DNA of 56,486 bases from Anaerolineae bacterium (GTDB lineage Bacteria; Chloroflexota; Anaerolineae; Aggregatilineales; JAFGMM01). Positions 1-56,486 of this stretch are shown here, piece by piece. The translations under genes and the position numbers were made by a program. The notes beneath the pieces are model-generated. The model saw only the letters and a program-made list of their open reading frames with translations. It made no database searches and had not been told where the DNA came from. Positions within the stretch are counted from its first letter, which is position 1. Each line of letters starts with the position of its first letter. The DNA is taken from the NCBI GenBank assembly GCA_034435135.1, contig DAOTXU010000393.1, forward strand, positions 1 through 56,486, written 5' to 3'.

Positions 1-1
1 G

Positions 2-895
2 GGGGGGTTGCGGCGGGGGCGCGCGCCACGCCTGCTTGCCATTGGAGCGGTCGTCGCGGGGTTGGGGTGGACCGCTTACGACTACTTCGGGCGCTACCTG
101 CCGGCAGCCGAAACCGCGCTCGCCTTTGACGGCGCGGCGACCGCCCTGGCGGGGGAAATTAATGAGGCACTTGCGCCGGGTAGTACCCAGGGAGCTTCAA
201 GCTCCCTGGGTGCTGAGAATGCGCGGCGCGCGATTGTGGACTGGCGCCTCTGGGACCGGTATCCGTCGGTGCGTTTCCTGACCGCCGGCAAAGAAGGCGT
301 CGAGGTGTACGACGAGCGCCGCCCGGAGGCAACGCCCGCCGTCGCCGACGCGCCGGTGCTGCTCGCCGCGTGGCCCTACGAGGATCAGGCGCGGCTCACC
401 CAGTTCTTGCCCACGCCCGCGCTGGTGGAGGTCGGCGTCGGCCCGGAGGCGGTATACGAATTGGAAGCCGAGCCATTTCAACTCTATGTGACCTACGACG
501 CTGCGCCGCTGCCGGCGGATTGGGAGATCGGGGAAGCTGAGGTCGTCTTCGCGGACGGGATGGCGCTTGCGAAAGTTGAAACCAGCCGCTCACACGATAT
601 ACTGCTGTTAACCCTGTACTGGCAGGCGCGCCAGAAACCGACCGCTGCGTACACGGCGCTGATCCACGTCGGCGGCGCAACGCTGGACGCGCCGCCGGGC
701 ACATGGGCCTACCCGACGAATCAGTGGCGCCCCGGCGACGTGATCGTGCAGCGCGCGGCGCATGGGTGGTCGGACCTGCTCGAAGTCGGCCTGTACGATC
801 CGGTCACCAGCGAGCGCCTGCCGATTGTCGAGTCTCGCTGGCCGGTACAGGAGGACGCGGCGCGCATCATGATTGTGGACAAAGGGGGACGTTAA
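2..895 (+). CDS. 3' part of a membrane protein gene whose C-terminal extracytoplasmic domain resembles ArnT/PMT_2-type (GT-C) glycosyltransferases; the 5' end lies outside the window
   Basis: The frame is open to the window edge, and TTG at 8 is only the first permitted start. One hydrophobic helix (LLAIGAVVAGLGWTAY) precedes a soluble domain with LTLYWQARQKP...YTALIHV...NQWRPGDVI. From memory I associate this with C-termini of family-39 GT-C proteins. TAA at 893-895. Confidence 0.45.
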   Translation, partial: GGLRRGRAPRLLAIGAVVAGLGWTAYDYFGRYLPAAETALAFDGAATALAGEINEALAPGSTQGASSSLGAENARRAIVDWRLWDRYPSVRFLTAGKEGVEVYDERRPEATPAVADAPVLLAAWPYEDQARLTQFLPTPALVEVGVGPEAVYELEAEPFQLYVTYDAAPLPADWEIGEAEVVFADGMALAKVETSRSHDILLLTLYWQARQKPTAAYTALIHVGGATLDAPPGTWAYPTNQWRPGDVIVQRAAHGWSDLLEVGLYDPVTSERLPIVESRWPVQEDAARIMIVDKGGR

Positions 896-926
896 CGGCT
901 TGCGTGGATCGATGCGAGGGATTCCG

Positions 927-2474
927 ATGGCAAGAGCAAACGTCCGTCATGTCGGGTTGATTATCGCCATGCTCCTGGGGCTGCTCGCCGCCAGCGCGGC
1001 GGCGCAGGACGGCAGCCTGCTCATTAACGGGAGCATGGAGGGCGGCTACAGCGCGCAGGACGGCATCCCGCAGATTCAGATGCCGAACGGCTGGCGCGCG
1101 TGGTGGAGAGAAGGCGGCGGGGCCGAGTGGGCTAACCTGCGCCCGGAGTGGAGCACCTCGTCCGCTGCGGCGGGCTACGCCGAGCGCGTGCACGGCGGCG
1201 ACCGCGCCATGCGCTACTTCAAAGGGTGGGGCACCTTCACCGCCGGCGCGTACCAGACCGTGAGCGGCATCACCCCCGGCGCCAATTTGGAGTTTTCGGC
1301 GTGGGGGCAGTCGTGGTCGTGCCTGGAGTGGAATAAGTGCATGGAGGCCCGCGACGCCCTGGGGCTGCCGCCGCGTGTGTGGTCCACCAATGACCCCAGC
1401 AAAGTGCACATGAAGATCGGCATTGACCCCACCGGCGGGGCCGATGTCTTCAGCCCGAACGTCGTGTGGTCGCCGGAAGCGCCGGCGCTGGACCAGTATG
1501 TGCAGTTCCGGGTAACCGCCGTCGCCCAGGCCGACCGCGTGACCGTGTTCCTCTACGCTTCGCAGGACTACCCCGCCGAGAACCAGGACGCTTATTGGGA
1601 CGACGCCTACCTGGGCGTGGCGGGCGCGGGCGGCGCGGCGCCTGGCGGGGGTGGCGGGGCGCCCGCCGCGAGCGTCGGCGTCGCGGTGATCCCGACTTAC
1701 CCGCCACAAGAGGACGGGCGCATCATTCACACAGTACGCGCGGGCGAGACGCTCGGCGGCATCGCGGTGGCTTACGGCTTGGAGAGCGCCCAGGCCGTCC
1801 GTGACCTGAACAACCTGACTGGCGACATCATTTACGTGGGACAGGAGTTGCTCGTCGGCTACGTGGAAGGGGCCGGCCCGGAGGCTGAGGGCGAACCCGG
1901 CGGCGCGGCTGCCCCTGGCGGGGCGGCGGCTCCATCGGAGGCTGGCGCAGAAGCCACAGCCGCCCCCACGCCCACTGAAGAGGTCGCCCCCACGGCCGGC
2001 GAAATCTGCGTGAGCGCTTTCGAGGACAACAACCAGAACCGCGTCTTTGACGAAACGGAACGGCTGATCGGCGGCTGCGATGTCGCCATCAAGAGCAGCG
2101 AGCAGACGCTCGCCACCTATCGCACCGACGGCCTGAGTGAGCCGCGCTGCTTCACCAACCTCGAACCGGGCGACTATACCGTGGAAGCCAGCCCCCCGCG
2201 CGCCTACGGCGTCACCACCTCGGCGGCGCTGATGGTCCGCGTGCAGGCCGGCGCGGTGCAGCAGGTCGAGTTCGGCGTGGCGCGCGGCGTGACGAGCGGC
2301 GAGTCGGTGGTGGCGCAGCTACCGACGCCAGCCCCGACCCCGCTCCCCGCCGCCGAACCCCGGACCGGCAACCGCCTCCTCGATGTGCTCTCGCAGTGGA
2401 TCGGCGTGATTGTGCTGGGGCTGGCCGGCGTCGTGGCGCTGATCGGCGTCGCGTGGATGCGTCTGCGCCGTTAG
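927..2474 (+). CDS. Secreted, C-terminally membrane-anchored LysM cell-surface protein (CBM-like N-domain, LysM, SdrD/Cna-B-like domain, low-complexity linkers)
   Basis: ORF 873..2474. ATG 927 is preferred: GAGGGA lies about 6 nt upstream and the start gives the signal peptide MARANVRHVGLIIAMLLGLLAASAAAQ. LysM signature: IHTVRAGETLGGIAVAYGL..LNNLTGDIIYVGQELLVG. NGSMEGG..W..W start is typical of CBM4/9-like modules. C-terminal helix IGVIVLGLAGVVALIGVAW followed by RLRR. Confidence 0.8.
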   Translation: MARANVRHVGLIIAMLLGLLAASAAAQDGSLLINGSMEGGYSAQDGIPQIQMPNGWRAWWREGGGAEWANLRPEWSTSSAAAGYAERVHGGDRAMRYFKGWGTFTAGAYQTVSGITPGANLEFSAWGQSWSCLEWNKCMEARDALGLPPRVWSTNDPSKVHMKIGIDPTGGADVFSPNVVWSPEAPALDQYVQFRVTAVAQADRVTVFLYASQDYPAENQDAYWDDAYLGVAGAGGAAPGGGGGAPAASVGVAVIPTYPPQEDGRIIHTVRAGETLGGIAVAYGLESAQAVRDLNNLTGDIIYVGQELLVGYVEGAGPEAEGEPGGAAAPGGAAAPSEAGAEATAAPTPTEEVAPTAGEICVSAFEDNNQNRVFDETERLIGGCDVAIKSSEQTLATYRTDGLSEPRCFTNLEPGDYTVEASPPRAYGVTTSAALMVRVQAGAVQQVEFGVARGVTSGESVVAQLPTPAPTPLPAAEPRTGNRLLDVLSQWIGVIVLGLAGVVALIGVAWMRLRR

Positions 2475-2519
2475 CGAGAGGTCCCAGGGGCGGGTAAAAT
2501 GTCAATGAGCGGTTTCCTC

Positions 2520-2541
2520 GTGAGGCTTAAGCTCACTGTCC
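2520..2541. repeat. Degenerate copy of the GGCTTAAGCC-centred palindromic intergenic element
   Basis: gtgaggcttaagctcactgtcc lies 46 nt after the stop of the first LysM gene. It is a near-palindrome sharing the ggcttaagc core and the tgtcc arm with the copies at 4100, 7117 and 51932. Confidence 0.3.
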
Positions 2542-2567
2542 ACAGTAGCGGACGAAAGGTTCTTTCG

Positions 2568-4043
2568 ATGCGTAGTTGGAAGTGGCAACGGATGGCGCCG
2601 GTTCTCACCCTGGCGCTGATGGCGTTCTCAGCGGCGCTGCCGGCGGTCGCCCAGGCGAATCTGCTCAATAACGGCAGCATGGAAGGCGGCTTCACCGACC
2701 GCTTCGGCGACGGCAACGGCGTCGCGCCCAACGGCTGGGAACCCTGGTTCCTCGATACCCCCAGCGGGTGCAACAACTTCCGCCCGGTGTACACGCAGTC
2801 CGTCGCCGGCCAAGCCTACGACGGCGGCGCCGCAGCCGTGATCTATCTCAACTACCAGACCTACACCGCCGGCCTCAAGCAGAACGTGAATGTGGCGGCT
2901 GGCAGCGTCGTCCGCCTGACCGCGTATGGCCGCATCGTCTCCAGCGACGAAAAAGTGGGGGCGACGACTTCGGGTGCAAACGCCCAGGTGGAGATGAAGA
3001 TCGGCATCGACCCGACCGGCAGCGGCAACCCCTTCTCCGGGAGCATCGTGTGGTCGCCGACCATCAACGCCACCGGCGGCTACCAGCAGTTCACGGTCGA
3101 GGCGACCGCCCAGGGCGGCACGGTGAGCGTGTTCCTGTTCTCGCGCCCGCAGTGGTGCTTCGCCGAGAACACGACGTTCTTTGACGCCGCCGCGCTCGTC
3201 GTCACCGGGCAGGGGAGCGGTGGCGGCGGGGCGGCCCCGCCTCCCGCGCAGCCGCAAAGCGTTTCGATTACGCGCGCCGACCCCCGCGAGGATGGATCAA
3301 TTGTGCACGTGGTCCAGCCGGGGCAGTACCTCAACCTCATCGCCGGGACTTACGGCGTCACCGTGCAGCAGATTCAGGAGCTCAACAACCTGACCGGGAG
3401 CATCATTTTCGCCGGGCAGGAGTTGCTGATTAAGCCTCCTGACGGCGCGGTCGAAGCCACGCAGGCCGCGCAAGTCGCCGCAGCCGGACCCACCCACACG
3501 CCGCCGCCGACCACGCCGCCGCAGGTGGCCGACGCCGGCCACGCCGCCGCGCCGGAAGTCAGGACCGGCAACCTGTGCGTGCTGGCGTATCAAGACGGCA
3601 ACCGCAACGCCTCCCGCGACCCCGGCGAGGGGTTGCTGGCAGGCGTCACCGTCAGGCTCACCGATGGCGCGCGCGAGTTGGGCACCTATCTGACGAAAGG
3701 CGTCAGCCCCATCGAGCCGCACTGCTTCATGAACCTCGACCCCGGCACCTATGACCTGATGATGAGCGGCGGCGACCTGATCTCCACCACGCCGCAGAAC
3801 GTTCGCCTCGCGGTGCCTGCCGGCCAGACGGTTCGCGTGGAATACGGCGCGGTCTCGGCCTCGGAACCCTCCCCCGAACTCAGGGCGGGTTCCACGCTGT
3901 CGATTGATCTGTCGGCGCTCACATCGGGCAGCAACGCCGGGCGCATCGCGGCGGCGGCCCTCGGCGCGGCAGGGGCGGTCCTGTTTATGACCGGGCTGGG
4001 GGCGGTGATCTACGTGTTCTTCCTCCGGCCAGGCCGGCGCTAA
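2568..4043 (+). CDS. Paralogous secreted, C-terminally anchored LysM cell-surface protein
   Basis: ORF 2499..4043. ATG 2568 is preferred: GAAAGG lies 9 nt upstream and the start gives the signal peptide MRSWKWQRMAPVLTLALMAFSAALPAVAQA. It has the same domain order as 927..2474, shown by four shared features. (1) An NGSMEGGF start. (2) The blocks MKIGIDPTG and IVWSP. (3) The LysM signature IVHVVQPGQYLNLIAGTYGV..LNNLTGSIIFAGQELLIKP. (4) A CVLAYQDGNRNASRDPGE SdrD-like domain, then a terminal TM helix followed by RPGRR. Confidence 0.8.
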   Translation: MRSWKWQRMAPVLTLALMAFSAALPAVAQANLLNNGSMEGGFTDRFGDGNGVAPNGWEPWFLDTPSGCNNFRPVYTQSVAGQAYDGGAAAVIYLNYQTYTAGLKQNVNVAAGSVVRLTAYGRIVSSDEKVGATTSGANAQVEMKIGIDPTGSGNPFSGSIVWSPTINATGGYQQFTVEATAQGGTVSVFLFSRPQWCFAENTTFFDAAALVVTGQGSGGGGAAPPPAQPQSVSITRADPREDGSIVHVVQPGQYLNLIAGTYGVTVQQIQELNNLTGSIIFAGQELLIKPPDGAVEATQAAQVAAAGPTHTPPPTTPPQVADAGHAAAPEVRTGNLCVLAYQDGNRNASRDPGEGLLAGVTVRLTDGARELGTYLTKGVSPIEPHCFMNLDPGTYDLMMSGGDLISTTPQNVRLAVPAGQTVRVEYGAVSASEPSPELRAGSTLSIDLSALTSGSNAGRIAAAALGAAGAVLFMTGLGAVIYVFFLRPGRR

Positions 4044-4066
4044 CCTGAAACCAGATAAGGAGACGA

Positions 4067-4146
4067 AGAGCCTATCCGAAAAACCGCTCTTGTCGCCTCG
4101 GACAGGGGGCTTAAGCCCTCTGTCCGGGACTCTTCGGATAGGCTCT
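4067..4146. mobile_element. 80-bp MITE-like element with perfect 14-bp terminal inverted repeats AGAGCCTATCCGAA and a central GGACAGGGGGCTTAAGCCCTCTGTCC hairpin
   Basis: Left arm 4067-4080 (agagcctatccgaa) is the exact reverse complement of right arm 4133-4146 (ttcggataggctct). The central near-perfect palindrome is at 4100-4125. The element is non-coding and lies 24 nt after a stop codon. The same 14-mer forms the end of the IS5-family element at 56357. Confidence 0.65.
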
Positions 4147-4256
4147 AAGCCCCTTGTTTGATGACTGAGACAGGCAGGGGTTCTCAGAGCGGGGCGCTGA
4201 TCGCAACAACGTGCAGTCAGCGCCTCGTTTGGCATAAGGTGAAAGCCAGATACGCG

Positions 4257-5117
4257 ATGGCGACGCAGGCTTGGGAAGTCCGCCGGTTGACGCGGGACGA
4301 CATCGCCGGGGCGGTGGCGCTGACCCGGCGCGTGGGCTGGCCGCACGACGAGGCCGACTGGCGTCGCCTGCTCGACTGGGAGCCAGAGGGCTGCTTCTGC
4401 GTCGAGGGCGAGAGAGGGCTGATCGGCGCAGCGACGACGACTACCTACGGCGCGGCGCTGGCCTGGGTCGGGATGATGATTGTAGACCCGGCGCATCGCC
4501 GTCAGGGGGTCGCCTCGGCGCTGATCCAGGCGTGTCTGGAAAGACTGCGCGCGCGCCGCGTGGCGCGGGTGATGCTCGACGCCACCGACGCCGGCCTCCC
4601 CCTGTATCAGCGTTTCGGCTTCCGCGAGCTGTACCGTGTACGGGCATGGCGCGGGCGGGCGACCGAGTTCTTCGGGCCGCGCGCCAAGCGCCTGCGCGCT
4701 GCCGACATGAGCGTGGTGGTCGCCTACGACGAGCAGCGGTTCGGCGCGCCGAGGGCGCGGGTGCTGTTGCGCTTGCAGGCCGAGTTCCCCCGGCTGTCGT
4801 GGGTGGACCGCGACGCGCGCGGGCGGGTGCAGGGCTACCTGCTGGCGCGCGAGCGCGGGGACGAGGTTATCATCGGGCCATGGGTGCACGACTCCCCCTG
4901 GGGCGCGACGGTGCTGCTTGACACGGTCTTAGGCGCGGTGCGCGGGCGCACGGTGCAGATGTACCTGCCCGACCGCAACCTCGCTGCGACCCCGATTGCG
5001 CAGGATCACGCGCTGCACGTGGTCGGGGATACCACGCGGATGATCTGGGGCGAGGCCGACCCGCCCCCTGACGAGCCAAGCGCGCTCTTCGGGGTCGCGT
5101 CGCTGGCGACGGGGTAG
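4257..5117 (+). CDS. GNAT-family N-acetyltransferase with a C-terminal YitH-like extension
   Basis: ORF 4158..5117; ATG 4257 gives MATQAWEVRRLTRDD. Acetyl-CoA binding motif RRQGVASALIQACLERL and LYQRFGFRE are typical of GNAT folds. Confidence 0.75.
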   Translation: MATQAWEVRRLTRDDIAGAVALTRRVGWPHDEADWRRLLDWEPEGCFCVEGERGLIGAATTTTYGAALAWVGMMIVDPAHRRQGVASALIQACLERLRARRVARVMLDATDAGLPLYQRFGFRELYRVRAWRGRATEFFGPRAKRLRAADMSVVVAYDEQRFGAPRARVLLRLQAEFPRLSWVDRDARGRVQGYLLARERGDEVIIGPWVHDSPWGATVLLDTVLGAVRGRTVQMYLPDRNLAATPIAQDHALHVVGDTTRMIWGEADPPPDEPSALFGVASLATG

Positions 5118-5238
5118 TCGTTCCTGTACGGATAGGAGGGGATGACGGCCCCGTCCTCTCAGATGGGTTTGGGGAAATGCCCTCCTCCGACGAACTCAGC
5201 ATGAAGGCCTCTATCTAGCAATCAGGTAAAAGACTGAT

Positions 5239-7005
5239 ATGCACTACAGCGACAAGCCGTGGATCAAGCGTTACGACGCCGGCGTTCCCGCCAGTCTCAA
5301 CTATCCCGACCAGCCCCTTCATGCCTTCCTGACACAGAGCGCCGCCAGATTCCCCGACAACCCCGCCGTCATCACCACCGCGAAGCTGCCGCTCTTTGGC
5401 CGCAAGACCGCCGTCCTCACCTACCGCGAACTTGACCACCTGACCGACGCCCTCGCCGCCGGGCTGGTAGCGATGGGCGTCAAGAAGGGCGACCGGGTCG
5501 CGCTGGTGCTTCCCAACTGCGCCGCGTTTGTGATCGGCTTCTTCGGCGCGCTCAAGGCGGGCGGCGCGGTCGTCGCCGTCAACCCCACCTACCCCGCCAG
5601 CAAGATGCGTGGCGAACTAAACGATGCCGGGGTCGAGCACGTCATCACGCTGAGCCTGTTCTACCCGACCGTCAAGCAAGTCCAGGCGGAGGCCAAAGTC
5701 AGGAACGTGATCGTCGCCAATATTAAGGAGTACCTGCCGCCGCTGGCGCGGTTTCTCTTCACGGTCGCGCGCGAGAAGCAAGAAGGCCACGCGGTCGCTC
5801 TCCAGCCCGGCGACCATTGGTTACAGGACGTTCTCGCCCGCCATGCCGGCCAGAAGCCCAATGTCGCGGTCGCTTCCGCCGACCACTGCATCTTCCAGTA
5901 CACCGGCGGCACGACCGGCATGTCGAAGGCGGCGGTCTCGCCGCATCACGCCCTGGTCGCCAATACGATGCAATGCTGCGCCTGGCTCATGCCCAACAGC
6001 CCCTTGCCGCCCGAAAAGCTGACGTTCCTGGCCGCCATCCCGCTATTTCACGTCTATGGTCTGGTCACGGTGCTGAGCTTCGCCGCGTCGCTCGGCGCGG
6101 GCATGGTGATGGTCCCGGACCCGCGCGACATCGACGAGGTGGTGGAGTGCCTGGAACACTACCGCTGCCACGTCTTTATGGGCGTCCCGGCGATGTACAA
6201 CGCCGTCAACCACCACCCCGACGTGCTCGCCGGCAGGCGCGACCTTTCCTCCATCCTCGTGTGCATCAGCGGCTCCGCGCCGCTGCCGCCACCCACCAAG
6301 TTGCGCTTTGAGGAGATCACGGGGGGGATGTTGCTCGAAGGCTACGGCCTGAGCGAAGCGCCCACGGCCACGCACTGCAACCCGTATAAGGGCGAGAACC
6401 GCACCGGCTCCATCGGCCTGCCCTTCCCCGACGTGGAGTGCCGCATCGTGAGCCTCGACGACGAGGTCACCGACATGCCGGTCGGCGAGATCGGCGAGGT
6501 GGTGCTGCGCGGCCCGCAGTTGATGGCCGGCTACTACCAGATGCCCGACGAGACCGCCAACGCGCTCCGCACCGGCCCGGACGGTAAGCTGTGGCTCTAC
6601 ACGGGCGACATCGGCTACATGGACGCGGACGGCTACTTCTACATTGTGGATCGCAAGAAGGACATGGCGCTCATCGGCGGGTTCAACGTCTACCCGAATA
6701 ACGTCGAGAAGGCGCTGGTGGAACTGCCGCAAATCCGTGACGTGGCGGTGGCCGCAATTCCCCATCCTGATCCGGCCAGGGTCGGACAGGAGGCGTTGAA
6801 GGCGTGGATCGTGCTCAAGCCCGGCGCAACCATCACCGAGGAAGCGATCATCGCGCACGCCCGGACCAGGCTCGCCCCTTACGAGGTGCCCACGCGCTTT
6901 GCCTTCGTGGAGGCATTACCCAAGACACTGGTGGGAAAGACCCTGCGGCGCGAGCTGGTGCGCCTGGAGATGGCAGAGCGAGAACAGGCCGCCGCGCGCA
7001 GGTAG
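5239..7005 (+). CDS. fadD: Long-chain/medium-chain acyl-CoA synthetase (AMP-dependent synthetase/ligase, ANL superfamily)
   Basis: ATG at 5239. AMP-binding motif FQYTGGTTGMSKAA, plus GYGLSEA and YTGDIGYMDADGYFYIVDRKKDM with the terminal lysine region LPKTLVGKTLRR. Confidence 0.9.
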   Translation: MHYSDKPWIKRYDAGVPASLNYPDQPLHAFLTQSAARFPDNPAVITTAKLPLFGRKTAVLTYRELDHLTDALAAGLVAMGVKKGDRVALVLPNCAAFVIGFFGALKAGGAVVAVNPTYPASKMRGELNDAGVEHVITLSLFYPTVKQVQAEAKVRNVIVANIKEYLPPLARFLFTVAREKQEGHAVALQPGDHWLQDVLARHAGQKPNVAVASADHCIFQYTGGTTGMSKAAVSPHHALVANTMQCCAWLMPNSPLPPEKLTFLAAIPLFHVYGLVTVLSFAASLGAGMVMVPDPRDIDEVVECLEHYRCHVFMGVPAMYNAVNHHPDVLAGRRDLSSILVCISGSAPLPPPTKLRFEEITGGMLLEGYGLSEAPTATHCNPYKGENRTGSIGLPFPDVECRIVSLDDEVTDMPVGEIGEVVLRGPQLMAGYYQMPDETANALRTGPDGKLWLYTGDIGYMDADGYFYIVDRKKDMALIGGFNVYPNNVEKALVELPQIRDVAVAAIPHPDPARVGQEALKAWIVLKPGATITEEAIIAHARTRLAPYEVPTRFAFVEALPKTLVGKTLRRELVRLEMAEREQAAARR

Positions 7006-7116
7006 GGGCGGTCCCGATGCCCCAGCGCGCTTGCGCCGTGAAGGCGTTCAGGTTATTGTTAGAACCGAACATAAAAAACGTGAAGATCGTTGACTGCGCC
7101 CTCAGGTCTATGCTTC

Positions 7117-7142
7117 GGACAAGGGGCTTAAGCCCCTTGTCC
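7117..7142. repeat. Perfect 26-bp palindrome GGACAAGGGGCTTAAGCCCCTTGTCC (REP/MITE core copy)
   Basis: ggacaaggggctt and aagccccttgtcc are exact reverse complements. The copy lies 112 nt after the fadD stop. Flanks (aggtctatgc at 7104, cggatcggtt at 7150) show only weak similarity to the MITE arms. Confidence 0.7.
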
Positions 7143-7177
7143 AGGGTCGCGGATCGGTTACGCACCTTCAAGTCTAT

Positions 7178-10100
7178 GTGCAGGTGAACGAAGTGGCTGG
7201 TCGGACGGCGCGCAAAGTCTATCAACTTGAGCATCTTTATCACGGCTCTTTTGTTGAAGCCGGGCGACCGATTGGCACACCGCAACTCATCGCCTACTCC
7301 CCCGGCGTCGAAGTGGGGCAGTGGAAGGAGTGCCGCAGCCTGGCGCCCGTCACTCCCGCCGGCGATCTGGAAGTCAGCGGCGCCGACTCCGACGCCGTCG
7401 GCCTTTTTCGGGGCAAGAGCGTTGACTCGATCATCGCGCACGCGCAGCGCAACTGGGCTGAAGACGGGGTGAGCAACCCGACCACGGTTCACTACCTGCT
7501 TGCGCCCGCCTCCGTCGCCGAGGTCCTGGTCGATAACCTGAAAGGTCTCTCGCAGCGGCTCGACAAGAAGATGCCGACCTTCCCCACCCTCGACAGCAGC
7601 CTTCGCTCCTTTACCCTCATCGCCCCAGACCCGCTCAAACCGCGACAGCGCGTGGCCGCCCTCACCACCTTGCTGAGCACGTGCGCTAACGACGCCCGCA
7701 CGGTCCGGGGGTTGCTGGCCGCCGTCGCGCTGGAGTGCCCGCTCGCCATCGTCAATTGCCCCGCACCGCTCGACGCGCGGCTTGACTTCATTCAGGGTTT
7801 GCTGGCCTTGCTGCCGCCGCCCGCGCGCGCCCGCGTGAGCTTCGTCACCAACGTGGAGCCGAGCGCGCACTGTCCCGCGCTCATCAGGTTTCTCGCGCAG
7901 GCCAGGCCCTCCGCCGACGACCAGGTTTTCGACTGGGCCGAGGCCAGGCTCCTGACCGAGCCGCTGAAAAGCCCATACAGCGCGTTCGCCATCGGCCAGA
8001 TGCAACTGGACCCGGTCGCGTTGCTCAGACAACTGGACGGCCTGGCGGACGCCACGCAACATCACCTGGCGTCCCGGCCGCTCTCCGAAGCGCTCGCCGA
8101 GGTCTCCCGCCGCGCCGTGATGGACATCGCCCTCGCCGAGGGCCAGCCTATCGACCGGCAAGCGGTGAGCGATCTGCTTAAGGCCGACCCGACGCTCAAG
8201 GGCCAACTGCGCGCCGACTACGCCAGCTACCTCCTGCGCCTGACGCTCTCGCTCGACGAGCCGGAGACCGCCGACGCGCTCATCCCTCTGCTCGATGCGG
8301 ACCGATCCCTGGCGGTGGCGTTGTTCCGGCAGCTTGACCTAGCCGCGCAAGACGGCCAGGCGCAGGCGGCCTATAACATTCTCAGGCGATGGCTGACCGA
8401 AAGGCCCATCATGGCCGAGGCGCTGCCGCGCGCGCTCGGTCGCGTCGCGCTGGCTTACGCGCGGGAACTCGCCAAGACCGAGTCGCCGCAAGCTGTCGCT
8501 GTGCTGTTCGAGGAATTGGCGCGCCTCCCCGTCGTCTTGGACCCGAAGCCCGTGCGCCAGATGACGCAGGGCGCGTTGCCGCTGGCGCGCCAGGATCAGC
8601 GCCTCGCGGCGGCTACGCTCTGCCTGGCTGCGCAATACCTGGAAGCCGGCGACTTCGACAGCCTGCTGACCGACCCCGTGTTTGTCGGGCAACTGCCCAG
8701 GCCGGTGCAGAACGCCCTCTTTCACCTCAAGCCGGAGAAGCCGCTTGAACGCCCAACCCAGGGCCTGCTGGTCCGCGCCTCCGAGTCGCTCGGCCCCGGC
8801 GGCGACCTGGCGCTGGCCCGCCTGGCCGAGCAGGCGGTGGTCATCGACCGCCACGATCTGGTGGACCTGCCGGTGCTCGAAGCGCTGCTGGCGCTGGCCC
8901 GGTCCGGGCGGGCTGCGCGCTTCGTGCAGGTGCTTCAGCACACCGTCTGGTCGCTGGCCCGCTCCGATGTGTTCGCCACCCTCCCCGACCCCGCCCCATT
9001 CCTCGCGGCGCAAACCCTGCTCACCCTGGACCTGCCCGCCGACCTGGCGCAACTGTTGCTCCATTATCAGGCTCAACTCTACAGCGGCCACCGGCGCGAG
9101 GACTTCCGCCTGCTGGTCAGCGAGTTGTTCCAAAAGACTCCGGCCAGCGTCGAGCAGGCGTTGCGGGCGCTTCAGAGCATGGAGAACATCGAGCCGCCTA
9201 TCGACCACACGGCGCTGGCGCTGGCGTATCGCGGTGCCCTCCTTGCCAACGACTGGAGTCCTGCTACCGAGCCGGCGGTTGACCGCCTGATCGACATGCT
9301 GAACCAGCGCCCCGAACTGGCGGCGGTGGTCGGCTATCCCTTTGTCGCCGACCTGCTCCGTCACGTGGCGGGCCGCAAGCACAAGACCGGCGTGATGCGC
9401 ATCATCGGGCCGCTCTTTGACCGGCTGCCGGAGGAAACCGCCGAGACCGCGCCAATTTTGCGCAAGGTGTGGCCTGTGCTGGCGCAAGACCCCGATACGC
9501 GCGAGGCGGCTATCGATCTCCTGCGCGTCCACGCCCGCCACGTCCCTATGGAGCAGGCCGAACGCCTGGTGCGCGTCTTTGCTGGCGAGCGCGCCGCCGA
9601 GGAGCGCGAGGCCCTCATCGCGTGCCTGGCGCTACGCCCGATCTTCGATGACCGCGAGTTTCTCCTGCTCGCCGAAGAGGTCAAGATCGCCGCCGATTTC
9701 TTCAGCGACCTGCTCCTCACCTTTGAACTCAACAAGCCGCCCGCCCCCAAACGGCTTGTCAGCGAGATCGACTCGCTGGGCGGCAGCCTCTCCCGCGACG
9801 AAGCGCTGATGCTGGCGAAGCAAGCCCTGGCCCTGGCAAGCCACCTTGAACAGATGGGCGATCCCCGCAACCGGAGCGACGAAGCCGCGCTCCTCGCCAA
9901 CAAGGCCATGCCCCGGACCGCCCTCGACTTCCTGCGCTGGCTGGGCGGCCAGTTCTCCGGGGGCGAGCGCCGTCTGCGCCGGCTGGAGGCGGAAGCGCCG
10001 CCCCATGCCTTCGGCAACCGCTCCGGCCCCGTCCTGTACCGGGAGATTGACCTCATCGCCAATCTGCTGGGCAGCCTGTTGCGCGCCTTCCCCCCCGGCA

Positions 10101-10378
10101 ACCCGCCCAAGCTGACCCTGGGAGCGATGCAAGCCGAAATCCAGAGCCGCTGGAAACGCCTGCGTCTCTACGAGCAGCGCCAACTGCAAGGCACACTCGC
10201 GCAGGACAGCCAGACCCTTGCCGCGTTCATCAGCCGGATCGCCGAGACCGGCGGCAGCAAGAGCTTCCTGGGCGCGGACGTCGCCGAGCAGGTTGAGGCG
10301 GGCAAAGTGCCGCCGCGCTCGGTTATCGATGCGCTGCGCTGGGTGAGTGGCTTCTATGCCGGCAGGCATCGTCGTTAG
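7178..10378 (+). CDS. Large (about 1066 aa) cytoplasmic Leu/Ala-rich all-helical protein of unknown function
   Basis: Single uninterrupted ORF with coding-like composition and no TM segments or signal peptide. GTG 7178 is the first possible start; the exact start is uncertain. I recognise no catalytic motif. Only the N-terminal about 50 aa (YQLEHLYHGS...PQLIAYSPGV) is reminiscent of anything known (see findings). Confidence 0.6.
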   Translation: MQVNEVAGRTARKVYQLEHLYHGSFVEAGRPIGTPQLIAYSPGVEVGQWKECRSLAPVTPAGDLEVSGADSDAVGLFRGKSVDSIIAHAQRNWAEDGVSNPTTVHYLLAPASVAEVLVDNLKGLSQRLDKKMPTFPTLDSSLRSFTLIAPDPLKPRQRVAALTTLLSTCANDARTVRGLLAAVALECPLAIVNCPAPLDARLDFIQGLLALLPPPARARVSFVTNVEPSAHCPALIRFLAQARPSADDQVFDWAEARLLTEPLKSPYSAFAIGQMQLDPVALLRQLDGLADATQHHLASRPLSEALAEVSRRAVMDIALAEGQPIDRQAVSDLLKADPTLKGQLRADYASYLLRLTLSLDEPETADALIPLLDADRSLAVALFRQLDLAAQDGQAQAAYNILRRWLTERPIMAEALPRALGRVALAYARELAKTESPQAVAVLFEELARLPVVLDPKPVRQMTQGALPLARQDQRLAAATLCLAAQYLEAGDFDSLLTDPVFVGQLPRPVQNALFHLKPEKPLERPTQGLLVRASESLGPGGDLALARLAEQAVVIDRHDLVDLPVLEALLALARSGRAARFVQVLQHTVWSLARSDVFATLPDPAPFLAAQTLLTLDLPADLAQLLLHYQAQLYSGHRREDFRLLVSELFQKTPASVEQALRALQSMENIEPPIDHTALALAYRGALLANDWSPATEPAVDRLIDMLNQRPELAAVVGYPFVADLLRHVAGRKHKTGVMRIIGPLFDRLPEETAETAPILRKVWPVLAQDPDTREAAIDLLRVHARHVPMEQAERLVRVFAGERAAEEREALIACLALRPIFDDREFLLLAEEVKIAADFFSDLLLTFELNKPPAPKRLVSEIDSLGGSLSRDEALMLAKQALALASHLEQMGDPRNRSDEAALLANKAMPRTALDFLRWLGGQFSGGERRLRRLEAEAPPHAFGNRSGPVLYREIDLIANLLGSLLRAFPPGNPPKLTLGAMQAEIQSRWKRLRLYEQRQLQGTLAQDSQTLAAFISRIAETGGSKSFLGADVAEQVEAGKVPPRSVIDALRWVSGFYAGRHRR

Positions 10379-10450
10379 GACCTATGCCAAAAAGCCCAGA
10401 GGGCTTAAGCCCCCAGTCCGAAGCCACCAGAGCGGCTTTTGATAAGCCCT
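10377..10450. mobile_element. Degenerate MITE copy overlapping the stop codon of the 1066-aa gene
   Basis: aggacctatgccaaaaagc resembles the left arm agagcctatccgaaaaacc. The core gggcttaagccc is at 10401-10412. agagcggcttttgataagccct resembles the inverted right arm. Confidence 0.45.
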
Positions 10451-10638
10451 CATGGCAAAGCAAATGTTCACCTTGCATTCACCGGGGGGATACCGTTTCT
10501 AAGTACCCTAGTTAAAGGGGGAAAGGGTTGAGCGGGCAACGCTCGTCTCATGCCTGAAATTCAGTGTGGACCGTTGCTTAATCCCTTGCGTGTCTCCTTG
10601 CTGCTGAGTGGGTGTAGGTCCCCAGGAGAATCACAATC

Positions 10639-13600
10639 ATGAAGGTGCCTTTCTCGTCAAAGCTGATGTTGCGGCTGGCGTTCGTTTCGCTCGTCATCAC
10701 TGTGCTCATCGCCGGGCTGTTACCCGCCACGCGCGCGGACATGGCGCGCACGCCGCTCGCGGCGAACGTCACCGTCTACGGCAACGTCAACGCCGCGGTT
10801 GACATGGTTTTCTCACCAGACGCGATCTGGGGGACCAATCTCGTGGGCCTGATGCGCTGGGACCGTGAAGGCGAGTACACCGACGAAACTCGCGCCGTCC
10901 AAACCAGCACAGGCGAGAGCGTCGCGCTTGACCCCTGGCAAGTGCGCACCGATGGGGTGATGGTCACTAACCGGCGGATAGAAGGCCTGGTCGTCGATGG
11001 ACAGGGGCGCCTGTGGTCGGTGGGCGACCAACTTGCCCTGTTGGACAACCTGGGCCAGGTCGTGGCGACCGCTCGCAGCGACGCCACCTGGTGGCTGGCG
11101 CAGCACTATGAGGCGCTGCTGCACAGCATCTATCCCAACCCGACTGCCCTGGTCGTGGACCCGACTACCGGCTGGCTCTGGATTCGGAGTCCCCGCGCCG
11201 GCGTGATCGCCTTTGACGGTGCAAAGCTGCATGACTGGCGGGATCAGTCCCTCCGACCAGGGCGCACCTTTTTCGCCAGCCCGCAGGGCGAAGTCTGGGT
11301 GTCCGGCCCGGAATTGGCCTACCGCTATCTGAAGGGCCAGGACTCCTGGCAGGAATACCATTATGCGCAGGATATGGGCCTGCCCGCCTTTCCCTGGGAC
11401 CAGCGCATCTTCGGGTTTGACTCCGACGCGCAGGGCCGCATCTGGGTGCGCACCTCAGCGGGCACAGCGCGCTTTGACCCGGCCACCGGCGCGTGGCAGG
11501 CCTTCGGCTCCGAGCAGGGCGTCTTCGGCGGCACTTACGCCGAAACCCTCGTTGACGCGGATGGCGCGGTATGGACCCTGACCGGCTGGGACAACGACCA
11601 GTTTATCGCCAGGCTGGACGAGGAGAGCGGCATGTTCGTGCAACAAGCGCCCCTGCCCCGTTACTTTGTCGATCCTGACCCGGTTCAGGATGAGCCGATT
11701 GTCGCGCAGGCGAGGCAAATCGGCGCGATGCGCAAAGACCTGGAAGGCCGGGTATGGATTCTGACCGAAATCGGCGCGCTGCACTGGAACGGCGAGCAGT
11801 GGCAGGTGTTGCGCGTCACCGGGCCGGACATGCCCGCCTGGCTCTCCAGCATGGTCGTCGCCAACGCGCCGGACCTGGCCGAAGACCCGATCCTGTTCAT
11901 TGGCGGTTCCAGCAAGGTGCGCCTGGCCGACGACGCGGCAACCTGGCCGATCTTCGCGGAGCACCCGTTCCCCTTCCGCGACACACCCGGCCTGTCGCTC
12001 GGCGCGCTCGGCGCTGACGGCAAGGTCTACGCCGTGCGCGCGCGCGCCGATCTATGGACGTACAACGAAGGCCAGGTCGCCGAGCAACCCACCGGCGACT
12101 GGGTGGAACTGGCCCCCGCGCGCATACCTGATAATGCAAATCACCCGATCAATACCGCCATCATGACCGACCTGGCCGTGGACGCCGACGGCACGGCGTG
12201 GTTGGGAAGCCAGCAGGGCTTGTACCGCTGGCGCGATGGCGAGTGGCAGCTGTACGAAGCGCGCGACGGCATCCCGGTCCATAAGGGATCGCGGATCGTC
12301 GGCACGGTGGTCGAACAGGTGGAACTCGACGAAGACGGCACCGTGTGGTTGATTACCGCCTCCTATCTGCTACAGTTTGACAGTTACGGCGGCTTCCTGG
12401 TGAGGTTCGACGGCGAGACCTTTGAGACCGTCAGCGACCTGCCCATCCGCTACCTGGGCAACACGGGCGAGACGATGCGCTACGACCCGGTTACGGGGCT
12501 GCTGTGGCTGCGCGACCTGCGCGACCTGCGCGCCTACGACATCGCCGCCGGGACGTGGACGGTGGCCGACCTCGCGCCGCTGGGAGTGAGCGCGACGCTG
12601 CGCGACATGGCCCCCACCGGCGACGGCGGCGTCTGGGTCGTCACTGGCGACGGCAAGCTGTTCCGGTATCAGGAAGGCGTGTTCGAGGCGTTGCCCCTGC
12701 CGCCGGAGAACCCGGAGGCGGGCCGCATAGGAGTGGACCCGCAGGGCAACACGTGGGTCACGGGTCTGAACGGCGCGGCCTCTGTGTGGGACGGCGTGGC
12801 GTGGCAGACGTTCACCGCCGAGGCCGGCGTAGGCGGCGGCCTGCACCGCGACATGATCTTCCGCGATGATGAAGTGTGGCTGCTGGGGCAAATGAGCGTC
12901 GATTACCGGAAGGGCGGCGGTTCATGGTCGCCGCTGCGCGCGCCCCTGTCGCTGGAAGAACCCAGGCTCGCGCCGGTCACCGCGACCGTCGATGCGGATG
13001 GAGTGCTGTGGTATGTGGATGGGCGCGGCATCGCCCGGTACGCTGACGGCCAGTGGCAGGTCGTGCTGACGGGGACGGATATACGCGGCGGCGAGGTGCT
13101 CGACATCGTCAAGGTCCCCAACGGCCCCTTGTGGATTGCCAACCGCCAATTCGTGGGCATCTTCGACGGGGTAGAGTGGACCTTCGCTACCTATGGCACT
13201 TCTGCGCCGTTGATCGGCTTTAGAACCCGCAGCGAGTGGGTGGATGACATCGCGCTCGGCGCGGTGGACAGCCGGGTGTTCTTCGGCGCGACCCCCTTCT
13301 CGTTCAACCTGCTCATGTATAGCCCCAACAATACCTATTGGGTGCGCTTCCCCTCGACCGCCGAGTTGACCCACCCGGTCACCGACATGGAACTTGCACC
13401 GGATGGCCGGCTGTGGTTCGGCTCGGGCCGGGTGGCGTACCTGGACGAAAGGGACTATATGTGGGTGCCGCCTGGGACGATCAAGGTGTACAGCCTGCCG
13501 ACGGTGAAGCGCCTCAGTCACGGCTCCAGGGACATCTTTTGGGTGCTTGGCGCGGATAACGTGACCGGGGCCGACAACCTGCTCTCGCGCTGCAACTGGT

Positions 13601-14091
13601 TTAGCTGCGACTGGATTTTCCTGGAACCGAGCCTGCGCGTGAATGAGTTGGTCGCCGCCTCGCCGAACGACGCCTGGCTCAACGGCGAGGGCTGGCTCAT
13701 GCACGTGCAGGTCGGCCAGCCGGACCTGGAGCCTGTCGGGGGCTACCTGCGTCCAGAACCGACGCCGACGCCGGTCGTGCCTACCAGCGGCGGCTACACC
13801 GCTTACGGCGGCGTCCACTCTGGCGGACTGACTCTGGACGACCCGTTCGATCAGTGGACCTTTAGCGCCAACGGCGGCGATGTGGTCTCACTGCGCGTCG
13901 ATACCATCAAGCCCGGTTCTACGGTGGGCCTCTACCTCTTCCGAGCCGACGGCACGATGATCGCGTATACCATCGGCGATGAACTGCTGCAACTTGACAA
14001 CCGGGAACTTGCGTATGGCGATTACATCGTCCAGGTTCAGTTGGAGTCGGGAGCGGAGTCCACCTATACGCTCTACGTATACGGGCCGTGA
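10639..14091 (+). CDS. Secreted 1150-aa protein with many two-component-regulator-propeller-like beta-propeller repeats and a C-terminal pre-peptidase (PPC)-like domain
   Basis: ATG 10639 with AGGAG about 10 nt upstream. N-terminal signal/anchor LMLRLAFVSLVITVLIAGLLPATRA. More than 10 repeats of the D.(D/E/Q)G.(V/L)W...G(L/A)..(W/Y/F) type, for example DADGTAWLGSQQGLYRWRDGEWQ and DADGVLWYVDGRGIARYADGQWQ. The tail GGDVVSLRVDTIKPGSTVGLYLFRADG...YTLYVYGP looks PPC-like. Confidence 0.7.
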   Translation: MKVPFSSKLMLRLAFVSLVITVLIAGLLPATRADMARTPLAANVTVYGNVNAAVDMVFSPDAIWGTNLVGLMRWDREGEYTDETRAVQTSTGESVALDPWQVRTDGVMVTNRRIEGLVVDGQGRLWSVGDQLALLDNLGQVVATARSDATWWLAQHYEALLHSIYPNPTALVVDPTTGWLWIRSPRAGVIAFDGAKLHDWRDQSLRPGRTFFASPQGEVWVSGPELAYRYLKGQDSWQEYHYAQDMGLPAFPWDQRIFGFDSDAQGRIWVRTSAGTARFDPATGAWQAFGSEQGVFGGTYAETLVDADGAVWTLTGWDNDQFIARLDEESGMFVQQAPLPRYFVDPDPVQDEPIVAQARQIGAMRKDLEGRVWILTEIGALHWNGEQWQVLRVTGPDMPAWLSSMVVANAPDLAEDPILFIGGSSKVRLADDAATWPIFAEHPFPFRDTPGLSLGALGADGKVYAVRARADLWTYNEGQVAEQPTGDWVELAPARIPDNANHPINTAIMTDLAVDADGTAWLGSQQGLYRWRDGEWQLYEARDGIPVHKGSRIVGTVVEQVELDEDGTVWLITASYLLQFDSYGGFLVRFDGETFETVSDLPIRYLGNTGETMRYDPVTGLLWLRDLRDLRAYDIAAGTWTVADLAPLGVSATLRDMAPTGDGGVWVVTGDGKLFRYQEGVFEALPLPPENPEAGRIGVDPQGNTWVTGLNGAASVWDGVAWQTFTAEAGVGGGLHRDMIFRDDEVWLLGQMSVDYRKGGGSWSPLRAPLSLEEPRLAPVTATVDADGVLWYVDGRGIARYADGQWQVVLTGTDIRGGEVLDIVKVPNGPLWIANRQFVGIFDGVEWTFATYGTSAPLIGFRTRSEWVDDIALGAVDSRVFFGATPFSFNLLMYSPNNTYWVRFPSTAELTHPVTDMELAPDGRLWFGSGRVAYLDERDYMWVPPGTIKVYSLPTVKRLSHGSRDIFWVLGADNVTGADNLLSRCNWFSCDWIFLEPSLRVNELVAASPNDAWLNGEGWLMHVQVGQPDLEPVGGYLRPEPTPTPVVPTSGGYTAYGGVHSGGLTLDDPFDQWTFSANGGDVVSLRVDTIKPGSTVGLYLFRADGTMIAYTIGDELLQLDNRELAYGDYIVQVQLESGAESTYTLYVYGP

Positions 14092-14120
14092 ACTCTCGGT
14101 TCACCCACCCAGGCTTCTGT

Positions 14121-14160
14121 AAAAAAAAGCTCCCCTCGCGCTTCAAGCGCGCGGGGAGCT
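14121..14160 (-). terminator. Intrinsic terminator for galE between convergent genes
   Basis: Stem agctcccctcgcgc (14128-14141), loop ttcaa, stem gcgcgcggggagct (14147-14160, one mismatch). On the minus strand an 8-U tract follows (the a-run at 14121-14128). The hairpin also lies 37 nt after the plus-strand stop at 14091. Confidence 0.75.
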
Positions 14161-14173
14161 AAACGTTTGGATA

Positions 14174-15151
14174 CTAATCCTGATACCCGTTGGGATGAGC
14201 GCGGTGCCAATCCCAGGCGGTCTGGATGATCTCGCGCAGGTCGGTGTAGCGCGGCTGCCAGCCCAACTCGCGCCGGATGCGCTCGCTGCTGGCGACCAGC
14301 ACCGCCGGGTCGCCAGCGCGTCGCGGCCCTACCTCGGTCGGGATGGGGTGACCAGTCACGGCGCGGGCCGCTTCCACCACCTGATAGATGCTGTATCCCT
14401 TGCCGTTGCCCAGGTTATAGTGACGGCTGCCCCTGTCCAGCGCGCGCAGGGCCAGGATGTGCGCCTGCGCCAGGTCATGCACGTGGATATAGTCGCGGAT
14501 GCAGGTGCCGTCGGGAGTGGGGTAGTCAGCGCCGAAGACGGTCAGCTTCTCGCGCTGGCCCAGCGCCACCTGGAGCACAATCGGGATGAGGTGCGTCTCC
14601 GGGTCGTGATCCTCGCCGCGTTCGGCGCTGGCCCCAGAGGCGTTGAAGTAGCGCAGCGCTGCGTAGCGCAGCCTGCCCAGCCGATCTAGCCAGTAGAGGA
14701 AACGCTCCAGGATGTATTTGGACTCGCCGTAGGGGCTGCCCGGCATGATACGCTCGTCTTCGGCGATGGGGACGTGCTGCGGGTGCTCGAACAGGTTGGC
14801 GGTGGAAGAGAGGATGAAGCGCGGCACGCCGTGCGCCTCGATCTGGCGCAGCAGGTTCAGGCCGTTGGTGACGTTGTCGCCCAGGTACATGAACGGCTTT
14901 TCCACCGATTCGCCTACCAGCGTGTACGAAGCGAAGTGCATCACACCGTCGAAACGGTGCGCATCGAAGAGGCGTTCCAGCGCCTCCATGTCGGCCAGGT
15001 CGGCCTGGACGAACTCCGCGTCCGGGTGCACCGCTGCGCGATGCCCCTGGAACAGGTTGTCCAGCACGACGACGCTGTCGCCCGCCTTAATCAGTTCCTC
15101 GACCACGATGCTGCCGATGTACCCGGCCCCGCCGGTCACCAGAATGTGCAT
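14174..15151 (-). CDS. galE: UDP-glucose 4-epimerase
   Basis: [14 protein letters not shown] Rossmann start, catalytic [10 protein letters not shown] (YxxxK) and full-length 325 aa typical of GalE. ATG verified at 15151. Confidence 0.9.
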
Positions 15152-15246
15152 GGTTGCTCCTCAAAAGGGATAGAGAGAGGTTTCCAAACCACGCAGGACA
15201 CAGAGAACACGGGGGTTGCAAGTTGCTTTTTGGGCAATCCCTTGCC

Positions 15247-15275
15247 GGACAGGGGGTTTTTAGACCCACCTGTCC
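15247..15275. repeat. Imperfect hairpin copy of the palindromic element (ggacagggggtttttagacccacctgtcc)
   Basis: Shares the ggacaggggg / cctgtcc arms with the 4100 copy but has a different loop. It lies 97 nt downstream of the minus-strand stop at 15372, between the sugar-kinase gene and galE. Confidence 0.4.
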
Positions 15276-15371
15276 GTTGAGGCCATTGCGCGTGACCCGC
15301 TACCGCAGCGCGAACGGCTTCCTCTGCGTTTCTCTGCGGGGAAAAAGAGCTGTTCGTTGCACAAGGGCGGC

Positions 15372-16388
15372 TCACCGCACCTCCCACGTCTGCAAGCCGA
15401 GGTGGTCAAAGTTAAAGTCAACCACCTGCGCGCCCAGGCGCTCCACTTGCTCGGCGACGATGTGTTTCTGATCGAACGGGCAGTAGAAGAACATGTAGCC
15501 GCCGCCGCCTGCGCCCGTAATCTTGCCGCCTAAAGCCCCATACTTCCGCGCGGTTTCATACAGTTCGTCGATGTGCGGGTTGCTGATCTGGGAGGCCATC
15601 TTCTTTTTATTCACCCATGCGTCGTTCAGCAGCGCGCCAAACTCATCCAGGCGGTTGCGGAGGAGGGCGTTCTTCAAACCGGTGGTGATCTGCTTCAGCT
15701 CTTCCATCGCCCGAATCACGTCCTCTTGCTTCTGCTCGTACCCTTTGACTTGCGTCTCAATAATGCGGCCCGAAAGCCGGGTGCTGCCCGTATAGCACAA
15801 CAGCATATTATAATGCAGTTCGTTCAAGACATCTGTGGGTATCCTGAGTGGGTTGACGATGGTCGCGTCGTGGAAAAACTCGATGTAGTTGAAGCCGCCG
15901 AAGGTGGCGGCGTACTGATCTTGCTTACCGCCCTTGATGCCCATATCCACGCGCTCGATCTGGTACGCCAGGTCGGCGATTTGGTAATTGGTGAGCGGCA
16001 GGTGCAGCCATTGCTTGAAGATGCCGATCAGCGTCACCACTATCGTAGACGACGAGCCGAGGCCGGAGCCAGGCGGCGCATCGCTGTGGATGAAGAAGTG
16101 TAGCCCCTGGTGGTTGTTGCCCTCCTTCAGCCGGTGGATGACAGCTTTGACCAAGTCAAGGTTGCCATCGTAGACCGGCGGCTCATCGACCTTGTACTTG
16201 GCGACGATGTCGTAATCCAGCGACGTGAGGGTGATCTCAGGGTCGTCCCCGAAGCGCAGCGAGCTATGGGCATACTTGTCGATAGTCGTGCTCAGCACGA
16301 CGCCGCCGCGCTCAGACACAAACGGTTCCACATCCGTGCCGCCGCCAGCAAAGCTGATCCGCAACGGCGCTCTACTACGCACAATCAT
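15372..16388 (-). CDS. GHMP-family sugar kinase, HddA-like (COG2605 type; D-glycero-D-manno-heptose 7-phosphate kinase or related sugar-1-kinase)
   Basis: MIVRSRAPLRISFAGGGTD start and GHMP motif PPGSGLGSSST. ATG 16388 forms an ATGA overlap with the upstream stop. Confidence 0.75.
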   Translation of the reverse strand: MIVRSRAPLRISFAGGGTDVEPFVSERGGVVLSTTIDKYAHSSLRFGDDPEITLTSLDYDIVAKYKVDEPPVYDGNLDLVKAVIHRLKEGNNHQGLHFFIHSDAPPGSGLGSSSTIVVTLIGIFKQWLHLPLTNYQIADLAYQIERVDMGIKGGKQDQYAATFGGFNYIEFFHDATIVNPLRIPTDVLNELHYNMLLCYTGSTRLSGRIIETQVKGYEQKQEDVIRAMEELKQITTGLKNALLRNRLDEFGALLNDAWVNKKKMASQISNPHIDELYETARKYGALGGKITGAGGGGYMFFYCPFDQKHIVAEQVERLGAQVVDFNFDHLGLQTWEVR

Positions 16389-17107
16389 GATTCGCCTCGC
16401 TTGCCGTTCACATACTGCCGAAACTTTAGATAACCTTCCGGTGTCCCGATGTCAACAAAAAAGCCTTCGACCGGGAACCCGTACAGATGGCGGTCGCGTT
16501 TCAACACCAGCGGGAACGTCTCTTTTTCGATGGCTATCGCCCTGCCGGCGGGGATTAGGTCCAGCATCTCCGGCTCCAGCACATAGATACCGCCATTGAT
16601 CCGGCCCGGCCCTGCGTGCGCCTTCTCCTGAAAGCGCAGGATACGCCAGTCGTCGTCCAGGTCCAGCGCGCCGGAGGTGGCAGTATCGTCTACAAAGCGC
16701 GCCGCGATGGTGCCAATTGTCCGATCGTCCGCCTGCTGCCGCTGCTGATGAAAAGCCGTCAGCGCTTGAAAATCCACATCCAGGTAGGTGTCGCCGTTCA
16801 CGACGAGAAACGTACCCTGCACAAAGCGCTCCGCGTTCTTGAGCGCGCCAGCGGTGCCCAGGCGCTCGGTCTCGACGGCGTAGGCAATTTGTACGCCCCA
16901 GCGGCGGCCATCTCCGAAATAGTCCTGAATCTGATGGGCGAGGTAGGCCACGCAAAAGACAAAATCGGCAAACCCGTGGTCGCGCAACTGCTCGATCAGA
17001 TATTCCAGAAACGGCTTCCCGTGGATGTCGGCCATCGGCTTGGGGCGGTCCGCCACCACCGGGTGCAGTCGTGTGCCCAGGCCGCCGACGAGAAACAAGG
17101 TCTTCAT
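16385..17107 (-). CDS. Sugar-1-phosphate nucleotidyltransferase (HddC/GMP-like NTP_transferase)
   Basis: MKTLFLVGGLGTRLHPVVADRPKPM is the GxGTRxxxxxxxxPK signature. 240 aa. ATG at 17107 (GTG at 17110 is also possible). Confidence 0.8.
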   Translation of the reverse strand: MKTLFLVGGLGTRLHPVVADRPKPMADIHGKPFLEYLIEQLRDHGFADFVFCVAYLAHQIQDYFGDGRRWGVQIAYAVETERLGTAGALKNAERFVQGTFLVVNGDTYLDVDFQALTAFHQQRQQADDRTIGTIAARFVDDTATSGALDLDDDWRILRFQEKAHAGPGRINGGIYVLEPEMLDLIPAGRAIAIEKETFPLVLKRDRHLYGFPVEGFFVDIGTPEGYLKFRQYVNGKRGES

Positions 17108-17141
17108 CACTCGCGCCTCTGGCTCAACCCCGATGCCGCCG

Positions 17142-18731
17142 TCAATACGCGCCCTTGCGCGTCAACACGACGATGATGGTCTGGAACATAATCTGGATGT
17201 CCAGCCAGATCGACCAGTTGCGGATGTAGTACATGTCGAGCCGCACCCGCTCCTCATAGGAAACGTCACTGCGCCCGCTCACCTGCCACAGCCCGGTGAT
17301 GCCCGGCTTCACGGTGAGCAGGTTCATAGCCCACTGGCCGTAGTTCGCCAGTTCGGGCGCGGTAATCATGCGCGGGCCGACAATACTCATCTCGCCCCGA
17401 AGCACGTTCACCAGTTGCGGCAGTTCGTCCATACTGGCCTTGCGCAAAAACCGCCCGATGCGCGTGATGCGCGGGTCGTTCTTCAGCTTGATCTCGCGCC
17501 CGTAAGTTTCGCGCTCCTCCGGGTGCGCCTGGAAATAGGCTTCCAGCACTTCATCGCCGTTGGTCACCATGGTGCGGAATTTGAAAGCGTCGAACGCCTT
17601 GCCCCCGACGCCCAACACGCGCCGCCGGTAGAAGATCGGCCCTGGCGAGTCGCTGCGGATGATCCAGGCGGCCAGGGGCATAATCAGGCTCAACATCAGC
17701 AGGCCTATGGCCGCTACCACGATGTCCAGGGTGCGCTTGAGCACCACGTCCACGCCAGTGAGCCGGACCTGGTTCACGTTCAAGAAGGGGATGTAGCCGA
17801 TATTCTTCACTTCGACGCCGGTGGTGAGGATTTCATACAGCCCGGTGGACATGTGCACGTTGACGGCGTCTAATAGCCCCCACTGCTGCTGGGTGAAGTC
17901 AACCAGTTGCTCGCGGTGCAGCGCGCTGGTAGCGACCATCAGGTCGGTCACATTGTGGCGGGTCAGGACATTCCCTACGTCCTCGACTCGGCCTAATACC
18001 CTCAAGCCTGGCAGCACCTCCGTCCCGACCGGTTGCTCATCGTCTAGGAAGCCGACCAAGTGCACACCCGACGCCGGCGCATCCAACAACTGGCGCGCGA
18101 TGGAAATGCCCTCGCCATTGGTGCCCACGACCAGCGCGTAGCTGGCGAAAAATCCGCGCTGGCGCAGCATCCGCACCATCCGGCGCATGATAAAGCGATC
18201 CGCTGTCACCGACAAGACGACGAGGACCCAGGACAGGAGCAACCACCCACGCGCGATCACCAGTTCGGTGTTCAGGAAGGCAAGCGCCATCACCAGGGTC
18301 ATGCTCACCGTGATGGCGTTGAAGATGCGCATGTATTCCTGCCAGCCCTCGAACAGAATCTTGCCGTCGTAAAGCCGGAAGAACGCGAACACCACCAGCG
18401 ACATCAGCATCAGCGTCAGAGCCAGCCGGGTATAGAGGAGGAAGTCGGAATTTCCCGCGGCGAACAATGGCGACGCGGTCTCGAAGCGCAGGATGTAGGC
18501 GGTCAGGTACCCGATGCCAATCGCCAGCGCATCCACGAGCACCAGCGCCGCCCAGAGCGCGAGGCGGGCCTTGTCCCGCACCTTAACTTTCGTCGCCGAC
18601 GTTCCCGCCGGCAGCACGAAGCGCTCCCAGCCATTGCCGGAGCGTTTCCTGTCGGGAGTTTCCTGCACAGCGGCAATCTGTTCGGGTTGCTTGGTCGTTT
18701 CCATAAACAGCGGCCTAAGCCTTCTCGTCAA
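17142..18731 (-). CDS. Polyprenyl-phosphate glycosyl-1-phosphate transferase (large WbaP/EpsB-type initiating enzyme)
   Basis: N-terminal multi-TM block, a central Rossmann-like region, and the C-terminal bacterial sugar transferase motifs SPGPIFYRRRVLG..FKFRTM..DELPQLVNVLRGEMSIVGPR. Start is either TTG 18731 (overlapping the upstream stop) or ATG 18704. Confidence 0.85.
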   Translation of the reverse strand: MTRRLRPLFMETTKQPEQIAAVQETPDRKRSGNGWERFVLPAGTSATKVKVRDKARLALWAALVLVDALAIGIGYLTAYILRFETASPLFAAGNSDFLLYTRLALTLMLMSLVVFAFFRLYDGKILFEGWQEYMRIFNAITVSMTLVMALAFLNTELVIARGWLLLSWVLVVLSVTADRFIMRRMVRMLRQRGFFASYALVVGTNGEGISIARQLLDAPASGVHLVGFLDDEQPVGTEVLPGLRVLGRVEDVGNVLTRHNVTDLMVATSALHREQLVDFTQQQWGLLDAVNVHMSTGLYEILTTGVEVKNIGYIPFLNVNQVRLTGVDVVLKRTLDIVVAAIGLLMLSLIMPLAAWIIRSDSPGPIFYRRRVLGVGGKAFDAFKFRTMVTNGDEVLEAYFQAHPEERETYGREIKLKNDPRITRIGRFLRKASMDELPQLVNVLRGEMSIVGPRMITAPELANYGQWAMNLLTVKPGITGLWQVSGRSDVSYEERVRLDMYYIRNWSIWLDIQIMFQTIIVVLTRKGAY

Positions 18732-19936
18732 CGGTAATGGCGGGGTTGTCCGGCCAGCGCATCCGCGTACACGTGTTCAAGGACTGCGGTCTCAGCATCC
18801 CAACTGTGATACGCCTCCACGAAATGACGCCCGGCCCTGCCCAGTTCGACGCGCCGCTCCGGGGCTGCCAGCAAGTCTAGCACATGGCGCGCCAGGGCTT
18901 CCGGCGTATCGCCGACCAGCAGGTCACGGCCTGGCGTCACCGCGAGCGCGGAGCACGCTTGCGGGGTGCACACGACCGGGGTTCCAGTCGCCATCGCCTC
19001 AAGGACTTTGTTCTGAATGCCCACACCGTACCGAATCGCCGCAACCGCTAGCGTTGCGCGCGCCAGGTAGGGCCGCAGATCAGGCACACTGCCGGTCACG
19101 GTTACACGCGGGTCGGTGGCCAACGCCTGCACCGCCGGGTCCGGGTCTTTGCCCGCGATGACGAGCCTGGCGTCGGGCGCTTCCGCCCACACCAGCGGCA
19201 TCACCTTTTGGGCCAGGTCGAGCGCAGCGGCAACGTTGGCATGATAGCTCACCTTGCCCGTAAACACGATGGTTGCCAGGTCCCGATCTTGTGGCGGCGC
19301 GCAGGTGAAGTAATCCAGGTCCACGCCGTTGGGCAAGACCACGCAATGCCCGTCCGGGTCGCCGCCGGCCAGCGCAACCAGCGCGTCCCGGTCGGCGGGC
19401 GACGTGACCAGCACGCGGTCGAAACGTGCCAGCAGCCGCCCCTCGAAGCGCCGGGTGCGACCCAGGTCCAGGTGCGCCATCAACTGACTCTTAAGGGTCG
19501 GCGCGTCTCGAAGCACGCGCTCGAACAACAACGAAATGCTGTCCACCGCGTCGTAGACGACGGGGGCGCCGTTTACGCCTGCACCGAGCGCTGCGCCGCG
19601 CAGGTGCTCAATGTGCACCACATCGAAGCGCGCCTGTCCCTGAATGCGCCGCACGAGCCGGCGGGCTTCGGGCGAGCGTGAGTATTCCATCTGGAGCGGC
19701 TGCCCGGTCGGCAGGGCGAGCAACCCGTTCCACAGGGTGCGCCAGCGCGGGTGGAGAACCAGATAGATCGCCTTGCACAGCCCACGCAGCTCTTCAAGCG
19801 CGCTCGCATCGTCGCCGGGCGGTTGCAGCGCCACCAACGTCACTTCATGCCCCCGCTTCGCTAGGGTCCGCACCCAGTAAAAAGGCCGGACTCGTATACG
19901 CGACGGCGGGTAAGGGGAAAGAAACAGCACTCGCAT
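18728..19936 (-). CDS. Family-4 (GT-B) glycosyltransferase
   Basis: MRVLFLSPYPPS start; C-terminal GIQNKVLEAMATGTPVV retaining-GT4 motif. ATG 19936 overlaps the upstream TGA by 1 nt (TGATG). Confidence 0.8.
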   Translation of the reverse strand: MRVLFLSPYPPSRIRVRPFYWVRTLAKRGHEVTLVALQPPGDDASALEELRGLCKAIYLVLHPRWRTLWNGLLALPTGQPLQMEYSRSPEARRLVRRIQGQARFDVVHIEHLRGAALGAGVNGAPVVYDAVDSISLLFERVLRDAPTLKSQLMAHLDLGRTRRFEGRLLARFDRVLVTSPADRDALVALAGGDPDGHCVVLPNGVDLDYFTCAPPQDRDLATIVFTGKVSYHANVAAALDLAQKVMPLVWAEAPDARLVIAGKDPDPAVQALATDPRVTVTGSVPDLRPYLARATLAVAAIRYGVGIQNKVLEAMATGTPVVCTPQACSALAVTPGRDLLVGDTPEALARHVLDLLAAPERRVELGRAGRHFVEAYHSWDAETAVLEHVYADALAGQPRHYR

Positions 19937-21144
19937 CAAGCAGCCCCATAGACCTGGTCCAACGGACGACAGGCGACGCGATAGTCATATCGGGTCTCAG
20001 CCAGCTTTCGCCCGCGCGCAGCTAACTGCTTTCTCAGACCGGGGGTGGTGAGCAGGCGCACCACCCGGTCGGCGAACGCGGCTGGCTCATCCGCGATGAG
20101 GATGTCCTCCCCGTCGGTCAAGGCGATGCCTTCACAGCCCACGCGGGTGGAGACCATCGGGATGCCCTCCGCCAGCCCGTTGAGAATCTTGACACGCATC
20201 CCGCTGCCCGCGTGCAACGGCACCACCATCAGCGAACTCTGGCGCAGGTAAGGTTCGGGGTCTTCGACGTAGCCCGTGACCGTGACGCTGGGGTCAGTCT
20301 GCCCGATGTGGATGATTTCCCGCGGCGGGCTTGCCCCGATCAGGGTGCAGCGCACCTCTGGCACAGAAGCCTTGACCTGCGGGTAAACTTCGTGCAAGAA
20401 CCAGAGGACGCCCTCCACATTGGGTGGCCAAGCCATGCTGCCGATGTGCAGCACGTTCGGCCCGGTGGGCGTCGGCTCGATTGGATGCACTTCGTCGGTG
20501 TCGATGGCGATGGGAATCACGACAATGTCGTCGCGCGCACCCACTTCAATCAGGGCGCGTTTGTCTTCTTCGCTCACCGCCAGCACCGTATCAAAGCGGC
20601 GGCACATCTCACCTTCGTAGCGCTGCAACAGACGCCAGTCGCGCCCATAAATCCACTTGCGCGGCCCCGGAGCCAGCACCTCCGCGAGGCGACGGTAAAG
20701 TAGCCATAAAGCGTTGTGCCGATCCAACACCCTGTGCGCGCCTTTCACACGCAGCGCAAACTGCGCCATGCTCAGTTGGTCGGCATGCACCACGTCGAAG
20801 CGCTGCTCGCACGCCAGCCGGTCAACCAGCGCGCGCATAGCGGGCCGGTTGTCACGGACCATCACCCAGGGGAGGTGTGTCAGCTCGCTGATCGCCAGAT
20901 ACCATAACGACCGCGCGTAGGATCGTTTCATCGGCGCGGTATACACTGCTTTGCACCATCCGCGCAGATGACGGATCGCCTCCTGCGTGTCGGTTTCGCG
21001 CACATAAGAGACCAGCGTCACCCGGTGGCGCTGCGCCAGGTATTTGAGCACGTTGTAGGTCTTGACTTTCGGCCCGCTGTCAAGCGGGTAAGGCAGGACC
21101 TGCGTTAACAGCAGGACTTCCTTAGCGTCTGCGACCTCTGGCAT
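19936..21144 (-). CDS. Family-4 (GT-B) glycosyltransferase
   Basis: ORF 19936..21255. ATG 21144 gives MPEVADAKEVLLLTQVLPYPLDSGPKV, and SGMRVKILNGLAEGIPMVST follows later. This start overlaps the wecB 3' end by 23 nt. Confidence 0.75.
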   Translation of the reverse strand: MPEVADAKEVLLLTQVLPYPLDSGPKVKTYNVLKYLAQRHRVTLVSYVRETDTQEAIRHLRGWCKAVYTAPMKRSYARSLWYLAISELTHLPWVMVRDNRPAMRALVDRLACEQRFDVVHADQLSMAQFALRVKGAHRVLDRHNALWLLYRRLAEVLAPGPRKWIYGRDWRLLQRYEGEMCRRFDTVLAVSEEDKRALIEVGARDDIVVIPIAIDTDEVHPIEPTPTGPNVLHIGSMAWPPNVEGVLWFLHEVYPQVKASVPEVRCTLIGASPPREIIHIGQTDPSVTVTGYVEDPEPYLRQSSLMVVPLHAGSGMRVKILNGLAEGIPMVSTRVGCEGIALTDGEDILIADEPAAFADRVVRLLTTPGLRKQLAARGRKLAETRYDYRVACRPLDQVYGAA

Positions 21145-22267
21145 GATCGACTCCGAATAGTGGATAGGATAAGATCGATTGGACAATGCGTTGACTTGCT
21201 TTCCCGTCGCCATAGGGGTTCGCTCCCTGCGACATGCGTTGATAGGCCGCTTCATCCTCCAGCAAGGTCACTACTTCGTGGACAATGCGGTGGTCGTCAG
21301 TGCCCACCAGCCGGACCACACCCGCCTCCACGCCTTCGGGCCGCTCGGTGACCTCGCGCATCACCAGCACCGGCACCTTCAGGCCGGGCGCTTCCTCCTG
21401 CATCCCGCCGGAGTCCGTGAGAACGATGTGCGCCTCGCGCATCATGCCGACGAAATCGTAGTAACCCTGTGGCTCGGTGAGGGTGATATTCGAGATGCCG
21501 CCCAGCCGCTCATGGACGGGTGCGAGGACGTTGGGATTCGGGTGCACAGGGTAGACGATGCGCACGTCGGGGTAGCGCGCCGCGATCTCGGCCAATGCCT
21601 CGCAGATGCGCGCCAGCGGCGCGCCGAAGTTCTCGCGCCGGTGCGCCGTGACCAGGATCAGCCGTTGGCCGTTGCTGGTCCAGCGCCGGCCATTGCCCTG
21701 CTCGCGCGCGATGCGCGCATCGGTCATCAGCAGCGCATCGATGACGGTGTTGCCGGTCACGACAATCGCCTCATCGCGCACCCCTTCGCGCCGCAGGTTG
21801 TCCCGGTTGCGCGCCGTCGGCGCGAAATAGAGGTCGGCGATGACATCGGTGACCCGGCGGTTAATTTCCTCCGGGTAGGGCTGCCACTTGTCGTCGGTGC
21901 GCAGGCCCGCCTCGACGTGGCCCACGCGCACACGGTGATAGTAGGCCACCAGGCTCGCGGCCATCACCGTCGTCGTGTCGCCCTGCACCAGCAGCCAGTC
22001 AGGCCGCTCTCGCGCCACCACGTCGGCGAGGCGCAGGAGCAGGTTCGCCGTGAGCTGCGGCAGGGTTTGATTGGGCGTCATCACATTCAGGTCGTAGTCG
22101 GGCCGGATGTCGAAGATTTCCAGCACCTGGTCGAGCATCTCGCGGTGCTGCGCCGTGGCGCATACCACTGAGGTGATTTTGTCCGGGTGTTTCTCCAGTT
22201 CTTTGATGACCGGGGCCATCTTGATGGCTTCGGGTCGGGTGCCGACCACGCTCATGACTTTCAGCAT
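21122..22267 (-). CDS. wecB: UDP-N-acetylglucosamine 2-epimerase (non-hydrolysing)
   Basis: ATG 22267 gives MLKVMSVVGTRPEAIKMAPV...QHREMLDQVL..DYDLNVM...VQGDTTT...HVEAGLRT, a textbook WecB/MnaA signature. The 71 upstream codons of ORF 21122..22480 are Arg/Cys/Trp-rich and look non-coding. Confidence 0.9.
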   Translation of the reverse strand: MLKVMSVVGTRPEAIKMAPVIKELEKHPDKITSVVCATAQHREMLDQVLEIFDIRPDYDLNVMTPNQTLPQLTANLLLRLADVVARERPDWLLVQGDTTTVMAASLVAYYHRVRVGHVEAGLRTDDKWQPYPEEINRRVTDVIADLYFAPTARNRDNLRREGVRDEAIVVTGNTVIDALLMTDARIAREQGNGRRWTSNGQRLILVTAHRRENFGAPLARICEALAEIAARYPDVRIVYPVHPNPNVLAPVHERLGGISNITLTEPQGYYDFVGMMREAHIVLTDSGGMQEEAPGLKVPVLVMREVTERPEGVEAGVVRLVGTDDHRIVHEVVTLLEDEAAYQRMSQGANPYGDGKASQRIVQSILSYPLFGVDHARGRRR

Positions 22268-22295
22268 ATTCACTCTACCTTTGACGCTGGGGCAG

Positions 22296-23222
22296 TCAAT
22301 CCGCCGCTGCCGGGCCGGGGACCGACTCGTGTGCCATCTGGGCCAGCAACTCCGAATAGGTCCCCACACCGACCTCGCCCTGGCGCTCGACCACGTAGTC
22401 CAACATCGCCTTGAAGGTCGATAGGCCGCGCACGTCCACGGGATCGAAATACACGTTGACATATGCGCCCGTCTGCACACCCAGTGCGATCAGCCGCCTG
22501 AACGAGTCGAAGAAGCCGGCGGCGTCCTCGCGCCAGACTTTGAAGAGCTTGCTGGGCGAGCGGAAGGCGTGATAGGTGTCGAAGACGTTCGACGGATGGC
22601 GCGGGCACTGGTTGAGCGGGAACTCCCACATACCCTCTGGCGTCAGGAACGGCGTGAGCCTTTTCTCGCGCCGCATCAGCGCCGACGACGAGTACCGGTA
22701 GCCCAGGTCGCGCAGGATTGGGTAGACGTTGGGCGTGAACTCCAGGTGCGGCAGCCGGAAGCCGACCGGCTCGTAGTGCAACAACCTGACGCAGGCGTCA
22801 TGGCCGCGCTCGATCTCCTCGCGCTGCTCGTCATACGCCATATCGACCAGTCGCCGGGGGTTAAAGACCTCGCTGTGCGGGTGCGAGTAGGTGTGGTTCA
22901 ACACTTCGTGCCCTTCGTCAACAATGCGGCGGTGCACATCCGGCGCGCGCTCGATCCACTGGCCGATGCAGGCGAAGCTCGCCTTGAACGGGTAAGGCGC
23001 GAGCGTGTCCAGCAACCAGGGCATAACCTCAATGTCGCCGGGCAGGTCCAGATCGAACGAAAGGTTAAAGAAGGTCTTTTTGCCCTGCGGCCAGGTGAGA
23101 TTCTCAGCGTAACCGCTGTAAAGCTGCTTCGTGAACCAGCCGGGAAGCAAGACCGTCGTCAGCGCCAGCAGCAAGCGGCTGGGGTTACGCCCCAGGCATC
23201 GTTCCAGGATCGGATGGGTCAT
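22296..23222 (-). CDS. Membrane-anchored polysaccharide deacetylase (CE4/NodB-homology-like)
   Basis: ATG 23222 forms an ATGA overlap with the synthase stop. N-terminal helix LLLALTTVLLPGWF; FNLSFDLDLPGD (Asp-Asp motif region); EVLNHTYSHP (H-S/T-x-x-H metal motif). Confidence 0.65.
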   Translation of the reverse strand: MTHPILERCLGRNPSRLLLALTTVLLPGWFTKQLYSGYAENLTWPQGKKTFFNLSFDLDLPGDIEVMPWLLDTLAPYPFKASFACIGQWIERAPDVHRRIVDEGHEVLNHTYSHPHSEVFNPRRLVDMAYDEQREEIERGHDACVRLLHYEPVGFRLPHLEFTPNVYPILRDLGYRYSSSALMRREKRLTPFLTPEGMWEFPLNQCPRHPSNVFDTYHAFRSPSKLFKVWREDAAGFFDSFRRLIALGVQTGAYVNVYFDPVDVRGLSTFKAMLDYVVERQGEVGVGTYSELLAQMAHESVPGPAAAD

Positions 23223-24445
23223 CGCATCGCCTCTTGCTTGACTGTAGAGGTCTCGGTTGAACGCGGCGTGCGCACCCACACGTTGGAGCCTCTTTGGACG
23301 CGCACCCACACACGCAGCCCGGTCCGCCACGCCACGTAGAAAGGCGCAAACGCCAGGTAAACGTAAAGCTTAAGCGGCGCGCGCTCCAGGAGCAGGCCCA
23401 GGGGCGGGTACACTGCGAACCCGGCCCATACCGCCGCCAGCCACTTTCGCGGAATCGCCTGCCGGGTAAACCGCGCCAGCAGGCCCCATAGGCCCGTGCT
23501 CGCCAACGCGATGACGACCAGGGTGGAAAAAGAAGGCATCCACTGTTCAATCGCGCCGTCGATCTGGGCCGGATTGCGGTTCCGAAGCCCCGCCGCCAGC
23601 AGACGCGGCGCAAGCCTGCGCGTCACGTCGGCGCGACCGTGCATCCAGCGCGCGCGCTGGTGGCGCGCGGCCCCCAGGCTGGTGACCATCTCACCGTAAG
23701 CGATGGCGTTGGGGGCAAAGACGACGCGCACGCCGTTCAGCAACAGGAGCGCCCGGTACTCCGAGTCCTCCGTCAGCGAGGAAGCTTCCCAGGGGTATCG
23801 GGTTAGAATCTCGCGTGAGAAGCACATCGCGTCGCCCATCAACTTGGGCGACAGCCCCAGGCTGCTGCGCCCCCAGTTGCGCAGGCGGTTGTCCATCACG
23901 AACGCGATGTACATAATCGCCGCGAACCACCCCTGCGTCGGGTTGGAGATCACATGGTTGCCCTGGATCACCTGACACCCTTCACACAGCTTAGCGTCCA
24001 TCACCCGCAGCAGGCCGGGATCAACGACCGTGTCGGCGTCGAAGACGACAATCGCGTCATAGGGGGGGTGTTGGTTGAGGATGCGCTCGAAGAGCCAGGC
24101 AAGAGCGTAGCCCTTGCCGCGCTGTTCGGCGTTATGGCGCTCGAAGCAGATCGCGCCGGCGGCGAGGGCTGCTTCGGCGGTGTTGTCCGTGCAGTTGTCC
24201 GCGACGATGAACACATCAAACAGGTCCGCAGGGTAGTCTTGCTCTTGCAGCCGTTCGACCGTGCGCGCGATGGTCGCCTCTTCGTTGTGGGCGGGGATCG
24301 CCACCGCGAAGCGATGCGAGGGCCGCGCCGGCGGGTCTGGGCGCGGCTGGCGCGCACTGGCAAGCGCTAACAGGAAAAGGTAGCTCAGACAAGAAGTTAC
24401 AAGACCGAGAAGGCCCCAGGCCGCCCAAGCGAGTATCCGTACCAT
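23219..24445 (-). CDS. Processive family-2 beta-glycan synthase (PgaC/IcaA/BcsA-like) with N- and C-terminal TM helices
   Basis: All four hallmark motifs are readable: VADNCTD, VFDADT (DxD), SLTEDSEY (TED) and HQRARW (QxxRW). One N-terminal and several C-terminal hydrophobic helices. ATG verified at 24445. Confidence 0.8.
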   Translation of the reverse strand: MVRILAWAAWGLLGLVTSCLSYLFLLALASARQPRPDPPARPSHRFAVAIPAHNEEATIARTVERLQEQDYPADLFDVFIVADNCTDNTAEAALAAGAICFERHNAEQRGKGYALAWLFERILNQHPPYDAIVVFDADTVVDPGLLRVMDAKLCEGCQVIQGNHVISNPTQGWFAAIMYIAFVMDNRLRNWGRSSLGLSPKLMGDAMCFSREILTRYPWEASSLTEDSEYRALLLLNGVRVVFAPNAIAYGEMVTSLGAARHQRARWMHGRADVTRRLAPRLLAAGLRNRNPAQIDGAIEQWMPSFSTLVVIALASTGLWGLLARFTRQAIPRKWLAAVWAGFAVYPPLGLLLERAPLKLYVYLAFAPFYVAWRTGLRVWVRVQRGSNVWVRTPRSTETSTVKQEAMR

Positions 24446-24695
24446 CGTTGCTCTCTAACCTGCTGCCTGCCGATCACGCGCACCTCGCCTACGCCGGGCG
24501 CGTTGCCCATATGATTCATACCATCGACAGGTATTCTTCAAGTGAAGAGCGCGTGAAAAATATCATACAAACATTTAAAATCGCTGCACCTGGCGTCACA
24601 CATGAACAACTCATCGAGACGGGTTCGTGACCTGCCTTGATCCCCTGAATTTTTCGATGATCTCAAGGGATTAACGCGAGGCAGAAAGGATGGCA

Positions 24696-25991
24696 TCATT
24701 GCGTGGCGCGGCTCGTCTCCCCGACCGATTGCGATTTGTGTCTTCGACTCTGAATCCACACGACGATGTTCACAAGCGCCAACGCCACGAAAAGCTTCAC
24801 GAACGGTTGCGCTACCAGACCGTAGCGCGTGCCGCCGTAGAACACCACCGTCAGCAAGACCGGATAGAGGATCAACATGTACGCCAGCACCCAGTTTCGC
24901 CACTTCGGGAGGGATTGGATCGCTCCGATGATCCCCAGCGCGTAGTAGACGGCGAACGCGCCGTAGATCAGCGGGTCGATGGGGGTTACAGCGCGCCCCT
25001 GGACGGAGGTCTCAAGCGGGGAGAAGAACCGGTAAATCTTGAGCGGGACGAGCCTCAGGAAGCCCTCCGGATTCTCTCGAATCCAGTCGAACCCCCACTG
25101 GTAGAGCGTGTCAGCTTTTTCCAGTTCGCCGAGTCCCTGAAGCTCCGGTATCGTTTCCACGTACACCACTTCATCAATGCCGCCGCCCTCGGACATCGGG
25201 TTATTGCCCTGGTAAAACGCCATTGCGGAGCTAAGCGAAAGCGAGAACGAAAACCGGCCCGACACGGCGTAGTTGCGCACAAACCAGGGTGCCAACACGG
25301 TCAGCATCGCCAGCCCGACCACGGCGGCGACGAGGACTCCCCTGCGCAGGCTGCGGAAGGCGGCCCAGCCCCAGACGATCAGCCAGATCGGAAAGAACAT
25401 GAGGTTAGGCTTCATCAACACGCTTAGTCCCAGCAGCACGCCGCTGCCGATGGCGATGGCGGCCCACCGGGACGGCCAGGAGGTTAGTGTCATCCACAGG
25501 TATACCGCCGCGAGCAGGATCGGCAGATAGAAGGCCTCCGAGTAAATCAACCCGGCAGCGAAGATCAGCAGCGGGTTGAGCGCAAACCCCACGCCGGCCA
25601 GCAGGCCGACCCAGATTGAGCCGGAGATCTGTTTGCCGATCAGCGCCAGCAACAACGCGGTGAGTCCGCCCGACAACGCCTGGAGGGCGAGCACCACCAT
25701 AAAATGGTTCGCGCCGAACACCGAGTAGATCAGGGCAAGGATCACCGGGTAGAGCGGCGCACGCCACATTGTCGATTCCCCTGGGACAAAACAGAAGCAG
25801 CCATAGTTGAGGAGGTTCGTCGCCAGTCCGTTGTAAGTGAATTCGTCTCCCCAGGTCAGTTCGTCCTTGCCGACGACCAAGACATATCCCAGCCGCACGA
25901 TGATGGCGAGCACGATCAGCAAGATCAGCCAGGTTCTTTCGCTCCAGACTGCCCAAGGTGCGCGTCGGAGCGCGTTGGCGATTGGACTCAT
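24696..25991 (-). CDS. ArnT/PMT_2-type GT-C glycosyltransferase (family 39/83-like polytopic membrane protein)
   Basis: GGAGG lies 6 nt before ATG 25991. GDEFTYNGLATNLL...MWRAPLYPVILALIYSVFG plus about 11 predicted helices is the pattern of polyprenyl-P-sugar dependent GT-C enzymes. Confidence 0.75.
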   Translation of the reverse strand: MSPIANALRRAPWAVWSERTWLILLIVLAIIVRLGYVLVVGKDELTWGDEFTYNGLATNLLNYGCFCFVPGESTMWRAPLYPVILALIYSVFGANHFMVVLALQALSGGLTALLLALIGKQISGSIWVGLLAGVGFALNPLLIFAAGLIYSEAFYLPILLAAVYLWMTLTSWPSRWAAIAIGSGVLLGLSVLMKPNLMFFPIWLIVWGWAAFRSLRRGVLVAAVVGLAMLTVLAPWFVRNYAVSGRFSFSLSLSSAMAFYQGNNPMSEGGGIDEVVYVETIPELQGLGELEKADTLYQWGFDWIRENPEGFLRLVPLKIYRFFSPLETSVQGRAVTPIDPLIYGAFAVYYALGIIGAIQSLPKWRNWVLAYMLILYPVLLTVVFYGGTRYGLVAQPFVKLFVALALVNIVVWIQSRRHKSQSVGETSRATQ

Positions 25992-26210
25992 ACGGACCTC
26001 CTCACTTTATCCGCATCCACGCCCGTTGCCGGACATGGGAGACACATGATGCCTGCACCCGCGATAGGTTCAATGCGTGTTGGTTGACTGTGAAAACCGA
26101 TCAACGAACATGTTAGTAACCATATCTCTTTAAATTCTACCATGAGGTGGTATAGGTAAGGTGAACCCCCGGTAAAAGAATTCCTATAGCATTTCAGGCC
26201 GGCCTGAGCC

Positions 26211-27764
26211 TTACCGACGGATTCGGAACCCCCAGAGCAGCAGCACCGCTGCGATAAGCACCAATACCGGCACCACAGCGACCAACACCACTGAAGCGGC
26301 GGCCTCATCGACGGTGGATCGACCGACCGACGTTCCATCCCAGGGCACAGCGGTCGCAATGGGGGTGTTTCGGATCGGCGTTGGCAGCAGGAGCGGGGTC
26401 GCCGTCGGCGGCGGTGTGGCTGTCGGCGCAAGGGTGGCTTCGGGCAGCGGCCTCCCCGGTCGCTCAGCGTAAAAGACCTGGAGAGTGCTCCCAGCGCCGC
26501 CGGCGTAAATCTCATCGCTGCGGCGGTCGTGCCATACCATGTGCAGCCCATCTCCCGCATCTACCCGGATGCGCGGCCACTCGTTGTAATTCTCTGACTG
26601 ATAAACAACCTCAGCAGTTCCCCATGACTCGCCATCCCATTCCAGGTGAATGACGCTCGATCCTTCCTCGTCCTCGGTGAGCGTGCCCACAAGTGCCAAG
26701 TGCAGGTTCCCCTGGCTATCGCGCGCCATGTCGTAGTCGTCCAGGCCAGTGTTGGGTCCAGGCCGGGCGAACACACCGGGGATGGCCTGCGGCTCCGTCC
26801 ACGTTTTGCCTTCATCATCCGAAACCTGGTAATACACAGCCCTGTCCCTGCTTCGGTGAATCGTATCGAACACCAGGTGATAGACAACGACTAAGTTGCC
26901 ATTGCCGTCCTTGCCGAAGGTGACCTCTTGCGGAAAGAGGCTTTCTTCGCCGATTTCCATCGGGCCGAAGGTCACAGGCTCTTCCCACGTCTTCCCGCCG
27001 TCGTGCGAAGCGACCAAGCTGACGCCTTGCAGTTGGCCCACACCGATAATGAAGTCTATCCCCTCATCCCAGGTCACGTATATATCGTTCTCGTTATCGA
27101 CCCACAATCTTGGCTTTTCCGACCCCCACTGGGTTTTGCTGATGAATTTAATCGCGCTCCACGTCTGTCCGCCGTCATCGGAACGCCGGTACTGGACTTC
27201 AGAGCAGGCCGGACACTCCGGGAGATTGCCGAACTCCGACCTTAACGAAGTGGCGCTGCTAAACACCAGGTGTAACGTGCCGCGCGGGCTGGCGGCGAGG
27301 TCAGTATAGTACGCCGTTCCAGTACTAACGAGCCTGGGAGACGTCCACCCTTGAGGAAACGCGGCGTCGCCTATGGCCGCCTCAGTGTAGAGGATGGAAT
27401 TTCGGCTGCGGAACACGGCATGTACCATCCCATCGGCAGTCACGGTGATACCGTTGCGCACCGTAAATCCATAGTCATTGGAGGCCAGCACGTCACGCCC
27501 GACCGACCAGCCTCCCGGACCTTTGTAACGGTACATCAACACGTCCACGGGGAAGTCATGGTCGCGCTGCTGGCCGGCGGACCACACTACATGCACGCCG
27601 CCCAGGGGGTCCAGCGCGAGGCTCGGCCACCACCCAAACTCGCTTTCGATGACCTCCGGTTGCGTCCATGAGGAGGTCTGCGCCCTGGAAAACGCGCCTG
27701 GAATGAGGACCAGGCTGGCGAGGGCAATCCACATCAGGATACGGATACTGCGACTCCAGTTCAT
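26211..27764 (-). CDS. Secreted BNR/Asp-box beta-propeller (sialidase-like glycosidase fold) with PT-rich linker and C-terminal TM anchor
   Basis: Signal peptide MNWSRSIRILMWIALASLVLIPGAFSRAQT. Three Asp-boxes: RSDDGGQTW, SHDGGKTW, SDDEGKTW. Tail ATPPPTATP...VVLVAVVPVLVLIAAVLLLWGF followed by RIRR. Lower GC than its neighbours. Confidence 0.8.
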   Translation of the reverse strand: MNWSRSIRILMWIALASLVLIPGAFSRAQTSSWTQPEVIESEFGWWPSLALDPLGGVHVVWSAGQQRDHDFPVDVLMYRYKGPGGWSVGRDVLASNDYGFTVRNGITVTADGMVHAVFRSRNSILYTEAAIGDAAFPQGWTSPRLVSTGTAYYTDLAASPRGTLHLVFSSATSLRSEFGNLPECPACSEVQYRRSDDGGQTWSAIKFISKTQWGSEKPRLWVDNENDIYVTWDEGIDFIIGVGQLQGVSLVASHDGGKTWEEPVTFGPMEIGEESLFPQEVTFGKDGNGNLVVVYHLVFDTIHRSRDRAVYYQVSDDEGKTWTEPQAIPGVFARPGPNTGLDDYDMARDSQGNLHLALVGTLTEDEEGSSVIHLEWDGESWGTAEVVYQSENYNEWPRIRVDAGDGLHMVWHDRRSDEIYAGGAGSTLQVFYAERPGRPLPEATLAPTATPPPTATPLLLPTPIRNTPIATAVPWDGTSVGRSTVDEAAASVVLVAVVPVLVLIAAVLLLWGFRIRR

Positions 27765-27765
27765 T

Positions 27766-28278
27766 TCAGCCGCCTTTGTTCACGGTGTAAATTTCATAAA
27801 CGACTTCACCGTTCGCTTGTGCAAGGGTGCGCACAAGAATGTAGCCAGCGTCGGTCGCCATCAGCAGAGTTGCGATGGCGGCGAAGCGGCGGTCGAACAC
27901 CCGCCGGGTCCAGACAAACGTAAGCGCAATCGCCGCCAAGCCGAGGACGATGTAAGCCAGCCTGATCGTACCCGTGCTTACCCCAAACAACCCCAACACC
28001 GGCACAAAGATCGCCACCTCAAGCGCGCCGGTATAGGGCATGATGAGCATCGGGAACGGGCGCGCACCGAGGTTGATGATGGAGCGCGGCACATAATAGA
28101 AGTCCTGCCCCACATCGTAGCCCACGATGTTCATGGCGGGAAGCACTTGCAAGACCTCATCGTAGTACAGCCCTGGGAGGTCGAGATTGGCGATCGCCAG
28201 CGCCAGGTAGACGATAGCGCTCGCCAGCAGAACGAGCCACTCCCACCTCTTGACCGACCGCACCGTTATCGTAGACAT
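27766..28278 (-). CDS. 170-aa polytopic membrane protein resembling only the N-terminal third of a GT-C glycosyltransferase (possible gene remnant)
   Basis: ATG 28278 (TTG 28302 is the alternative). LDLPGLYYDEVLQ and MPYTGALEVAIFVPVLGLFGVSTGTIRLAYIVLGLAAIALTFVWTRRVF match the first 4-5 helices of ArnT-like proteins. The ORF stops after about 170 aa, 1 nt before the BNR gene start. Confidence 0.5.
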   Translation of the reverse strand: MSTITVRSVKRWEWLVLLASAIVYLALAIANLDLPGLYYDEVLQVLPAMNIVGYDVGQDFYYVPRSIINLGARPFPMLIMPYTGALEVAIFVPVLGLFGVSTGTIRLAYIVLGLAAIALTFVWTRRVFDRRFAAIATLLMATDAGYILVRTLAQANGEVVYEIYTVNKGG

Positions 28279-28324
28279 CGCCCTTATTCCCTCTGTGCGC
28301 AAGGACGGCCATCCGAGCCACCCT

Positions 28325-30142
28325 TCATTCTGACGACAGCGTCACGTGGAAAACAGTCGTCTCGCCCTGCGAGAACACAGGTTCGAGCGCGGACCACCGC
28401 GCGGGATTGAAGTCGCCTTGAGCGCGCTCGTGCCTGCCGTAATAGACGTAGCGCACGTTGTACTCCCGGATCAGCGCCTCGCGCCAGGCGTCCTCCACGT
28501 CGGCGTCAAAGAACTTCTTGACCTGCTCCAACTTGCCGAAGTAATCCAGCGTCATGGCGTAGTGCGCCACAAACGCTGTGCCGCCGGTCGCGCCGGGGAC
28601 AAACTGCCCGATCATCTCCGAACTCAGCACCACGTCGTCGGCAGCGACCTTCCCGTCGAGCCACTGTAACGCTGCTGCCTCGTCCCGGTAGATAAAGAAG
28701 GGGGAGTCGTGCCGGTTCAGGTCCACAAACCGCCACACAAACAGGTACACGTTGGTCGGGGTCACGACCAGCAACAACAGGGCGCTCATCGCGCGCCGAC
28801 TGCCCCAACGGGGCCAGCGCGCCTGTATCAGCGGGACGACTCGATCCAGCCAGAAGCTCGCGGCAAGGATCGCCAGGGGGACCTGCCAGGGGTTGAGGAG
28901 GTGAATCTGAAATTCGAGCGGGATATAGATGATGAACAGGTGCACCACCGCCCACGTCTTGACGAACAGCCGGGGCTTCGACTCCTCCTGCCGGGGCCAC
29001 ACCAGGTCGGCGATCAGTCCACCCGCTACCAAGAATACCGTCCCGAATGCCAGCGCGTTGACGGGCATCCGCTCGAAAGTCTCAGGCCACAGCGATTGCG
29101 CCAGGCTTGCGACTGGCGTCGCTGCGCCGAACAGCAAAGTCAGCGCCAGCCACACCCTGAGGAACTGCAACGCCCGCGGCGAGGCGCGCCGGGAGCGCCA
29201 CAAGTCTGCGAGCGGGCCTGCCAGCCCCAGGAGCAGCAACACGCCCATCAAAATCACCAGGCGGATCGGATCGGGCGTCCACACGCCGATGTTGACGAAC
29301 TGATCGAGAATCACGCTCCATACCGGGTCGGCGCTGGTCAGAAAGAAAAAGTAGGCCGGCGGCCCAACCGAGATCAGCCCCACGATGACCGCCGCGCGAA
29401 TCTCAAACCAGAGCACACGGCGTTCCCGGATCATCAGAACCAGCACGAAAGCGCCGATGACTCCGTACACGGTAATCAGGTCGTAGGCGTGCTGCAACCC
29501 CAACGACAACGCCACGACGCCGGCCAGCGCCGCCCAGCGCAATTGTCGCCGCCTTAAGGCGGTTAAGAACAACCCCAACGCCCCCACGATGTGGGCAGCG
29601 GCGATAGTGAAGTGCGGGCCGCCCATGAGCGCCAGGAAGCTGTTCGGCTCGGCGACGTACAGCGCCAGGGGGAAGTAGAGGTCATCGAGGTATTTTTGCA
29701 CGACCAATATCCAGCCGAAGCCGGCGACGAACAGGATCAGCAGGAAGGCCAGCGCGCGTTTGAACGAGTCATGGATGCACAGCCGACTGAAGGCATACAC
29801 AACTAGGCCGAAGACCAGCCCCGCTGGCCAGCGCAAAAGTTGAAGAAGCGCCGGGTAATCCCAGTTGGTGACCCTGGCGACTTGCGCCATCGCCCACCAA
29901 AACAGGTTGAAGAACACTGGGGCGTTCGGTTCTGGTGTCATCCGGTCGCTGATGAGGAAGCTGTCTTCGTGAGCGCGCATCCAGGAGAAGTACTGTAGGT
30001 GATCGACCACATTCAGGTGGACGCCGATGAATACGCGGTCGTCAGGTGTGGTCAGGTAGGCGAAGGTATAGGGCAGGCTGGTCACGACCAGGGCCAACAC
30101 CGTCAGGACAAGCGCGTGCTTCCACCCGAATTCTCGAATCAT
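28325..30142 (-). CDS. 605-aa polytopic membrane protein, candidate GT-C-type glycosyltransferase with a C-terminal soluble domain
   Basis: ATG verified at 30142. About 13 hydrophobic helices, then a soluble tail (YRDEAAALQWLDG...VVLSSEMIGQFVPGATGG...YVYYGRHERA). The family is not identified with certainty. Confidence 0.55.
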   Translation of the reverse strand: MIREFGWKHALVLTVLALVVTSLPYTFAYLTTPDDRVFIGVHLNVVDHLQYFSWMRAHEDSFLISDRMTPEPNAPVFFNLFWWAMAQVARVTNWDYPALLQLLRWPAGLVFGLVVYAFSRLCIHDSFKRALAFLLILFVAGFGWILVVQKYLDDLYFPLALYVAEPNSFLALMGGPHFTIAAAHIVGALGLFLTALRRRQLRWAALAGVVALSLGLQHAYDLITVYGVIGAFVLVLMIRERRVLWFEIRAAVIVGLISVGPPAYFFFLTSADPVWSVILDQFVNIGVWTPDPIRLVILMGVLLLLGLAGPLADLWRSRRASPRALQFLRVWLALTLLFGAATPVASLAQSLWPETFERMPVNALAFGTVFLVAGGLIADLVWPRQEESKPRLFVKTWAVVHLFIIYIPLEFQIHLLNPWQVPLAILAASFWLDRVVPLIQARWPRWGSRRAMSALLLLVVTPTNVYLFVWRFVDLNRHDSPFFIYRDEAAALQWLDGKVAADDVVLSSEMIGQFVPGATGGTAFVAHYAMTLDYFGKLEQVKKFFDADVEDAWREALIREYNVRYVYYGRHERAQGDFNPARWSALEPVFSQGETTVFHVTLSSE

Positions 30143-30201
30143 GTCACTTTCTGTTCTCTGTGGGCGGCACCAAGTCCGCTTTCACCAAGCTGAGGTTCAC
30201 T

Positions 30202-31698
30202 TCACGCACCGTCTGGCGAAGCATAGTCTACTGGCACATCGCGCCGTCTCAACCGCCGCGCCACAAACCGGATGCGGGGCAGGCCAAGCAGGACCAGCGC
30301 GACCAGAATCGCCAGCGGAACCAGGCTCAGCCACCCTTGCAGGCCGAGCAACATACCCAGGTTCCGCGCGATGTCGCCGCGCACCAACGCCGGCAGCGAG
30401 CGCTCGCCCAACGGGTTGGCGCCATAATCCGGAAAATACTGGCCGCCGATGGTCTCCGCCCACACCAGCGCGCCCGAAAGCGCCATGAACGCGGCGATGC
30501 CCAGCCTGGCCCGTCGATGCTCACCCCAGCGGTTGAGCACGAACACAACCGGCAGCGCCAGGAACGGCAGCATCGGCACCAGGTAGCGCGGCCCAACCGC
30601 GTATCCGCCCTGCCACATCACCGACGAGGCGTTGTAAAGGATGTAGACCACCACGCAGACCGTCAACACCCACCACTCCGGGCGGCGTTCGCGCTGCCGC
30701 CACAGGTACCACAGCCCCAGGAAACCGCACAGCAGGAACGGGCTGATGAAAAACAACCCCCTGAACGGGCTGAAGGTGATCCCCCACAGCGCCGGCAGTT
30801 TGGGATAGGTCAGACTCAGGAAGCCCTGGTAGTGCTGCTCTACAAAGTTGGGCGAATACAGGTAGCCAATCGGCAGGGGCGACCGGAAAATCGCCAAGTT
30901 GTATGCGGCCATGACCAGCCCGAAGGGCAGCGCGCCGGCGAACATCTTCCAGACTTCCCGCTTGCGTTCAAGCGCGTACAGCGCATAGAAAAAGAGCGGC
31001 GCGAGCAGCAGCGCTGCCGGGTACTCGCAGATGAGCGCCAACCCGAACAGCGCGCCCACCAGCCACAGCACGCGCGTGGTCGCCTGGCCCTGGCGCAGGC
31101 GGTAGAGCAGCCAGAAAGAGACGAACGCGCCCAGCGCGCTGAGCTGGTGCTGTGCGAAGGACCCTGAATAGGCGAACGCCGGCGTCGCCAGGCCGTAGGC
31201 CAGCGCCAGCCAGAAGGCGTAGATGTCTTTCTCCGCGAAACGCGCCGCGAAGGAGAAAAGCGCCACCCCCAACAGCGCTGACGGCACGGAAATAACGAAG
31301 AAGGTGACCATATAAAGCGCCGCCGCGAAATACACGGCGTCGCGCGTCGCGTCCGGGCCGCCCTCCGTAAGCGTGCTGGTGAACGCCTCACTTTCCGCCG
31401 CCCGTTGGATCAAGCGCTCCACCGGCGGCAGCGCGGCGATCACTTTGAACGCCGCGTACACCGGGACGCCCAGCAACGAAGGGCCGGGCGATTTATCCGT
31501 GTAGTAGTGACCCTCGAAGGATGCGTAGTCTCCCGTGTTGGTGTAGTAGTCGTCGATGCGCAAGGTCCCCTGATCCACAATCGCCAGGATCAGGTCCATG
31601 CGCGAGTTCTGCGCCCAGTCCGCCCAGCGCGGGAAGAAATAGCTGTAGCAAAGCAGCAGCACCAGAAAAAGCGTGATCGCATACCCGCGACGAGACAT
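30202..31698 (-). CDS. 498-aa polytopic membrane protein, candidate GT-C-type glycosyltransferase
   Basis: ORF 30202..31767. ATG 31698 has a GGGGGGTGA SD-like run upstream and gives MSRRGYAITLFLVLLL. The first loop, DYYTNTGDYASFEGHYYTDKSPGPSLLGVPVY, is a conserved-looking extracytoplasmic loop followed by more than 10 helices. Confidence 0.55.
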   Translation of the reverse strand: MSRRGYAITLFLVLLLCYSYFFPRWADWAQNSRMDLILAIVDQGTLRIDDYYTNTGDYASFEGHYYTDKSPGPSLLGVPVYAAFKVIAALPPVERLIQRAAESEAFTSTLTEGGPDATRDAVYFAAALYMVTFFVISVPSALLGVALFSFAARFAEKDIYAFWLALAYGLATPAFAYSGSFAQHQLSALGAFVSFWLLYRLRQGQATTRVLWLVGALFGLALICEYPAALLLAPLFFYALYALERKREVWKMFAGALPFGLVMAAYNLAIFRSPLPIGYLYSPNFVEQHYQGFLSLTYPKLPALWGITFSPFRGLFFISPFLLCGFLGLWYLWRQRERRPEWWVLTVCVVVYILYNASSVMWQGGYAVGPRYLVPMLPFLALPVVFVLNRWGEHRRARLGIAAFMALSGALVWAETIGGQYFPDYGANPLGERSLPALVRGDIARNLGMLLGLQGWLSLVPLAILVALVLLGLPRIRFVARRLRRRDVPVDYASPDGA

Positions 31699-31702
31699 AG
31701 GC

Positions 31703-32665
31703 TCACCCCCCTGTCTTTGAGGCCAACCCCAGCAGGGTGGCGTAGGAGCGCACGTTGTGCTCCGCAAGCTCGCGGCGGGCGCCGTTGCTGACCGAGGCGA
31801 CCATCCGCCAGATCCCCATCTTCAGCCACGAACTAAACCACACAACCGCGCCGTAAATCTGCGCTGCCCTTTTGCCGTAGTGCTTCCTGAAGAACTGCTG
31901 CTTGCTTCCGTAGAGGCGAAGGCGCCTTTGCAGCGAAACCCGGCCTGAGCTGCCGCCGTCGTGATGCACAATCACCGCCTCCGGCTGGTACATCACCAGC
32001 CAGCCGCCTTGCTTGACGCGGTAACACCACTCGGTTTCTTCGGTGTAGAAGAAGAAGGACTCGTCCATAAGGCCCACCGTCTCAACCACGTCCCGGCGGA
32101 TCATCAGCGCCGCCCCCTTAACCCAGTCCACCGGCATGGCGCTGCGCGTGATCGGCGCGAAGGGGTAGTCCCCCAACAGCAAGCGCGTCACCTTTTCGCC
32201 CGCCAGCAACACCGACTCCTTAAAGACGGTCGGGAAGGTGTAAGACGACCGCTGCAGAGTGCTATCGGTGTTCAGTAACTTGGGACCCACGACGCCCACG
32301 TTCAGGTGCATATCGAGGAAACTCATCAGGGCGCGGAGCGCCCCCGGCTTGACCTCAGTGTCGCTGTTGAGGAGCAACAGATAGCGCCCCCGGCTCTCGC
32401 GCATCCCCTGGTTGTTGGCGGCGGCGAACCCCCGGTTCTCCCGGTTCTCGATCAAGCGCACCTGCGGGAAACGCGCGCGCACCATTTCAGGGCTGCCGTC
32501 GTCGGAGGCGTTGTCCACCACGATGACCTCGGTCCTGGGCACGTCCAACGTGTCGTAGAGGGATTGCAGACACGCCGCCAACAGGTCGGAGGCGTTCCAA
32601 CTGACGATGATGATGCTGAGATTCAGCGCATCGACCGGGTTGAGCGGTCGCAGGAGTCCATTCAT
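31703..32665 (-). CDS. Family-2 (GT-A) glycosyltransferase, rhamnosyl/galactosyl-transferase-like
   Basis: ATG 32665 (ATGA overlap with the upstream stop) gives MNGLLRPLNPVDALNLSIIIVSWNASDLL...VIVVDNASDDGS...LLLNSDTEV. Confidence 0.8.
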   Translation of the reverse strand: MNGLLRPLNPVDALNLSIIIVSWNASDLLAACLQSLYDTLDVPRTEVIVVDNASDDGSPEMVRARFPQVRLIENRENRGFAAANNQGMRESRGRYLLLLNSDTEVKPGALRALMSFLDMHLNVGVVGPKLLNTDSTLQRSSYTFPTVFKESVLLAGEKVTRLLLGDYPFAPITRSAMPVDWVKGAALMIRRDVVETVGLMDESFFFYTEETEWCYRVKQGGWLVMYQPEAVIVHHDGGSSGRVSLQRRLRLYGSKQQFFRKHYGKRAAQIYGAVVWFSSWLKMGIWRMVASVSNGARRELAEHNVRSYATLLGLASKTGG

Positions 32666-34137
32666 GTTGTCTTCCTCTGCTTTTTGATAATCTGCTCCAC
32701 GGAGAGAACGCTGCCCATGAACATCCATCCCCACACGGTGTGCCCGAACGCGACAATCCCCTGAGTATACGCGAAGGGGATTACCCAGTCACCCAGACCC
32801 ATGGCGACGGTGACGCCGATTGTGCCGGCGAGCAGGCTTGCCGCCAGCCCGTGCAAGAACCCCCCACGCGGCACCGCGCGCACTACCTGGACTGCCTTCC
32901 AGAGCGCTGTAATGACCAGCGCGACGAGCAGCAACAGGCCCACCACGCCGAACTGCGCCAGCACGTCAATGTAGTTGCTGTGCGTCGCCATCGCATTTTC
33001 GGGGATATACGTCATGTAGTAGGCGGCGTAGCCAGCCGGCCCGGTGCCCAGGAACCAGTGCCCGTTCGTCATCAGCAGGTTCATATTCCATGCCTGGAGG
33101 CGCGTGACTCCTGATGCGTCTTCCTCTTCTGCGAACATCTGCACGTAACGATCGAAGTCTAGCACCATCACAAAGAGCATGATTACGACGGCTATCAGCA
33201 GCAACCTTGGCGATTTCACCGTGACCAGCACGGCGAACACAACCAGAATGAGCACCCAACCGCTCAGCCACTCGCTTACGAGGAAAAACGAGTGGTAAAA
33301 CCAAACCCCCGATATGAAGATCATCAACGCCTTGATCCGCCAGTTCAGACCCTTGTTGAAGAGCACCTGCCCCATGCAGAAGGCCACGACCCACATGCGG
33401 AACAGGCCGAAGGTGTTCAGGTCACCCAGAATCGGAACCCCTCGCATTGAGAAAAGGTGATGCGCCTGACCCACAGTGACCAGCCCGCCCTGAAGCCCGG
33501 CGACGACGAACATCCCCACGATGATGCGAAACCACTTTTCGTCGTGGAGCCGGCTCGCCAGCATCAGACTCGCCCCCACTGAAGCGAGCACAACCAACAG
33601 AGTCGCAAAGCGGGGGTTGAACGATGCGCTCCACATCCCGCTCATGACAACCAGTGGGTCAGGGTAGCTGTTGCTCCACAGGAATGAGAACAGCGCCACG
33701 CCGCCAAACGCCAGCAACAGCGTCGTGATCGGCGACGGGACCAACCCCAACCGTTTCTCAAACAACAGGAGGCGTAACAACCAGATCACGAGGAGCATCA
33801 GCGCGAACAACAGGCTCGCCACCAGCGGGCTGCGCGTGCCGGTCGAGAGGCTGAAGCGCACCCAAAGCGTAATGAAGGAGAAGATGATAATTCCCCACTC
33901 CAGGTAGTAGAGGCTGAACAACGCAATGAGCAGTCCTGCTACTCCTCCGATCATAACCATGAGGTTCTCCGGCGACTGCCACACGACCAGCACCCCCGCC
34001 GCCAGACAAAACGCCCATGCCGCCAGCACCACCAGCGGCCTGAACAACAGGCTGTAGTGCCGGTTAAACACCGCCGCCGGGAGATCAAACAACAACCTTC
34101 CGGGAAGATCGATGAGGACCTGAACTCGTTGGATCAT
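32662..34137 (-). CDS. O-antigen polymerase/ligase-family membrane protein (Wzy-like)
   Basis: ATG 34137 (ATGA overlap with the upstream stop) gives MIQRVQVLIDLPG. More than 10 helices, and the Wzy_C-like segment RLQAWNMNLLMTNGHWFLGTGPAGY...ATHSNYIDVLAQFGVVGLLLL. The 166 upstream codons of ORF 32662..34635 are Arg/Gly-rich and overlap the GT4 gene. Lower GC. Confidence 0.75.
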   Translation of the reverse strand: MIQRVQVLIDLPGRLLFDLPAAVFNRHYSLLFRPLVVLAAWAFCLAAGVLVVWQSPENLMVMIGGVAGLLIALFSLYYLEWGIIIFSFITLWVRFSLSTGTRSPLVASLLFALMLLVIWLLRLLLFEKRLGLVPSPITTLLLAFGGVALFSFLWSNSYPDPLVVMSGMWSASFNPRFATLLVVLASVGASLMLASRLHDEKWFRIIVGMFVVAGLQGGLVTVGQAHHLFSMRGVPILGDLNTFGLFRMWVVAFCMGQVLFNKGLNWRIKALMIFISGVWFYHSFFLVSEWLSGWVLILVVFAVLVTVKSPRLLLIAVVIMLFVMVLDFDRYVQMFAEEEDASGVTRLQAWNMNLLMTNGHWFLGTGPAGYAAYYMTYIPENAMATHSNYIDVLAQFGVVGLLLLVALVITALWKAVQVVRAVPRGGFLHGLAASLLAGTIGVTVAMGLGDWVIPFAYTQGIVAFGHTVWGWMFMGSVLSVEQIIKKQRKTT

Positions 34138-35351
34138 CTCTGCACCTGTGCAGGCGTCCCGGACTCGCGGCAGATGGCGTCCACAAACCGGAGCAGCCGG
34201 TCGCCTACCTTCGACCAATCGTACTGACTTTCCACCAGATGGCGGCCCGCCGCCGCGAGCGAGGCGCGCAAGGCGGCGTCGCCCAACAGACACAGCACGG
34301 CCTCGGCAAACGCCGCCGGCGTATCCGCGATCAAGATGTCCCGCCCCGGAGTCACGTCCAGCCCTTCCGCGCCTTTCGTTGTCGAGACGACCGGGACGCC
34401 GCAGGCCATCGCCTCCAGAATCTTCAGGCGCGTGCCGCCTCCGACACGGAGCGGCGTGACGCAGGCCCAACTCTGCGCCAGGGTCGGCGTGATGTCGTCC
34501 AGGTAGCCGGTGAAACGCACCTGGGGGCGGCGCGGAAACCCGTTCAGGTTCACCCCTTGGGTGCTGCCGGTGATGCGCAATTGCACCGCCGGGCGCGCAG
34601 CGGCCACCAGCGGCAGAATCTCGCCAGCGAACCACGCCGCCGCGTCGTAATTGGCAAAGTACGACAGCGCCCCCGGATAGATCAGCGTGTCCGGCTGCGG
34701 CGGGCCGTAGTCACGCGCATACGCCGCCGTGTCCACCCCGTTCGGGATCACCGCCAGCGGCCTGTCGCCTGGCGCGGCGCGCGCGACGTTTTCCGCCTCA
34801 ACGGGCGAGGCCACCGTGCAGCCGTCGAAAGCCTGGCGTGCGCGGCGTACATACTGCACCAGCTTGAGCCACGTCAGCCCGTAGCGCGCCCGCTTGAGCG
34901 CCGACGCCTGCTTTTCAAACTGGTCGCGGAGAACGGCGACCTCGACTTCCTCGAACAGGCGCTTCACACCCTTCAACGGCAGGGCGTAAGGCGTGGTCGG
35001 CGTCTGAGAAGCAATGACCAGATCGTAGCCGCCGGCCCGCGCTTCAGCCTGTACCAGCCGGTTCATGTCATCGCTATATACGTCCACCAGCCAGCGCGGC
35101 CACGGGTGAAAAAACCCGGCCAGCGCGCGCAGCCGGCCCGGCGCGAAGCGCACCTTAGGCGCGTGATGCACGCGCGCGCAAAAACCTTCAAGCGCAGCCA
35201 CGCGCTCCGGCGTCGCCTCGCCCGGCTCGGCGAAGGCGAGCAGCGTGACCTCGTGCCGCCGGGCAAGTTGCCGCAACAGGTGGTAGACACGCAGCTTGCT
35301 GCCGTTATCCGGCGGATTGGGCCACCACCATGATAAAAACAGGACTTTCAT
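34134..35351 (-). CDS. Family-4 (GT-B) glycosyltransferase
   Basis: ATG 35351 gives MKVLFLSWWWPNPPDNGSKLRVYHLLRQLARRHEVTLLAF. C-terminal GGGTRLKILEAMACGVPVVST. Confidence 0.8.
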   Translation of the reverse strand: MKVLFLSWWWPNPPDNGSKLRVYHLLRQLARRHEVTLLAFAEPGEATPERVAALEGFCARVHHAPKVRFAPGRLRALAGFFHPWPRWLVDVYSDDMNRLVQAEARAGGYDLVIASQTPTTPYALPLKGVKRLFEEVEVAVLRDQFEKQASALKRARYGLTWLKLVQYVRRARQAFDGCTVASPVEAENVARAAPGDRPLAVIPNGVDTAAYARDYGPPQPDTLIYPGALSYFANYDAAAWFAGEILPLVAAARPAVQLRITGSTQGVNLNGFPRRPQVRFTGYLDDITPTLAQSWACVTPLRVGGGTRLKILEAMACGVPVVSTTKGAEGLDVTPGRDILIADTPAAFAEAVLCLLGDAALRASLAAAGRHLVESQYDWSKVGDRLLRFVDAICRESGTPAQVQR

Positions 35352-35428
35352 ACCGCTACCGTCTTGCTTCTCCCAAGCGCACACGAAAAATCCGCGTTGG
35401 GCACCGCCGTCAACCCTATTCCACAGCA

Positions 35429-36571
35429 TTATCGTCGCCGCGGAAGTGTAAGCGCGCGCTTGTAGACTTCTATTACTTCGCGCGCAATCTTGTCCCAGGA
35501 AAAATGCATAATACGCTCATATCCCAGCGCTTGCAGGCGCTTGTGCTCAGCGGGGTCGCTGAGCACAGATTGGAGGTTGTTGGCCATGGCAGTGAAGTCA
35601 TTCACATCGCTCAGCAGGGCAGCGTCGCCCACAACCTCGGGGATCGCGCCGCGATCCGAGGCCACCACCGGCGCGCCACAAATCATGGCTTCCAACAAAG
35701 GCAGGCCGAGTCCTTCGTACCAGGAAGGGAAAGCGAGCGCGCGCGCCATGCTGTATAGCGCGTACAGGTCTGTGTTGGATGGGCGGATGAGCGCCTGCGC
35801 GTAGCCAGCCGTGATCGCCTCCTGAACCGGTTTGGGCAGAGCGGGTGTGCGTGAGAAGAACACAATCAAGTGGTTTTTGCGCAAGTCCTCCGGGAGGAGT
35901 TCCCAGGCCTTGACCAGTGCGCCGGGATTCTTGAGTGCGTCAGTTATTACGAAAGGTTTGCTCAGATTGTACTTTTGGCGCACTTCCGCCAGCGTCGCTT
36001 CGTCGTCAACCTTCTGAACTGCCGGGGAAGGGGGATGTGTCATGGCGACAATGCGGTCTGAATCGAAGCCGCTCATTCGAACGATGCGACTCTTCGAGTA
36101 ATTCGAGACCGTGATAAGCAAATCCGCTGCGTAGAGGGCGCGTCTTGAGCAGACGTGCAGATAGGTCATCATGACTATCGTTGATAAATCTTTCTTGCTG
36201 TTGCGAATGAGATAGGGTAGGGGCAGGAGGTTAACATGGTCGTGCAAAGTAATGACGGTGCGCGCTTTGGGCGGCCCGAAACCATAATTGGCCGGGAAAT
36301 GCACCACATCGAGGGAGTCCTGCGCCATCATCCGGCTGAGAGCGTAAGCATCGTTAAAAACGCTCGATAAAGCATTGCGGTAAGGCAGGTAACGCACCAT
36401 CGCATTCGCAGGGAGTTCGGTCAATTCGAAGGATCGCTTCGTATCCGCGTACAGAAAGAACTGGTGTTCAGGAGCCATCTGAACGAGAAGGGGCACAATA
36501 CACTCAACGTAGGTGTGCACACCACCAACGATGCCGTGTGACAGATAACGAACATCGATCCCGATACGCAT
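35429..36571 (-). CDS. Family-4 (GT-B) glycosyltransferase
   Basis: ATG 36571 (AAAGAGG 9 nt upstream) gives MRIGIDVRYLSHGIVGGVHTY. EGLGLPLLEAMICGAPVVASD motif. Alternative starts are ATG 36580 and GTG 36601. Markedly lower GC. Confidence 0.8.
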   Translation of the reverse strand: MRIGIDVRYLSHGIVGGVHTYVECIVPLLVQMAPEHQFFLYADTKRSFELTELPANAMVRYLPYRNALSSVFNDAYALSRMMAQDSLDVVHFPANYGFGPPKARTVITLHDHVNLLPLPYLIRNSKKDLSTIVMMTYLHVCSRRALYAADLLITVSNYSKSRIVRMSGFDSDRIVAMTHPPSPAVQKVDDEATLAEVRQKYNLSKPFVITDALKNPGALVKAWELLPEDLRKNHLIVFFSRTPALPKPVQEAITAGYAQALIRPSNTDLYALYSMARALAFPSWYEGLGLPLLEAMICGAPVVASDRGAIPEVVGDAALLSDVNDFTAMANNLQSVLSDPAEHKRLQALGYERIMHFSWDKIAREVIEVYKRALTLPRRR

Positions 36572-36597
36572 CGTTTCCATCCTCTTTGAAAGTCGAG

Positions 36598-38106
36598 TCA
36601 CGTCTGCGGTCTAAGCCGTCTTCCAACCATCTCGATCAGGCGTGTGCGCTCATCCCGGCTGTACGCGCCGGAGAACCAGACCGCAATTAAATACAACACT
36701 CCCGTAACCGGAAGGGTGACAAACAGGCCAAGACCTGCGTTGCGCATCACCAGCAGCAGCAGTCCCATCCCCAGAGCGGCGATAACGACGCGCAGCGACT
36801 TAAAGAATTGAAGGCCGCTGCCCATCCGCGTCCGAAAGAGGAGATAGAATAACACCAAACCGACTGCATCGGTCAGCACCGTAGCGAAACACGCGCCGAC
36901 AAGCCCCAGGGGGGGGATAAGCACGGCGTTCAGAACCACGTTGACGACTCCGACGAAGACGATGATGGTCGCTGAAGCTTTCTCTTGTCGGATCGCCATC
37001 GCCATGCTCGCTGCAAACGACGTATAGGTCACAAGCGGCACATCCCAGATTAAGATCGCAAACGCCAGCGCTGCGGGGAAAAGCCCTGGGTAGAGGAACC
37101 CGATGATCTGATCGCCCAGCAACGCGCCGCCAATCGCAATCGGCAACCCAAGCGTCAGGAGGACGCGCACGGTCATGTAGTACCAGGGACGGACCGACTC
37201 CGGGTTCCTGGCGTAGTCGTGCGCCAGGGTCGGAACGATAGCCGCGTTGAAAGCGCCAAACAAGTGAAGCGTCTGCGTCAGCCGGTAGGCTGTGTTATAC
37301 CACCCCACTGCCTCATCCGGGACGTAGGCGCTCAGGAAGACGGTATCGACCCGGAACGTCAACGACAGCGCGAGTTGAATGGCTCCGAAAGGCAAGCCAC
37401 CCCGAATGAGCGCCCACCACGCTCGGGGCGAGACGCGAAACCGCCCTGGTCCCAACTGGTGACGCCGGATAGCGATCAACTCTAGGCTGATCATGATGGG
37501 CATGACATAGAACTGCGGCACCAGCAACCACAGCCAGTTCAGGCCCAACAGCAGAAAAACGGCGACGGAGGCCATGTACAGGACCTGCATCACGACGTTG
37601 AGGACCGAGACGTAATCGAGGTGCTCATTGCCTGTAAGCACACTGATCAGGGGCGCATAAATCACCTGGAAAAAATACCCTGCCGTGTAAAGGGCAATGC
37701 CGATGACGATCTCGGTCGAGTATCCGTAAGCGACGCCTGCCACGACGGTAATGATAGAGGCGGCGGTCGCCATGACGATGCGCAGGGCTACTGTGTCCCA
37801 AAAGAGTTCAATCAACTTGCTGCGGTCGCGGGCGACCTCGCGGGCGAGATACTGGACGATGCCCAGGTCGCCGATGAACGCGAAAATACTCACCCATGCC
37901 AGGACAATCGAATAGCGCCCAAATTGCTCGCCGCCCAATGTGTTGATGACATAGACGTTGAACAGAAACCCGACCACCTTCAAGGTGAACTGAGCGCCCA
38001 GGCCGAATGCCGTGTTTCGCGCGATAATCCTGCCGGAGCGTTCTCTAGCCCCAGGTTGCGCTGCGATTGGCTGGCTCTTCCCATCCGCTGCTTGTTGCTC
38101 AAACAT
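36598..38106 (-). CDS. wzx: Wzx-type oligosaccharide flippase (MOP superfamily, polysaccharide biosynthesis protein)
   Basis: ATG verified at 38106. IARNTAFGLGAQFTLKVVGFLFNVYVINTLGGEQFGRYSIVLAW is a typical Wzx N-terminus. About 14 helices, 502 aa. Lower GC. Confidence 0.8.
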   Translation of the reverse strand: MFEQQAADGKSQPIAAQPGARERSGRIIARNTAFGLGAQFTLKVVGFLFNVYVINTLGGEQFGRYSIVLAWVSIFAFIGDLGIVQYLAREVARDRSKLIELFWDTVALRIVMATAASIITVVAGVAYGYSTEIVIGIALYTAGYFFQVIYAPLISVLTGNEHLDYVSVLNVVMQVLYMASVAVFLLLGLNWLWLLVPQFYVMPIMISLELIAIRRHQLGPGRFRVSPRAWWALIRGGLPFGAIQLALSLTFRVDTVFLSAYVPDEAVGWYNTAYRLTQTLHLFGAFNAAIVPTLAHDYARNPESVRPWYYMTVRVLLTLGLPIAIGGALLGDQIIGFLYPGLFPAALAFAILIWDVPLVTYTSFAASMAMAIRQEKASATIIVFVGVVNVVLNAVLIPPLGLVGACFATVLTDAVGLVLFYLLFRTRMGSGLQFFKSLRVVIAALGMGLLLLVMRNAGLGLFVTLPVTGVLYLIAVWFSGAYSRDERTRLIEMVGRRLRPQT

Positions 38107-38178
38107 GTCGCCCCACTATGCGTGCTACCTACGCCCAACCAGTGCCACACCTGATCTCCCTGGAAACGCCGCGCGGCA

Positions 38179-39249
38179 TCAAGGGATTTCAACGAAGTCG
38201 AGATGCTGGATATAGGTGAATTGCTCCGGCGGGTTCAGTCTTCCGTCTTGATGCACGTCGCTGTAATAGTGCAGACTGCGGTAGAAAGCCTGCTGCGGCG
38301 TGAGCGCTTGCAGCGTCCCCGCCAGAACATCCTTCCGAACAAAAAAAGCGTTGGTGCCGGTAGAGTCACAGCCCACCAGCGCGTAGCCTTTCTCGTGGGC
38401 GAGTTTGGTTAACGCTGTCAAGGAAGCGCCGAAGTAGAAACCGCTGTAGTGCCGGGTGAAGCGGTTGAGGCCGGGCTGATAGGGTATGGTCAGCGAGCGC
38501 TCAGGCCCATACACCGGGTTGTATTCCACCACCATCACGCGCGGCCTCACCACGTCGATGGCCTTCCAGACCCAGTAATCGTTGCTGTCAATATCGATGC
38601 TGAACAGATCAGGTTCGGGGACCACCTGATTCTCCAGGAGCGTCTGGTTGATGTTCTCCGGCGTGATGGTACGTTGAACAATCTTCACCTCGTCACGCCG
38701 CGCACCCAGCATCGCGTCGTAGTATTCACGCGCGCTCAGGGTATCGAACTCGTCCATCTCCATCAGCAGACCCCTCCAACCAAAGTTGATCGCCAGGTTG
38801 GCGGAATTGCACTCCCGGCCATCCTCAACCCCGAACTCCACGAAACAGCGATTGGTCGTGCCAACCTGGGAGAAAATGTAGAGCAGGATGCCATCTTCGC
38901 CGTTTTGCGAGTAGACGCTCAGTTCGTACCTGTTGATGACCGATTTCGGGTGGCACTCCGGCGCCATGTCCCGGTACCGGTCGTACAGCATCAGCGCGGT
39001 GATGCGCTGCATGTTCCGCTCCAGTTGCTCAACACGCCACTGCGCTTTTCGCAAGAATCGGAGCAAACGAAACGTGGTCAGCGGAAGAACAATCGGCAGC
39101 AGCCACTTCGCCGGTCGTTTCATCGCTCTGAACACGAATTTCATCACCGACCGAGCCAGGACGACCACCGTGCTCTGCCGTTCAGACGGCAGGCTCTTGG
39201 GTCTCTGCCTCTCCGGTGTAAGCGTCCTTGAACTGTCAAGCTGGTCCAT
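38179..39249 (-). CDS. Protein of unknown function with an N-terminal membrane anchor; possibly an FkbM-like/class I methyltransferase-fold enzyme
   Basis: ORF 38179..39297. ATG 39249 has AGGAGG 6-7 nt upstream; ATG 39144 (MKFVFRAMKRPAKWLLPIVLPL) is the alternative. Motifs YSQNGEDGILLYIF and CFVEFGVEDGRECNSANL remind me of FkbM-type methyltransferases, but I cannot confirm this. Confidence 0.45.
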   Translation of the reverse strand: MDQLDSSRTLTPERQRPKSLPSERQSTVVVLARSVMKFVFRAMKRPAKWLLPIVLPLTTFRLLRFLRKAQWRVEQLERNMQRITALMLYDRYRDMAPECHPKSVINRYELSVYSQNGEDGILLYIFSQVGTTNRCFVEFGVEDGRECNSANLAINFGWRGLLMEMDEFDTLSAREYYDAMLGARRDEVKIVQRTITPENINQTLLENQVVPEPDLFSIDIDSNDYWVWKAIDVVRPRVMVVEYNPVYGPERSLTIPYQPGLNRFTRHYSGFYFGASLTALTKLAHEKGYALVGCDSTGTNAFFVRKDVLAGTLQALTPQQAFYRSLHYYSDVHQDGRLNPPEQFTYIQHLDFVEIP

Positions 39250-39451
39250 CCACAGCCTCCTGCTGCGTTTTGGGTCCAACGGTACCAGTGGTGCCAAACG
39301 CCTGCTGGACAGCGGGCGTCAGGATGTTGAAGCTGGAGATCATCCCGTTCGGGTACATCGAACCGGCGAGCGAGTCCAGGCAGGCAAAAGTGTTCCGCCA
39401 GCCGTCCCAGTTCACGATCACCATCGCCGCGTTGGGCCGGGTCGTCGTCAC
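39236..39451 (-). pseudogene. 71-codon remnant of a family-2 glycosyltransferase N-terminus
   Basis: The translation (M/V)TTTRPNAAMVIVNWDGWRNTFACLDSLAGSMYPNGMI aligns residue-for-residue with MTATKPKVAIVLVNWNELHHTLPCLESLAGLQYPNVWTI of the intact GT2 at 41316..42239. Where DNGSTDNS should follow it reads FNILTPAV, and it stops 30 codons later. The GTG start overlaps the AsnB-like stop (GTGA). Confidence 0.55.
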
Positions 39452-41256
39452 GCCTTCCTCCTACCCTGCGCCAGCACCCGCTTCTTGAACAGGTCAAACG
39501 TGAGCAGATTCCAGGTGAACCAATCCGGCTGCTTGAGCTTCTGCTCGAAGTCGGCCTGATCCAGAAAGGCCGGCCGCTCGATGGCTTGCACCCGGTCGCG
39601 CAGGGGGCCGCTGCACATCCACGCCAGCAGATCTTCATAGAAGCCGCTGGTCATCTTCGTCTTATCCAGCCGGTAGGTGGATTTTGACTCCAGGATCGTC
39701 TTCGGAATGGGCTTGACGCGATGCTTGAAGTAATAGCGCTGCCCTGGGTGGACGGCCATGACCGCCGTGAGCAGGGTAGTGTCTATATATGGAAAGGCCA
39801 ATTCCCGCCCAAAGGCCAGCATAGCCTGTTGCCAGAGCGCCGCCGTGTCGTACTGGTTGCTGAGCGTCGCCACGACGTGCGCCTTCTCGTTCAGGTCTTG
39901 GGTGTCCAGGTACTTGACTTCCAAAGCCTGGCGGTAAACCAGCGCCTCGCGGACTTTCGCCTGTCCGAACGCCCGGCGCATCACGTCCCAATCGGTGTAT
40001 GCGCTGACGTTCAGCGGGTAGTGCGGCGAGGCGGGGTCGTCGAGGCTTTCGAGCACGTCGGCCATGTAGCCAGCGCCGTAGGACTTGGACTGCCAGACGG
40101 GCGCGAGCGCCGCGCTCACCCAACGCAACGCCTTCGGCGGCCAGTGGCGGTATCGCGTCTGCGCCTGATGGAACTCCTTCGCCTTCGACGCGCCGTGCAG
40201 CACGTCGGCCCCGCCGCCCATGAACAGGAAGGTGAACCCGTTCGCCTGTGCATACCGCGCCACCGGGATCGCGCAAGGCACCGGCTCGTGGTGTGGCGGC
40301 TGCCCCAGGATTTCGATAGCCTGGACCAGCAGATCGGCGTACTGTACTGGCGTCACCTCAACGAGGTGGTGGTCGGCACCCAGGATGCCGGCTGCCTCAT
40401 ACGCATATTCCACCTCGCGGCTGAAGAGCGGCGTCATCATCGCATAGCTGAGGGTCGGAAAAGGCTTCGGCGCGGCAGGGTGCTGGTTGATCGCCAGTTG
40501 CAGCGTCGAAGAGTCCACGCCTCCGGACAGCATCGTGGTCGCGCGCCGCTCCCCGCCGTTGACGTAACAGCCCATCACCGCGACCATTTGTTCAAAGTAG
40601 TGCGCAACGGTCGCGTCGTCCACGGGCCGGTAGACGTCGGGGCGATAGGCGCGCAGGTCGCGCACGAGCGCGCTGCCGAAGTCGCCTTCGCGCCAGGTGA
40701 AGACCGCGCCGTGATCGACCCGGTACACGTCGCGCAGGTAGGTTTGATGGCCCGGCACTGACCGGAAGATGAAGTGCAGCGGCACCGCTTCGGGGTTCAG
40801 TTGCGGGCCATCCGACGTGCCGTCGAGCAGGTCGGCCATCAGCCGCAGGTTATTGGCGCACAGAAAATGATCACCGTCGGTCCAGTAATAGAGTTGCGGC
40901 ACACTGAGCAGGGTCTTAAACGCGCAGAAATGCGGCGCCCGCTTGCTGAAACACAGCAGCGCCGCGTTACCCTCGATGACCTCGTATTGCGCGCCCGTCG
41001 GCGTGATCCAGCCGCGTTCGAGGATGGTTTCCGTGGAGAGCAGCGCGCTCCCATCATGAACCTGCCCCAACTTGATGCAGATCGTTGCGTCGTTCTCGGC
41101 CACGTCGGCATAGACGGGCATAGTGTAGAAAAAGTAACCGCGCTCGCCGATGCGCACTGTGCACACGCCGTCCAGGCTGTTCACCTGTGCTTCCAGTTCG
41201 AGCGGCGCGGGCGTTGTGATCCAGCCAAAGGCCAGAAAGGGATGCTCATTAGCCAT
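39448..41256 (-). CDS. Asparagine synthetase B-like amidotransferase/adenylating enzyme lacking the N-terminal Cys nucleophile
   Basis: ATG 41256 (AGGGGA about 10 nt upstream) gives MANEHPFLAFGW. PP-loop TMLSGGVDSSTLQ. Overall length is typical of AsnB. Confidence 0.75.
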   Translation of the reverse strand: MANEHPFLAFGWITTPAPLELEAQVNSLDGVCTVRIGERGYFFYTMPVYADVAENDATICIKLGQVHDGSALLSTETILERGWITPTGAQYEVIEGNAALLCFSKRAPHFCAFKTLLSVPQLYYWTDGDHFLCANNLRLMADLLDGTSDGPQLNPEAVPLHFIFRSVPGHQTYLRDVYRVDHGAVFTWREGDFGSALVRDLRAYRPDVYRPVDDATVAHYFEQMVAVMGCYVNGGERRATTMLSGGVDSSTLQLAINQHPAAPKPFPTLSYAMMTPLFSREVEYAYEAAGILGADHHLVEVTPVQYADLLVQAIEILGQPPHHEPVPCAIPVARYAQANGFTFLFMGGGADVLHGASKAKEFHQAQTRYRHWPPKALRWVSAALAPVWQSKSYGAGYMADVLESLDDPASPHYPLNVSAYTDWDVMRRAFGQAKVREALVYRQALEVKYLDTQDLNEKAHVVATLSNQYDTAALWQQAMLAFGRELAFPYIDTTLLTAVMAVHPGQRYYFKHRVKPIPKTILESKSTYRLDKTKMTSGFYEDLLAWMCSGPLRDRVQAIERPAFLDQADFEQKLKQPDWFTWNLLTFDLFKKRVLAQGRRKA

Positions 41257-41315
41257 GGATACGTTTCCCCTGATGCTGTTCAACACCACCCAATTCCTGT
41301 AATCTCACCCTAAAC

Positions 41316-42239
41316 TCATTTGGTGGACAGTTGCGCCTTGCCAAGCCGCCCTCGGAAGAAGTCGCCGACGGCCTGGAGCATCGCGTCGCGCTGAGGGCGC
41401 TTGTGCCGCCACTTGCGCCGCAAGCTCCAGCTTGCCAGCGTGCGCACATATTCAAGCGTGAGGTGCGCCCAGGCCATCGCTCCCGCGCCCGAATAGTGCA
41501 GGAACAGCAGCCGGTTGCGGGTCATGTAATAGTGCACGCCGGGCGACGCTTCCCGCTGCGTGAGCGAAATCTTGTGCCAGATTTTCGCCTTTGGCACGTG
41601 CACAATGCCCACGCCCGCCTTTGACGCCCGCGCGCACCACTCTGTCTCCTCATAATAGATGAAGAAGCGGGGATCCAGCAGCCCCACCCGTCTCAGCACC
41701 GCCTGATCCACGAACAGAGCGCAGCCTGTCACAAAGTCCACCCGGCGCGGCGTCTCCCCGAGCTGTCCCCGGTCGATCTCGTTGACGCTGAGCATGTGCG
41801 CGTCGCCGCGCCGCCAGTCGATTGCGCCCCCCGCGGACCAGATGCGCTCCGGGTCCTCGTGGTAGTAAATCGTCGGCCCGGCCACGCCCACCGCGGGGTC
41901 CGCCTCGACCGCCTCCACCAGCAGATCGATCACGTCCGGCGCGACGAGGGTGTCGTTGTTGAGCAAGAGCACATAGTCCGCCCTACCGTCCAGCGCGCAC
42001 TCCATGCCGGCGTTGTTGCCGCCCGTGAACCCCATGTTCTCCTTCAGCGGGATCCGGGTGACTTGCGGGTGCTCACGCCGGATGACCTCGACGGAATTGT
42101 CCGTCGAACCGTTGTCCACCACGATGGTCCACACGTTGGGATATTGCAACCCCGCAAGCGATTCCAGGCAGGGGAGGGTGTGATGTAACTCGTTCCAGTT
42201 CACAAGCACAATCGCCACTTTGGGTTTTGTCGCCGTCAT
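41316..42239 (-). CDS. Family-2 (GT-A) glycosyltransferase
   Basis: ATG verified at 42239. VAIVLVNWNELHHTLPCLESL...TIVVDNGSTDNS...LLLNNDTLV. Confidence 0.85.
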   Translation of the reverse strand: MTATKPKVAIVLVNWNELHHTLPCLESLAGLQYPNVWTIVVDNGSTDNSVEVIRREHPQVTRIPLKENMGFTGGNNAGMECALDGRADYVLLLNNDTLVAPDVIDLLVEAVEADPAVGVAGPTIYYHEDPERIWSAGGAIDWRRGDAHMLSVNEIDRGQLGETPRRVDFVTGCALFVDQAVLRRVGLLDPRFFIYYEETEWCARASKAGVGIVHVPKAKIWHKISLTQREASPGVHYYMTRNRLLFLHYSGAGAMAWAHLTLEYVRTLASWSLRRKWRHKRPQRDAMLQAVGDFFRGRLGKAQLSTK

Positions 42240-42285
42240 AAATCCTCGCTTTCAAAGGTGTAGTGAGACCAACTATGCATGAGGC

Positions 42286-43293
42286 TTATTGACGCCACGC
42301 CGGCGGCATGTTGATCGCCACTTCGATGTTTTCAAACTTCTTGCTGGTCCGCGCGCCCACGCGATGCACCCACGCCGCCATCCGGCATAACCCTTCTTCC
42401 AACGGGGTCTGCGGAAGCTTGCCGAAGACCTCTTGAGCCGCCGTGTGATCGCTATAGGCAACCTTGACCTCTTTGCGCGCGTCGAGGTGGACCACCGGAT
42501 GGGTCGGAACTCCCATCGCCGACGCAACCGCGGCGGCCAGGTGATTGACCGTATATGGGGTGTCTGCGCCGACGTTGAACACGCGGTTATAGGCCGCTTT
42601 GGTTACGGGCGCGGCGGCGAGGGGGCCAACGATGTCGCCGATGTAACTGAAAGCGCGTTGCTGCTCGCCGTCCCCGAATATGGTCATGGGCAAACCCTGG
42701 AGGATCTGGTTCATGAAGATGCCCACGACGTTGCGATACTTGTCGCCGATGTTCTGGTACTCGCCGTACACGTTATGCGGTCTGAAAACCACGTAGTTCA
42801 ACCCAAACATTCGGTGCGCCGCCATGAGATCCAGCTCGACTGCGTACTTGGCGATCCCGTAAGGATCCTCCGGTTCTGGCACGGTGTCCTCGCGCATCGG
42901 GACCTGGCTTGGGCCGTACACGGCGATGGAACTGGTAAAGACAAAACACTCCACGTCATGCTTAACTGCCTCGTTGATGAGGTTCACGCTGCCGATCAGG
43001 TTGTTAGTATAGTTGAAGCGCCGGATAAAATGGCTCAGGCCCTCGGCGGCGTAGGCGGCCAGGTGATAAACATAGTTAAACGAATGCTCCGCGAACAGCG
43101 CGGCGATCAACTCTGCGTCAGTCACCGACCCGTGCACAAACTTCACGTCCTCCGGCAGGTTATCCCGGTAACCCCCGGACAGGTCGTCTAAAGCCACGAT
43201 CTCGCAATCCCCAGACGACAGCAATTTTCGCACCAGGTTAGCGCCGATGAAACCGGCAGCGCCTGTCACCAGCGCAACTTTCCTTGTCGTCAT
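42286..43293 (-). CDS. NAD-dependent nucleotide-sugar epimerase/dehydratase (extended SDR)
   Basis: ATG 43293 (GGAGG 7 nt upstream) gives MTTRKVALVTGAAGFIGANLVRKLL. Catalytic PYGIAKYAVE (YxxxK). Confidence 0.85.
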   Translation of the reverse strand: MTTRKVALVTGAAGFIGANLVRKLLSSGDCEIVALDDLSGGYRDNLPEDVKFVHGSVTDAELIAALFAEHSFNYVYHLAAYAAEGLSHFIRRFNYTNNLIGSVNLINEAVKHDVECFVFTSSIAVYGPSQVPMREDTVPEPEDPYGIAKYAVELDLMAAHRMFGLNYVVFRPHNVYGEYQNIGDKYRNVVGIFMNQILQGLPMTIFGDGEQQRAFSYIGDIVGPLAAAPVTKAAYNRVFNVGADTPYTVNHLAAAVASAMGVPTHPVVHLDARKEVKVAYSDHTAAQEVFGKLPQTPLEEGLCRMAAWVHRVGARTSKKFENIEVAINMPPAWRQ

Positions 43294-43357
43294 GTCCATC
43301 CCTCCGCAAGTTTGAGATGTCAGGGAAGTCTTCTTGCCTTCCACAAAGAGATTCACG

Positions 43358-44704
43358 CTAAGCCTGGGCCAGGGCCGAAGCCCGGTCACCGATGGCGCGC
43401 GCATAGACTTCCTCAAGCTCGTTCACTTCCTCGTCCACCGTCTTGATCGGGGGCAGCGCCCCGGCGAAGCGGTCCACCAGCGCCGGGTCATCGGTCAGGC
43501 GTTGCAGACAGGCCGCCAGCGCGCGGGCGTTCCCGGCCTCGAACACGAGGCCGTTGACCTCGTGGTTCACCAGTTCGGCCATGCCGCCCAGGTCGGAGGC
43601 CACCACCGGCGTGCCCGCTACAAACGCTTCGAGGATGCTGTTGGGGCTGTTCTCGTACCACAGCGAGGGCACCACCAGCGCGTCCAGCCCCGCAAGCACC
43701 CGGCCCACATCGGCGCGCCCGTACTGGCCCTCAAAGTGGATGCGCGCGTCGTCGCCGGCCATGTGGCGCAAGTGGGTCGCGTAGTCTGGGAAGCGCGCCA
43801 GGTCGCCATAGATGAAGAGTTCCGCCCTGCCCCGCAGCGCCTTGAACGCTTCGAGCAACACGTGGACGCCCTTGTGCGGCGACACCTGCCCGGCGAAGCC
43901 GACCCGCAGCGCCTCGCCGCGCGGCGCGCGTTCGTAAGGCGCCCACTGGCTCACGTCCAACCCCTGACGCATGAACACGAAGCGCTCGCCCCGGAACCCT
44001 TCACGCTCGTACAGGCTTTTCAAGAACTGCGAGGGCGAGATGACCCAATCGACCCTGCCGAACGCGCGCCGCAGGTAGGCGCGCCGCTCCTGCATCCCGG
44101 CGGCCGCCTCTGCCACCCCGGTGAGCTTGCGCGCAGCCTCGCCCCGCCACACGCGGAGCATCGCCCGGCCAAACCGCCCGCCGGTCAATTGATCCGGCAA
44201 CCTGAAACGGCGCTGACCCTGCGCCAGGCAGAGCACGCATTCCATCGGGTCGGCGGGCACATCGCACAGCGCCCCCCCCGCGCGCACCAGCGTCAGGCGC
44301 GGGCACAGGAACCAGAAATCGGTCAGCGTCAACACCACCGGCAGCCCGGCGGCCTTCGCCGCCTCGATAGCTGCGCCGGTCATCAGATACCCGCCGATGA
44401 GGTGCATGAGTTCCGCGCCCCATGCGCGCACGAACGCGCTCACCGCCGCGCCGATGGCCGGGTTGGCGTACTCCCAGTGGAACGGCAGGCGTTCGACGTT
44501 CACACCCAGGCGGCGCACCGGCACGCCCTGGAACACCTCGTCGCTGGCGGTCGGCTCCACGCCGAAGCGCGCGTCGTGCTCCACCGCGATCACGCGGGCG
44601 TCGTGCCCACGACTGATCAGCGCGCGCGCAGTGCGATAGGCGCGCCACTCAGCGCCGCCCTGGTAGCGCGGCGGGAAGTGATGGACGGCGATGGCGATTT
44701 TCAC
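43358..44704 (-). CDS. Family-4 (GT-B) glycosyltransferase
   Basis: GTG 44704 (AAGGG 8 nt upstream) gives (M)KIAIAVHHFPPRYQGGAEW. YENSPNSILEAFVAGTPVVASD (ExxxxxxxE) motif. The TTG-started upstream extension to 44770 would overlap the AsnB-like gene. Confidence 0.8.
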   Translation of the reverse strand: MKIAIAVHHFPPRYQGGAEWRAYRTARALISRGHDARVIAVEHDARFGVEPTASDEVFQGVPVRRLGVNVERLPFHWEYANPAIGAAVSAFVRAWGAELMHLIGGYLMTGAAIEAAKAAGLPVVLTLTDFWFLCPRLTLVRAGGALCDVPADPMECVLCLAQGQRRFRLPDQLTGGRFGRAMLRVWRGEAARKLTGVAEAAAGMQERRAYLRRAFGRVDWVISPSQFLKSLYEREGFRGERFVFMRQGLDVSQWAPYERAPRGEALRVGFAGQVSPHKGVHVLLEAFKALRGRAELFIYGDLARFPDYATHLRHMAGDDARIHFEGQYGRADVGRVLAGLDALVVPSLWYENSPNSILEAFVAGTPVVASDLGGMAELVNHEVNGLVFEAGNARALAACLQRLTDDPALVDRFAGALPPIKTVDEEVNELEEVYARAIGDRASALAQA

Positions 44705-44720
44705 AAGGACACCCTTTTCA

Positions 44721-46631
44721 TCACACGACCCCTTCCACGCCCGCCGCGACCGGCGCGGGGTCGCCGTCAAAGAGCAAACGCATCATCATCTCGAACGACA
44801 TCAGCGGCGCGAGCCGCCCGATGGTGTGCAACTCATGCCCCGCCAGGTGCCGCGCCCACAGCGAGCGCACCAGGTCAGGGTTGAAGATGCCGCGCGCCAG
44901 CGTGCGCTCGTCGAAGAGCAGCCTCTCACTCCACGCGCGCAGGTCGGTGCGCAGCCATTCCTCGTAGTCCGCGTAGAGGACGACGGTCTCAGTCGCGTCG
45001 CCGCCCACGTACCGGCGCACGAGCTTCCCCGCCTTGCGCGCGACCTTGTGGGCCAGGACGTACCAGCGCCGGTCGGTGATCGGCACGCTGTTGCTCGCGT
45101 AAGGAACCATGGCCAGGTGCGGCATCTCGCGGTTGATGACCGCCGCCTGCAACCGCCCGCCCAGGCGCATCTCCAACGGCAGCCCCAGGACGAAATCGAT
45201 CAGGGGGTAGTCGCCGAACGGGTAGCGCATCTCGATGTGCGAGCGCATGAAATTCGCGTAGTTGTGCGTCAGCCGGGTAGTGTGGTTCCAGGCCTGCCAG
45301 TAGTTCAGCCGCCGTTCGGGGCTGAACTTGAGGTATGCACACGCCTCCCGGCGCAACGACTCAAACGCCAGCTCGTTAAGGCCGGCGTAGGCGTCGGTGA
45401 AAAGCAACCTGGCTTCCGCTTCCAGGAAGCCCGGCCATGACATCACGCCCGACATGGCGTGGAACAAATGCGTCTCCCAAGCCACATCGTCCATCGAGTG
45501 CGCCATGGGCGGCATCAACTCGTAGGGTCGGGGGGCGAGAAACTCGTCGCCGGCCCAGCCGGTCAGGTTGAAGTCGATGGTCCCGCGCATGGCCGGCAGG
45601 GTAGTGATGCCGTGCATATGCACCCAGTTGTGAAGCCCCTCGGTCAGCGCCAGGTGAAAGGGCGCGTTCGCCTCCACCCACCTGCCGTCGGTGAACTCAA
45701 AGTAATAGTGCACGCTGCCCGCACGGTCGGCCAACTGCCGGGCGTAGATCACATCGGTGCTCTGGCGCTGCCCGAAGTTCACCGTCGTGACACACCGACC
45801 GCCCTCCGTCGCCAACCCCAACGCCAGCCGTGAGTCCAGGCCGCCGCTCAGGTAGAGGCCGGGACGCAGCCCGCCGTCCAACAGCCGGTCCATCGCCGCG
45901 CGCAAAAGCCGCGCGGTCTCGGCGACGGCATCCTCGAACGTCACCGACGGCGGCGGCGCGGGAATGTGATCGTAGTCCCAGTACCGCGTCAGCGTGAGCG
46001 CGTCGGCGCGCGCGTCGTAGCGCAGGATGCTGGCGTAGGGCAGTATCTTCACCCCTTCAAAGAAAGTCTTGTCGCCCAGCAAGCGCTGAAAGCGCAGGCA
46101 CTCCGCCGCCGCCGCCAGGTCGAGCCGCTTCTCGAAACCCCGGTCGCACGCGAAGGCTTTCAGTTCCGGCGCGAACACCAGCCGCCCGCCGTAGTGCGCG
46201 TAGAACGTCTGGTAGCGCCCCAGCCGGTCGTTGACCAGCCATAGCGTTTGGGTCGTCCCATCCCAAATGCACGTCACAAACGGCCCGTGCAGCCGGTTCA
46301 CGAAGCCAACGCCGTGCGCCTGGTACAGGCGCAGCGTCAGCTCCTCGAAAGTGTCGGTTTGGAAAACGACGCCTTGCGTTTCCAACTCACGCCGGAGCGG
46401 GGCAGCGTCGTAGAGTTCGCCGGTGAAGAAAACGACCAGGTCGCCGTCGCAGGCGGGTTGAGGGCAGCGGTTGAAAACGCCGATGCCGACCCGCCCAAGC
46501 GCGGCGTGAGGCGCGACGTGGGTATCCACCTGGTACCAGGAGCGATGCGTCATCGCCGCCGTCATCGCGGTTAACCGATCGGTCTGTGCGTTCGTTTCAT
46601 CGCCGCTACAGACGCCAAAGACGCCGCTCAT
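44721..46631 (-). CDS. Asparagine synthetase B-like amidotransferase with Ser in place of the catalytic Cys2
   Basis: ATG AGC GGC GTC TTT GGC at 46631 gives MSGVFGV, against the canonical MCGI.G. PP-loop LYLSGGLDSRLALG. 636 aa. Confidence 0.8.
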   Translation of the reverse strand: MSGVFGVCSGDETNAQTDRLTAMTAAMTHRSWYQVDTHVAPHAALGRVGIGVFNRCPQPACDGDLVVFFTGELYDAAPLRRELETQGVVFQTDTFEELTLRLYQAHGVGFVNRLHGPFVTCIWDGTTQTLWLVNDRLGRYQTFYAHYGGRLVFAPELKAFACDRGFEKRLDLAAAAECLRFQRLLGDKTFFEGVKILPYASILRYDARADALTLTRYWDYDHIPAPPPSVTFEDAVAETARLLRAAMDRLLDGGLRPGLYLSGGLDSRLALGLATEGGRCVTTVNFGQRQSTDVIYARQLADRAGSVHYYFEFTDGRWVEANAPFHLALTEGLHNWVHMHGITTLPAMRGTIDFNLTGWAGDEFLAPRPYELMPPMAHSMDDVAWETHLFHAMSGVMSWPGFLEAEARLLFTDAYAGLNELAFESLRREACAYLKFSPERRLNYWQAWNHTTRLTHNYANFMRSHIEMRYPFGDYPLIDFVLGLPLEMRLGGRLQAAVINREMPHLAMVPYASNSVPITDRRWYVLAHKVARKAGKLVRRYVGGDATETVVLYADYEEWLRTDLRAWSERLLFDERTLARGIFNPDLVRSLWARHLAGHELHTIGRLAPLMSFEMMMRLLFDGDPAPVAAGVEGVV

Positions 46632-46708
46632 ATTGGTACGCTCGCTTTCTGATCGATTTCAGGGTGTCGTCGAAGTCATGTCGCCGGCTGAGTCCATAGC
46701 AGAGGAAC

Positions 46709-48694
46709 TCAAGCGGGTTGCTCTGGGGACCCCTTCTCTGTCGGTCCCAGTTCGAGCGCACCAAGGTCTGTGAAGGGCAACACTCGCGGCGACTCGCTGC
46801 CGTTCGGTTGGGGAACCAGGGCCGGCGTCCGCGCCGCGCCGTCCCTCCGCGCCTCGACAGGCAAGTCCTCCTCGCCCAGCTCCTGATTCAGAAAGCCCTT
46901 CAGGCTACCTTCAGAGACCCACCAGCGGAACAGTTTGCGCATCCCCGACAGGCGTCCGGCCTTGCACCATTGGATCGCCGTGGATTTCCGCACCCCTAGC
47001 CGCTGGGCGATGTGCGCGGCAGAGAAGTAGACGGTCCCATCCCTTCGCCTCCAGATATAGCCCACAGGGAGACGGTGCAGGAACGTGAGCCGCCGATAAA
47101 TGCGCCCGGCCAGGCCAGTGGCCGCCTCGTCGGCGTCGTAGCGGTAGCGGTAGCCGCTGCGCTGTCCTTCGAGGGTGATCGGCGCGCCAGTCATCGCCAC
47201 ACCCAACAGGTTAACGTTGCCGGGCGCGAGCAGGCGCTCTTTGGCCTTGCGCATCATCCGGCGCGTGACCCTGCCCACACGCGCGATCAGCACTGTGCCC
47301 TCGGCCAGCGCGGCCAGGATGACTGCATCAGGGGCGACCAGCACCGGCGGGGTGTCGATCACAATGTAATCGTAGCGGGTCTTAAGCAGCGCAAGCAGCG
47401 TGGCGGCTTCGGGCGAACCGAGCAGGGCGGCAGGGTCGCGCCGCGCCACGCCGGTGGTGAGCAGAGACAGGTGGGGAGTCCCGGTCTCGCGGATGGCCTT
47501 GTTCAACAGCGCCTCGCGCGCGTCGGGTTGGACGGTCAACAGGTCGGCCAGCCCGACGATGTTGGGGAGGTCGAAAAGCTCGTTGAGCGAAGGGTGGCGC
47601 ATGTCGCCGTCGATGATGAGCGTGCGCATCCCGGCCAGGGCGCTGGCGACGCCCAGGTTCGCTACCGTGGTGGTCTTGCCGTCCTTCGGGCGCGGGCTGG
47701 TAATGAGCACCACACGCACGCTGTGCGGCGACCGGGTGAGCGCGATGCGCGCGCGCAACTGGCGCACGGCCTCAGCTTTCTGCGAGTGTGGACGATAGCG
47801 CGTGACCACCGGGTCGCGTCGTGAAGGCGGCGCCAGCACCCCCAGCGTCGGCAGCCCTTCCACCTCGTCGATGCCCTTGTCGCGCCAGCGCAGGGTATCG
47901 TCGAAGAATTCCAACAAGACCACAGCGCCTCCGGTCACCAGCAGACCAAGCGTTGCCCCTAAGAGCACGTTCATGGTCTTGTTCGGCGCGACCGGCGTGG
48001 GATTCGGGTAGGGGTGCTCGACCCACATCACCACGCTGGCTGGGTTGGTCGCGGTCAACTGCGCATATTGGACGACGATGGCCTGGTTATCGACCAGCGC
48101 CGTCTCAAGCTGGTTAATCAAGTCCTGCGCCTCGGCGATCTCGGCTGCCGAAGTCATCTCAAGCATGGCCTGGCGCTGTGCGTCGATCTGCTGCTGGAGC
48201 GCCTGCGACCGTTGTTCCGCCGCCGCCTGCGCTTCCAGCCATTGGCGGCGGGTATCCGTGTCGGCGAGCGGGTTTTGCTCTTCAACAAGCTGCCGCCCCA
48301 GCTCTTCGGCGTTGGCGGCGGCCTGCAAGGGGTCGGGGTCATAGACCAGGATTTCCAGCAACTGGGCGTCCGCGACAACGTTCACCTGGATGCGCGCGGC
48401 CAGCTCGTCAGGCCCATAGTCCAGGCCCCGCGCCTCGATCACCGCCTGCGTGATGGGGCGACGCCTGACATACTCGGCGTAGATGTAGGCCAGGCTGCGG
48501 CTCAAGGCCAACGATGTCGGGTTCACATTTACCTCGTGGAAGGACGCTCCGACCGAGACCGTGGCTTTCGACAGATACAACGGGACCTGCTTCGACGTAA
48601 GGTAATAGCTGATGCCGCTGGCGATCACAACCCCGACCAACACCAACCACCACCAGCGTCGGGCGACGCCCCACAGAGTGACTTGCGCTTTCAT
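46709..48694 (-). CDS. Polysaccharide co-polymerase (Wzz/PCP-2a) fused to a BY-tyrosine kinase and to a C-terminal excisionase-type HTH domain
   Basis: ATG 48694 (AAGGG 8 nt upstream). TM1 WWWLVLVGVVIASGISYYL, a coiled-coil periplasmic region, and TM2 VLLGATLGLLVTGGAVVLL. Walker A SPRPKDGKTT, A' LIIDGDMRHP, B YIVIDTPPV. Tyr cluster GYRYRYD. Then AAHIAQRLGVRKSTAIQWCKAGRLSGMRKLFRWWVSEGSLKGFL (about 46883-47029). Confidence 0.8.
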   Translation of the reverse strand: MKAQVTLWGVARRWWWLVLVGVVIASGISYYLTSKQVPLYLSKATVSVGASFHEVNVNPTSLALSRSLAYIYAEYVRRRPITQAVIEARGLDYGPDELAARIQVNVVADAQLLEILVYDPDPLQAAANAEELGRQLVEEQNPLADTDTRRQWLEAQAAAEQRSQALQQQIDAQRQAMLEMTSAAEIAEAQDLINQLETALVDNQAIVVQYAQLTATNPASVVMWVEHPYPNPTPVAPNKTMNVLLGATLGLLVTGGAVVLLEFFDDTLRWRDKGIDEVEGLPTLGVLAPPSRRDPVVTRYRPHSQKAEAVRQLRARIALTRSPHSVRVVLITSPRPKDGKTTTVANLGVASALAGMRTLIIDGDMRHPSLNELFDLPNIVGLADLLTVQPDAREALLNKAIRETGTPHLSLLTTGVARRDPAALLGSPEAATLLALLKTRYDYIVIDTPPVLVAPDAVILAALAEGTVLIARVGRVTRRMMRKAKERLLAPGNVNLLGVAMTGAPITLEGQRSGYRYRYDADEAATGLAGRIYRRLTFLHRLPVGYIWRRRDGTVYFSAAHIAQRLGVRKSTAIQWCKAGRLSGMRKLFRWWVSEGSLKGFLNQELGEEDLPVEARRDGAARTPALVPQPNGSESPRVLPFTDLGALELGPTEKGSPEQPA

Positions 48695-48823
48695 AACATT
48701 GCCCTTTACAACGATGCCCTTCGCATTCGGTCCAGTCTTCGGTTTACGCGCCCCCTCGATGGTGCAGCTCACCCCGACCGGTACGCCAGCCGGGGGTGGG
48801 TGCCGCGCGCGGCTGGATTGCGC

Positions 48824-50500
48824 CTAACTGCGCACCCAGCCCAGCGTCTCTAGGCCGACTTCAATCGCCGACTTAACGACAGCCAGGTTGTTAAACATCT
48901 TGAGATAGGTCAGGATCGGACCAGGGCGGAAAGCCCACTCACGAAACGCGCGTCTCTGGTGGTATTCGAGTTGTTCTTTTGTAAGACCAGGATAGTCCAG
49001 GGCCGTCGATTTGTCCATATCCACTGATTCCCAGCGCTCGCCGGGGCGGAACCAGTCGTTGTCCATCACGTCGAAGAAGAACGGCGTGCCGGGGTACGGG
49101 GCGGCGATGTGGAACAGCGCGATGTCCAGCGGCAGGCTCTTGGCGAAGTCGATGGTCTCCTGGATGGTCGCTTCGGTCTCGCCGGGCAAGCCGATGATGA
49201 AGTAGCCCCAGTTCTTGATGCCGGCCTCCCGCGCGGCGGTCAGGCTCTCGCGGGCGCGCGCAGCGGTGGTGCCCTTCTTCGCGCGCTTGAGAATTTGCTC
49301 GTTGGCGCTCTCGATGCCCCAAGAGATCAGGTAGTTGCCGGCGCGCGCCATCATGCGCAGCATTTCCCGGTCCACATAGTCCACGCGGCTGTTGCACGTC
49401 CACTTGATCTTGACATTTTCGGTCAGCAGCAGGTCGCAGATACCCATCACCTGGTCGCGGTTGACTGTGAAGAGATCGGCGTACATGTGGATGTTGTGCA
49501 CGCCCAGTTCCTTGAGAATCTTGATCTCGTCCACGATGTTGCGCGGTGAGCGCAGCCGGATCGAGTACTGGTAGCTCACGTGCTTGATGCAGTACCGGCA
49601 GCCGGCGGTGCAGCCGCGGCTGGTGACAATGAACGTGAACGGCCCCTTAATCATCGGCATTCGCTGCTTTTCCAGCGGCAGCAGATGGTGAAGCGGGAAG
49701 GGCAGGTCGTCCAGGTTGGGGAAAAACGGGCGGTCAGGGTTGACGACAGTCTCGCCGCCGCGCCGCCACACCAGCCCCTTGATGTGACTCAGGTCCGGGT
49801 TGCCCGGCCCCTTGAAGCCCTCCGGCGCGCGGCTCCACTCGTATTCCGGGTCGGCGTCGCGGAACAGCTTGTCGATCTCGGCGCGGGGATGGACGCCCTC
49901 GAAGTAGTCCATCAACTCGCGCAGGGTCAGTTCCGGCTCGCCGCGCAGGATGTAGTCGAGCGCGGGGAAGTCTTCCATCGTCAGGCGCGGGATGGGGGTC
50001 ACGTGCGTGCCGAAGGCGATGGTTTTCGCCCCCAGGCTCTTTGCCAGGAAGACGCCGTACATGTCGTTGGTCAGCGTTGGCGCGGTAACCTGGGTGAGGT
50101 AATACTTCGGCTGCTTGTCGCGCAGAATCCCCTCGAATTCGGCCCAACTCATGCGCTCGGCGTTGGCGTCGATGATCTCCAACGTGTACTCCGGCGCGAG
50201 CAACGCCGCCAACTGCGCCAGCGACACCTGCGGCCAGATCATGTTCTCGCGCGAGCGCCGTCCGACGCGGTGCTGGCTGCGGATCCAGATTTTCCCGTCC
50301 GGCGTGGGCGGGTTGACCAGCAGGATGTCTACCGCGTCTTTGGGGCGCGGCGGCCTGAGTCTGCGGAACGCCTCGTCGGCGTCGGGCGATTTCGCCATCG
50401 GGAGCCTGGCGACGCGACGGGTCCCCAGGTTGCGCGAGATGTCGCTTTCGACGTTACCGTTGCCTCCCGTGTCCACCTTCTTCTCGAAAAGGTCAACCAT
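48824..50500 (-). CDS. B12-binding-domain radical SAM enzyme (class B rSAM, methyltransferase-like)
   Basis: ATG 50500 with AAGGAG 8 nt upstream. N-terminal cobalamin-binding-type domain (ILLVNPP...EIIDANAE...AKTIAFGTHVT) and the cluster motif VTSRGCTAGCRYC (CxxxCxxC). Confidence 0.8.
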   Translation of the reverse strand: MVDLFEKKVDTGGNGNVESDISRNLGTRRVARLPMAKSPDADEAFRRLRPPRPKDAVDILLVNPPTPDGKIWIRSQHRVGRRSRENMIWPQVSLAQLAALLAPEYTLEIIDANAERMSWAEFEGILRDKQPKYYLTQVTAPTLTNDMYGVFLAKSLGAKTIAFGTHVTPIPRLTMEDFPALDYILRGEPELTLRELMDYFEGVHPRAEIDKLFRDADPEYEWSRAPEGFKGPGNPDLSHIKGLVWRRGGETVVNPDRPFFPNLDDLPFPLHHLLPLEKQRMPMIKGPFTFIVTSRGCTAGCRYCIKHVSYQYSIRLRSPRNIVDEIKILKELGVHNIHMYADLFTVNRDQVMGICDLLLTENVKIKWTCNSRVDYVDREMLRMMARAGNYLISWGIESANEQILKRAKKGTTAARARESLTAAREAGIKNWGYFIIGLPGETEATIQETIDFAKSLPLDIALFHIAAPYPGTPFFFDVMDNDWFRPGERWESVDMDKSTALDYPGLTKEQLEYHQRRAFREWAFRPGPILTYLKMFNNLAVVKSAIEVGLETLGWVRS

Positions 50501-50570
50501 GTCAGAACTCCTTGAGAATGTCCCCTCATTTGGACTTGATGTGATGATGACTGCGAAATCCATTTGCGCC

Positions 50571-50595
50571 GGGCGGGGGCTTAAACCCTCTGCCC
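50571..50595. repeat. Copy of the palindromic element (gggcgggggcttaaaccctctgccc)
   Basis: Imperfect hairpin with a GGCTTAAACC core, 13 nt downstream of the minus-strand stop at 50608 and upstream of the rSAM start. Confidence 0.45.
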
Positions 50596-50607
50596 TGGCC
50601 TCAGGTT

Positions 50608-51870
50608 TCAGGTCGGGCTGACCCGCACCGGCGTGGCTGTTTCCGGGGCCGCCGCTTCGGGGGCGGATGCCTGGCCCAGGTCGCGCGCCGCCTGTTGTCT
50701 GCGTTTGCTCATTTCCTCTAACACGCGCATCAACACCCAGCTAATCATCAACTGAAAGCCTATCACAACGAACATCGCGCTGCCCAGGAAATAGAAAAAC
50801 ATGCTGGCAAAGTCTGGCTGAGCTACACCGGCGTTTGCAATCAGGACCAGAAGGCTGATTGCCAGGCCGACCACAACCGATCCAGCGCCCATCCAGCCGA
50901 AGTGATGGTCGAGCGACGGCTCGAAGATGGGGCGACCGAACAGTCCGAGCTTGACCTCCTCGCCGCGCATCAACCCGGCCAGGTAGTTGAGCGTCGCGCC
51001 GAAGGCGAAAATGCTGATGCCCACCACCGCCGAGACCACCGCCCAGAACAGCGCGAACGCGCCCAGCGGATCGATCTCGGTGGAGCCGCCTGCGCGCGCG
51101 GTCACCAGCGCCGCGCCGATCAGCGCGGCGAACACGACGCCCAGGCCGCCGATAAACCCAAACAGGCGCACCGGGTTGTAACTCAGCCCCGTCCAGATGA
51201 TGGTCTTGAGGAAGCGGATACCGTCCTTGACCGGGTTGAGCTTGGAGCGCCCCTTGCGTTCGTGGTAGGCGATGGGCACTTCGATCATCTTGATGTCTTC
51301 GTGCAGGGCGCGCGTGCTCATCACCGGTGTGAAGTTCAGGCCGTCGGGCAGGGGGTAAAGTTGCTCCAGCGCTGCGCGGCGCAGCAGGCGTTGCCCGCTG
51401 GCGCTGTCGCTGACGGAGGTCTTGCCCACAAAGCTCACCAACCCGGCGAAAAACACATTGCCCACCCGCCGCACCAGGGGCATCTCGCTCTCGGCTCCGG
51501 CCATGCGCGAGCCGATCACCAAGTCGGCGTTCTCGCGCAGCGCGGCCTCGTACATGGCGGGGAACGCCTCCGGCGGGTACGTCCCGTCAGCGTCGAGGAA
51601 AGCCAGCCATTCGCCGGCGGCGTTCTGAAAGCCGGTCTTGATCCCCGCCCCGTAGCCTTTGTTGACCTCATGCTGGAGCAGCCTCACCTTCGGCGCATAA
51701 CCGCGCACGATCTCAGCGGTGCGGTCGGTCGAGCCGTCATCAACCACGATGAGTTCGAGGTCAAGCCCCACCTCCTTGAGCGCCGGTTCTACCGCCAGCG
51801 TCCGCTCGATGATGTTGGCGATCCCATCTTCTTCATTCAACGCCGGGATCACGATGGATACAGTGGTCAT
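50608..51870 (-). CDS. Polyprenyl-phosphate glycosyltransferase (DPM1/GtrB/ArnC-like GT2 with C-terminal TM helices)
   Basis: ATG 51870 (GAGGAAG 6 nt upstream). VSIVIPALNEEDGI...IVVDDGSTDRT...LDADGTYPPE, then about 4 C-terminal helices and a Pro/Ala-rich tail. Confidence 0.8.
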   Translation of the reverse strand: MTTVSIVIPALNEEDGIANIIERTLAVEPALKEVGLDLELIVVDDGSTDRTAEIVRGYAPKVRLLQHEVNKGYGAGIKTGFQNAAGEWLAFLDADGTYPPEAFPAMYEAALRENADLVIGSRMAGAESEMPLVRRVGNVFFAGLVSFVGKTSVSDSASGQRLLRRAALEQLYPLPDGLNFTPVMSTRALHEDIKMIEVPIAYHERKGRSKLNPVKDGIRFLKTIIWTGLSYNPVRLFGFIGGLGVVFAALIGAALVTARAGGSTEIDPLGAFALFWAVVSAVVGISIFAFGATLNYLAGLMRGEEVKLGLFGRPIFEPSLDHHFGWMGAGSVVVGLAISLLVLIANAGVAQPDFASMFFYFLGSAMFVVIGFQLMISWVLMRVLEEMSKRRQQAARDLGQASAPEAAAPETATPVRVSPT

Positions 51871-51931
51871 ACAACTTCCTCTCGCCGGTAGGCCGCTCTT
51901 TGAATCTTTCCGAACCGAAAGAATCTGATTA

Positions 51932-51955
51932 GACAGAGGGCTTAAGCCCTCTGCC
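51932..51955. repeat. Copy of the palindromic element (gacagagggcttaagccctctgcc)
   Basis: 24-bp palindrome with one mismatch and a GGCTTAAGCC core, 12 nt downstream of the minus-strand stop at 51967. Confidence 0.55.
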
Positions 51956-51966
51956 CAGAACCTTGT

Positions 51967-52746
51967 TTACCGAAGCTTCGCGCGCATCCGGTCCAACTCG
52001 CCGAAATAGACCTGTGCGCTCACCTGTCTCTTCACCTGATCTTGCTCGCGCCGGTCGCGGATGACTTTGGCCGGCGAGCCGACGGCGATACTATCGGGCG
52101 GCAGGTCGCGCGTGACGACCGAGCCGGCCCCTACGACGCTGCCCTTGCCGATGCGCACGCCATCAACCACAATAGCGCCCGCGCCCAACCACACGTCATC
52201 TTCGATGACAATGCCTTCGGCGGTGATGCCCTGGTCCGCGATGGGCGTGTCTGGGTCCTGGAACACGTGGTTCACGGCCAGGATTTGCACCATCGGCCCG
52301 GTGAACACCTTGTCGCCCAGGGTCACGCCGCCTTGCCCCCGGATCACCGTATATTCGCCCAGGAAGCCATTCGCGCCGATGGTGATGCCGGCGTGCGGCA
52401 GATCTCGGAAGTTGAACACGTGCAACATGCACCCGTGCATGATCGTCGTGCCCGCGCCGATGCGGATTCCGTCCGGGCAGGCGTGCAGGTAGACGTGCGT
52501 ATCCAGGTACGCGCCCCTGCCCAGGCGGATGTTCGCCGGCTGGGCCAGGCGCACCCCGTGCTCCACCAGCGGGAGGCCGTCGCTCTTGAGAATGAGTTTG
52601 TAGCCGACCGCGCGCAGCCCGATCCCGACTAGACCGGGGACCCACCCCAGCAACCCCATGATGGTCTGTTCCACCACGTATCGGGGGAGGCTGGTGCTTT
52701 GAGCTTTCAGGTAGTACTTCAACTGCTGCACGACGCCCACGCTCAT
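51967..52746 (-). CDS. Left-handed beta-helix (hexapeptide repeat) O-acetyltransferase with an N-terminal membrane segment
   Basis: ATG 52746. Hexapeptide region VIEDDVWLGAGAIVVDGVRIGKGSVVGAGSVVTRDLPPDSIAVGSPAKVI; N-terminal helix LLGWVPGLVGIGLRAVGY. Confidence 0.8.
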   Translation of the reverse strand: MSVGVVQQLKYYLKAQSTSLPRYVVEQTIMGLLGWVPGLVGIGLRAVGYKLILKSDGLPLVEHGVRLAQPANIRLGRGAYLDTHVYLHACPDGIRIGAGTTIMHGCMLHVFNFRDLPHAGITIGANGFLGEYTVIRGQGGVTLGDKVFTGPMVQILAVNHVFQDPDTPIADQGITAEGIVIEDDVWLGAGAIVVDGVRIGKGSVVGAGSVVTRDLPPDSIAVGSPAKVIRDRREQDQVKRQVSAQVYFGELDRMRAKLR

Positions 52747-52838
52747 CAACCCTTAGTGTCTAAATCACCACTCTCAATCTACCGAATACCTGTAAACTGA
52801 CGGTGAACGCCAGGTGAACAAATGCCCAGCGCCCTTTG

Positions 52839-53942
52839 TTACCCAAATACATAAGCGTAGAGTCGTTTTATAGGTAAGCGTTTCGTGACTTCCATGAGCA
52901 GGAGCGGCCCTGCAAGGCCAATTACCGCCATGACCGGCACGTACACCAACGACACACTGCGGATGAAAGGCAGCAGCCCTGCCAGCCGGTTCAACATCCA
53001 CGCGCCGACGGTAATCGCCGCCGCGTGGCTGAGGTAGATGCCGTAGGTCTGGGCGCCGATTTTCTCCAACTGCTGAGCAAAGGGTAGCGTGTTGCGGTCG
53101 AGTGAGAGGAAGAACAACACAAAGAAAATCGCGTATCCCATCGAGGAAAACTTGTTGGGGTTCGACCCCCATCCGTGCCAGCCGATGGCGCGCACGACAA
53201 GCTCGCTTTCCAGGAGGCTCAACGCCCCGAAGACCACCGTCCCGATCCGCAGCGCGCGCCGGTGTCTTTCGAGCCAGGAGCCGATCTTTTTGCTGTGAAA
53301 GCCCAACACCATCCCCAGCGGAAAGTAGAGCGCCCACCATACGAACAGGGCGATGGTTCCATTCCCGCCGTAGCGCGCCAGTTGTTCGTAATCGGCCACG
53401 AAGTAGAGCGGCAGGGTAACGGCGACCTGAATCGCGCCGGTCACTGCCAGCAACCAGACTGGCTTTTGCTTGGCCCACCGCACCATGAACGGCGCCAACA
53501 GATAACACTGCATCAGCAAGGGCGCGAACCAGAGCACGTGGCCGTTGATTGTGAGCCTGAGGTACTCGTCGAGCGAGCGAAGCTCGCCGCTGGAGGCGTA
53601 ACTCAGCGCGAAGTACACCAGCGTCCAGATCAGGTAGGGCCACAACAGATTGAGCACGCGCGTCTTGACGAAACTCCAGCTGACCTTGGGCGGGTCGCCG
53701 CGCGCGACGAACACCACGAAGAAGCCGGAGATCACCAGGAACCCCGGCACCGAGAACAACGCCAACTGCTGGATAACGATATCAAAAACGTAGCTGGGCG
53801 TCGCCATTGCTTCCCAGAAGTTATTCACGGCGAATGAGACGCCGGCTGTTTCAAAAAGCATCCCAACCGCCCGGTGGCTGATGTGGTTGAGCACCACCGC
53901 GATCATCGCCAGCCCGCTGAGGGGCAAGAGCACCCGCCTCAT
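52839..53942 (-). CDS. Acyltransferase-3 family integral membrane O-acyltransferase (OatA/WecH-like)
   Basis: LSGLAMIAVVLNHISHRA start and about 10 helices. ATG 53942 forms an ATGA overlap with the esterase stop. Confidence 0.75.
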   Translation of the reverse strand: MRRVLLPLSGLAMIAVVLNHISHRAVGMLFETAGVSFAVNNFWEAMATPSYVFDIVIQQLALFSVPGFLVISGFFVVFVARGDPPKVSWSFVKTRVLNLLWPYLIWTLVYFALSYASSGELRSLDEYLRLTINGHVLWFAPLLMQCYLLAPFMVRWAKQKPVWLLAVTGAIQVAVTLPLYFVADYEQLARYGGNGTIALFVWWALYFPLGMVLGFHSKKIGSWLERHRRALRIGTVVFGALSLLESELVVRAIGWHGWGSNPNKFSSMGYAIFFVLFFLSLDRNTLPFAQQLEKIGAQTYGIYLSHAAAITVGAWMLNRLAGLLPFIRSVSLVYVPVMAVIGLAGPLLLMEVTKRLPIKRLYAYVFG

Positions 53943-55054
53943 TGCGCCCGCTCTCCAGCTTGAAGTTGCGCGCCAAGCCAGCGCAGCGCTTCCTCCGCGT
54001 TGGCCTGGATAAAGGCCGCTTCGTGTCCGCCGGCCCGGCGGTTAGCGCCTGACGGTTCAACCGTCAACCCGCGCGCCTTCGCCATATCGAGGAACGCCAT
54101 CATGTGCGCGTCGTAGTTGAGCGAGTCCCGGTCGCCAGCCACGATGAAGAAGCGGAAACCGGACACATCGAGGCTCTCATCCGCCAACAATTCGACCGGG
54201 TTGACCGCGCTGAAGCGCTGCCAGGTGGGCAGGTCCCCGTCCCAGACCGGCCCCGGTCGGGTGTCGCTGTTAAAGGGGGTGTAGTACAACCGCTCCAGCG
54301 TCAGCCGCCCGTCGGTTGAGATAATCATCTCCGGGCGGTCCTCTTCGAGGCGCTGGTAGCACGCGGCGTCGTAGTCGGCGATCGGGTCGCCGTTGCAGCT
54401 ATAACGAAAGTCCAGCGTGGGGTAGAAAGCCGCCACGGTCTGGGTGATTTGCGGGTATCTCAGCGCCACGTAGACGGCGCCGAAACCGCCATGCGACTCG
54501 CCGGTGAGCACGGTCCCGGCGGCGTCTTGGCGCACGTTGAAGGTCGTGCGCAGCCAGGGAATCAGCTCGTTCACGATGAAATCCTCGTGGCGGCCCAGGT
54601 TGCTGTTGATGAACCACGTGCCCTTGCCGTCGTCATAATCTGTCTCCGGCAGGTCCTCGCCTGTCCCGCCGATGGAGACATTCGGGAAAGCCGCCACTAC
54701 CGGCGGCAGGTCGCCGGCGGTGATGGCGCGCTCAAGCAGAGGGACGATTACGTCCGCTGCGCGTTGCTCGTTGTCGCCCCAGCCATGGAAGTAAACGAAG
54801 AGCGGGTAAGGATCCGCCTCTGCGTCGTAACCGGGGGGCAGGTAAACGAGCACATCGCGCTTCTGCCCTAAAATCCCGCTCTCGATGCGGCGGTCGCACG
54901 TCTCGCTGAACTGGCCGCTGCATGTGTTGGCGGTGTAGTCCACGACCTGGCCTGGCTGAGTAGCCGGCGTGGGCGTCGGTTCGGGTGTTGCGTTCTGACA
55001 CGCCGTCAGCAGCGCTACAGCAACGAGAACACCCCACATTCTGCCTCTCGCCAT
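53939..55054 (-). CDS. Lipoprotein esterase of the alpha/beta-hydrolase 'putative esterase' family
   Basis: ATG 55054 (GGAAGGGG upstream) gives MARGRMWGVLVAVALLTAC, a lipobox. VYLPPGYDAEADPYPLFVYFHGWGDN and the nucleophile elbow GESHGG. Confidence 0.75.
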   Translation of the reverse strand: MARGRMWGVLVAVALLTACQNATPEPTPTPATQPGQVVDYTANTCSGQFSETCDRRIESGILGQKRDVLVYLPPGYDAEADPYPLFVYFHGWGDNEQRAADVIVPLLERAITAGDLPPVVAAFPNVSIGGTGEDLPETDYDDGKGTWFINSNLGRHEDFIVNELIPWLRTTFNVRQDAAGTVLTGESHGGFGAVYVALRYPQITQTVAAFYPTLDFRYSCNGDPIADYDAACYQRLEEDRPEMIISTDGRLTLERLYYTPFNSDTRPGPVWDGDLPTWQRFSAVNPVELLADESLDVSGFRFFIVAGDRDSLNYDAHMMAFLDMAKARGLTVEPSGANRRAGGHEAAFIQANAEEALRWLGAQLQAGERAQ

Positions 55055-55251
55055 TGCAGTTATCCCCTTCCTTAATGGTGTGTATCGGTTGCGCATGAGC
55101 ACCCTGATCGAGCCGATACAGGCATATAATAGTGCGATATGGTGACTTTCTGGTGAATTATTCCTGAAAATTACCTACTTTCCCTAGAGTTTGATAGAAA
55201 CGGTTTGGATTTTTCGGAAGTCGAGTCATTAAAAGTCAAGCGCACGCGCCT

Positions 55252-55280
55252 TTGACAATCCGCACCCGACACGCTATGCT
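55252..55280 (+). promoter_or_regulatory. Candidate sigma-70-type promoter TTGACA-17-TATGCT that would yield a leaderless mRNA for the CE4 gene
   Basis: ttgaca at 55252-55257, a 17-nt spacer, and tatgct at 55275-55280. ATG 55288 lies 8 nt after the -10 element. No SD is visible before either candidate ATG. Confidence 0.35.
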
Positions 55281-56265
55281 CCCCGCCATGCGCGGAAGGA
55301 CCATTGCTCTTGCCGCCACCCTGACCTGTGTAGCGGCCCTGTTCTCGCTGACCATTCTCTTTGTCACGAGCGCCCTGGCAGCAGCCCAGGCGCTCCCCAC
55401 CCCAACGATCACGCCCACCGCCACACCGCCGTATAAACCCACCCTCACGCCCGCCTTCCCGACCGCCACCGCCACCCGTGCGCTGCTGCTCGCGCCGACT
55501 CTCCCGCCCACTGCCACGCGCGCTCAGCCCACCGAGACGCCCGGCCCCACCTCTGACGGCGTGTGGCGTCATGTGCGCGTGCCCATCCTGATGTACCACT
55601 ACATCAGCACACCGCCGGCCAACGCCGACAATTACCGCGTCAACCTCTCGGTGACGCCCGACCAGTTCCGCGATCAGATGCGCTATCTGGCCGAAAACGG
55701 CTATCACACCGTCACGCTTGACGACGTGCTCTTCGCGTTGAACCAGGGGCGCGCGTTGCCGCCCAAGCCGGTCGTACTCACCTTCGACGACGGCTACACC
55801 GACATCTACAAGAATGCCTTCCCCATCTTGGAAGAGTTCGGCTTCGTGGGCACGTTCTTCATCGTCACCGGCTGGATCGACGAGCGGAACCCGAACTACA
55901 TCTCGTGGGCGCAGGCGCGCGAAATGGCTGAAGCGGGGATGCGCATCGAGTCGCATTCCAAGTCGCACCCCGACCTGACTAACAAACCGCGCGACTTCAT
56001 CGTGTATGAGGTGCTCGGCTCCATCGAGAGCATCGAGGCGCACACGGGCCGCCGCCCACGCTTCTTCTGCTATCCCGCCGGCGCGTTCGACGACAACCTG
56101 ACGGCGATGCTCCCGGAGCTGGGCGTCTGGGGCGCGGTGACGACGCAGCAGGGCACGCGGCACTACTCCGATATGCTTTATACGATGCGGCGCGTGCGCA
56201 TCAGCAATGATACCAGCCTGGCGCAGTTCGCCGCGCTCCTGGGGTGGGGCAAGGAGGGCGACTGA
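55276..56265 (+). CDS. Membrane-anchored polysaccharide deacetylase (CE4, NodB homology domain) with a PT-rich linker
   Basis: ATG 55276 or 55288 (MRGRTIALAATLTCVAALFSL). VLTFDDGYTD, ESHSKSHPDL and RFFCYPAGAF are CE4 motifs 1-3. The 379-aa antisense ORF is rejected. Confidence 0.85.
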   Translation: MLPAMRGRTIALAATLTCVAALFSLTILFVTSALAAAQALPTPTITPTATPPYKPTLTPAFPTATATRALLLAPTLPPTATRAQPTETPGPTSDGVWRHVRVPILMYHYISTPPANADNYRVNLSVTPDQFRDQMRYLAENGYHTVTLDDVLFALNQGRALPPKPVVLTFDDGYTDIYKNAFPILEEFGFVGTFFIVTGWIDERNPNYISWAQAREMAEAGMRIESHSKSHPDLTNKPRDFIVYEVLGSIESIEAHTGRRPRFFCYPAGAFDDNLTAMLPELGVWGAVTTQQGTRHYSDMLYTMRRVRISNDTSLAQFAALLGWGKEGD

Positions 56266-56278
56266 TTCCGGCCTCTTG

Positions 56279-56323
56279 GAGCCTATCCGCAAAAGGTCGG
56301 ACAAGGGCATCAGCCTCTTGTCC
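56279..56323. repeat. Partial MITE/REP copy: left arm gagcctatccgcaaaagg plus hairpin ggacaagggcatcagcctcttgtcc
   Basis: Lies 14 nt after the CE4 stop. The left arm matches the 4067 MITE arm in 11 of 13 positions. No inverted right arm is present before the IS end at 56357. Confidence 0.5.
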
Positions 56324-56356
56324 GGGATGATGGGGACGTTTTGGCGGCAATTTCTT

Positions 56357-56486
56357 AGAGCCTATCCGAATAACCCGGCAGCGCGAAAGGCGATGAGGGC
56401 GCAGGCAAAATGAAGGAAGGCAAGATAGTGCTCCGGTTTCTTCTCCCAGCGCACCAGGAGGCGGCGAAAGCGGTTGAGCCAGCTAT
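56357..56486 (-). mobile_element. Terminal about 130 bp of an IS5-family (IS4/IS5 DDE) insertion sequence, continuing beyond the window
   Basis: Terminal 14-mer agagcctatccgaa at 56357-56370 is identical to the MITE arms. The transposase C-terminus is encoded on the minus strand and ends inside this repeat. Confidence 0.6.
56362..56486 (-). CDS. 3' end (last 40 codons) of an IS5-family DDE transposase; 5' part outside the window
   Basis: My own reverse-strand translation from 56484 reads SWLNRFRRLLVRWEKKPEHYLAFLHFACALIAFRAAGLFG, with TAG at 56362-56364. This NRFRR..(R/Y)(W/Y)EK...NYLA..H.ACA pattern is the conserved C-terminal block of IS5/IS4-type transposases. It is absent from the ORF track because no start lies in the window. 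Confidence 0.65.
   Translation of the reverse strand, partial: SWLNRFRRLLVRWEKKPEHYLAFLHFACALIAFRAAGLFG

Follow-up and report, generated by a model that had tools for sequence, protein, structure and literature searches.

A 14-nucleotide sequence, AGAGCCTATCCGAA, occurs at positions 4067–4080 of the window, the whole 56,486-nucleotide stretch that we analysed, and is followed at 4133–4146 by its exact reverse complement. A third copy lies at 56357–56370, near the opposite edge. This arrangement raises the question of whether the DNA between the two arms is a mobile element and, if so, which transposase moved it. A preliminary description of the locus had proposed an 80-bp MITE whose arms equal the end of a partial IS5-family element at the edge of the window, and an exact search confirmed the three 14-mers on which that proposal was built. 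With up to two mismatches allowed, the window contained four matches to the 14-mer compared to 0.22 expected, and none of 100 shuffled sequences reached four. The window is the entire contig C393 of a 5.0 Mb assembly (517 contigs, 64% GC), and we therefore refer below to the genome as well as to the window.

We consider it highly probable (about 0.88) that the element is a 78-bp non-coding MITE, with 13–17-bp terminal inverted repeats equal to those of a resident insertion sequence (IS) of the IS5 family of about 920 bp and with a core unrelated to that IS. The earlier interpretation is thus supported, with small corrections that are given where they arise.

Structure of the element and its copies in the window

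Throughout the genome, GAGCC was preceded in nearly every case by TAA or TTA, which places the true terminus at GAGCC and assigns the outer A and T of the two 14-mers to the target site. Although the identification as a MITE stood, its length had to be revised, as the mobile unit spans 78 bp (4068–4145, GAGCC...GGCTC) and the fourteenth base of each arm is part of a T(A/T)A target. This unit was recovered on the minus strand with a genome-wide nhmmer profile (79.3 bits, E = 7e-22), its profile orientation being opposite to that of the upstream gene, and was assigned to the older of two subfamilies, A. The left terminal inverted repeat, GAGCCTATCCGAA (4068–4080, plus strand), equals the opening 13 nt of the IS repeat, and the right one (4133–4145, minus strand) is its exact reverse complement, giving the window copy 13 exact bp of terminal repeat. 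Between them lies a GC-rich hairpin (4097–4128), one of the genomic copies of the palindrome GGACAGGGGGCTTAAGCCCCCTGTCC, in which a stem of 14 bp is closed by the loop TTAA. The predicted fold of the 78-bp unit pairs the arms into a long stem around the 14-bp hairpin (−49.5 kcal/mol, z = −7.1). The unit is too small for any open reading frame.

The flanks of the window copy are imperfect. The trinucleotide on the right, TAA (4146–4148), is the target duplication, and GAA on the left (4065–4067) is its decayed form. The right flank continues with GCCCCTTGT, which looks like one half of an older hairpin. Excision of the MITE in silico yielded CCAGATAAGGAGAC-TAA-GCCCCTTGT, a weak hairpin (10.7 bits); it is suggestive, at the level of sequence, that this copy may itself have inserted into a hairpin loop.

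Degenerate copies elsewhere in the window were scored with the same genome-wide nhmmer search. Degenerate arms had been described around three palindromes. Two of these are decayed MITEs. One is a two-armed element of about 72 bp at 10378–10449 on the plus strand, flanked by TTA and TCA (match 10381–10443, model 4–72, 26.5 bits, E = 2e-5); the other is a decayed 76-bp MITE at 56279–56354 on the plus strand (match 56279–56346, model 1–69, 35.3 bits, E = 4e-8), which begins 13 nt past the stop of a polysaccharide deacetylase gene (56265). The third, at 7104–7163, consists of a perfect 26-nt palindrome (7117–7142) with one recognisable decayed arm (match 7111–7158, model 3–52, 33.2 bits, E = 2e-7) and begins about 100 nt past position 7005, where the AMP-binding enzyme gene stops. 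The profile also detected a decayed MITE that had been overlooked (51903–51962, E = 2e-4), whose left arm, GAATCTTTCCGAA, agrees with the intact arm at 10 of 13 positions; about 5 nt separate this copy from the 3′ end of gene 51967–52749, which is on the minus strand. At the 1066-aa gene (7178–10378), the TAG stop in the region 10375–10378 is made up of the TA of the TTA flank and the first G of the decayed MITE, so this element overlaps the stop codon.

It had also been suggested that the family occupies the 3′ UTRs of at least four consecutive genes. This was not borne out, since three of the four carry a copy, namely the LysM protein gene (stop 4043), the AMP-binding enzyme gene and the 1066-aa orphan gene (stop 10378), while none follows the GNAT gene at 4257–5117. 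The remaining genes of the window with a copy at the 3′ side are the minus-strand gene at about 51.9 kb and the deacetylase gene at about 56.3 kb.

The resident insertion sequence

The decayed MITE at 56279–56354 is followed by a TTA (56355–56357) that it has in common with an IS end and that is the target site of the IS. The right end of the IS5-family element begins at 56358, on the minus strand, and is broken off by the end of the contig at 56486; its 17-bp repeat occupies 56358–56374. A minus-strand open reading frame (56362–56484), ending ...RFRRLLVRWEKKPEHYLAFLHFACALIAFRAAGLFG*, encodes the last 40 codons of the transposase. Its TAG stop, the reverse complement of 56362–56364, lies within the terminal repeat, exactly as had been described. 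The fragment matched positions 226–257 of the IS5-family model NF033580, and a Pfam search with these 40 residues alone returned no match.

Six contigs of the assembly include about 130 bp of the 3′ part of the transposase gene before they break off and represent right ends, and two others, C490 and C491, hold the opposite end with the start of OrfA, so that left ends were found only twice compared to six right ends. One 17-bp repeat, GAGCCTATCCGAATAAC, starts both types of end, and a TAA or TTA adjoins each of the eight. Three of the six right ends are 99–100% identical to the end in the window and two others are 88–91% identical. Two findings had been named in advance as arguing against a relationship between MITE and IS, an unrelated terminus at the opposite end of the IS and a 14-mer that is a common genomic word. 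The opposite end carries the same repeat, and the 43 genomic occurrences of the 14-mer are confined to the eight IS ends and the ends of short hairpin elements. Similarity of the MITE to the IS covers the first 17 bp, identical to both IS ends, and none was detected beyond them.

The interior of the resident IS is absent from the assembly because contigs shorter than 1.5 kb were dropped; no contig contained it, and the two ends sit on separate contigs. A metagenome scan with the left end retrieved one contig, which extends this end to 400 bp. In that contig (Ga0067045_1080784, L143:1-935) the IS copy is broken after about 400 bp by a different IS, bounded by TTGCTCTGTTGC / GCAACAGAGCAA. The closest relative of the OrfA protein, 92% identical, is encoded on an intact 923-bp IS5-family element with TTA/TTA flanks, perfect 17-bp repeats and a slippery site, GGGGAAAAAAACC. 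The resident left end aligned to positions 1–403 of this relative (88.5%) and the right end in the window to positions 795–923 (86.8%). By these alignments, the two resident ends are collinear with one intact element.

Complete relatives of the IS are 910–923 bp long with TTA/TTA flanks. Their two transposase frames match NF033580 at positions 4–112 and 154–257 (106 and 97 bits), as well as Pfam DUF4096 and DDE_Tnp_1_2. The two frames are joined on an A-run in three relatives (L144, G015 and ISAzo38), and this region is missing from the resident copies. By ISfinder criteria (a length of about 0.9 kb, a 3-bp TNA duplication and ends of the GA/GAG type), the element would presumably belong to the IS427 or IS1031 subgroup. 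By analogy with these relatives, the resident transposase would be an OrfAB DDE enzyme produced through a −1 frameshift on the A-run, which would recognise the MITE repeats as it does its own and insert the MITE into T(A/T)A, duplicating these 3 bp.

Several further IS copies were noted. One complete IS of the same family (L002, G015:C305:5421-6281) has perfect 17-bp repeats and non-matching TCA/TAA flanks; its OrfB contains an additional frame break, and the copy has probably decayed. Two of the eight resident IS ends (window 56279–56374 and C122:117-220) abut a decayed MITE end with a TTA in common, which suggests insertion beside existing terminal repeats. The genome contains a single further IS5-type element, and its repeat, GAAACTATCTCAAAAGGT, is a different one. 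This element was found on C285 (14890–15053), C329, C465, C196, C515 and C510, also at TAA or TTA targets, and its C285 copy lies inside a hairpin loop (ggacaaggggctta|GAAAC).

Transposition, the palindromic core and gene ends

A strict search of the genome for two arms identified 46 elements, of which 36 were exactly 78 bp long. In a broader census with the profile, 383 loci were obtained, comprising 80 two-armed elements, 86 with one arm and a hairpin, and 217 consisting of the hairpin only. Two subfamilies were distinguished. Members of subfamily A, which includes the window copy, share 79% pairwise identity, and those of subfamily B share 96%, with 11 copies being identical; B copies match the IS repeat at 17 of 17 bp in one arm and 15 of 17 in the other.

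The preliminary description had recommended a check for target-site duplications, and these were found as 3-bp T(A/T)A repeats. Identical 3-bp flanks were present at 19 of the 28 subfamily B copies (12 TAA/TAA and 5 TTA/TTA), with no mixed TAA/TTA pair, and TAA and TTA each make up 0.36% of genomic trinucleotides. Three copies have inserted into the TTAA loop of another hairpin. On C269, taking out a nested B copy and one TAA left a complete subfamily A MITE (65.5 bits, model 1–76); on C87, taking out the insert plus one TAA restored a perfect 26-nt palindrome. As read from sequence, these nested insertions are the internal equivalent of an empty site. A precise empty site was not obtained from a relative, as the orthologous spacer in G001, a genome of the same genus, lacks the element and is too diverged to set boundaries; an exact-protein look-up of the flanking gene matched no record. 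From the target duplications and the precise nested insertions we conclude that the family has transposed. Since a B copy is nested in an A copy, B is the younger subfamily; the window copy is part of an old, decayed burst, and subfamily B was amplified recently.

The core of the MITE is a 26-nt GC-rich palindrome with a short spacer, unrelated to the IS, that also occurs alone and within another repeat. The palindrome GGGGCTTAAGCCCC has 185 occurrences in this genome and 30 in G001; of 121 genomes sampled across the order, 19 contain it, mostly in 1–4 copies each. Perfect 24-nt palindromes number 165 in the genome, the one at 7117–7142 of the window being an example. Four variants (GACAAGGGGC, 77 copies; GACAGGGGGC, 48; GACAGTGGGC, 18; GACAGCGGGC, 12) carry compensated changes on both arms around a centre, CTTAAG, that is itself a 6-bp palindrome. 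A repeat of about 170 bp (GGTAGCTCCACAAGATAGCGTGG ... hairpin ... CTCCACGCTAT), common to both genomes of the genus, also has the palindrome in its middle; it lies at C289:10220-10500, C42:5210-5490, C25:560-840 and C18:6900-7180 in this genome and at C28:71500-71730 and C23:598900-599150 in G001. Searches of Rfam with the MITE, with the hairpin and with the 170-bp repeat were all negative.

This distribution bears on a second explanation, in which the 26-nt palindrome is primary, REP-like and spread by other means, and the arms are secondary, for example IS remnants beside hairpins. Such a scheme would accommodate the 217 armless loci, 136 of them bare hairpins with unique flanks, the presence of the palindrome in an unrelated repeat and in G001, which is without arms, and the fact that IS copies do insert in or beside hairpins and MITE ends. 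Y1 transposase genes are present in both genomes as well. However, 36 of 46 copies have a uniform length of 78 bp, identical copies bear different matched duplications, and an entire two-armed unit is nested precisely in another copy. The bare hairpins were also considered as RAYT-type REPs and this possibility was rejected, as GTAG and CGTC tags occurred in 6 and 10 of 272 flanks, respectively, with no conserved flank, and none of the three Y1_Tnp genes of the genome is flanked by hairpins. We therefore regard this second explanation as very unlikely and retain the MITE as the mobile unit. The MITE may have captured the hairpin or may have spread it.

Gene positions were taken from a simple GC3-based gene caller (3,541 genes). 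For elements whose neighbouring gene presents its 3′ end, 30 of 45 two-armed MITEs lay within 30 nt of the stop codon (median 16 nt), compared to 10% of random intergenic placements. When all intergenic copies were included, 30 of 50 (60%) fell within this distance compared to 16% of intergenic T(A/T)A sites (p = 2e-12), and 12 of 50 used the stop codon itself as target compared to 6.6% of such sites (p = 8e-5). TAA and TTA are rare in a genome of 64% GC, which makes TAA stops and hairpin TTAA loops stand out as targets, so that copies would build up at or just past gene ends. The bias exceeds that of the available T(A/T)A sites, and target scarcity thus explains part of it, not all.

Orientation was also biased, with 32 copies in the same direction as the upstream gene and 12 in the opposite direction (p = 0.004). 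An artefact of the target sequence was examined as a cause and rejected, because the bias was similar in copies using a stop codon (18:7) and in those farther downstream (14:5), and the ratio of TAA to TTA among copies located elsewhere was 5:5. Together with the very stable fold, the preference for sites past stop codons and the 32:12 orientation are what would be expected of a conserved structured RNA or terminator that is held at gene 3′ ends by selection and does not move. We give this possibility almost no credence, as the target duplications and nested insertions show mobility, the Rfam search gave no match, and the orthologous spacer in G001 has no element. A role as canonical terminators was rejected separately, since intact copies carry no U-tract and were not flagged in a terminator scan, in which the count equalled that of shuffled sequences. 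Among the 136 bare hairpins, 17 had a T-run of at least four nearby.

A 78-bp transposable unit that lands so close to stop codons may nevertheless affect the 3′ ends of transcripts. One can imagine the MITE as a mobile 3′-end cassette, in which a palindrome already in use at the gene ends of this lineage was captured by IS5-type ends; the cassette would land on TAA stops while leaving them intact, its hairpin would stabilise or end the upstream transcript, and one orientation would for that reason be kept preferentially. This proposal is tentative, and we consider it doubtful.

Distribution among genomes and relation to known systems

Matches to the arm, with at most one mismatch, were counted alongside a control pattern. 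This genome, in which IS ends are present, gave 106 arm matches and 7 control matches. G001 gave 5 and 0, and no homologue of the OrfA of this IS was found in it; two genomes of the same family, G002 and G003, gave 2 and 0 arm matches. Among these four genomes, the arm is amplified only in the one studied here. A lone exact arm in G001 was considered as a trace of the IS and dismissed, being an isolated match in which similarity to the IS stops at 13 bp. The control pattern CCCCGAATTCGGGG is a palindrome in its own right, and its 99 occurrences in G059, another genome of the same order, point to a different palindromic repeat family there.

The 17-bp repeat is found across many phyla, where it bounds IS copies of 910–923 bp flanked by TTA or TAA. 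The same repeat bounds MITEs with different cores (66–67, 146–158 and 264–271 bp) in other Anaerolineae and in Planctomycetota, and G032, which belongs to another family of the order, carries elements that are 78 bp long and agree with ours in both arms and hairpin core. The co-occurrence of amplified arms with the IS in this genome, compared to G001, is consistent with mobilisation in trans, and the MITE was presumably moved by the transposase of the resident IS.

The complete Anaerolineae chromosome SSC4 (CP059258; L045, L049, L058) is relevant to an alternative in which the MITE is real and its family is an orphan or fossil, moved formerly by a lost or visiting relative of the IS or by another IS5-type transposase. 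SSC4 contains 216 matches to GAGCCTATCCGAATAAC, which pair into 66–67-bp MITEs at the loci examined, and an IS5_3-type transposase was not found in the chromosome. These elements have the identical 17-bp terminal repeats and TAA-type flanks seen here, but a different core. As judged from the chromosome sequence they are an orphan family, and such MITEs can therefore persist without a parent. In the genome studied here, the age of the window copy, with its 79% family identity and decayed flanks, would agree with a similar history, as would a resident transposase that is seen only at its ends. However, the 11 identical copies of subfamily B and the 99–100% identity of three of the six IS right ends to that of the window suggest that IS and MITE were both recently active, and the repeat of the other IS5-type element is unrelated. 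This alternative is accordingly an unlikely account of the family, and the resident IS remains the preferred partner. The occurrence of one 17-bp repeat with MITE cores that differ between genomes, one of these families being orphaned, makes this a convenient case for studying the repeated birth of MITEs from one IS.

In type II MITEs, similarity to an IS is limited to the terminal repeats (PMC10969869). As its core is unrelated to the IS, the present element falls into this class, and each sequence-level feature of a type II MITE is found in it. A literature search for the arm sequence found no paper, and one for MITEs of this kind in Chloroflexi, judged by titles, found no description. A clean pair of IS and MITE is now documented for this phylum, and the family accounts for much of the repeat content and the assembly fragmentation of this genome. 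The current understanding of MITEs is unchanged by these results, which provide a clear but ordinary example of a known element type. Its notable trait is insertion on or right after stop codons, as an AT-rich 3-bp target in a GC-rich genome steers insertions to stop codons and hairpin loops.

Type II MITEs of the IS5 family are already known, and include BrickBuilt, MITE293 and MITE700 of Porphyromonas gingivalis and the ATR element of Neisseria, which is paired with ISNme1 (PMC4596501). The unit described here resembles them in that its ends match, exactly or almost exactly, the terminal repeats of an IS5-family IS in the same genome and in that its interior shows no relationship to that IS; like them, it is non-coding, multi-copy and mostly intergenic. 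The present element differs in being far shorter (78 bp), in having a palindromic core that also exists independently in the genome and in its uncultured Anaerolineae host; the duplications of BrickBuilt are irregular, whereas those described here are clean 3-bp T(A/T)A repeats. The closest curated IS to the partner IS is ISAzo38 (IS5 family, plasmid 2 of Aromatoleum aromaticum EbN1), which is likewise about 0.9 kb long and flanked by TAA; its inverted repeats begin GAACCTATCC, and its two frames are separated by a slippery site on an A-run. Its OrfA is only 58.7% identical to that of the nearest relative of the resident IS, and its repeats diverge after position 10.

The location at gene ends recalls QMITE2 of Coxiella burnetii, which resides mainly in 3′ untranslated regions and has truncated, REP-like copies without terminal repeats (PMC10969869). 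Preference for 3′ UTRs and REP-like truncated copies are features of both families, but QMITE2 is about 190 bp long, has 7–9-bp direct repeats and is of other parentage. Unlike those of QMITE2, many of the bare hairpins found here are not decayed MITEs, because G001 has hairpins without any arms. REP elements and the terminator-like small repeats of which SPRITE of Streptococcus pneumoniae is one (PMC3733652, PMC10969869) resemble the present hairpins as short GC-rich palindromes of high copy number that lie just past genes and insert into each other. The bare hairpins differ from them in having neither the GTAG/CGTC tag nor an association with a RAYT and usually no U-tract, and the 78-bp unit differs in having terminal repeats of the transposase type and target duplications.

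Follow-up and report, generated by a model that had tools for sequence, protein, structure and literature searches.

A run of glycan genes in an uncultured Anaerolineae (Chloroflexota) bacterium raises the question of how many assembly pathways it encodes. A preliminary description of the window (the whole 56,486-nt stretch of DNA analysed) had read the run as an unusual merger of three pathway types that are normally alternatives: Wzx/Wzy-dependent assembly, synthase-dependent assembly, and extracytoplasmic glycosylation by GT-C enzymes. We lean, with somewhat better than even confidence, toward one Wzx/Wzy locus for an envelope polysaccharide or exopolysaccharide with extracytoplasmic GT-C steps, not three merged pathways.

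Extent of the array and its Wzx/Wzy genes

The coding frame of each gene was chosen by third-position GC (GC3). This supported 31 genes between 14174 and 55102, every one on the minus strand, and bore out the many 1–4 nt overlaps described earlier: a 1- or 4-nt start/stop overlap is possible at 9 of the 30 junctions (starts at 16388, 18731, 19939, 23222, 32665, 34137, 35429, 36601 and 53942), and the gap is 4 nt or less at three more. A point against a single locus is that internal promoters could lie in the four gaps of 150–250 nt (15152–15371, 24446–24695, 25992–26210 and 39298–39447). No independent plus-strand genes were found by GC3 within 14174–55102; plus-strand ORFs with high GC3 inside the array are antisense shadows of minus-strand genes. 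A candidate 32nd gene, ORF 25988–26560, was rejected as spurious, given its failed GC3 test, an Arg/Pro-rich translation and an overlap with the BNR gene. Both borders are clean: at the low end the array converges with a plus-strand gene ending at 14091, and at the high end a plus-strand CE4 gene, starting at 55252, diverges from it. The array has a GC content of 62.3%, the 14-kb flank one of 66.8%. The array is a genuine 41-kb, 31-gene surface-polysaccharide locus, and every gene named in the preliminary description has the coordinate and family given there. The genes for polymer initiation, export and polymerization, and the associated cytoplasmic transferases, are the following.

17142–18731, minus strand: initiating polyprenyl-phosphate hexose-1-P transferase (PGT), WbaP/EPS type (Bac_transf 213 bits, CoA_binding_3)
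18728–19939, minus strand: GT4 'GT4a', core (Glyco_trans_1_4, Glyco_transf_4; precedes PGT in relatives)
19936–21144, minus strand: GT4 'GT4b', core (family search, synteny; start uncertain, 21144 or 21051)
31703–32665, minus strand: GT2, core (PF00535 93.5 bits; between Wzy and the GT-C pair in relatives)
32662–34137, minus strand: Wzy_C-family polymerase or ligase, 491 aa (PF04932 52 bits, cutoff 31.7; about 11 TM segments)
34134–35429, minus strand: GT4 'GT4c', core (family search, synteny)
35429–36601, minus strand: GT4 'GT4d' (family search, synteny)
36598–38106, minus strand: Wzx flippase, MOP superfamily (Polysacc_synt 95 bits, cutoff 28; about 11 TM segments)
41316–42239, minus strand: GT2 (PF00535 73 bits; synteny)
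43358–44704, minus strand: GT4 'GT4e' (family search, synteny)
46709–48772, minus strand: polysaccharide co-polymerase fused to BY-tyrosine kinase, PCP/BY-kinase (TIGR01007 145 bits, cutoff 108)

PGT, Wzx, Wzy_C and PCP/BY-kinase are each present in single copy and over curated cutoffs; for the PGT, the only one in the array, this holds for TIGR03025 (414 bits, cutoff 296), with WbaP at 385 bits (cutoff 403). The five GT4 genes previously listed with this set also stand, while only two of the three GT2 genes remain in it, the array having four GT2 genes altogether (23219, 31703, 41316, 50608). 'GT4d' has the lowest GC of the array (55%). The Wzy_C start (ATG 34137) was set by a 4-nt overlap and by the 487-aa homologue in the related locus L001; its role as polymerase is not certain, as WaaL and PglL-type ligases fall under Wzy_C too. 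The PCP/BY-kinase carries a YRYRY cluster and, at its C terminus, an additional HTH_17 domain (E 3e-4), a domain set identical in its L001 homologue. No OPX/Wza gene was found in the array, which fits a monoderm, and for a monoderm the Wzx/Wzy set is complete. The genes for sugar supply, tailoring and other functions are as follows.

14174–15151, minus strand: UDP-glucose 4-epimerase GalE (TIGR01179 402 bits, cutoff 262; PF01370)
15372–16388, minus strand: GHMP sugar kinase, HddA-like (GHMP_kinases_N/C)
16385–17110, minus strand: sugar-1-phosphate nucleotidyltransferase, ManC/HddC-like (PF00483 125 bits; NCBIfam below cutoffs)
38179–39297, minus strand: 372-aa protein of unknown function, variable part (no family match)
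39448–41289, minus strand: asparagine-synthase-like protein (PF00733 only; TIGR01536 60 bits, below cutoff)
42286–43356, minus strand: NAD-dependent sugar epimerase/dehydratase, SDR (PF01370 172 bits)
44721–46631, minus strand: AsnB-type glutamine amidotransferase (GATase_7, Asn_synthase; EPS-type amidotransferase models below cutoff)
52839–53942, minus strand: membrane O-acyltransferase, Acyl_transf_3 (PF01757 102 bits, cutoff 31)
53939–55102, minus strand: secreted esterase, probable lipoprotein with LTAC lipobox (PF00756 72 bits; start candidates 55102, 55096 or 55054, the last as described earlier)

GalE follows the PGT in relative L003 (87% identity), and a GHMP kinase is found again near the PGT in relatives. 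The kinase's best NCBIfam match is heptose-7-P kinase HddA (313 bits, below cutoff 600), and its start at 16388 is overlapped by 4 nt by the nucleotidyltransferase stop. No NCBIfam equivalog above cutoff was found for the SDR, and no glutaminase domain is recognizable in 39448. The 372-aa protein has no significant Pfam, NCBIfam or PDB match and no homologue in related loci; like the GHMP kinase, the nucleotidyltransferase and the BNR protein, it was absent from the preliminary description.

From these genes we infer a polymer and an order of reactions. The PGT would prime undecaprenyl phosphate, on which the five GT4 and up to three GT2 enzymes would assemble a large repeat unit at the cytoplasmic face, with precursors from GalE, WecB, SDR, AsnB and the kinase/nucleotidyltransferase. 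Wzx would flip the unit, and Wzy_C, controlled by the PCP/BY-kinase, would polymerize it. Three further proteins may act on the polymer after export: the membrane acyltransferase, the esterase and the BNR propeller.

GT-C enzymes and gene order in relatives

Four genes had been described as GT-C-like or as a GT-C fragment, and a propeller protein is encoded among them.

24696–25991, minus strand: 431-aa GT-C, PMT_2 kind, accessory segment (about 9 TM segments; homologues' PMT_2 matches)
26211–27764, minus strand: extracytoplasmic BNR/Asp-box beta-propeller protein, core (BNR_2 34.5 bits, cutoff 31.4)
27766–28302, minus strand: truncated GT-C gene, N-terminal 170–178 aa of a PMT_2 protein (PMT_2 E 0.0012)
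28325–30142, minus strand: 605-aa GT-C, STT3/DPY19-like, C-terminal alpha/beta domain, core (predicted fold)
30202–31698, minus strand: 498-aa GT-C, core (AlphaFold2 model, pLDDT 90.1)

When the AlphaFold2 model of 28325 (pLDDT 90.2, pTM 0.91) was compared with the PDB by Foldseek, the best 31 matches were all GT-C enzymes; the best 23 for 30202, led by STT3, AglB, ArnT, ALG12/9 and AftB, were GT-C enzymes or the GT-C-like GPI-transamidase subunit PIG-U. On these predicted models, the GT-C fold of both proteins is established. New here are two core GT-C families without Pfam matches in nearly all listed homologues (0 of 120 with a Pfam domain for the 605-aa family, 119 of 120 without one for the 498-aa family); 28325 itself has no Pfam, NCBIfam or PDB sequence match. 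Also new is an STT3-like GT-C, the 605-aa protein, in which WWDxG is missing at the aligned position. Invariant aspartates are D47 in the first loop of the 605-aa family, D42/D57 in the 498-aa family and D49 in the 24696 family. Gene 24696 is confirmed as a GT-C family member through its homologues' sequences, 38 of 40 of which match PF13231 (PMT_2); its profile matches AglB (E 5.7e-4) and aligns with the 498-aa family at 97% probability (hhalign). The sole homologue of fragment 27766, P0242, likewise carries PF13231, and relatives have a full-length PMT_2 gene of 500–580 aa beside the 605-aa gene where only the fragment occurs here. Reassignment of the putative GT-C proteins to non-glycosyltransferase families, named beforehand as the outcome that would count against them, did not occur.

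Among 604 homologue regions in the 82 loci encoding the 605-aa family, 596 are on the same strand. Sampled to 10 kb on each side of the anchor, with best-hit labels approximate among paralogous GT4 and GT2 genes, the order in relatives is Wzx, GT4, GT2, GT4, GT4, Wzy, GT2, (GT4), GT-C498, GT-C605, BNR, GT4, PGT, GalE/GHMP, BY-kinase; of 80 genome loci, 77 are labelled Chloroflexota. Most constant in the locus is the core GT-C pair. In 58 of 72 loci the 498-aa gene lies upstream of the 605-aa gene at a distance of at most 2.2 kb, and in 46 of 72 BNR lies at most 4.5 kb downstream. The conserved order places the GT-C genes inside the Wzx/Wzy cluster throughout the phylum. Judged by synteny, the array is an enlarged local form of a collinear locus whose core, previously unstudied, is conserved in filamentous Chloroflexota; the arrangement is the norm in this lineage rather than unusual. 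Blocks occurring separately in relatives, the other outcome named beforehand as counting against a merged array, were seen in part: the triad of acetyltransferase, GT2 and radical SAM genes is usually apart from the GT-C pair, and the WecB/CE4/GT2/GT-C431 segment is missing.

Nor are Wzx/Wzy assembly and GT-C glycosylation normally alternatives. Extracytoplasmic GT-C glycosylation from a lipid-linked donor is a classical and routine addition to Wzx/Wzy products such as O-antigens (PMC11127046), and the combination is established (PMC11127046, PMC8035078). The constancy of the core GT-C genes is, however, atypical for variable decorating enzymes and counts against a decorating role. In the single-locus reading, GT-C enzymes 30202 and 28325, with accessory 24696, would use lipid-linked donors outside the membrane to add residues or transfer the chain.

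It is possible, though unlikely, that the locus makes two products: a Wzx/Wzy polysaccharide and GT-C O-glycans on envelope proteins, or else that Wzy_C is a PglL-type O-oligosaccharyltransferase. The GT-C side would be fed by a polyprenyl-phosphate-sugar module and would target Pro/Thr-rich proteins such as BNR or surface filaments. Protein O-mannosyltransferases do occur among PMT_2 relatives, ligases share the PF04932 family, and the BNR protein encoded after the GT-C genes has an N-terminal signal/anchor and a Pro/Thr-rich linker before a C-terminal TM anchor. Densities on the archaellum of Litorilinea aerophila (Chloroflexota) were read as likely O-glycans, the machinery not being identified (PMC12488501), and in streptococci, membrane proteins are reported to be glycosylated in Ser/Thr-rich regions by GT-C enzymes (PMC12041528). 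The separate position of the triad in most relatives also fits. Yet the PCP/BY-kinase argues for a high-molecular-weight polymer, the GT-C pair sits between Wzy/GT2 and GT4/PGT on one strand with very short junctions, and the 605-aa protein lacks WWDxG.

The segment from 21122 to 25991

Together with GT-C 24696, three genes make up this segment.

21122–22273, minus strand: UDP-GlcNAc 2-epimerase WecB, accessory segment (TIGR00236 506 bits, cutoff 210)
22296–23222, minus strand: CE4 polysaccharide deacetylase, accessory segment (PF01522 76 bits)
23219–24445, minus strand: membrane GT2 with QRARW motif, EpsU-like, accessory segment (motif in translation; NCBIfam)

A synthase-dependent pathway had been read from a QxxRW GT2 coupled to CE4. 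The motif is present, in a D, D, D, QxxRW signature with N- and C-terminal TM segments like those of PgaC and NodC; PgaC/IcaA is the second-best NCBIfam match, and the GT2 stop overlaps the CE4 start (ATG 23222) by 4 nt. Such features would suit three independent machineries, cooperating or in parallel, one being a PNAG- or chitin-like polymer made by this GT2 and deacetylated by CE4. This we hold to be very improbable. The best curated match, EpsU, covers the full length at 288 bits (cutoff 700, not reached) and lies far above PgaC/IcaA (57 bits, cutoff 422), CelA (30, cutoff 699) and NodC (23, cutoff 550). M. xanthus uses EpsU as one of five transferases in an EPS pathway that is Wzx/Wzy-dependent (PMC7484181). 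The array was found to have no partner of the PgaD, IcaD, BcsB, PilZ or Alg44 type. Coupling finds no parallel in the 84 related loci, where CE4 is absent and this type of GT2 occurs twice, in L030 and L056, both times without CE4; it adjoins Wzx in L056, and in L030 is directly followed by WecB (3 of 84 loci) inside the core Wzx/Wzy cluster. A separate synthase pathway is therefore not supported by the sequences.

The segment is probably an accessory, strain-specific insertion whose products would add a residue derived from ManNAc or GlcNAc, possibly in de-N-acetylated form. The Arn pathway comprises ArnC, ArnD and ArnT, with ArnD deformylating Und-P-Ara4FN, and the GT2, CE4 and GT-C of the segment mirror this set. 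A sub-hypothesis compatible with the single-locus reading, though quite unlikely, would have WecB supply UDP-ManNAc, the GT2 load it onto Und-P, CE4 de-N-acetylate it and GT-C 24696 transfer it outside. The four genes are contiguous and bounded toward higher coordinates by gaps of 219 and 250 nt, and the closest relatives, L001 and L003, lack the segment as a unit. Against this, the GT2 resembles EpsU and PgaC and not ArnC, GtrB or DPM1-type synthases (PpgS 23 bits), L030 has GT2 and WecB with neither CE4 nor the 431-type GT-C, and L008, L017 and L027 have that GT-C without the GT2.

The acetyltransferase, GT2 and radical SAM triad

One of the GT-C donors would probably come from three genes near the high border.

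51967–52749, minus strand: hexapeptide-repeat acetyltransferase, triad gene 1 (Hexapep; WcaF/WbbJ-like, below cutoff)
50608–51870, minus strand: GT2 with four C-terminal TM segments, polyprenyl-phosphate-sugar-synthase-like, triad gene 2 (NCBIfam)
48824–50563, minus strand: B12-binding radical SAM enzyme, HpnJ-like, triad gene 3 (Radical_SAM 98 bits)

The GT2 had been called DPM1-like; polyprenyl-phosphate-sugar synthases do match best (AglJ 133 bits, Dol-P-hexose transferase 93, ArnC 84, PpgS 64), though each below its curated cutoff. The radical SAM enzyme likewise scores below cutoff against HpnJ (201 bits, cutoff 578). Two further points count against the proposed scheme. No flippase for a polyprenyl-phosphate sugar was found in the array, and only 9 of 82 relatives have a GT2 of the 50608 type within 10 kb of the 605-aa GT-C, in most cases with about 30% identity to 50608. 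Homologues of the radical SAM enzyme, 62–70% identical, occur in at least 568 metagenome stretches; among 80 radical SAM loci, the GT2 is directly upstream in 57 and the acetyltransferase present in 44, the order unchanged. By these comparisons the three genes are a separately conserved triad that keeps its order and orientation. In many contigs it adjoins genes for a PGT, a GHMP kinase or a BY-kinase. In L044, triad genes 1 and 2 come after the 605-aa GT-C, and in L103 and L112 the triad stands immediately before a run of Wzy, GT2, GT4, GT4, GT-C and PGT.

Gene content and layout of the array

The window has a GC content of about 63% and contains many shadow ORFs. Its 56,486 nt match the length of the longest contig on record for its own proteins, so it appears to represent a complete metagenomic contig. 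Third-position GC selected one frame per gene and gave 31 consecutive minus-strand genes at 14174-55102, the same single-strand count as in the preliminary description. Pfam and NCBIfam searches found every family named in that description in its assigned place. Its five GT4 transferases were likewise recovered, but the GT2 enzymes number four in all, one fewer than its lists imply. The GHMP kinase, the nucleotidyltransferase, the BNR propeller protein and the 372-aa protein listed here had not been named in it.

Families encoded in the array, by lower coordinate and strand
14174, minus strand: GalE, a sugar-nucleotide gene
15372, minus strand: GHMP kinase, HddA-like
16385, minus strand: nucleotidyltransferase, ManC/HddC-like
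17142, minus strand: WbaP/EPS-type phosphoglycosyltransferase (PGT), core pathway
18728, 19936, 34134, 35429 and 43358, minus strand: GT4 enzymes, cytoplasmic transferases
21122, minus strand: WecB, a sugar-nucleotide gene
22296, minus strand: CE4 deacetylase, tailoring
23219, 31703, 41316 and 50608, minus strand: GT2 transferases
26211, minus strand: BNR propeller protein, membrane-anchored
32662, minus strand: Wzy_C protein, core pathway
36598, minus strand: Wzx, core pathway
38179, minus strand: 372-aa protein
39448 and 44721, minus strand: AsnB-like proteins, tailoring
42286, minus strand: SDR epimerase/dehydratase, a sugar-nucleotide gene
46709, minus strand: PCP/BY-kinase, core pathway
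48824, minus strand: B12-binding radical SAM (rSAM) enzyme, tailoring
51967, minus strand: hexapeptide acetyltransferase, tailoring
52839, minus strand: Acyl_transf_3 protein, tailoring
53939, minus strand: esterase, tailoring

The 372-aa product of 38179 received no family assignment in the Pfam and NCBIfam searches. The kinase and nucleotidyltransferase genes overlap (15372-17110), and their products best match HddA and HddC, below cutoffs. HddA and HddC belong to the GDP-D-glycero-D-manno-heptose pathway; no GmhA or GmhB was found near the pair.

At its low-coordinate border the array is convergent with a plus-strand gene ending at 14091, and at its high-coordinate border it is divergent from a CE4 deacetylase gene whose start is at 55252 on the plus strand. 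Overlaps of 1 or 4 nt are possible at 9 of the 30 junctions and the gap is at most 4 nt at three more; four gaps in the array measure 150-250 nt. An ORF at 25988..26560 (minus strand, 190 aa) was rejected as a gene: it failed on third-position GC, is Arg/Pro-rich, lies out of frame and runs into the BNR gene at its 3' end; without this ORF, the intergenic gap there is 25992-26210. Neither a tRNA nor an Rfam element was found in the window, promoter-like sites occurred only at chance level, and no minus-strand terminator-like site lay within any intergenic gap. The GC content of individual genes ranges from 55% to 70%, with an array mean of 62.3% versus 66.8% in the flank, a spread that would fit a mosaic history of the array.

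The divergent CE4 polysaccharide deacetylase, the second in the window (55252-56265, plus strand; PF01522, 108 bits), faces the first gene of the array and may be functionally part of the locus, though it lies outside the single-strand run. The plus-strand flank (873-4043, 7178-10378 and 10639-14091) encodes two tandem paralogous LysM + SdrD_B proteins, a 1066-aa protein without a family match and a 1150-aa protein containing Reg_prop repeats, all of them probable envelope or surface proteins.

The Wzx/Wzy pathway and its relatives in Chloroflexota

A Wzx/Wzy set of PGT, Wzx, Wzy_C protein and PCP/BY-kinase, as first read from the translations, is borne out by Pfam and NCBIfam. The PGT (17142) matches Bac_transf at 213 bits and TIGR03025 at 414 bits (cutoff 296), and Wzx (36598) matches PF01943 at 95 bits (cutoff 28), with about 11 transmembrane (TM) segments; here as elsewhere, TM counts come from a simple hydropathy scan. 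The product of 32662 matches PF04932 (Wzy_C) at 52 bits (cutoff 31.7), a family that also includes the WaaL and PglL ligases. The PCP/BY-kinase (46709) matches TIGR01007 at 145 bits (cutoff 108), and its N-terminal domain is flanked by two TM segments. No Poly_export match, as would mark an OPX/Wza protein, was found among the 31 products, which is expected if the organism is a monoderm.

Much of this is shared with Wzx/Wzy exopolysaccharide and capsule loci that carry a PCP/BY-kinase (M. xanthus eps, PMC7484181; Gram-positive cps): PGT, Wzx and Wzy_C proteins, GT4 and GT2 transferases including an EpsU-like one, a PCP-BY-kinase fusion with a tyrosine cluster, an acetyltransferase, sugar-nucleotide genes and co-directional gene order. 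The array differs from such loci in having no OPX/Wza, in two to four mid-cluster GT-C genes that are its most constant members, in a BNR propeller near these genes, in an extra HTH_17 domain on the BY-kinase and in an attached triad of acetyltransferase, GT2 and B12-rSAM genes. The HTH_17 domain, an excisionase-type DNA-binding domain, occupies residues 582-630, C-terminal to a YRYRY tyrosine cluster. The homologue in the closest relative (L001) has the same domain set, and alignments to more distant relatives end before the HTH; the tail was therefore ruled out as a conserved feature of the locus, since it aligns in the closest relative only.

Related loci were sought with one genome per species, giving 188 stretches with relatives, from which 80 loci were kept. 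Of these, 77 are labelled Chloroflexota (Anaerolineae, Caldilineae, Thermoflexales, Chloroflexia, Roseiflexaceae and Aggregatilineales), and they include a cultured carrier, Anaerolinea thermolimosa. The 31 window proteins were mapped on 84 loci, 82 of them with the gene for the 605-aa GT-C protein (28325) that served as anchor, over 10 kb on either side of it; the relatives are nearly all metagenome-assembled genomes, and labels of paralogous GT4 and GT2 genes denote the best tblastn match. Of 604 homologue regions, 596 share the strand of the anchor. The gene for a 498-aa GT-C protein (30202 in the window) lies at most 2.2 kb upstream of it in 58 of 72 loci, the BNR gene at most 4.5 kb downstream in 46 of 72, and Wzy occurs in 38 of the 57 loci whose upstream sequence extends for 7 kb or more. 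Genes recur in the order Wzx, GT4, (GT2), GT4, GT4, Wzy, GT2, (GT4), GT-C, GT-C, (GT-C), BNR, GT4, PGT, GalE/GHMP, BY-kinase. The arrangement had been described as unusual; the synteny of related loci indicates instead that a single-strand Wzx/Wzy cluster with GT-C genes inside it is the rule in the phylum, and the collinear order means that the embedding of these genes is not peculiar to this contig.

In the two closest relatives (L001 and L003), whose counterparts of the 605-aa protein are 65% and 61% identical to it, the array takes a compact form: BY-kinase with HTH, Wzx, GT2, GT4, Wzy, a 512-aa GT-C, a full-length PMT_2 GT-C, a 607-aa GT-C, BNR, GT4, GT4 and PGT, followed by GalE in L003 only. 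Within 10 kb of the anchor in relatives, no homologue was found of the CE4, rSAM, Acyl_transf_3, esterase or 372-aa proteins, and homologues numbered one for AsnB, two for the GT2 at 23219, three for WecB and three for a 431-aa GT-C protein (24696).

Chloroflexota are without LPS and BAM genes, and their extra envelope layers have been "suggested to be polysaccharides or proteins" (PMC13319060). The glycan locus, collinear in Anaerolineae, Caldilineae, Thermoflexales and Chloroflexia, gives these layers a concrete candidate at the genetic level, and offers a testable handle on the envelope question in culturable carriers such as Anaerolinea thermolimosa. A literature search for Chloroflexota found no paper describing this locus. 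In Anaerolinea thermolimosa IMO-1 (NZ_DF967970.1), the stretches 7073-28668 and 63324-84919 (21.6 kb each) are 100% identical; the glycan locus has either been duplicated exactly as a large block or is repeated through an assembly error.

The GT-C enzymes

The preliminary description had proposed four GT-C-like membrane proteins, one of them a fragment. None of the four (24696, 27766, 28325 and 30202) has a significant Pfam match, and among the 120 homologues listed for the 605-aa protein none has a Pfam domain, those with names being called hypothetical. The AlphaFold model of the 605-aa protein (pLDDT 90, pTM 0.91; 40-sequence alignment) was compared with known structures by Foldseek; its best 31 PDB matches were all GT-C enzymes (DPY19, STT3, AglB, PglB, AftA, ArnT, ALG12/9, Emb and Pmt4), with E values down to 2e-8 and moderate TM-scores of 0.43-0.50. 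For the 498-aa protein (pLDDT 90), the best 23 matches were GT-C enzymes or the GT-C-like GPI-transamidase subunit PIG-U. On these models, both proteins have a GT-C fold. The 431-aa protein has more than 11,000 representative homologues, with a PMT_2 match in 38 of 40 close ones, and its profile matches AglB (E 5.7e-4) and the 498-aa family (hhalign probability 97%); it is classed as a putative GT-C enzyme through homologues and profiles only. Each family also has invariant aspartates in the first external loop: D47 in the 605-aa family, D49 in the 431-aa family, and D42 and D57 in the 498-aa family, where D49 is near-invariant. Together with the folds and family matches, these residues uphold the GT-C assignment, and the HMM and structure checks moved no candidate to a non-glycosyltransferase family. 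The 605-aa and 498-aa families showed no detectable paralogy in a profile comparison (24% probability).

The 178-aa ORF at 27766 has a weak PMT_2 match and YYDE at the acidic first-loop position, and is read as a truncated gene. The idea that it is a remnant of the third GT-C that relatives carry there was dropped, since tblastn shows no link: the single weak match was the 30202 gene, and the one homologue of the fragment is a different PMT_2 protein. In L001 an IS element (HTH_21 + rve integrase, 9082-9946) separates the full-length PMT_2 GT-C gene from the gene for the 607-aa GT-C. The PMT_2 gene of the window is cut to its fragment (27766-28302) on the opposite side of the 605-aa gene compared with L001, and this spot appears prone to rearrangement.

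The structures closest to the 605-aa protein are STT3/AglB/PglB and DPY19 (Foldseek E values 2e-8 to 5e-5), with which it shares the GT-C fold and a C-terminal alpha/beta domain. It differs from them in a replaced WWDYG motif, the absence of an STT3 Pfam match (none to PF02516 even at E 10, and no PDB sequence match) and an identity of 12-16%. Single-sequence and profile searches of PDB chains with the three membrane proteins gave nothing significant except the match of the 431-aa protein to AglB; that of the 605-aa protein to 3vu0, presumably the AglB C-terminal domain, was weak. This weak profile alignment (E 0.12) sets "LSWWDYGNW" opposite "LSSLTvGqy" (S-S-L-T-x-G), with no WWDxG found at the aligned position of the 605-aa protein. 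The protein should not be classed as an N-oligosaccharyltransferase.

Accessory genes, putative lipid-linked sugars and the likely product

The GT2 at 23219 carries the motifs QRARW, DAD and TED, and its gene ends in a 4-nt overlap with the start of CE4; it had been taken for a processive synthase coupled to that deacetylase. The motif is present, but the best curated match, over the full length, is EpsU (288 bits), with far lower scores against synthases (PgaC_IcaA 57 bits, cutoff 422; CelA 30, cutoff 699; NodC 23, cutoff 550). EpsU is one of five transferases in the Wzx/Wzy-dependent EPS pathway of M. xanthus (PMC7484181). None of the synthase partners PgaD/IcaD, BcsB, PilZ or Alg44 was found among the array products, and the GT2-CE4 pair is not conserved: CE4 occurs in none of the 84 related loci, and the QxxRW GT2 occurs in two of them without CE4. 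A synthase-dependent route is thus highly improbable.

The segment containing this pair (21122-25991; WecB, CE4, QxxRW GT2 and the 431-aa GT-C) is absent between the BNR gene and the GT4 pair in both closest relatives, and it is flanked on its high-coordinate side by gaps of 219 and 250 nt. In one relative (L030) the QxxRW GT2 immediately precedes WecB within the core cluster, where CE4 is missing; in three others (L008, L017 and L027) 431-type GT-C genes adjoin the 498-aa GT-C gene with no QxxRW GT2. On this evidence the segment is read as a strain-specific insertion that would feed a WecB-derived residue into the same polymer. Its GT2, CE4 and GT-C products could instead act as ArnC, ArnD and ArnT, a role compatible with the main explanation; the gene order fits but the family of the GT2 does not, and such a role seems rather improbable.

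The GT2 at 50608, with four C-terminal TM segments, bears on the claim of a polyprenyl-phosphate-sugar/GT-C system. The GT-C enzymes are encoded, the synthase-like GT2 and GT-C genes occupy one array, and the best matches of this GT2 are all to such synthases (AglJ 133 bits, Dol-P-hexose transferase 93, ArnC 84, PpgS 64). All of these fall below cutoff, however, and no donor flippase was found: none of GtrA, MATE or SMR type occurs among the 31 products, the intergenic gaps are too short for one, and a search of the four-TM region of 50608 gave no GtrA match up to E 10. A synthase-like GT2 and a GT-C enzyme alongside a primary polysaccharide pathway are also found in three-component systems (GtrA/GtrB/GtrC of Shigella and Salmonella; GT136 pentofuranose, PMC11127046; CsbB/YfhO of Gram-positives, PMC8035078). 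Unlike those systems, the array has no dedicated donor flippase that could be found, its GT-C genes are core rather than accessory, and its GT2 scores below cutoffs and is locked to an acetyltransferase and a B12-rSAM enzyme, a linkage suggesting that a sugar is remodelled on its lipid carrier.

Scanning metagenomes with the rSAM protein gave relatives in at least 568 stretches; in the 80 loci kept, many of them short, they are 62-70% identical. The order of hexapeptide acetyltransferase, GT2 and rSAM is fixed, with the GT2 in 57 and the acetyltransferase in 44 of the 80, and the triad often adjoins GHMP-kinase, PGT, BY-kinase and GalE genes. In two loci (L103 and L112) it stands immediately before a series of Wzy, GT2, GT4, GT4, GT-C and PGT, with the GT-C within about 7 kb, and in another (L044) its first two genes follow and adjoin the 605-aa GT-C gene. 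The nearest curated family of the rSAM enzyme is HpnJ, below cutoff. HpnI and HpnJ act on hopanoids, HpnJ being a hopanoid enzyme. By this precedent and the gene linkage, the triad sugar may be modified by the HpnJ-like rSAM enzyme and the acetyltransferase while still lipid-linked.

With one PGT, one Wzx, one Wzy_C protein and one PCP/BY-kinase, the most economical reading of the gene content is a single Wzx/Wzy-dependent heteropolysaccharide. Eight cytoplasmic transferases would build a large repeat unit, to which two core and one accessory GT-C enzymes would add extracytoplasmic steps from putative lipid-linked donors, one of them probably derived from the triad; the exported polymer would then undergo O-acylation, trimming by the esterase and action of the BNR propeller. 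Gene content and synteny are observed and folds come from the models, with the order of reactions, donors, acceptors and product inferred from them. The three assembly logics had been called normally alternative, yet Wzx/Wzy with GT-C enzymes and lipid-linked donors is an established combination (PMC11127046, PMC8035078, PMC10821137), so these two logics are better seen as complementary. The lactococcal rhamnan/PSP dual-chain wall polysaccharide (PMC10821137, PMC9574508) also combines, in a monoderm, a flippase/polymerase-type route and GT-C enzymes in one cluster for one composite polymer; the array differs in having no rhamnan/ABC-transporter genes, in GT-C families unrelated in sequence and in the absence of an LCP ligase from the window. 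Two products might instead arise from the locus, the GT-C enzymes O-glycosylating Pro/Thr-rich envelope proteins. In favour of this, the BNR protein has a Pro/Thr-rich linker and the archaellum of Litorilinea likely bears O-glycans (PMC12488501). The PCP/BY-kinase counts against it, as does the close packing of the GT-C genes within the cluster, and it is considered unlikely.

The system is of a kind already known, a lineage-typical form of an established combination and no merger of three alternative logics. What is new lies at the level of variants: the phylum-wide collinear core, two abundant GT-C families almost without Pfam annotation, an STT3-like member without WWDxG, and the conserved GT2/B12-rSAM/acetyltransferase triad. 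A broader reading joins these and, as a whole, is doubtful. In it, the core (Wzy_C, GT2, the 498-aa and 605-aa GT-C enzymes, BNR, GT4 and PGT) would make, in filamentous Chloroflexota, an outer layer of the envelope or a sheath; the 605-aa enzyme would be a new ligase, passing the Und-PP-linked polymer as a whole to an acceptor in the envelope and so replacing the LCP or WaaL step of other bacteria; and the triad would remodel its lipid-linked sugar as HpnI/HpnJ do hopanoids.

Two further observations concern the triad. L044 (JAUWXF010000008.1) is labelled Desulfobacterales and holds a Chloroflexota-type locus (49% identity in the 605-aa GT-C, 54-58% in the triad genes), so the contig is probably misbinned. 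Three loci (L093, L115 and L153) have, a few kb downstream of the triad, an AMP-binding enzyme gene and then an AsnB-like gene, with products 25-32% identical to the AMP-binding (5239-7005) and AsnB proteins of the window.

Follow-up and report, generated by a model that had tools for sequence, protein, structure and literature searches.

The gene at 46709..48694 on the minus strand encodes a single polypeptide in which a polysaccharide co-polymerase/BY-kinase continues beyond its tyrosine cluster into a winged helix-turn-helix (HTH) domain. This kinase-HTH architecture is real and is confirmed for the window, meaning here the whole stretch of 56,486 nucleotides of Anaerolineae DNA that was analysed. 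The open reading frame 46709..48772(-) is present in the window, and its ATG at 48694 yields a complete coding sequence of 661 amino acids plus a stop codon. This start agrees with the N-termini of relatives (MKFQ/MKSQ/MNFK), so the gene limits 46709-48694 proposed in the initial annotation are right. The product is composed of a PCP-2-like module, a BY-kinase, a Tyr cluster, a linker, a winged HTH and an acidic tail. The proposed domain order lies in one reading frame and is kept in relatives with 30-64 % identity, and the proposed Walker A, A' and B motifs and the Tyr cluster were all found in the sequence stated for them; 141 residues follow the cluster instead of the about 150 first reported. 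The full-length AlphaFold model has a mean pLDDT of 84.7. As a membrane protein of this kind it would set the length of a cell-surface polysaccharide and govern its export. We read the product, with a little less than even confidence, as a functional co-polymerase/BY-kinase serving a glycan pathway of the Wzx/Wzy type, to which a basic winged HTH has been added, the DNA binding of which would be gated by the kinase cycle and would most likely serve feedback on the glycan cluster.

The N-terminal part carries two predicted transmembrane (TM) helices (all features of the gene are given on the minus strand). TM helix 1 (about residues 14-34, 48593..48655) was located by a hydropathy scan and as a modelled helix 15-35; it follows a short basic cytoplasmic N-terminus and bears an RWWW motif which is invariant among relatives. 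The extracytoplasmic co-polymerase-like domain (residues 35-240, 47975..48592), delimited with AlphaFold, Foldseek and phmmer, consists in the modelled secondary structure of an alpha/beta base and a long helical hairpin. TM helix 2 (about residues 241-265, 47900..47974) was again found by hydropathy and as a modelled helix 239-264, and the surrounding residues 225-287 give weak matches to GNVR (15 bits) and TIGR01006. Foldseek aligned the full-length model with full-length cryo-EM structures of Wzc (E 1e-27, about 600-670 columns), and the phmmer alignment to Wzc covers residues 70-518. The initial annotation spoke of a Wzz-type two-TM module: the two TM helices and the fold match to Wzc bear this out, but the Pfam family Wzz (PF02706) has no match in the 661-aa protein at E values up to 1. 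Several relatives show weak Wzz matches. Two TM helices around an alpha/beta base with a helical hairpin, together with the Wzc fold match, are the features of a PCP-2 protein. With about 205 aa the outer domain is short, as in the Gram-positive CapA, which is consistent with CapAB being the best match of the kinase.

The cytoplasmic BY-kinase catalytic domain (residues 272-513, 47156..47881) was assigned by TIGR01007 and by sequence and fold similarity to CapA1B1. TIGR01007 matches residues 310-515 with 145.3 bits (cutoff 108.05), and Walker A (SPRPKDGKTT, residues 333-342, 47669-47698), Walker A' (LIIDGDMRHP, residues 359-368, 47591-47620) and Walker B (YIVIDTPPV, residues 443-451, 47342-47368) are intact, so the kinase assignment of the initial annotation holds. 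The best sequence match in the PDB is Staphylococcus aureus CapA1/CapB1 (4jlv, E 9e-32); the modelled kinase fold superposes on this structure with a TM-score of 0.94 and an rmsd of 2.0 Å and on Wzc (3la6) with TM-scores of 0.79-0.85. Among 16 fused relatives G339-K340-T341, D362/D364/R366 and D447-T-P-P are invariant. The same is true for both arginines of the ring motif E308-x2-R311-x2-R314 (47753-47773), the first position of which is Glu or Asp. In BY-kinases this ExxRxxR sequence on helix alpha2 is the oligomerisation motif, and the enzymes pass through a cycle of ring assembly and disassembly (PMC9800525).

The Tyr cluster GYRYRYD (residues 514-520, 47135..47155) is internal and not C-terminal. 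Its tyrosines Y515, Y517 and Y519 are modelled as disordered (pLDDT 40-47), and two to five tyrosines occupy this position in 18/18 aligned relatives. The catalytic domain of BY-kinases "terminates in a flexible tail" bearing the Y-cluster according to a review (PMC9800525), and the CapB chain stops at its Tyr cluster; the premise that characterised BY-kinases end there thus holds in those checked. In the protein described here a linker (residues 521-545, 47060..47134) follows, which contains two short basic helices at 528-540 (AlphaFold pLDDT about 73-76). The winged HTH comprises residues 546-605 (46880..47059) and was identified as an excisionase/BldC/MerR-like fold by Pfam, a PDB profile search and Foldseek. 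The acidic Pro/Glu-rich tail (residues 606-661, 46712..46879) is predicted to be disordered with a pLDDT below 50. It comprises 56 aa, one fewer than first counted, with 9 Pro, 7 Glu and 3 Asp and a pI of 4.4, so that its proposed Pro/Glu-rich character is confirmed; its motif VLPFT.LD..ELE (46748-46783) is common only to the two closest full-length relatives. Expression of the HTH as a separate product from an internal start was considered and rejected, as the sequence ahead of residue 546 offers neither a Met nor a start context.

Pfam HTH_17 (PF12728) matches residues 556-604, corresponding to 46883-47029, which is the location given in the initial annotation. The window copy scores 21.5 bits in the whole protein and 24.1 bits in the isolated tail against a gathering score of 27, and NCBIfam models have no match to it. 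However, HTH_17 matches 18/18 aligned relatives at E ≤ 0.01 (best 9.6e-18), and a search of the PDB with the family profile of the HTH brings up Pukovnik Xis, BldC and RacA. The modelled domain has a pLDDT above 90 (about 95), superposes on BldC in Foldseek with TM-scores of 0.75-0.82 and an rmsd of 1.2-1.3 Å, and matches the folds of BldC, Xis, RacA and the N-terminal domain of MerR with probabilities of 0.97-1.0. It is composed of strands 547-549 and 555-558, helices 559-566 and 570-579, wing strands 584-587 and 590-594 and a final helix 595-605. The assignment as HTH holds despite the sub-threshold score because of the matches in 18/18 relatives, the high pLDDT and the fold shared with BldC, RacA and Xis. 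The reading as an excisionase/MerR-like winged HTH is thus supported by the profiles of the relatives and by the confident fold modelled after the Tyr cluster, but not by the window's own Pfam score. A classical MerR coiled coil or effector domain is absent; the chain is disordered after helix 595-605 and has no further Pfam matches.

The domain is strongly basic (pI 11.3, net charge +9), and the positions which contact DNA in BldC, namely the Trp, the Arg/Lys and the basic residues of the wing, are its most conserved ones. W576 and R581, equivalent to W31 and K36 of BldC, are invariant in the 16 fused relatives, and the equivalents of T27 and R30 are kept as Thr and as Arg in 11/16 each. Gln or Lys replaces the base-reading Arg in the subclade to which the window copy belongs. 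Judged from these residues and from its charge, the HTH appears equipped for DNA binding. The fused HTH contains no conserved Tyr. Pairwise identities average 0.45 in the kinase, 0.37 in the HTH, 0.22 in the linker and 0.14 in the tail; the HTH is thus conserved at nearly the level of the kinase, which suggests that it is under selection. The BldC model NF033787 (cutoff 77 bits) has no match in the window copy and gives 22-27 bits in relatives. A BldC-like mode of action is possible, but the HTH is not assigned to the BldC family.

The fusion is not confined to this contig but characterises a sizeable family of Chloroflexota proteins which is already present in public databases and has gone unremarked. 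About 30 full-length relatives from independent samples carry it and form one clade in a tree of the kinase domain, and about 44 fusions are found among the 150 best-scoring representatives of 50%-identity clusters. All named carriers belong to the Chloroflexota, and the fusion recurs in many Anaerolineae-type bacteria. The database comparison proposed in the initial annotation therefore recovers the same domain order in independent assemblies. Automatic annotation pipelines tag PF12728 in these entries and name them "capsular exopolysaccharide synthesis family protein" or "tyrosine autokinase". The initial annotation knew of no description of the architecture; in agreement with this, no publication on the fusion was found in a literature search whose scope was without most subscription journals and the InterPro architecture tables.

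The kinase-HTH gene sits in a Wzx/Wzy-dependent glycan cluster with many glycosyltransferases, which includes an initiating transferase (17142-18731), a Wzy_C protein (32662-34635) and a flippase (36598-38106). The order hexapeptide acyltransferase, GT2, radical SAM and kinase-HTH is shared by the window and the loci L013, L014 and L018. Furthermore, the HTH exists as a free-standing gene in sister clusters; for the genome scan a 6-sequence alignment served as query, and free genes were counted only where they were seen in locus context (L016-L022). The start of an HTH-less relative of the kinase, P0026, is overlapped by an 89-aa HTH_17 gene. Its product matches the fused domain in hhalign (probability 99%, E 2e-18) and shares 50% identity with the fused HTH of P0018. 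Free copies adjoin a radical SAM gene in L018, L020 and L022 (E 1e-18 to 1e-20 with the subfamily profile), and L018 encodes both a free and a fused copy. These free proteins have 80-90 aa, are encoded within the glycan cluster and possess no membrane-binding segment; with TIGR01764, the excisionase DNA-binding model, free and fused relatives score 48-57 bits, above its cutoff of 28.8. The small HTH matches in the representative search were rejected as split genes, since at least some are fragments of fused proteins from short contigs, such as P0199, which mirrors the tail of P0018. The occurrence of fused and split versions in sister clusters amounts to a natural experiment which points to kinase and HTH working together.

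The fusion could in principle be artificial, if an error of sequencing or assembly or the loss of a stop codon had run a kinase gene into a small HTH gene downstream of it, as the split arrangement exists in L016 and the metagenome-assembled genome L001 has frameshifts in this same gene. The fused frame is, however, present in at least 30 full-length proteins and about 44 cluster representatives, and where the genes are split, that of the HTH precedes that of the kinase and does not follow it. In addition, the GC content over the whole reading frame (0.68, 0.47 and 0.82 at codon positions 1, 2 and 3) is typical of a real gene. The initial annotation had also allowed for a stop or frameshift that splits off the HTH; this is not so, as the fused frame recurs in relatives. 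Such an artefact is effectively refuted and its likelihood negligible.

Escherichia coli Wzc/Etk and S. aureus CapA/CapB have the same two-TM co-polymerase followed by a cytoplasmic P-loop tyrosine autokinase, with the same Walker A, A' and B motifs, ExxRxxR, flexible Tyr cluster and Wzx/Wzy glycan cluster. They end at the Tyr cluster, whereas here linker, winged HTH and acidic tail follow. With BldC, Xis and RacA the added domain shares the fold, the T..RW..G(R/K)L recognition helix, the basic wing and the lack of a MerR coiled coil or effector domain; those are small proteins, whereas this domain is joined covalently to a membrane kinase. A further possible point of difference is head-to-tail assembly along direct repeats.

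ToxR, CadC and TcpP are proteins in which a polypeptide with a sensing or other role in the envelope tethers a DNA-binding domain at the cytoplasmic face of the membrane. They have an N-terminal winged helix of the OmpR type, a single TM segment, no kinase and no phospho-acceptor cluster, and share with the kinase-HTH protein the tethering of a DNA-binding domain by the same chain. In Bacillus subtilis the kinase PtkA phosphorylates FatR, and Tyr phosphorylation reportedly controls the DNA binding of this HTH protein (PMC3814354). FatR is a separate substrate which is phosphorylated on a Tyr inside its HTH, whereas the fused HTH has no conserved Tyr; direct phosphorylation of a Tyr within the domain after the FatR model was therefore discarded. 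In Streptococcus pneumoniae the capsule BY-kinase CpsD is, as here, linked to a membrane-associated HTH protein, RocS, both physically and in function, in a manner that depends on Tyr-cluster phosphorylation; RocS acts in chromosome segregation and nucleoid protection. The link of CpsD to RocS and ParB operates in trans between separate proteins, whereas here it is covalent. For the covalent arrangement pointed out in the initial annotation there is thus this precedent in trans.

The most likely function of the added part would be a membrane-tethered DNA-binding output gated by kinase phosphorylation and the ring-assembly cycle; the direct coupling of export-machine state to gene expression proposed in the initial annotation is likewise inferred. 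By extrapolation from Wzc and CapB, the kinase would cycle, forming an octameric ring when unphosphorylated and monomers when phosphorylated. Since the HTH begins about 25 residues past the Tyr cluster of such a cycling kinase, its DNA binding would be gated by the cycle. The HTH would bind DNA via helix and wing positions equivalent to those of BldC, and the ring could offer up to eight tethered HTHs with high avidity for arrayed sites. Phosphorylation would disperse the HTHs and put negative charge beside the basic domain, and the acidic tail may be a competing pseudo-substrate. The likeliest output would be transcriptional feedback on the glycan cluster by a membrane-tethered regulator like ToxR or CadC. 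The stronger proposal that the fusion is a one-polypeptide form of tyrosine-phosphorylation signalling, the ring-to-monomer cycle switching up to eight tethered BldC-like domains on and off, is possible, yet we lean against it.

Several observations count against the transcription model. A membrane-tethered HTH with a linker of about 25 residues has limited reach, and MerR-like folds also serve protein binding, CbpM being among the fold matches. The base-reading Arg is lost in the window's subclade, and the window copy lies below the Pfam and NCBIfam thresholds. No operator candidate and no cognate phosphatase gene were found in the window: scans of 55100-55255 and 24440-24700 revealed no operator-like direct or inverted repeats in the two AT-rich intergenic regions proposed in the initial annotation (55055-55275 and 24446-24695), and the DNA preceding the free HTH genes of L016 and L018 likewise yielded no usable repeat. 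A phased 10-bp ATTRAW array lies upstream of the free HTH in L020/L021; it is absent from the window even when one mismatch is allowed, the other 20 loci lack it too, and it was dismissed as a general operator because of this confinement to L020/L021.

The empty search for a specific operator and the base-reading Arg not being kept would also suit a chromosome or nucleoid tether, in which the HTH would attach to DNA with low sequence selectivity or at a few chromosomal sites. It would thereby couple the polysaccharide machine in the membrane to the nucleoid and coordinate envelope synthesis with segregation or division. RocS offers a parallel, as it is a membrane-bound HTH protein with non-specific DNA binding which interacts with CpsD and depends on CpsD phosphorylation. 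CpsD also interacts with ParB (PMC4574921), and RacA, which anchors the chromosome to the cell pole, ranks with the closest matches of the HTH in both sequence and fold. However, the HTH of RocS is annotated as a different, general type (IPR000047), for which reason it was rejected as a MerR-type homologue and the parallel is one of analogy, not homology. In addition, the free versions of 80-90 aa inside the glycan cluster, with no membrane segment, look like a cluster-dedicated regulator and not a global organiser, and we consider the tether unlikely. The same free proteins, together with the presence of free and fused copies in L018, might suggest that the HTH is cleaved off in the linker/Tyr-cluster region and then acts as a soluble DNA-binding protein of the BldC/Xis type, the production of the export machine setting the regulator dose. 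Disordered stretches (residues 508-527 and 616-661, pLDDT below 50) do flank the domain, but its linker sequence is not conserved, no internal start codon lies ahead of it, and the window showed neither a protease gene nor a recognisable cleavage motif, which makes release very unlikely.

The very basic HTH lies beside a phospho-acceptor cluster and an acidic tail, so that it may instead bind a partner protein, the phosphorylated Tyr cluster or the tail and modulate ring assembly, without binding DNA. Protein-binding MerR-like folds exist (CbpM-CbpA, 3ucs), and the window's copy of the HTH is divergent. Against such an autoregulatory module stand the BldC DNA-contact positions as the most conserved ones and the scores of the free orthologues with TIGR01764; it is quite unlikely, if slightly less so than release.

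BY-kinases are master regulators of the assembly of capsules and exopolysaccharides, and it is poorly understood by what route their phosphorylation cycle acts on the rest of the cell. Known links from these kinases to DNA run via separate proteins, either phosphorylated transcription factors or, in the pneumococcus, RocS and ParB. If the gating of tethered BldC-like domains by the ring-to-monomer cycle is true, the export machine would report its own state straight to the cluster promoters or the chromosome, without a separate substrate transcription factor. The kinase-HTH fusion is a compact system for asking whether the ring or phosphorylation state gates DNA binding. Moreover, the family is a new kind among the few membrane-tethered DNA-binding proteins known and points to a cluster-dedicated regulator in the Anaerolineae, a group with almost no genetics.

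A minus-strand open reading frame is present at 46709..48772 of the window, and its ATG at 48694, which gives an N-terminus in agreement with those of relatives, yields the 661-aa product expected for the gene annotated at 46709-48694. Two hydrophobic helices (residues 14-34 and 241-265) are followed, in the order initially described, by Walker A (333-342), Walker A' (359-368), Walker B (443-451) and the Tyr cluster GYRYRYD (514-520). The assignment as a BY-kinase was confirmed by the NCBIfam model TIGR01007 (145 bits vs 108), and among solved structures the S. aureus CapA1/CapB1 chimera is the closest (E 9e-32); its chain stops at the Tyr cluster, whereas the window protein runs on past it. 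A full-length AlphaFold model with 48 sequences as input reached a mean pLDDT of 84.7, with low confidence only at residues 508-527 (Tyr cluster) and 616-661 (tail). This model matches full-length Wzc cryo-EM structures (E 1e-27, about 600-670 columns), and its kinase domain matches CapA1B1 with a TM score of 0.94. The supposed Wzz-type two-TM module is thus supported by its two helices and the Wzc fold but not by Pfam Wzz, which has no match in the protein; because of the structural matches the reading as co-polymerase plus kinase nevertheless holds. The protein is classed as a BY-kinase and, on its fold, also as a PCP-2 protein. Relatives conserve both its catalytic residues and the ring motif ExxRxxR (E308, R311, R314), and it is predicted to be a working kinase and not a pseudokinase.

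BY-kinase catalytic domains are described as ending in a Y-cluster tail (PMC9800525), and the initial annotation agrees with this review and with the CapA1/CapB1 chain on that point. While the cluster is terminal in the characterised BY-kinases compared, it is internal in the window protein, with 141 residues (521-661) beyond it, close to the 150 or so first estimated. No description of a BY-kinase with a fused DNA-binding domain was found in a targeted literature search. Public protein sets already contain the architecture without comment, under PF12728 tags assigned automatically.

Residues 556-604 align with the whole length of the Pfam HTH_17 profile, as proposed, but the window copy itself stays under the threshold of 27 (21.5 bits; 24.1 for the isolated tail), and no NCBIfam model matches in its HTH. 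Its assignment comes from the family: HTH_17 is matched by all 18 aligned C-terminal regions of relatives (best E 9.6e-18), relatives pass the excisionase DNA-binding model TIGR01764 (48-57 bits vs 28.8), and a search of solved structures with the family profile gave mycobacteriophage Pukovnik Xis, BldC and RacA. The domain (546-605) was modelled at pLDDT >90 as two strands, two helices, a hairpin wing and a last helix, and superimposes on BldC with an rmsd of 1.2-1.3 A (TM 0.75-0.82). By fold and family transitivity it belongs to the excisionase/HTH_17 group, which bears out the excisionase/MerR-like HTH claimed after the Tyr cluster; membership in the BldC family or among classical MerR proteins was rejected on NCBIfam scores and the full-length model. 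The domain is strongly basic (pI 11.3, net charge +9). With its end at 605 the acidic tail (pI 4.4, predicted disordered) counts 56 residues instead of 57. Within this otherwise unconserved tail a motif VLPFT.LD..ELE (residues 638-649; 46748-46783, minus strand), common only to the window protein and its two closest full-length relatives P0002 and P0003, may be a docking motif.

BldC contacts DNA by T27, T29, R30, W31 and K33 of the recognition helix and by basic wing residues (PMC5859096). Profile alignment places the equivalents at T572, position 575, W576, K578/R581 and R586/K587/R590; W576 and R581 are invariant across relatives, whereas at position 575 Arg is present in 11 of 16 relatives and Gln in the window protein. 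Because no operator was found, direct support for the HTH reaches no further than that it likely binds DNA. In the related locus L020 (2870-2965), and likewise in L021 (2507-2602), two groups of ATTRAW hexamers with exact 10 bp spacing lie 60 bp apart, some 360 bp upstream of an HTH_17 gene that stands free in the cluster, a possible binding array which is absent from the window and the other 20 loci.

About two dozen kinase-HTH proteins with 34-64% identity were found among 5.8 billion proteins, and when 1.84 billion cluster representatives were searched exhaustively with a profile, about 44 of the 150 best were fusions, either full-length or truncated by their contigs, so the same domain order is recurrent. 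All available source names and genome titles are Chloroflexota (Anaerolineae, 'Chloroflexi bacterium' or Caldilineaceae). By neighbour joining, in a tree calculated without support values, the kinase domains of the 30 HTH-bearing proteins fall into a single clade; most BY-kinases outside it have short tails of 15-77 residues. Pairwise identity averages 0.45 for the kinase, 0.37 for the HTH, 0.22 for the linker and 0.14 for the tail. The fusion is under selection and not an artefact, an explanation whose probability is practically negligible. In the closest genome match (L001 6001-7951, Anaerolineae MAG FR_5, 69% identity) the kinase gene lies in two overlapping ORFs and adjoining genes are broken likewise, probably by frameshift errors of that assembly; P0006 (397 aa) is a truncated database call of this gene.

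Other arrangements exist among the related proteins. A subclade nested in the HTH-bearing clade (P0021, P0025, P0030-P0047) has lost both HTH and Tyr cluster and reads GRREGRT in Walker A (Lys to Arg). Its members have another acidic extension, about 140 aa long and conserved (...LSQGLSNELEKEINRVWPEG...LRLIEQRFGGEVAEEW), and resemble a pseudokinase whose output module has been exchanged. The representative search also returned P0121 (623 aa), P0123 and P0143 (1312 aa) with 4-11 tandem HTH_17/MerR-like repeats, eight in P0121 before a hydrophobic C-terminal region; in these proteins copies of this small DNA-binding fold are covalently arrayed.

Between about 14.2 and 55.1 kb the minus strand encodes a glycan cluster of Wzx/Wzy type with an initiating sugar transferase, nucleotide-sugar enzymes, glycosyltransferases, a flippase, a Wzy_C protein, acyltransferases, two AsnB-like enzymes and a radical SAM enzyme; no phosphatase or further recognisable regulator was found in it. 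The order hexapeptide acyltransferase, GT2, radical SAM, kinase-HTH is preserved in L013, L014 and L018 (36-61% identity). The radical SAM gene (48824-50563, minus strand; about 540-580 aa), a conserved partner of a kind unusual in glycan clusters, adjoins or is near the kinase gene in the window, L013, L014, L015, L018, L020 and L022, and the L013 relative has a weak B12-binding match. Of the two asparagine-synthase-like genes (39448-41289 and 44721-46631, both minus strand), a glutamine amidotransferase domain is detectable in the second alone; the pair may serve amidation of a sugar acid. Four large cluster ORFs with gene-like codon bias (24696-25991, 28325-30142, 30202-31767 and 38179-39297, all minus strand) match nothing in Pfam up to E 0.001. 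Two adjacent paralogues at 873-2474 and 2499-4043 (plus strand) each contain LysM and an SdrD_B-like domain.

The strongest functional clue is the split versions. P0026 (540 aa), an HTH-less kinase nested within the fused clade, is preceded in L016/L017 by an 89-aa HTH_17 gene whose last 14 nt overlap the start of the kinase gene. Its product matches the fused-domain profile (hhalign probability 99%, E 2e-18) and shares 50% identity and the signature T-x-x-R-W-C-x-x-G-(R/K)-L-P-A with the fused HTH of P0018; a further HTH_17 gene of L016 is unrelated and gives no match to the subfamily profile. Free copies adjoin the radical SAM gene in L018, L020/L021 and L022, and L018 encodes both a free 79-aa HTH_17 (5001-5240) and a fused kinase (7486-9453), with a Tricorn/PD40-like gene between them. 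The subfamily is therefore a recurrent member of the glycan cluster, free or kinase-fused, and can evidently function on its own as a small protein the size of BldC or Xis.

A nucleoid tether comparable to RocS, the membrane-bound HTH partner of the pneumococcal BY-kinase CpsD, or to the chromosome anchor RacA is an unlikely alternative for the fused domain. That it is a protein-interaction module seems rather improbable, and its release by cleavage as a soluble regulator would be a long shot. Feedback control of glycan cluster transcription is ranked first, tentatively and at slightly less than an even chance, and this includes a gating idea. BY-kinase catalytic domains form octameric rings via ExxRxxR with an unphosphorylated Tyr cluster and dissociate upon phosphorylation (PMC9800525). 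Given this cycle and the position of the basic HTH about 25 residues past the Tyr cluster, the DNA-binding domains would be clustered eightfold in the ring state; phosphorylation would disperse them and add negative charge beside each, and the acidic tail could compete with DNA.
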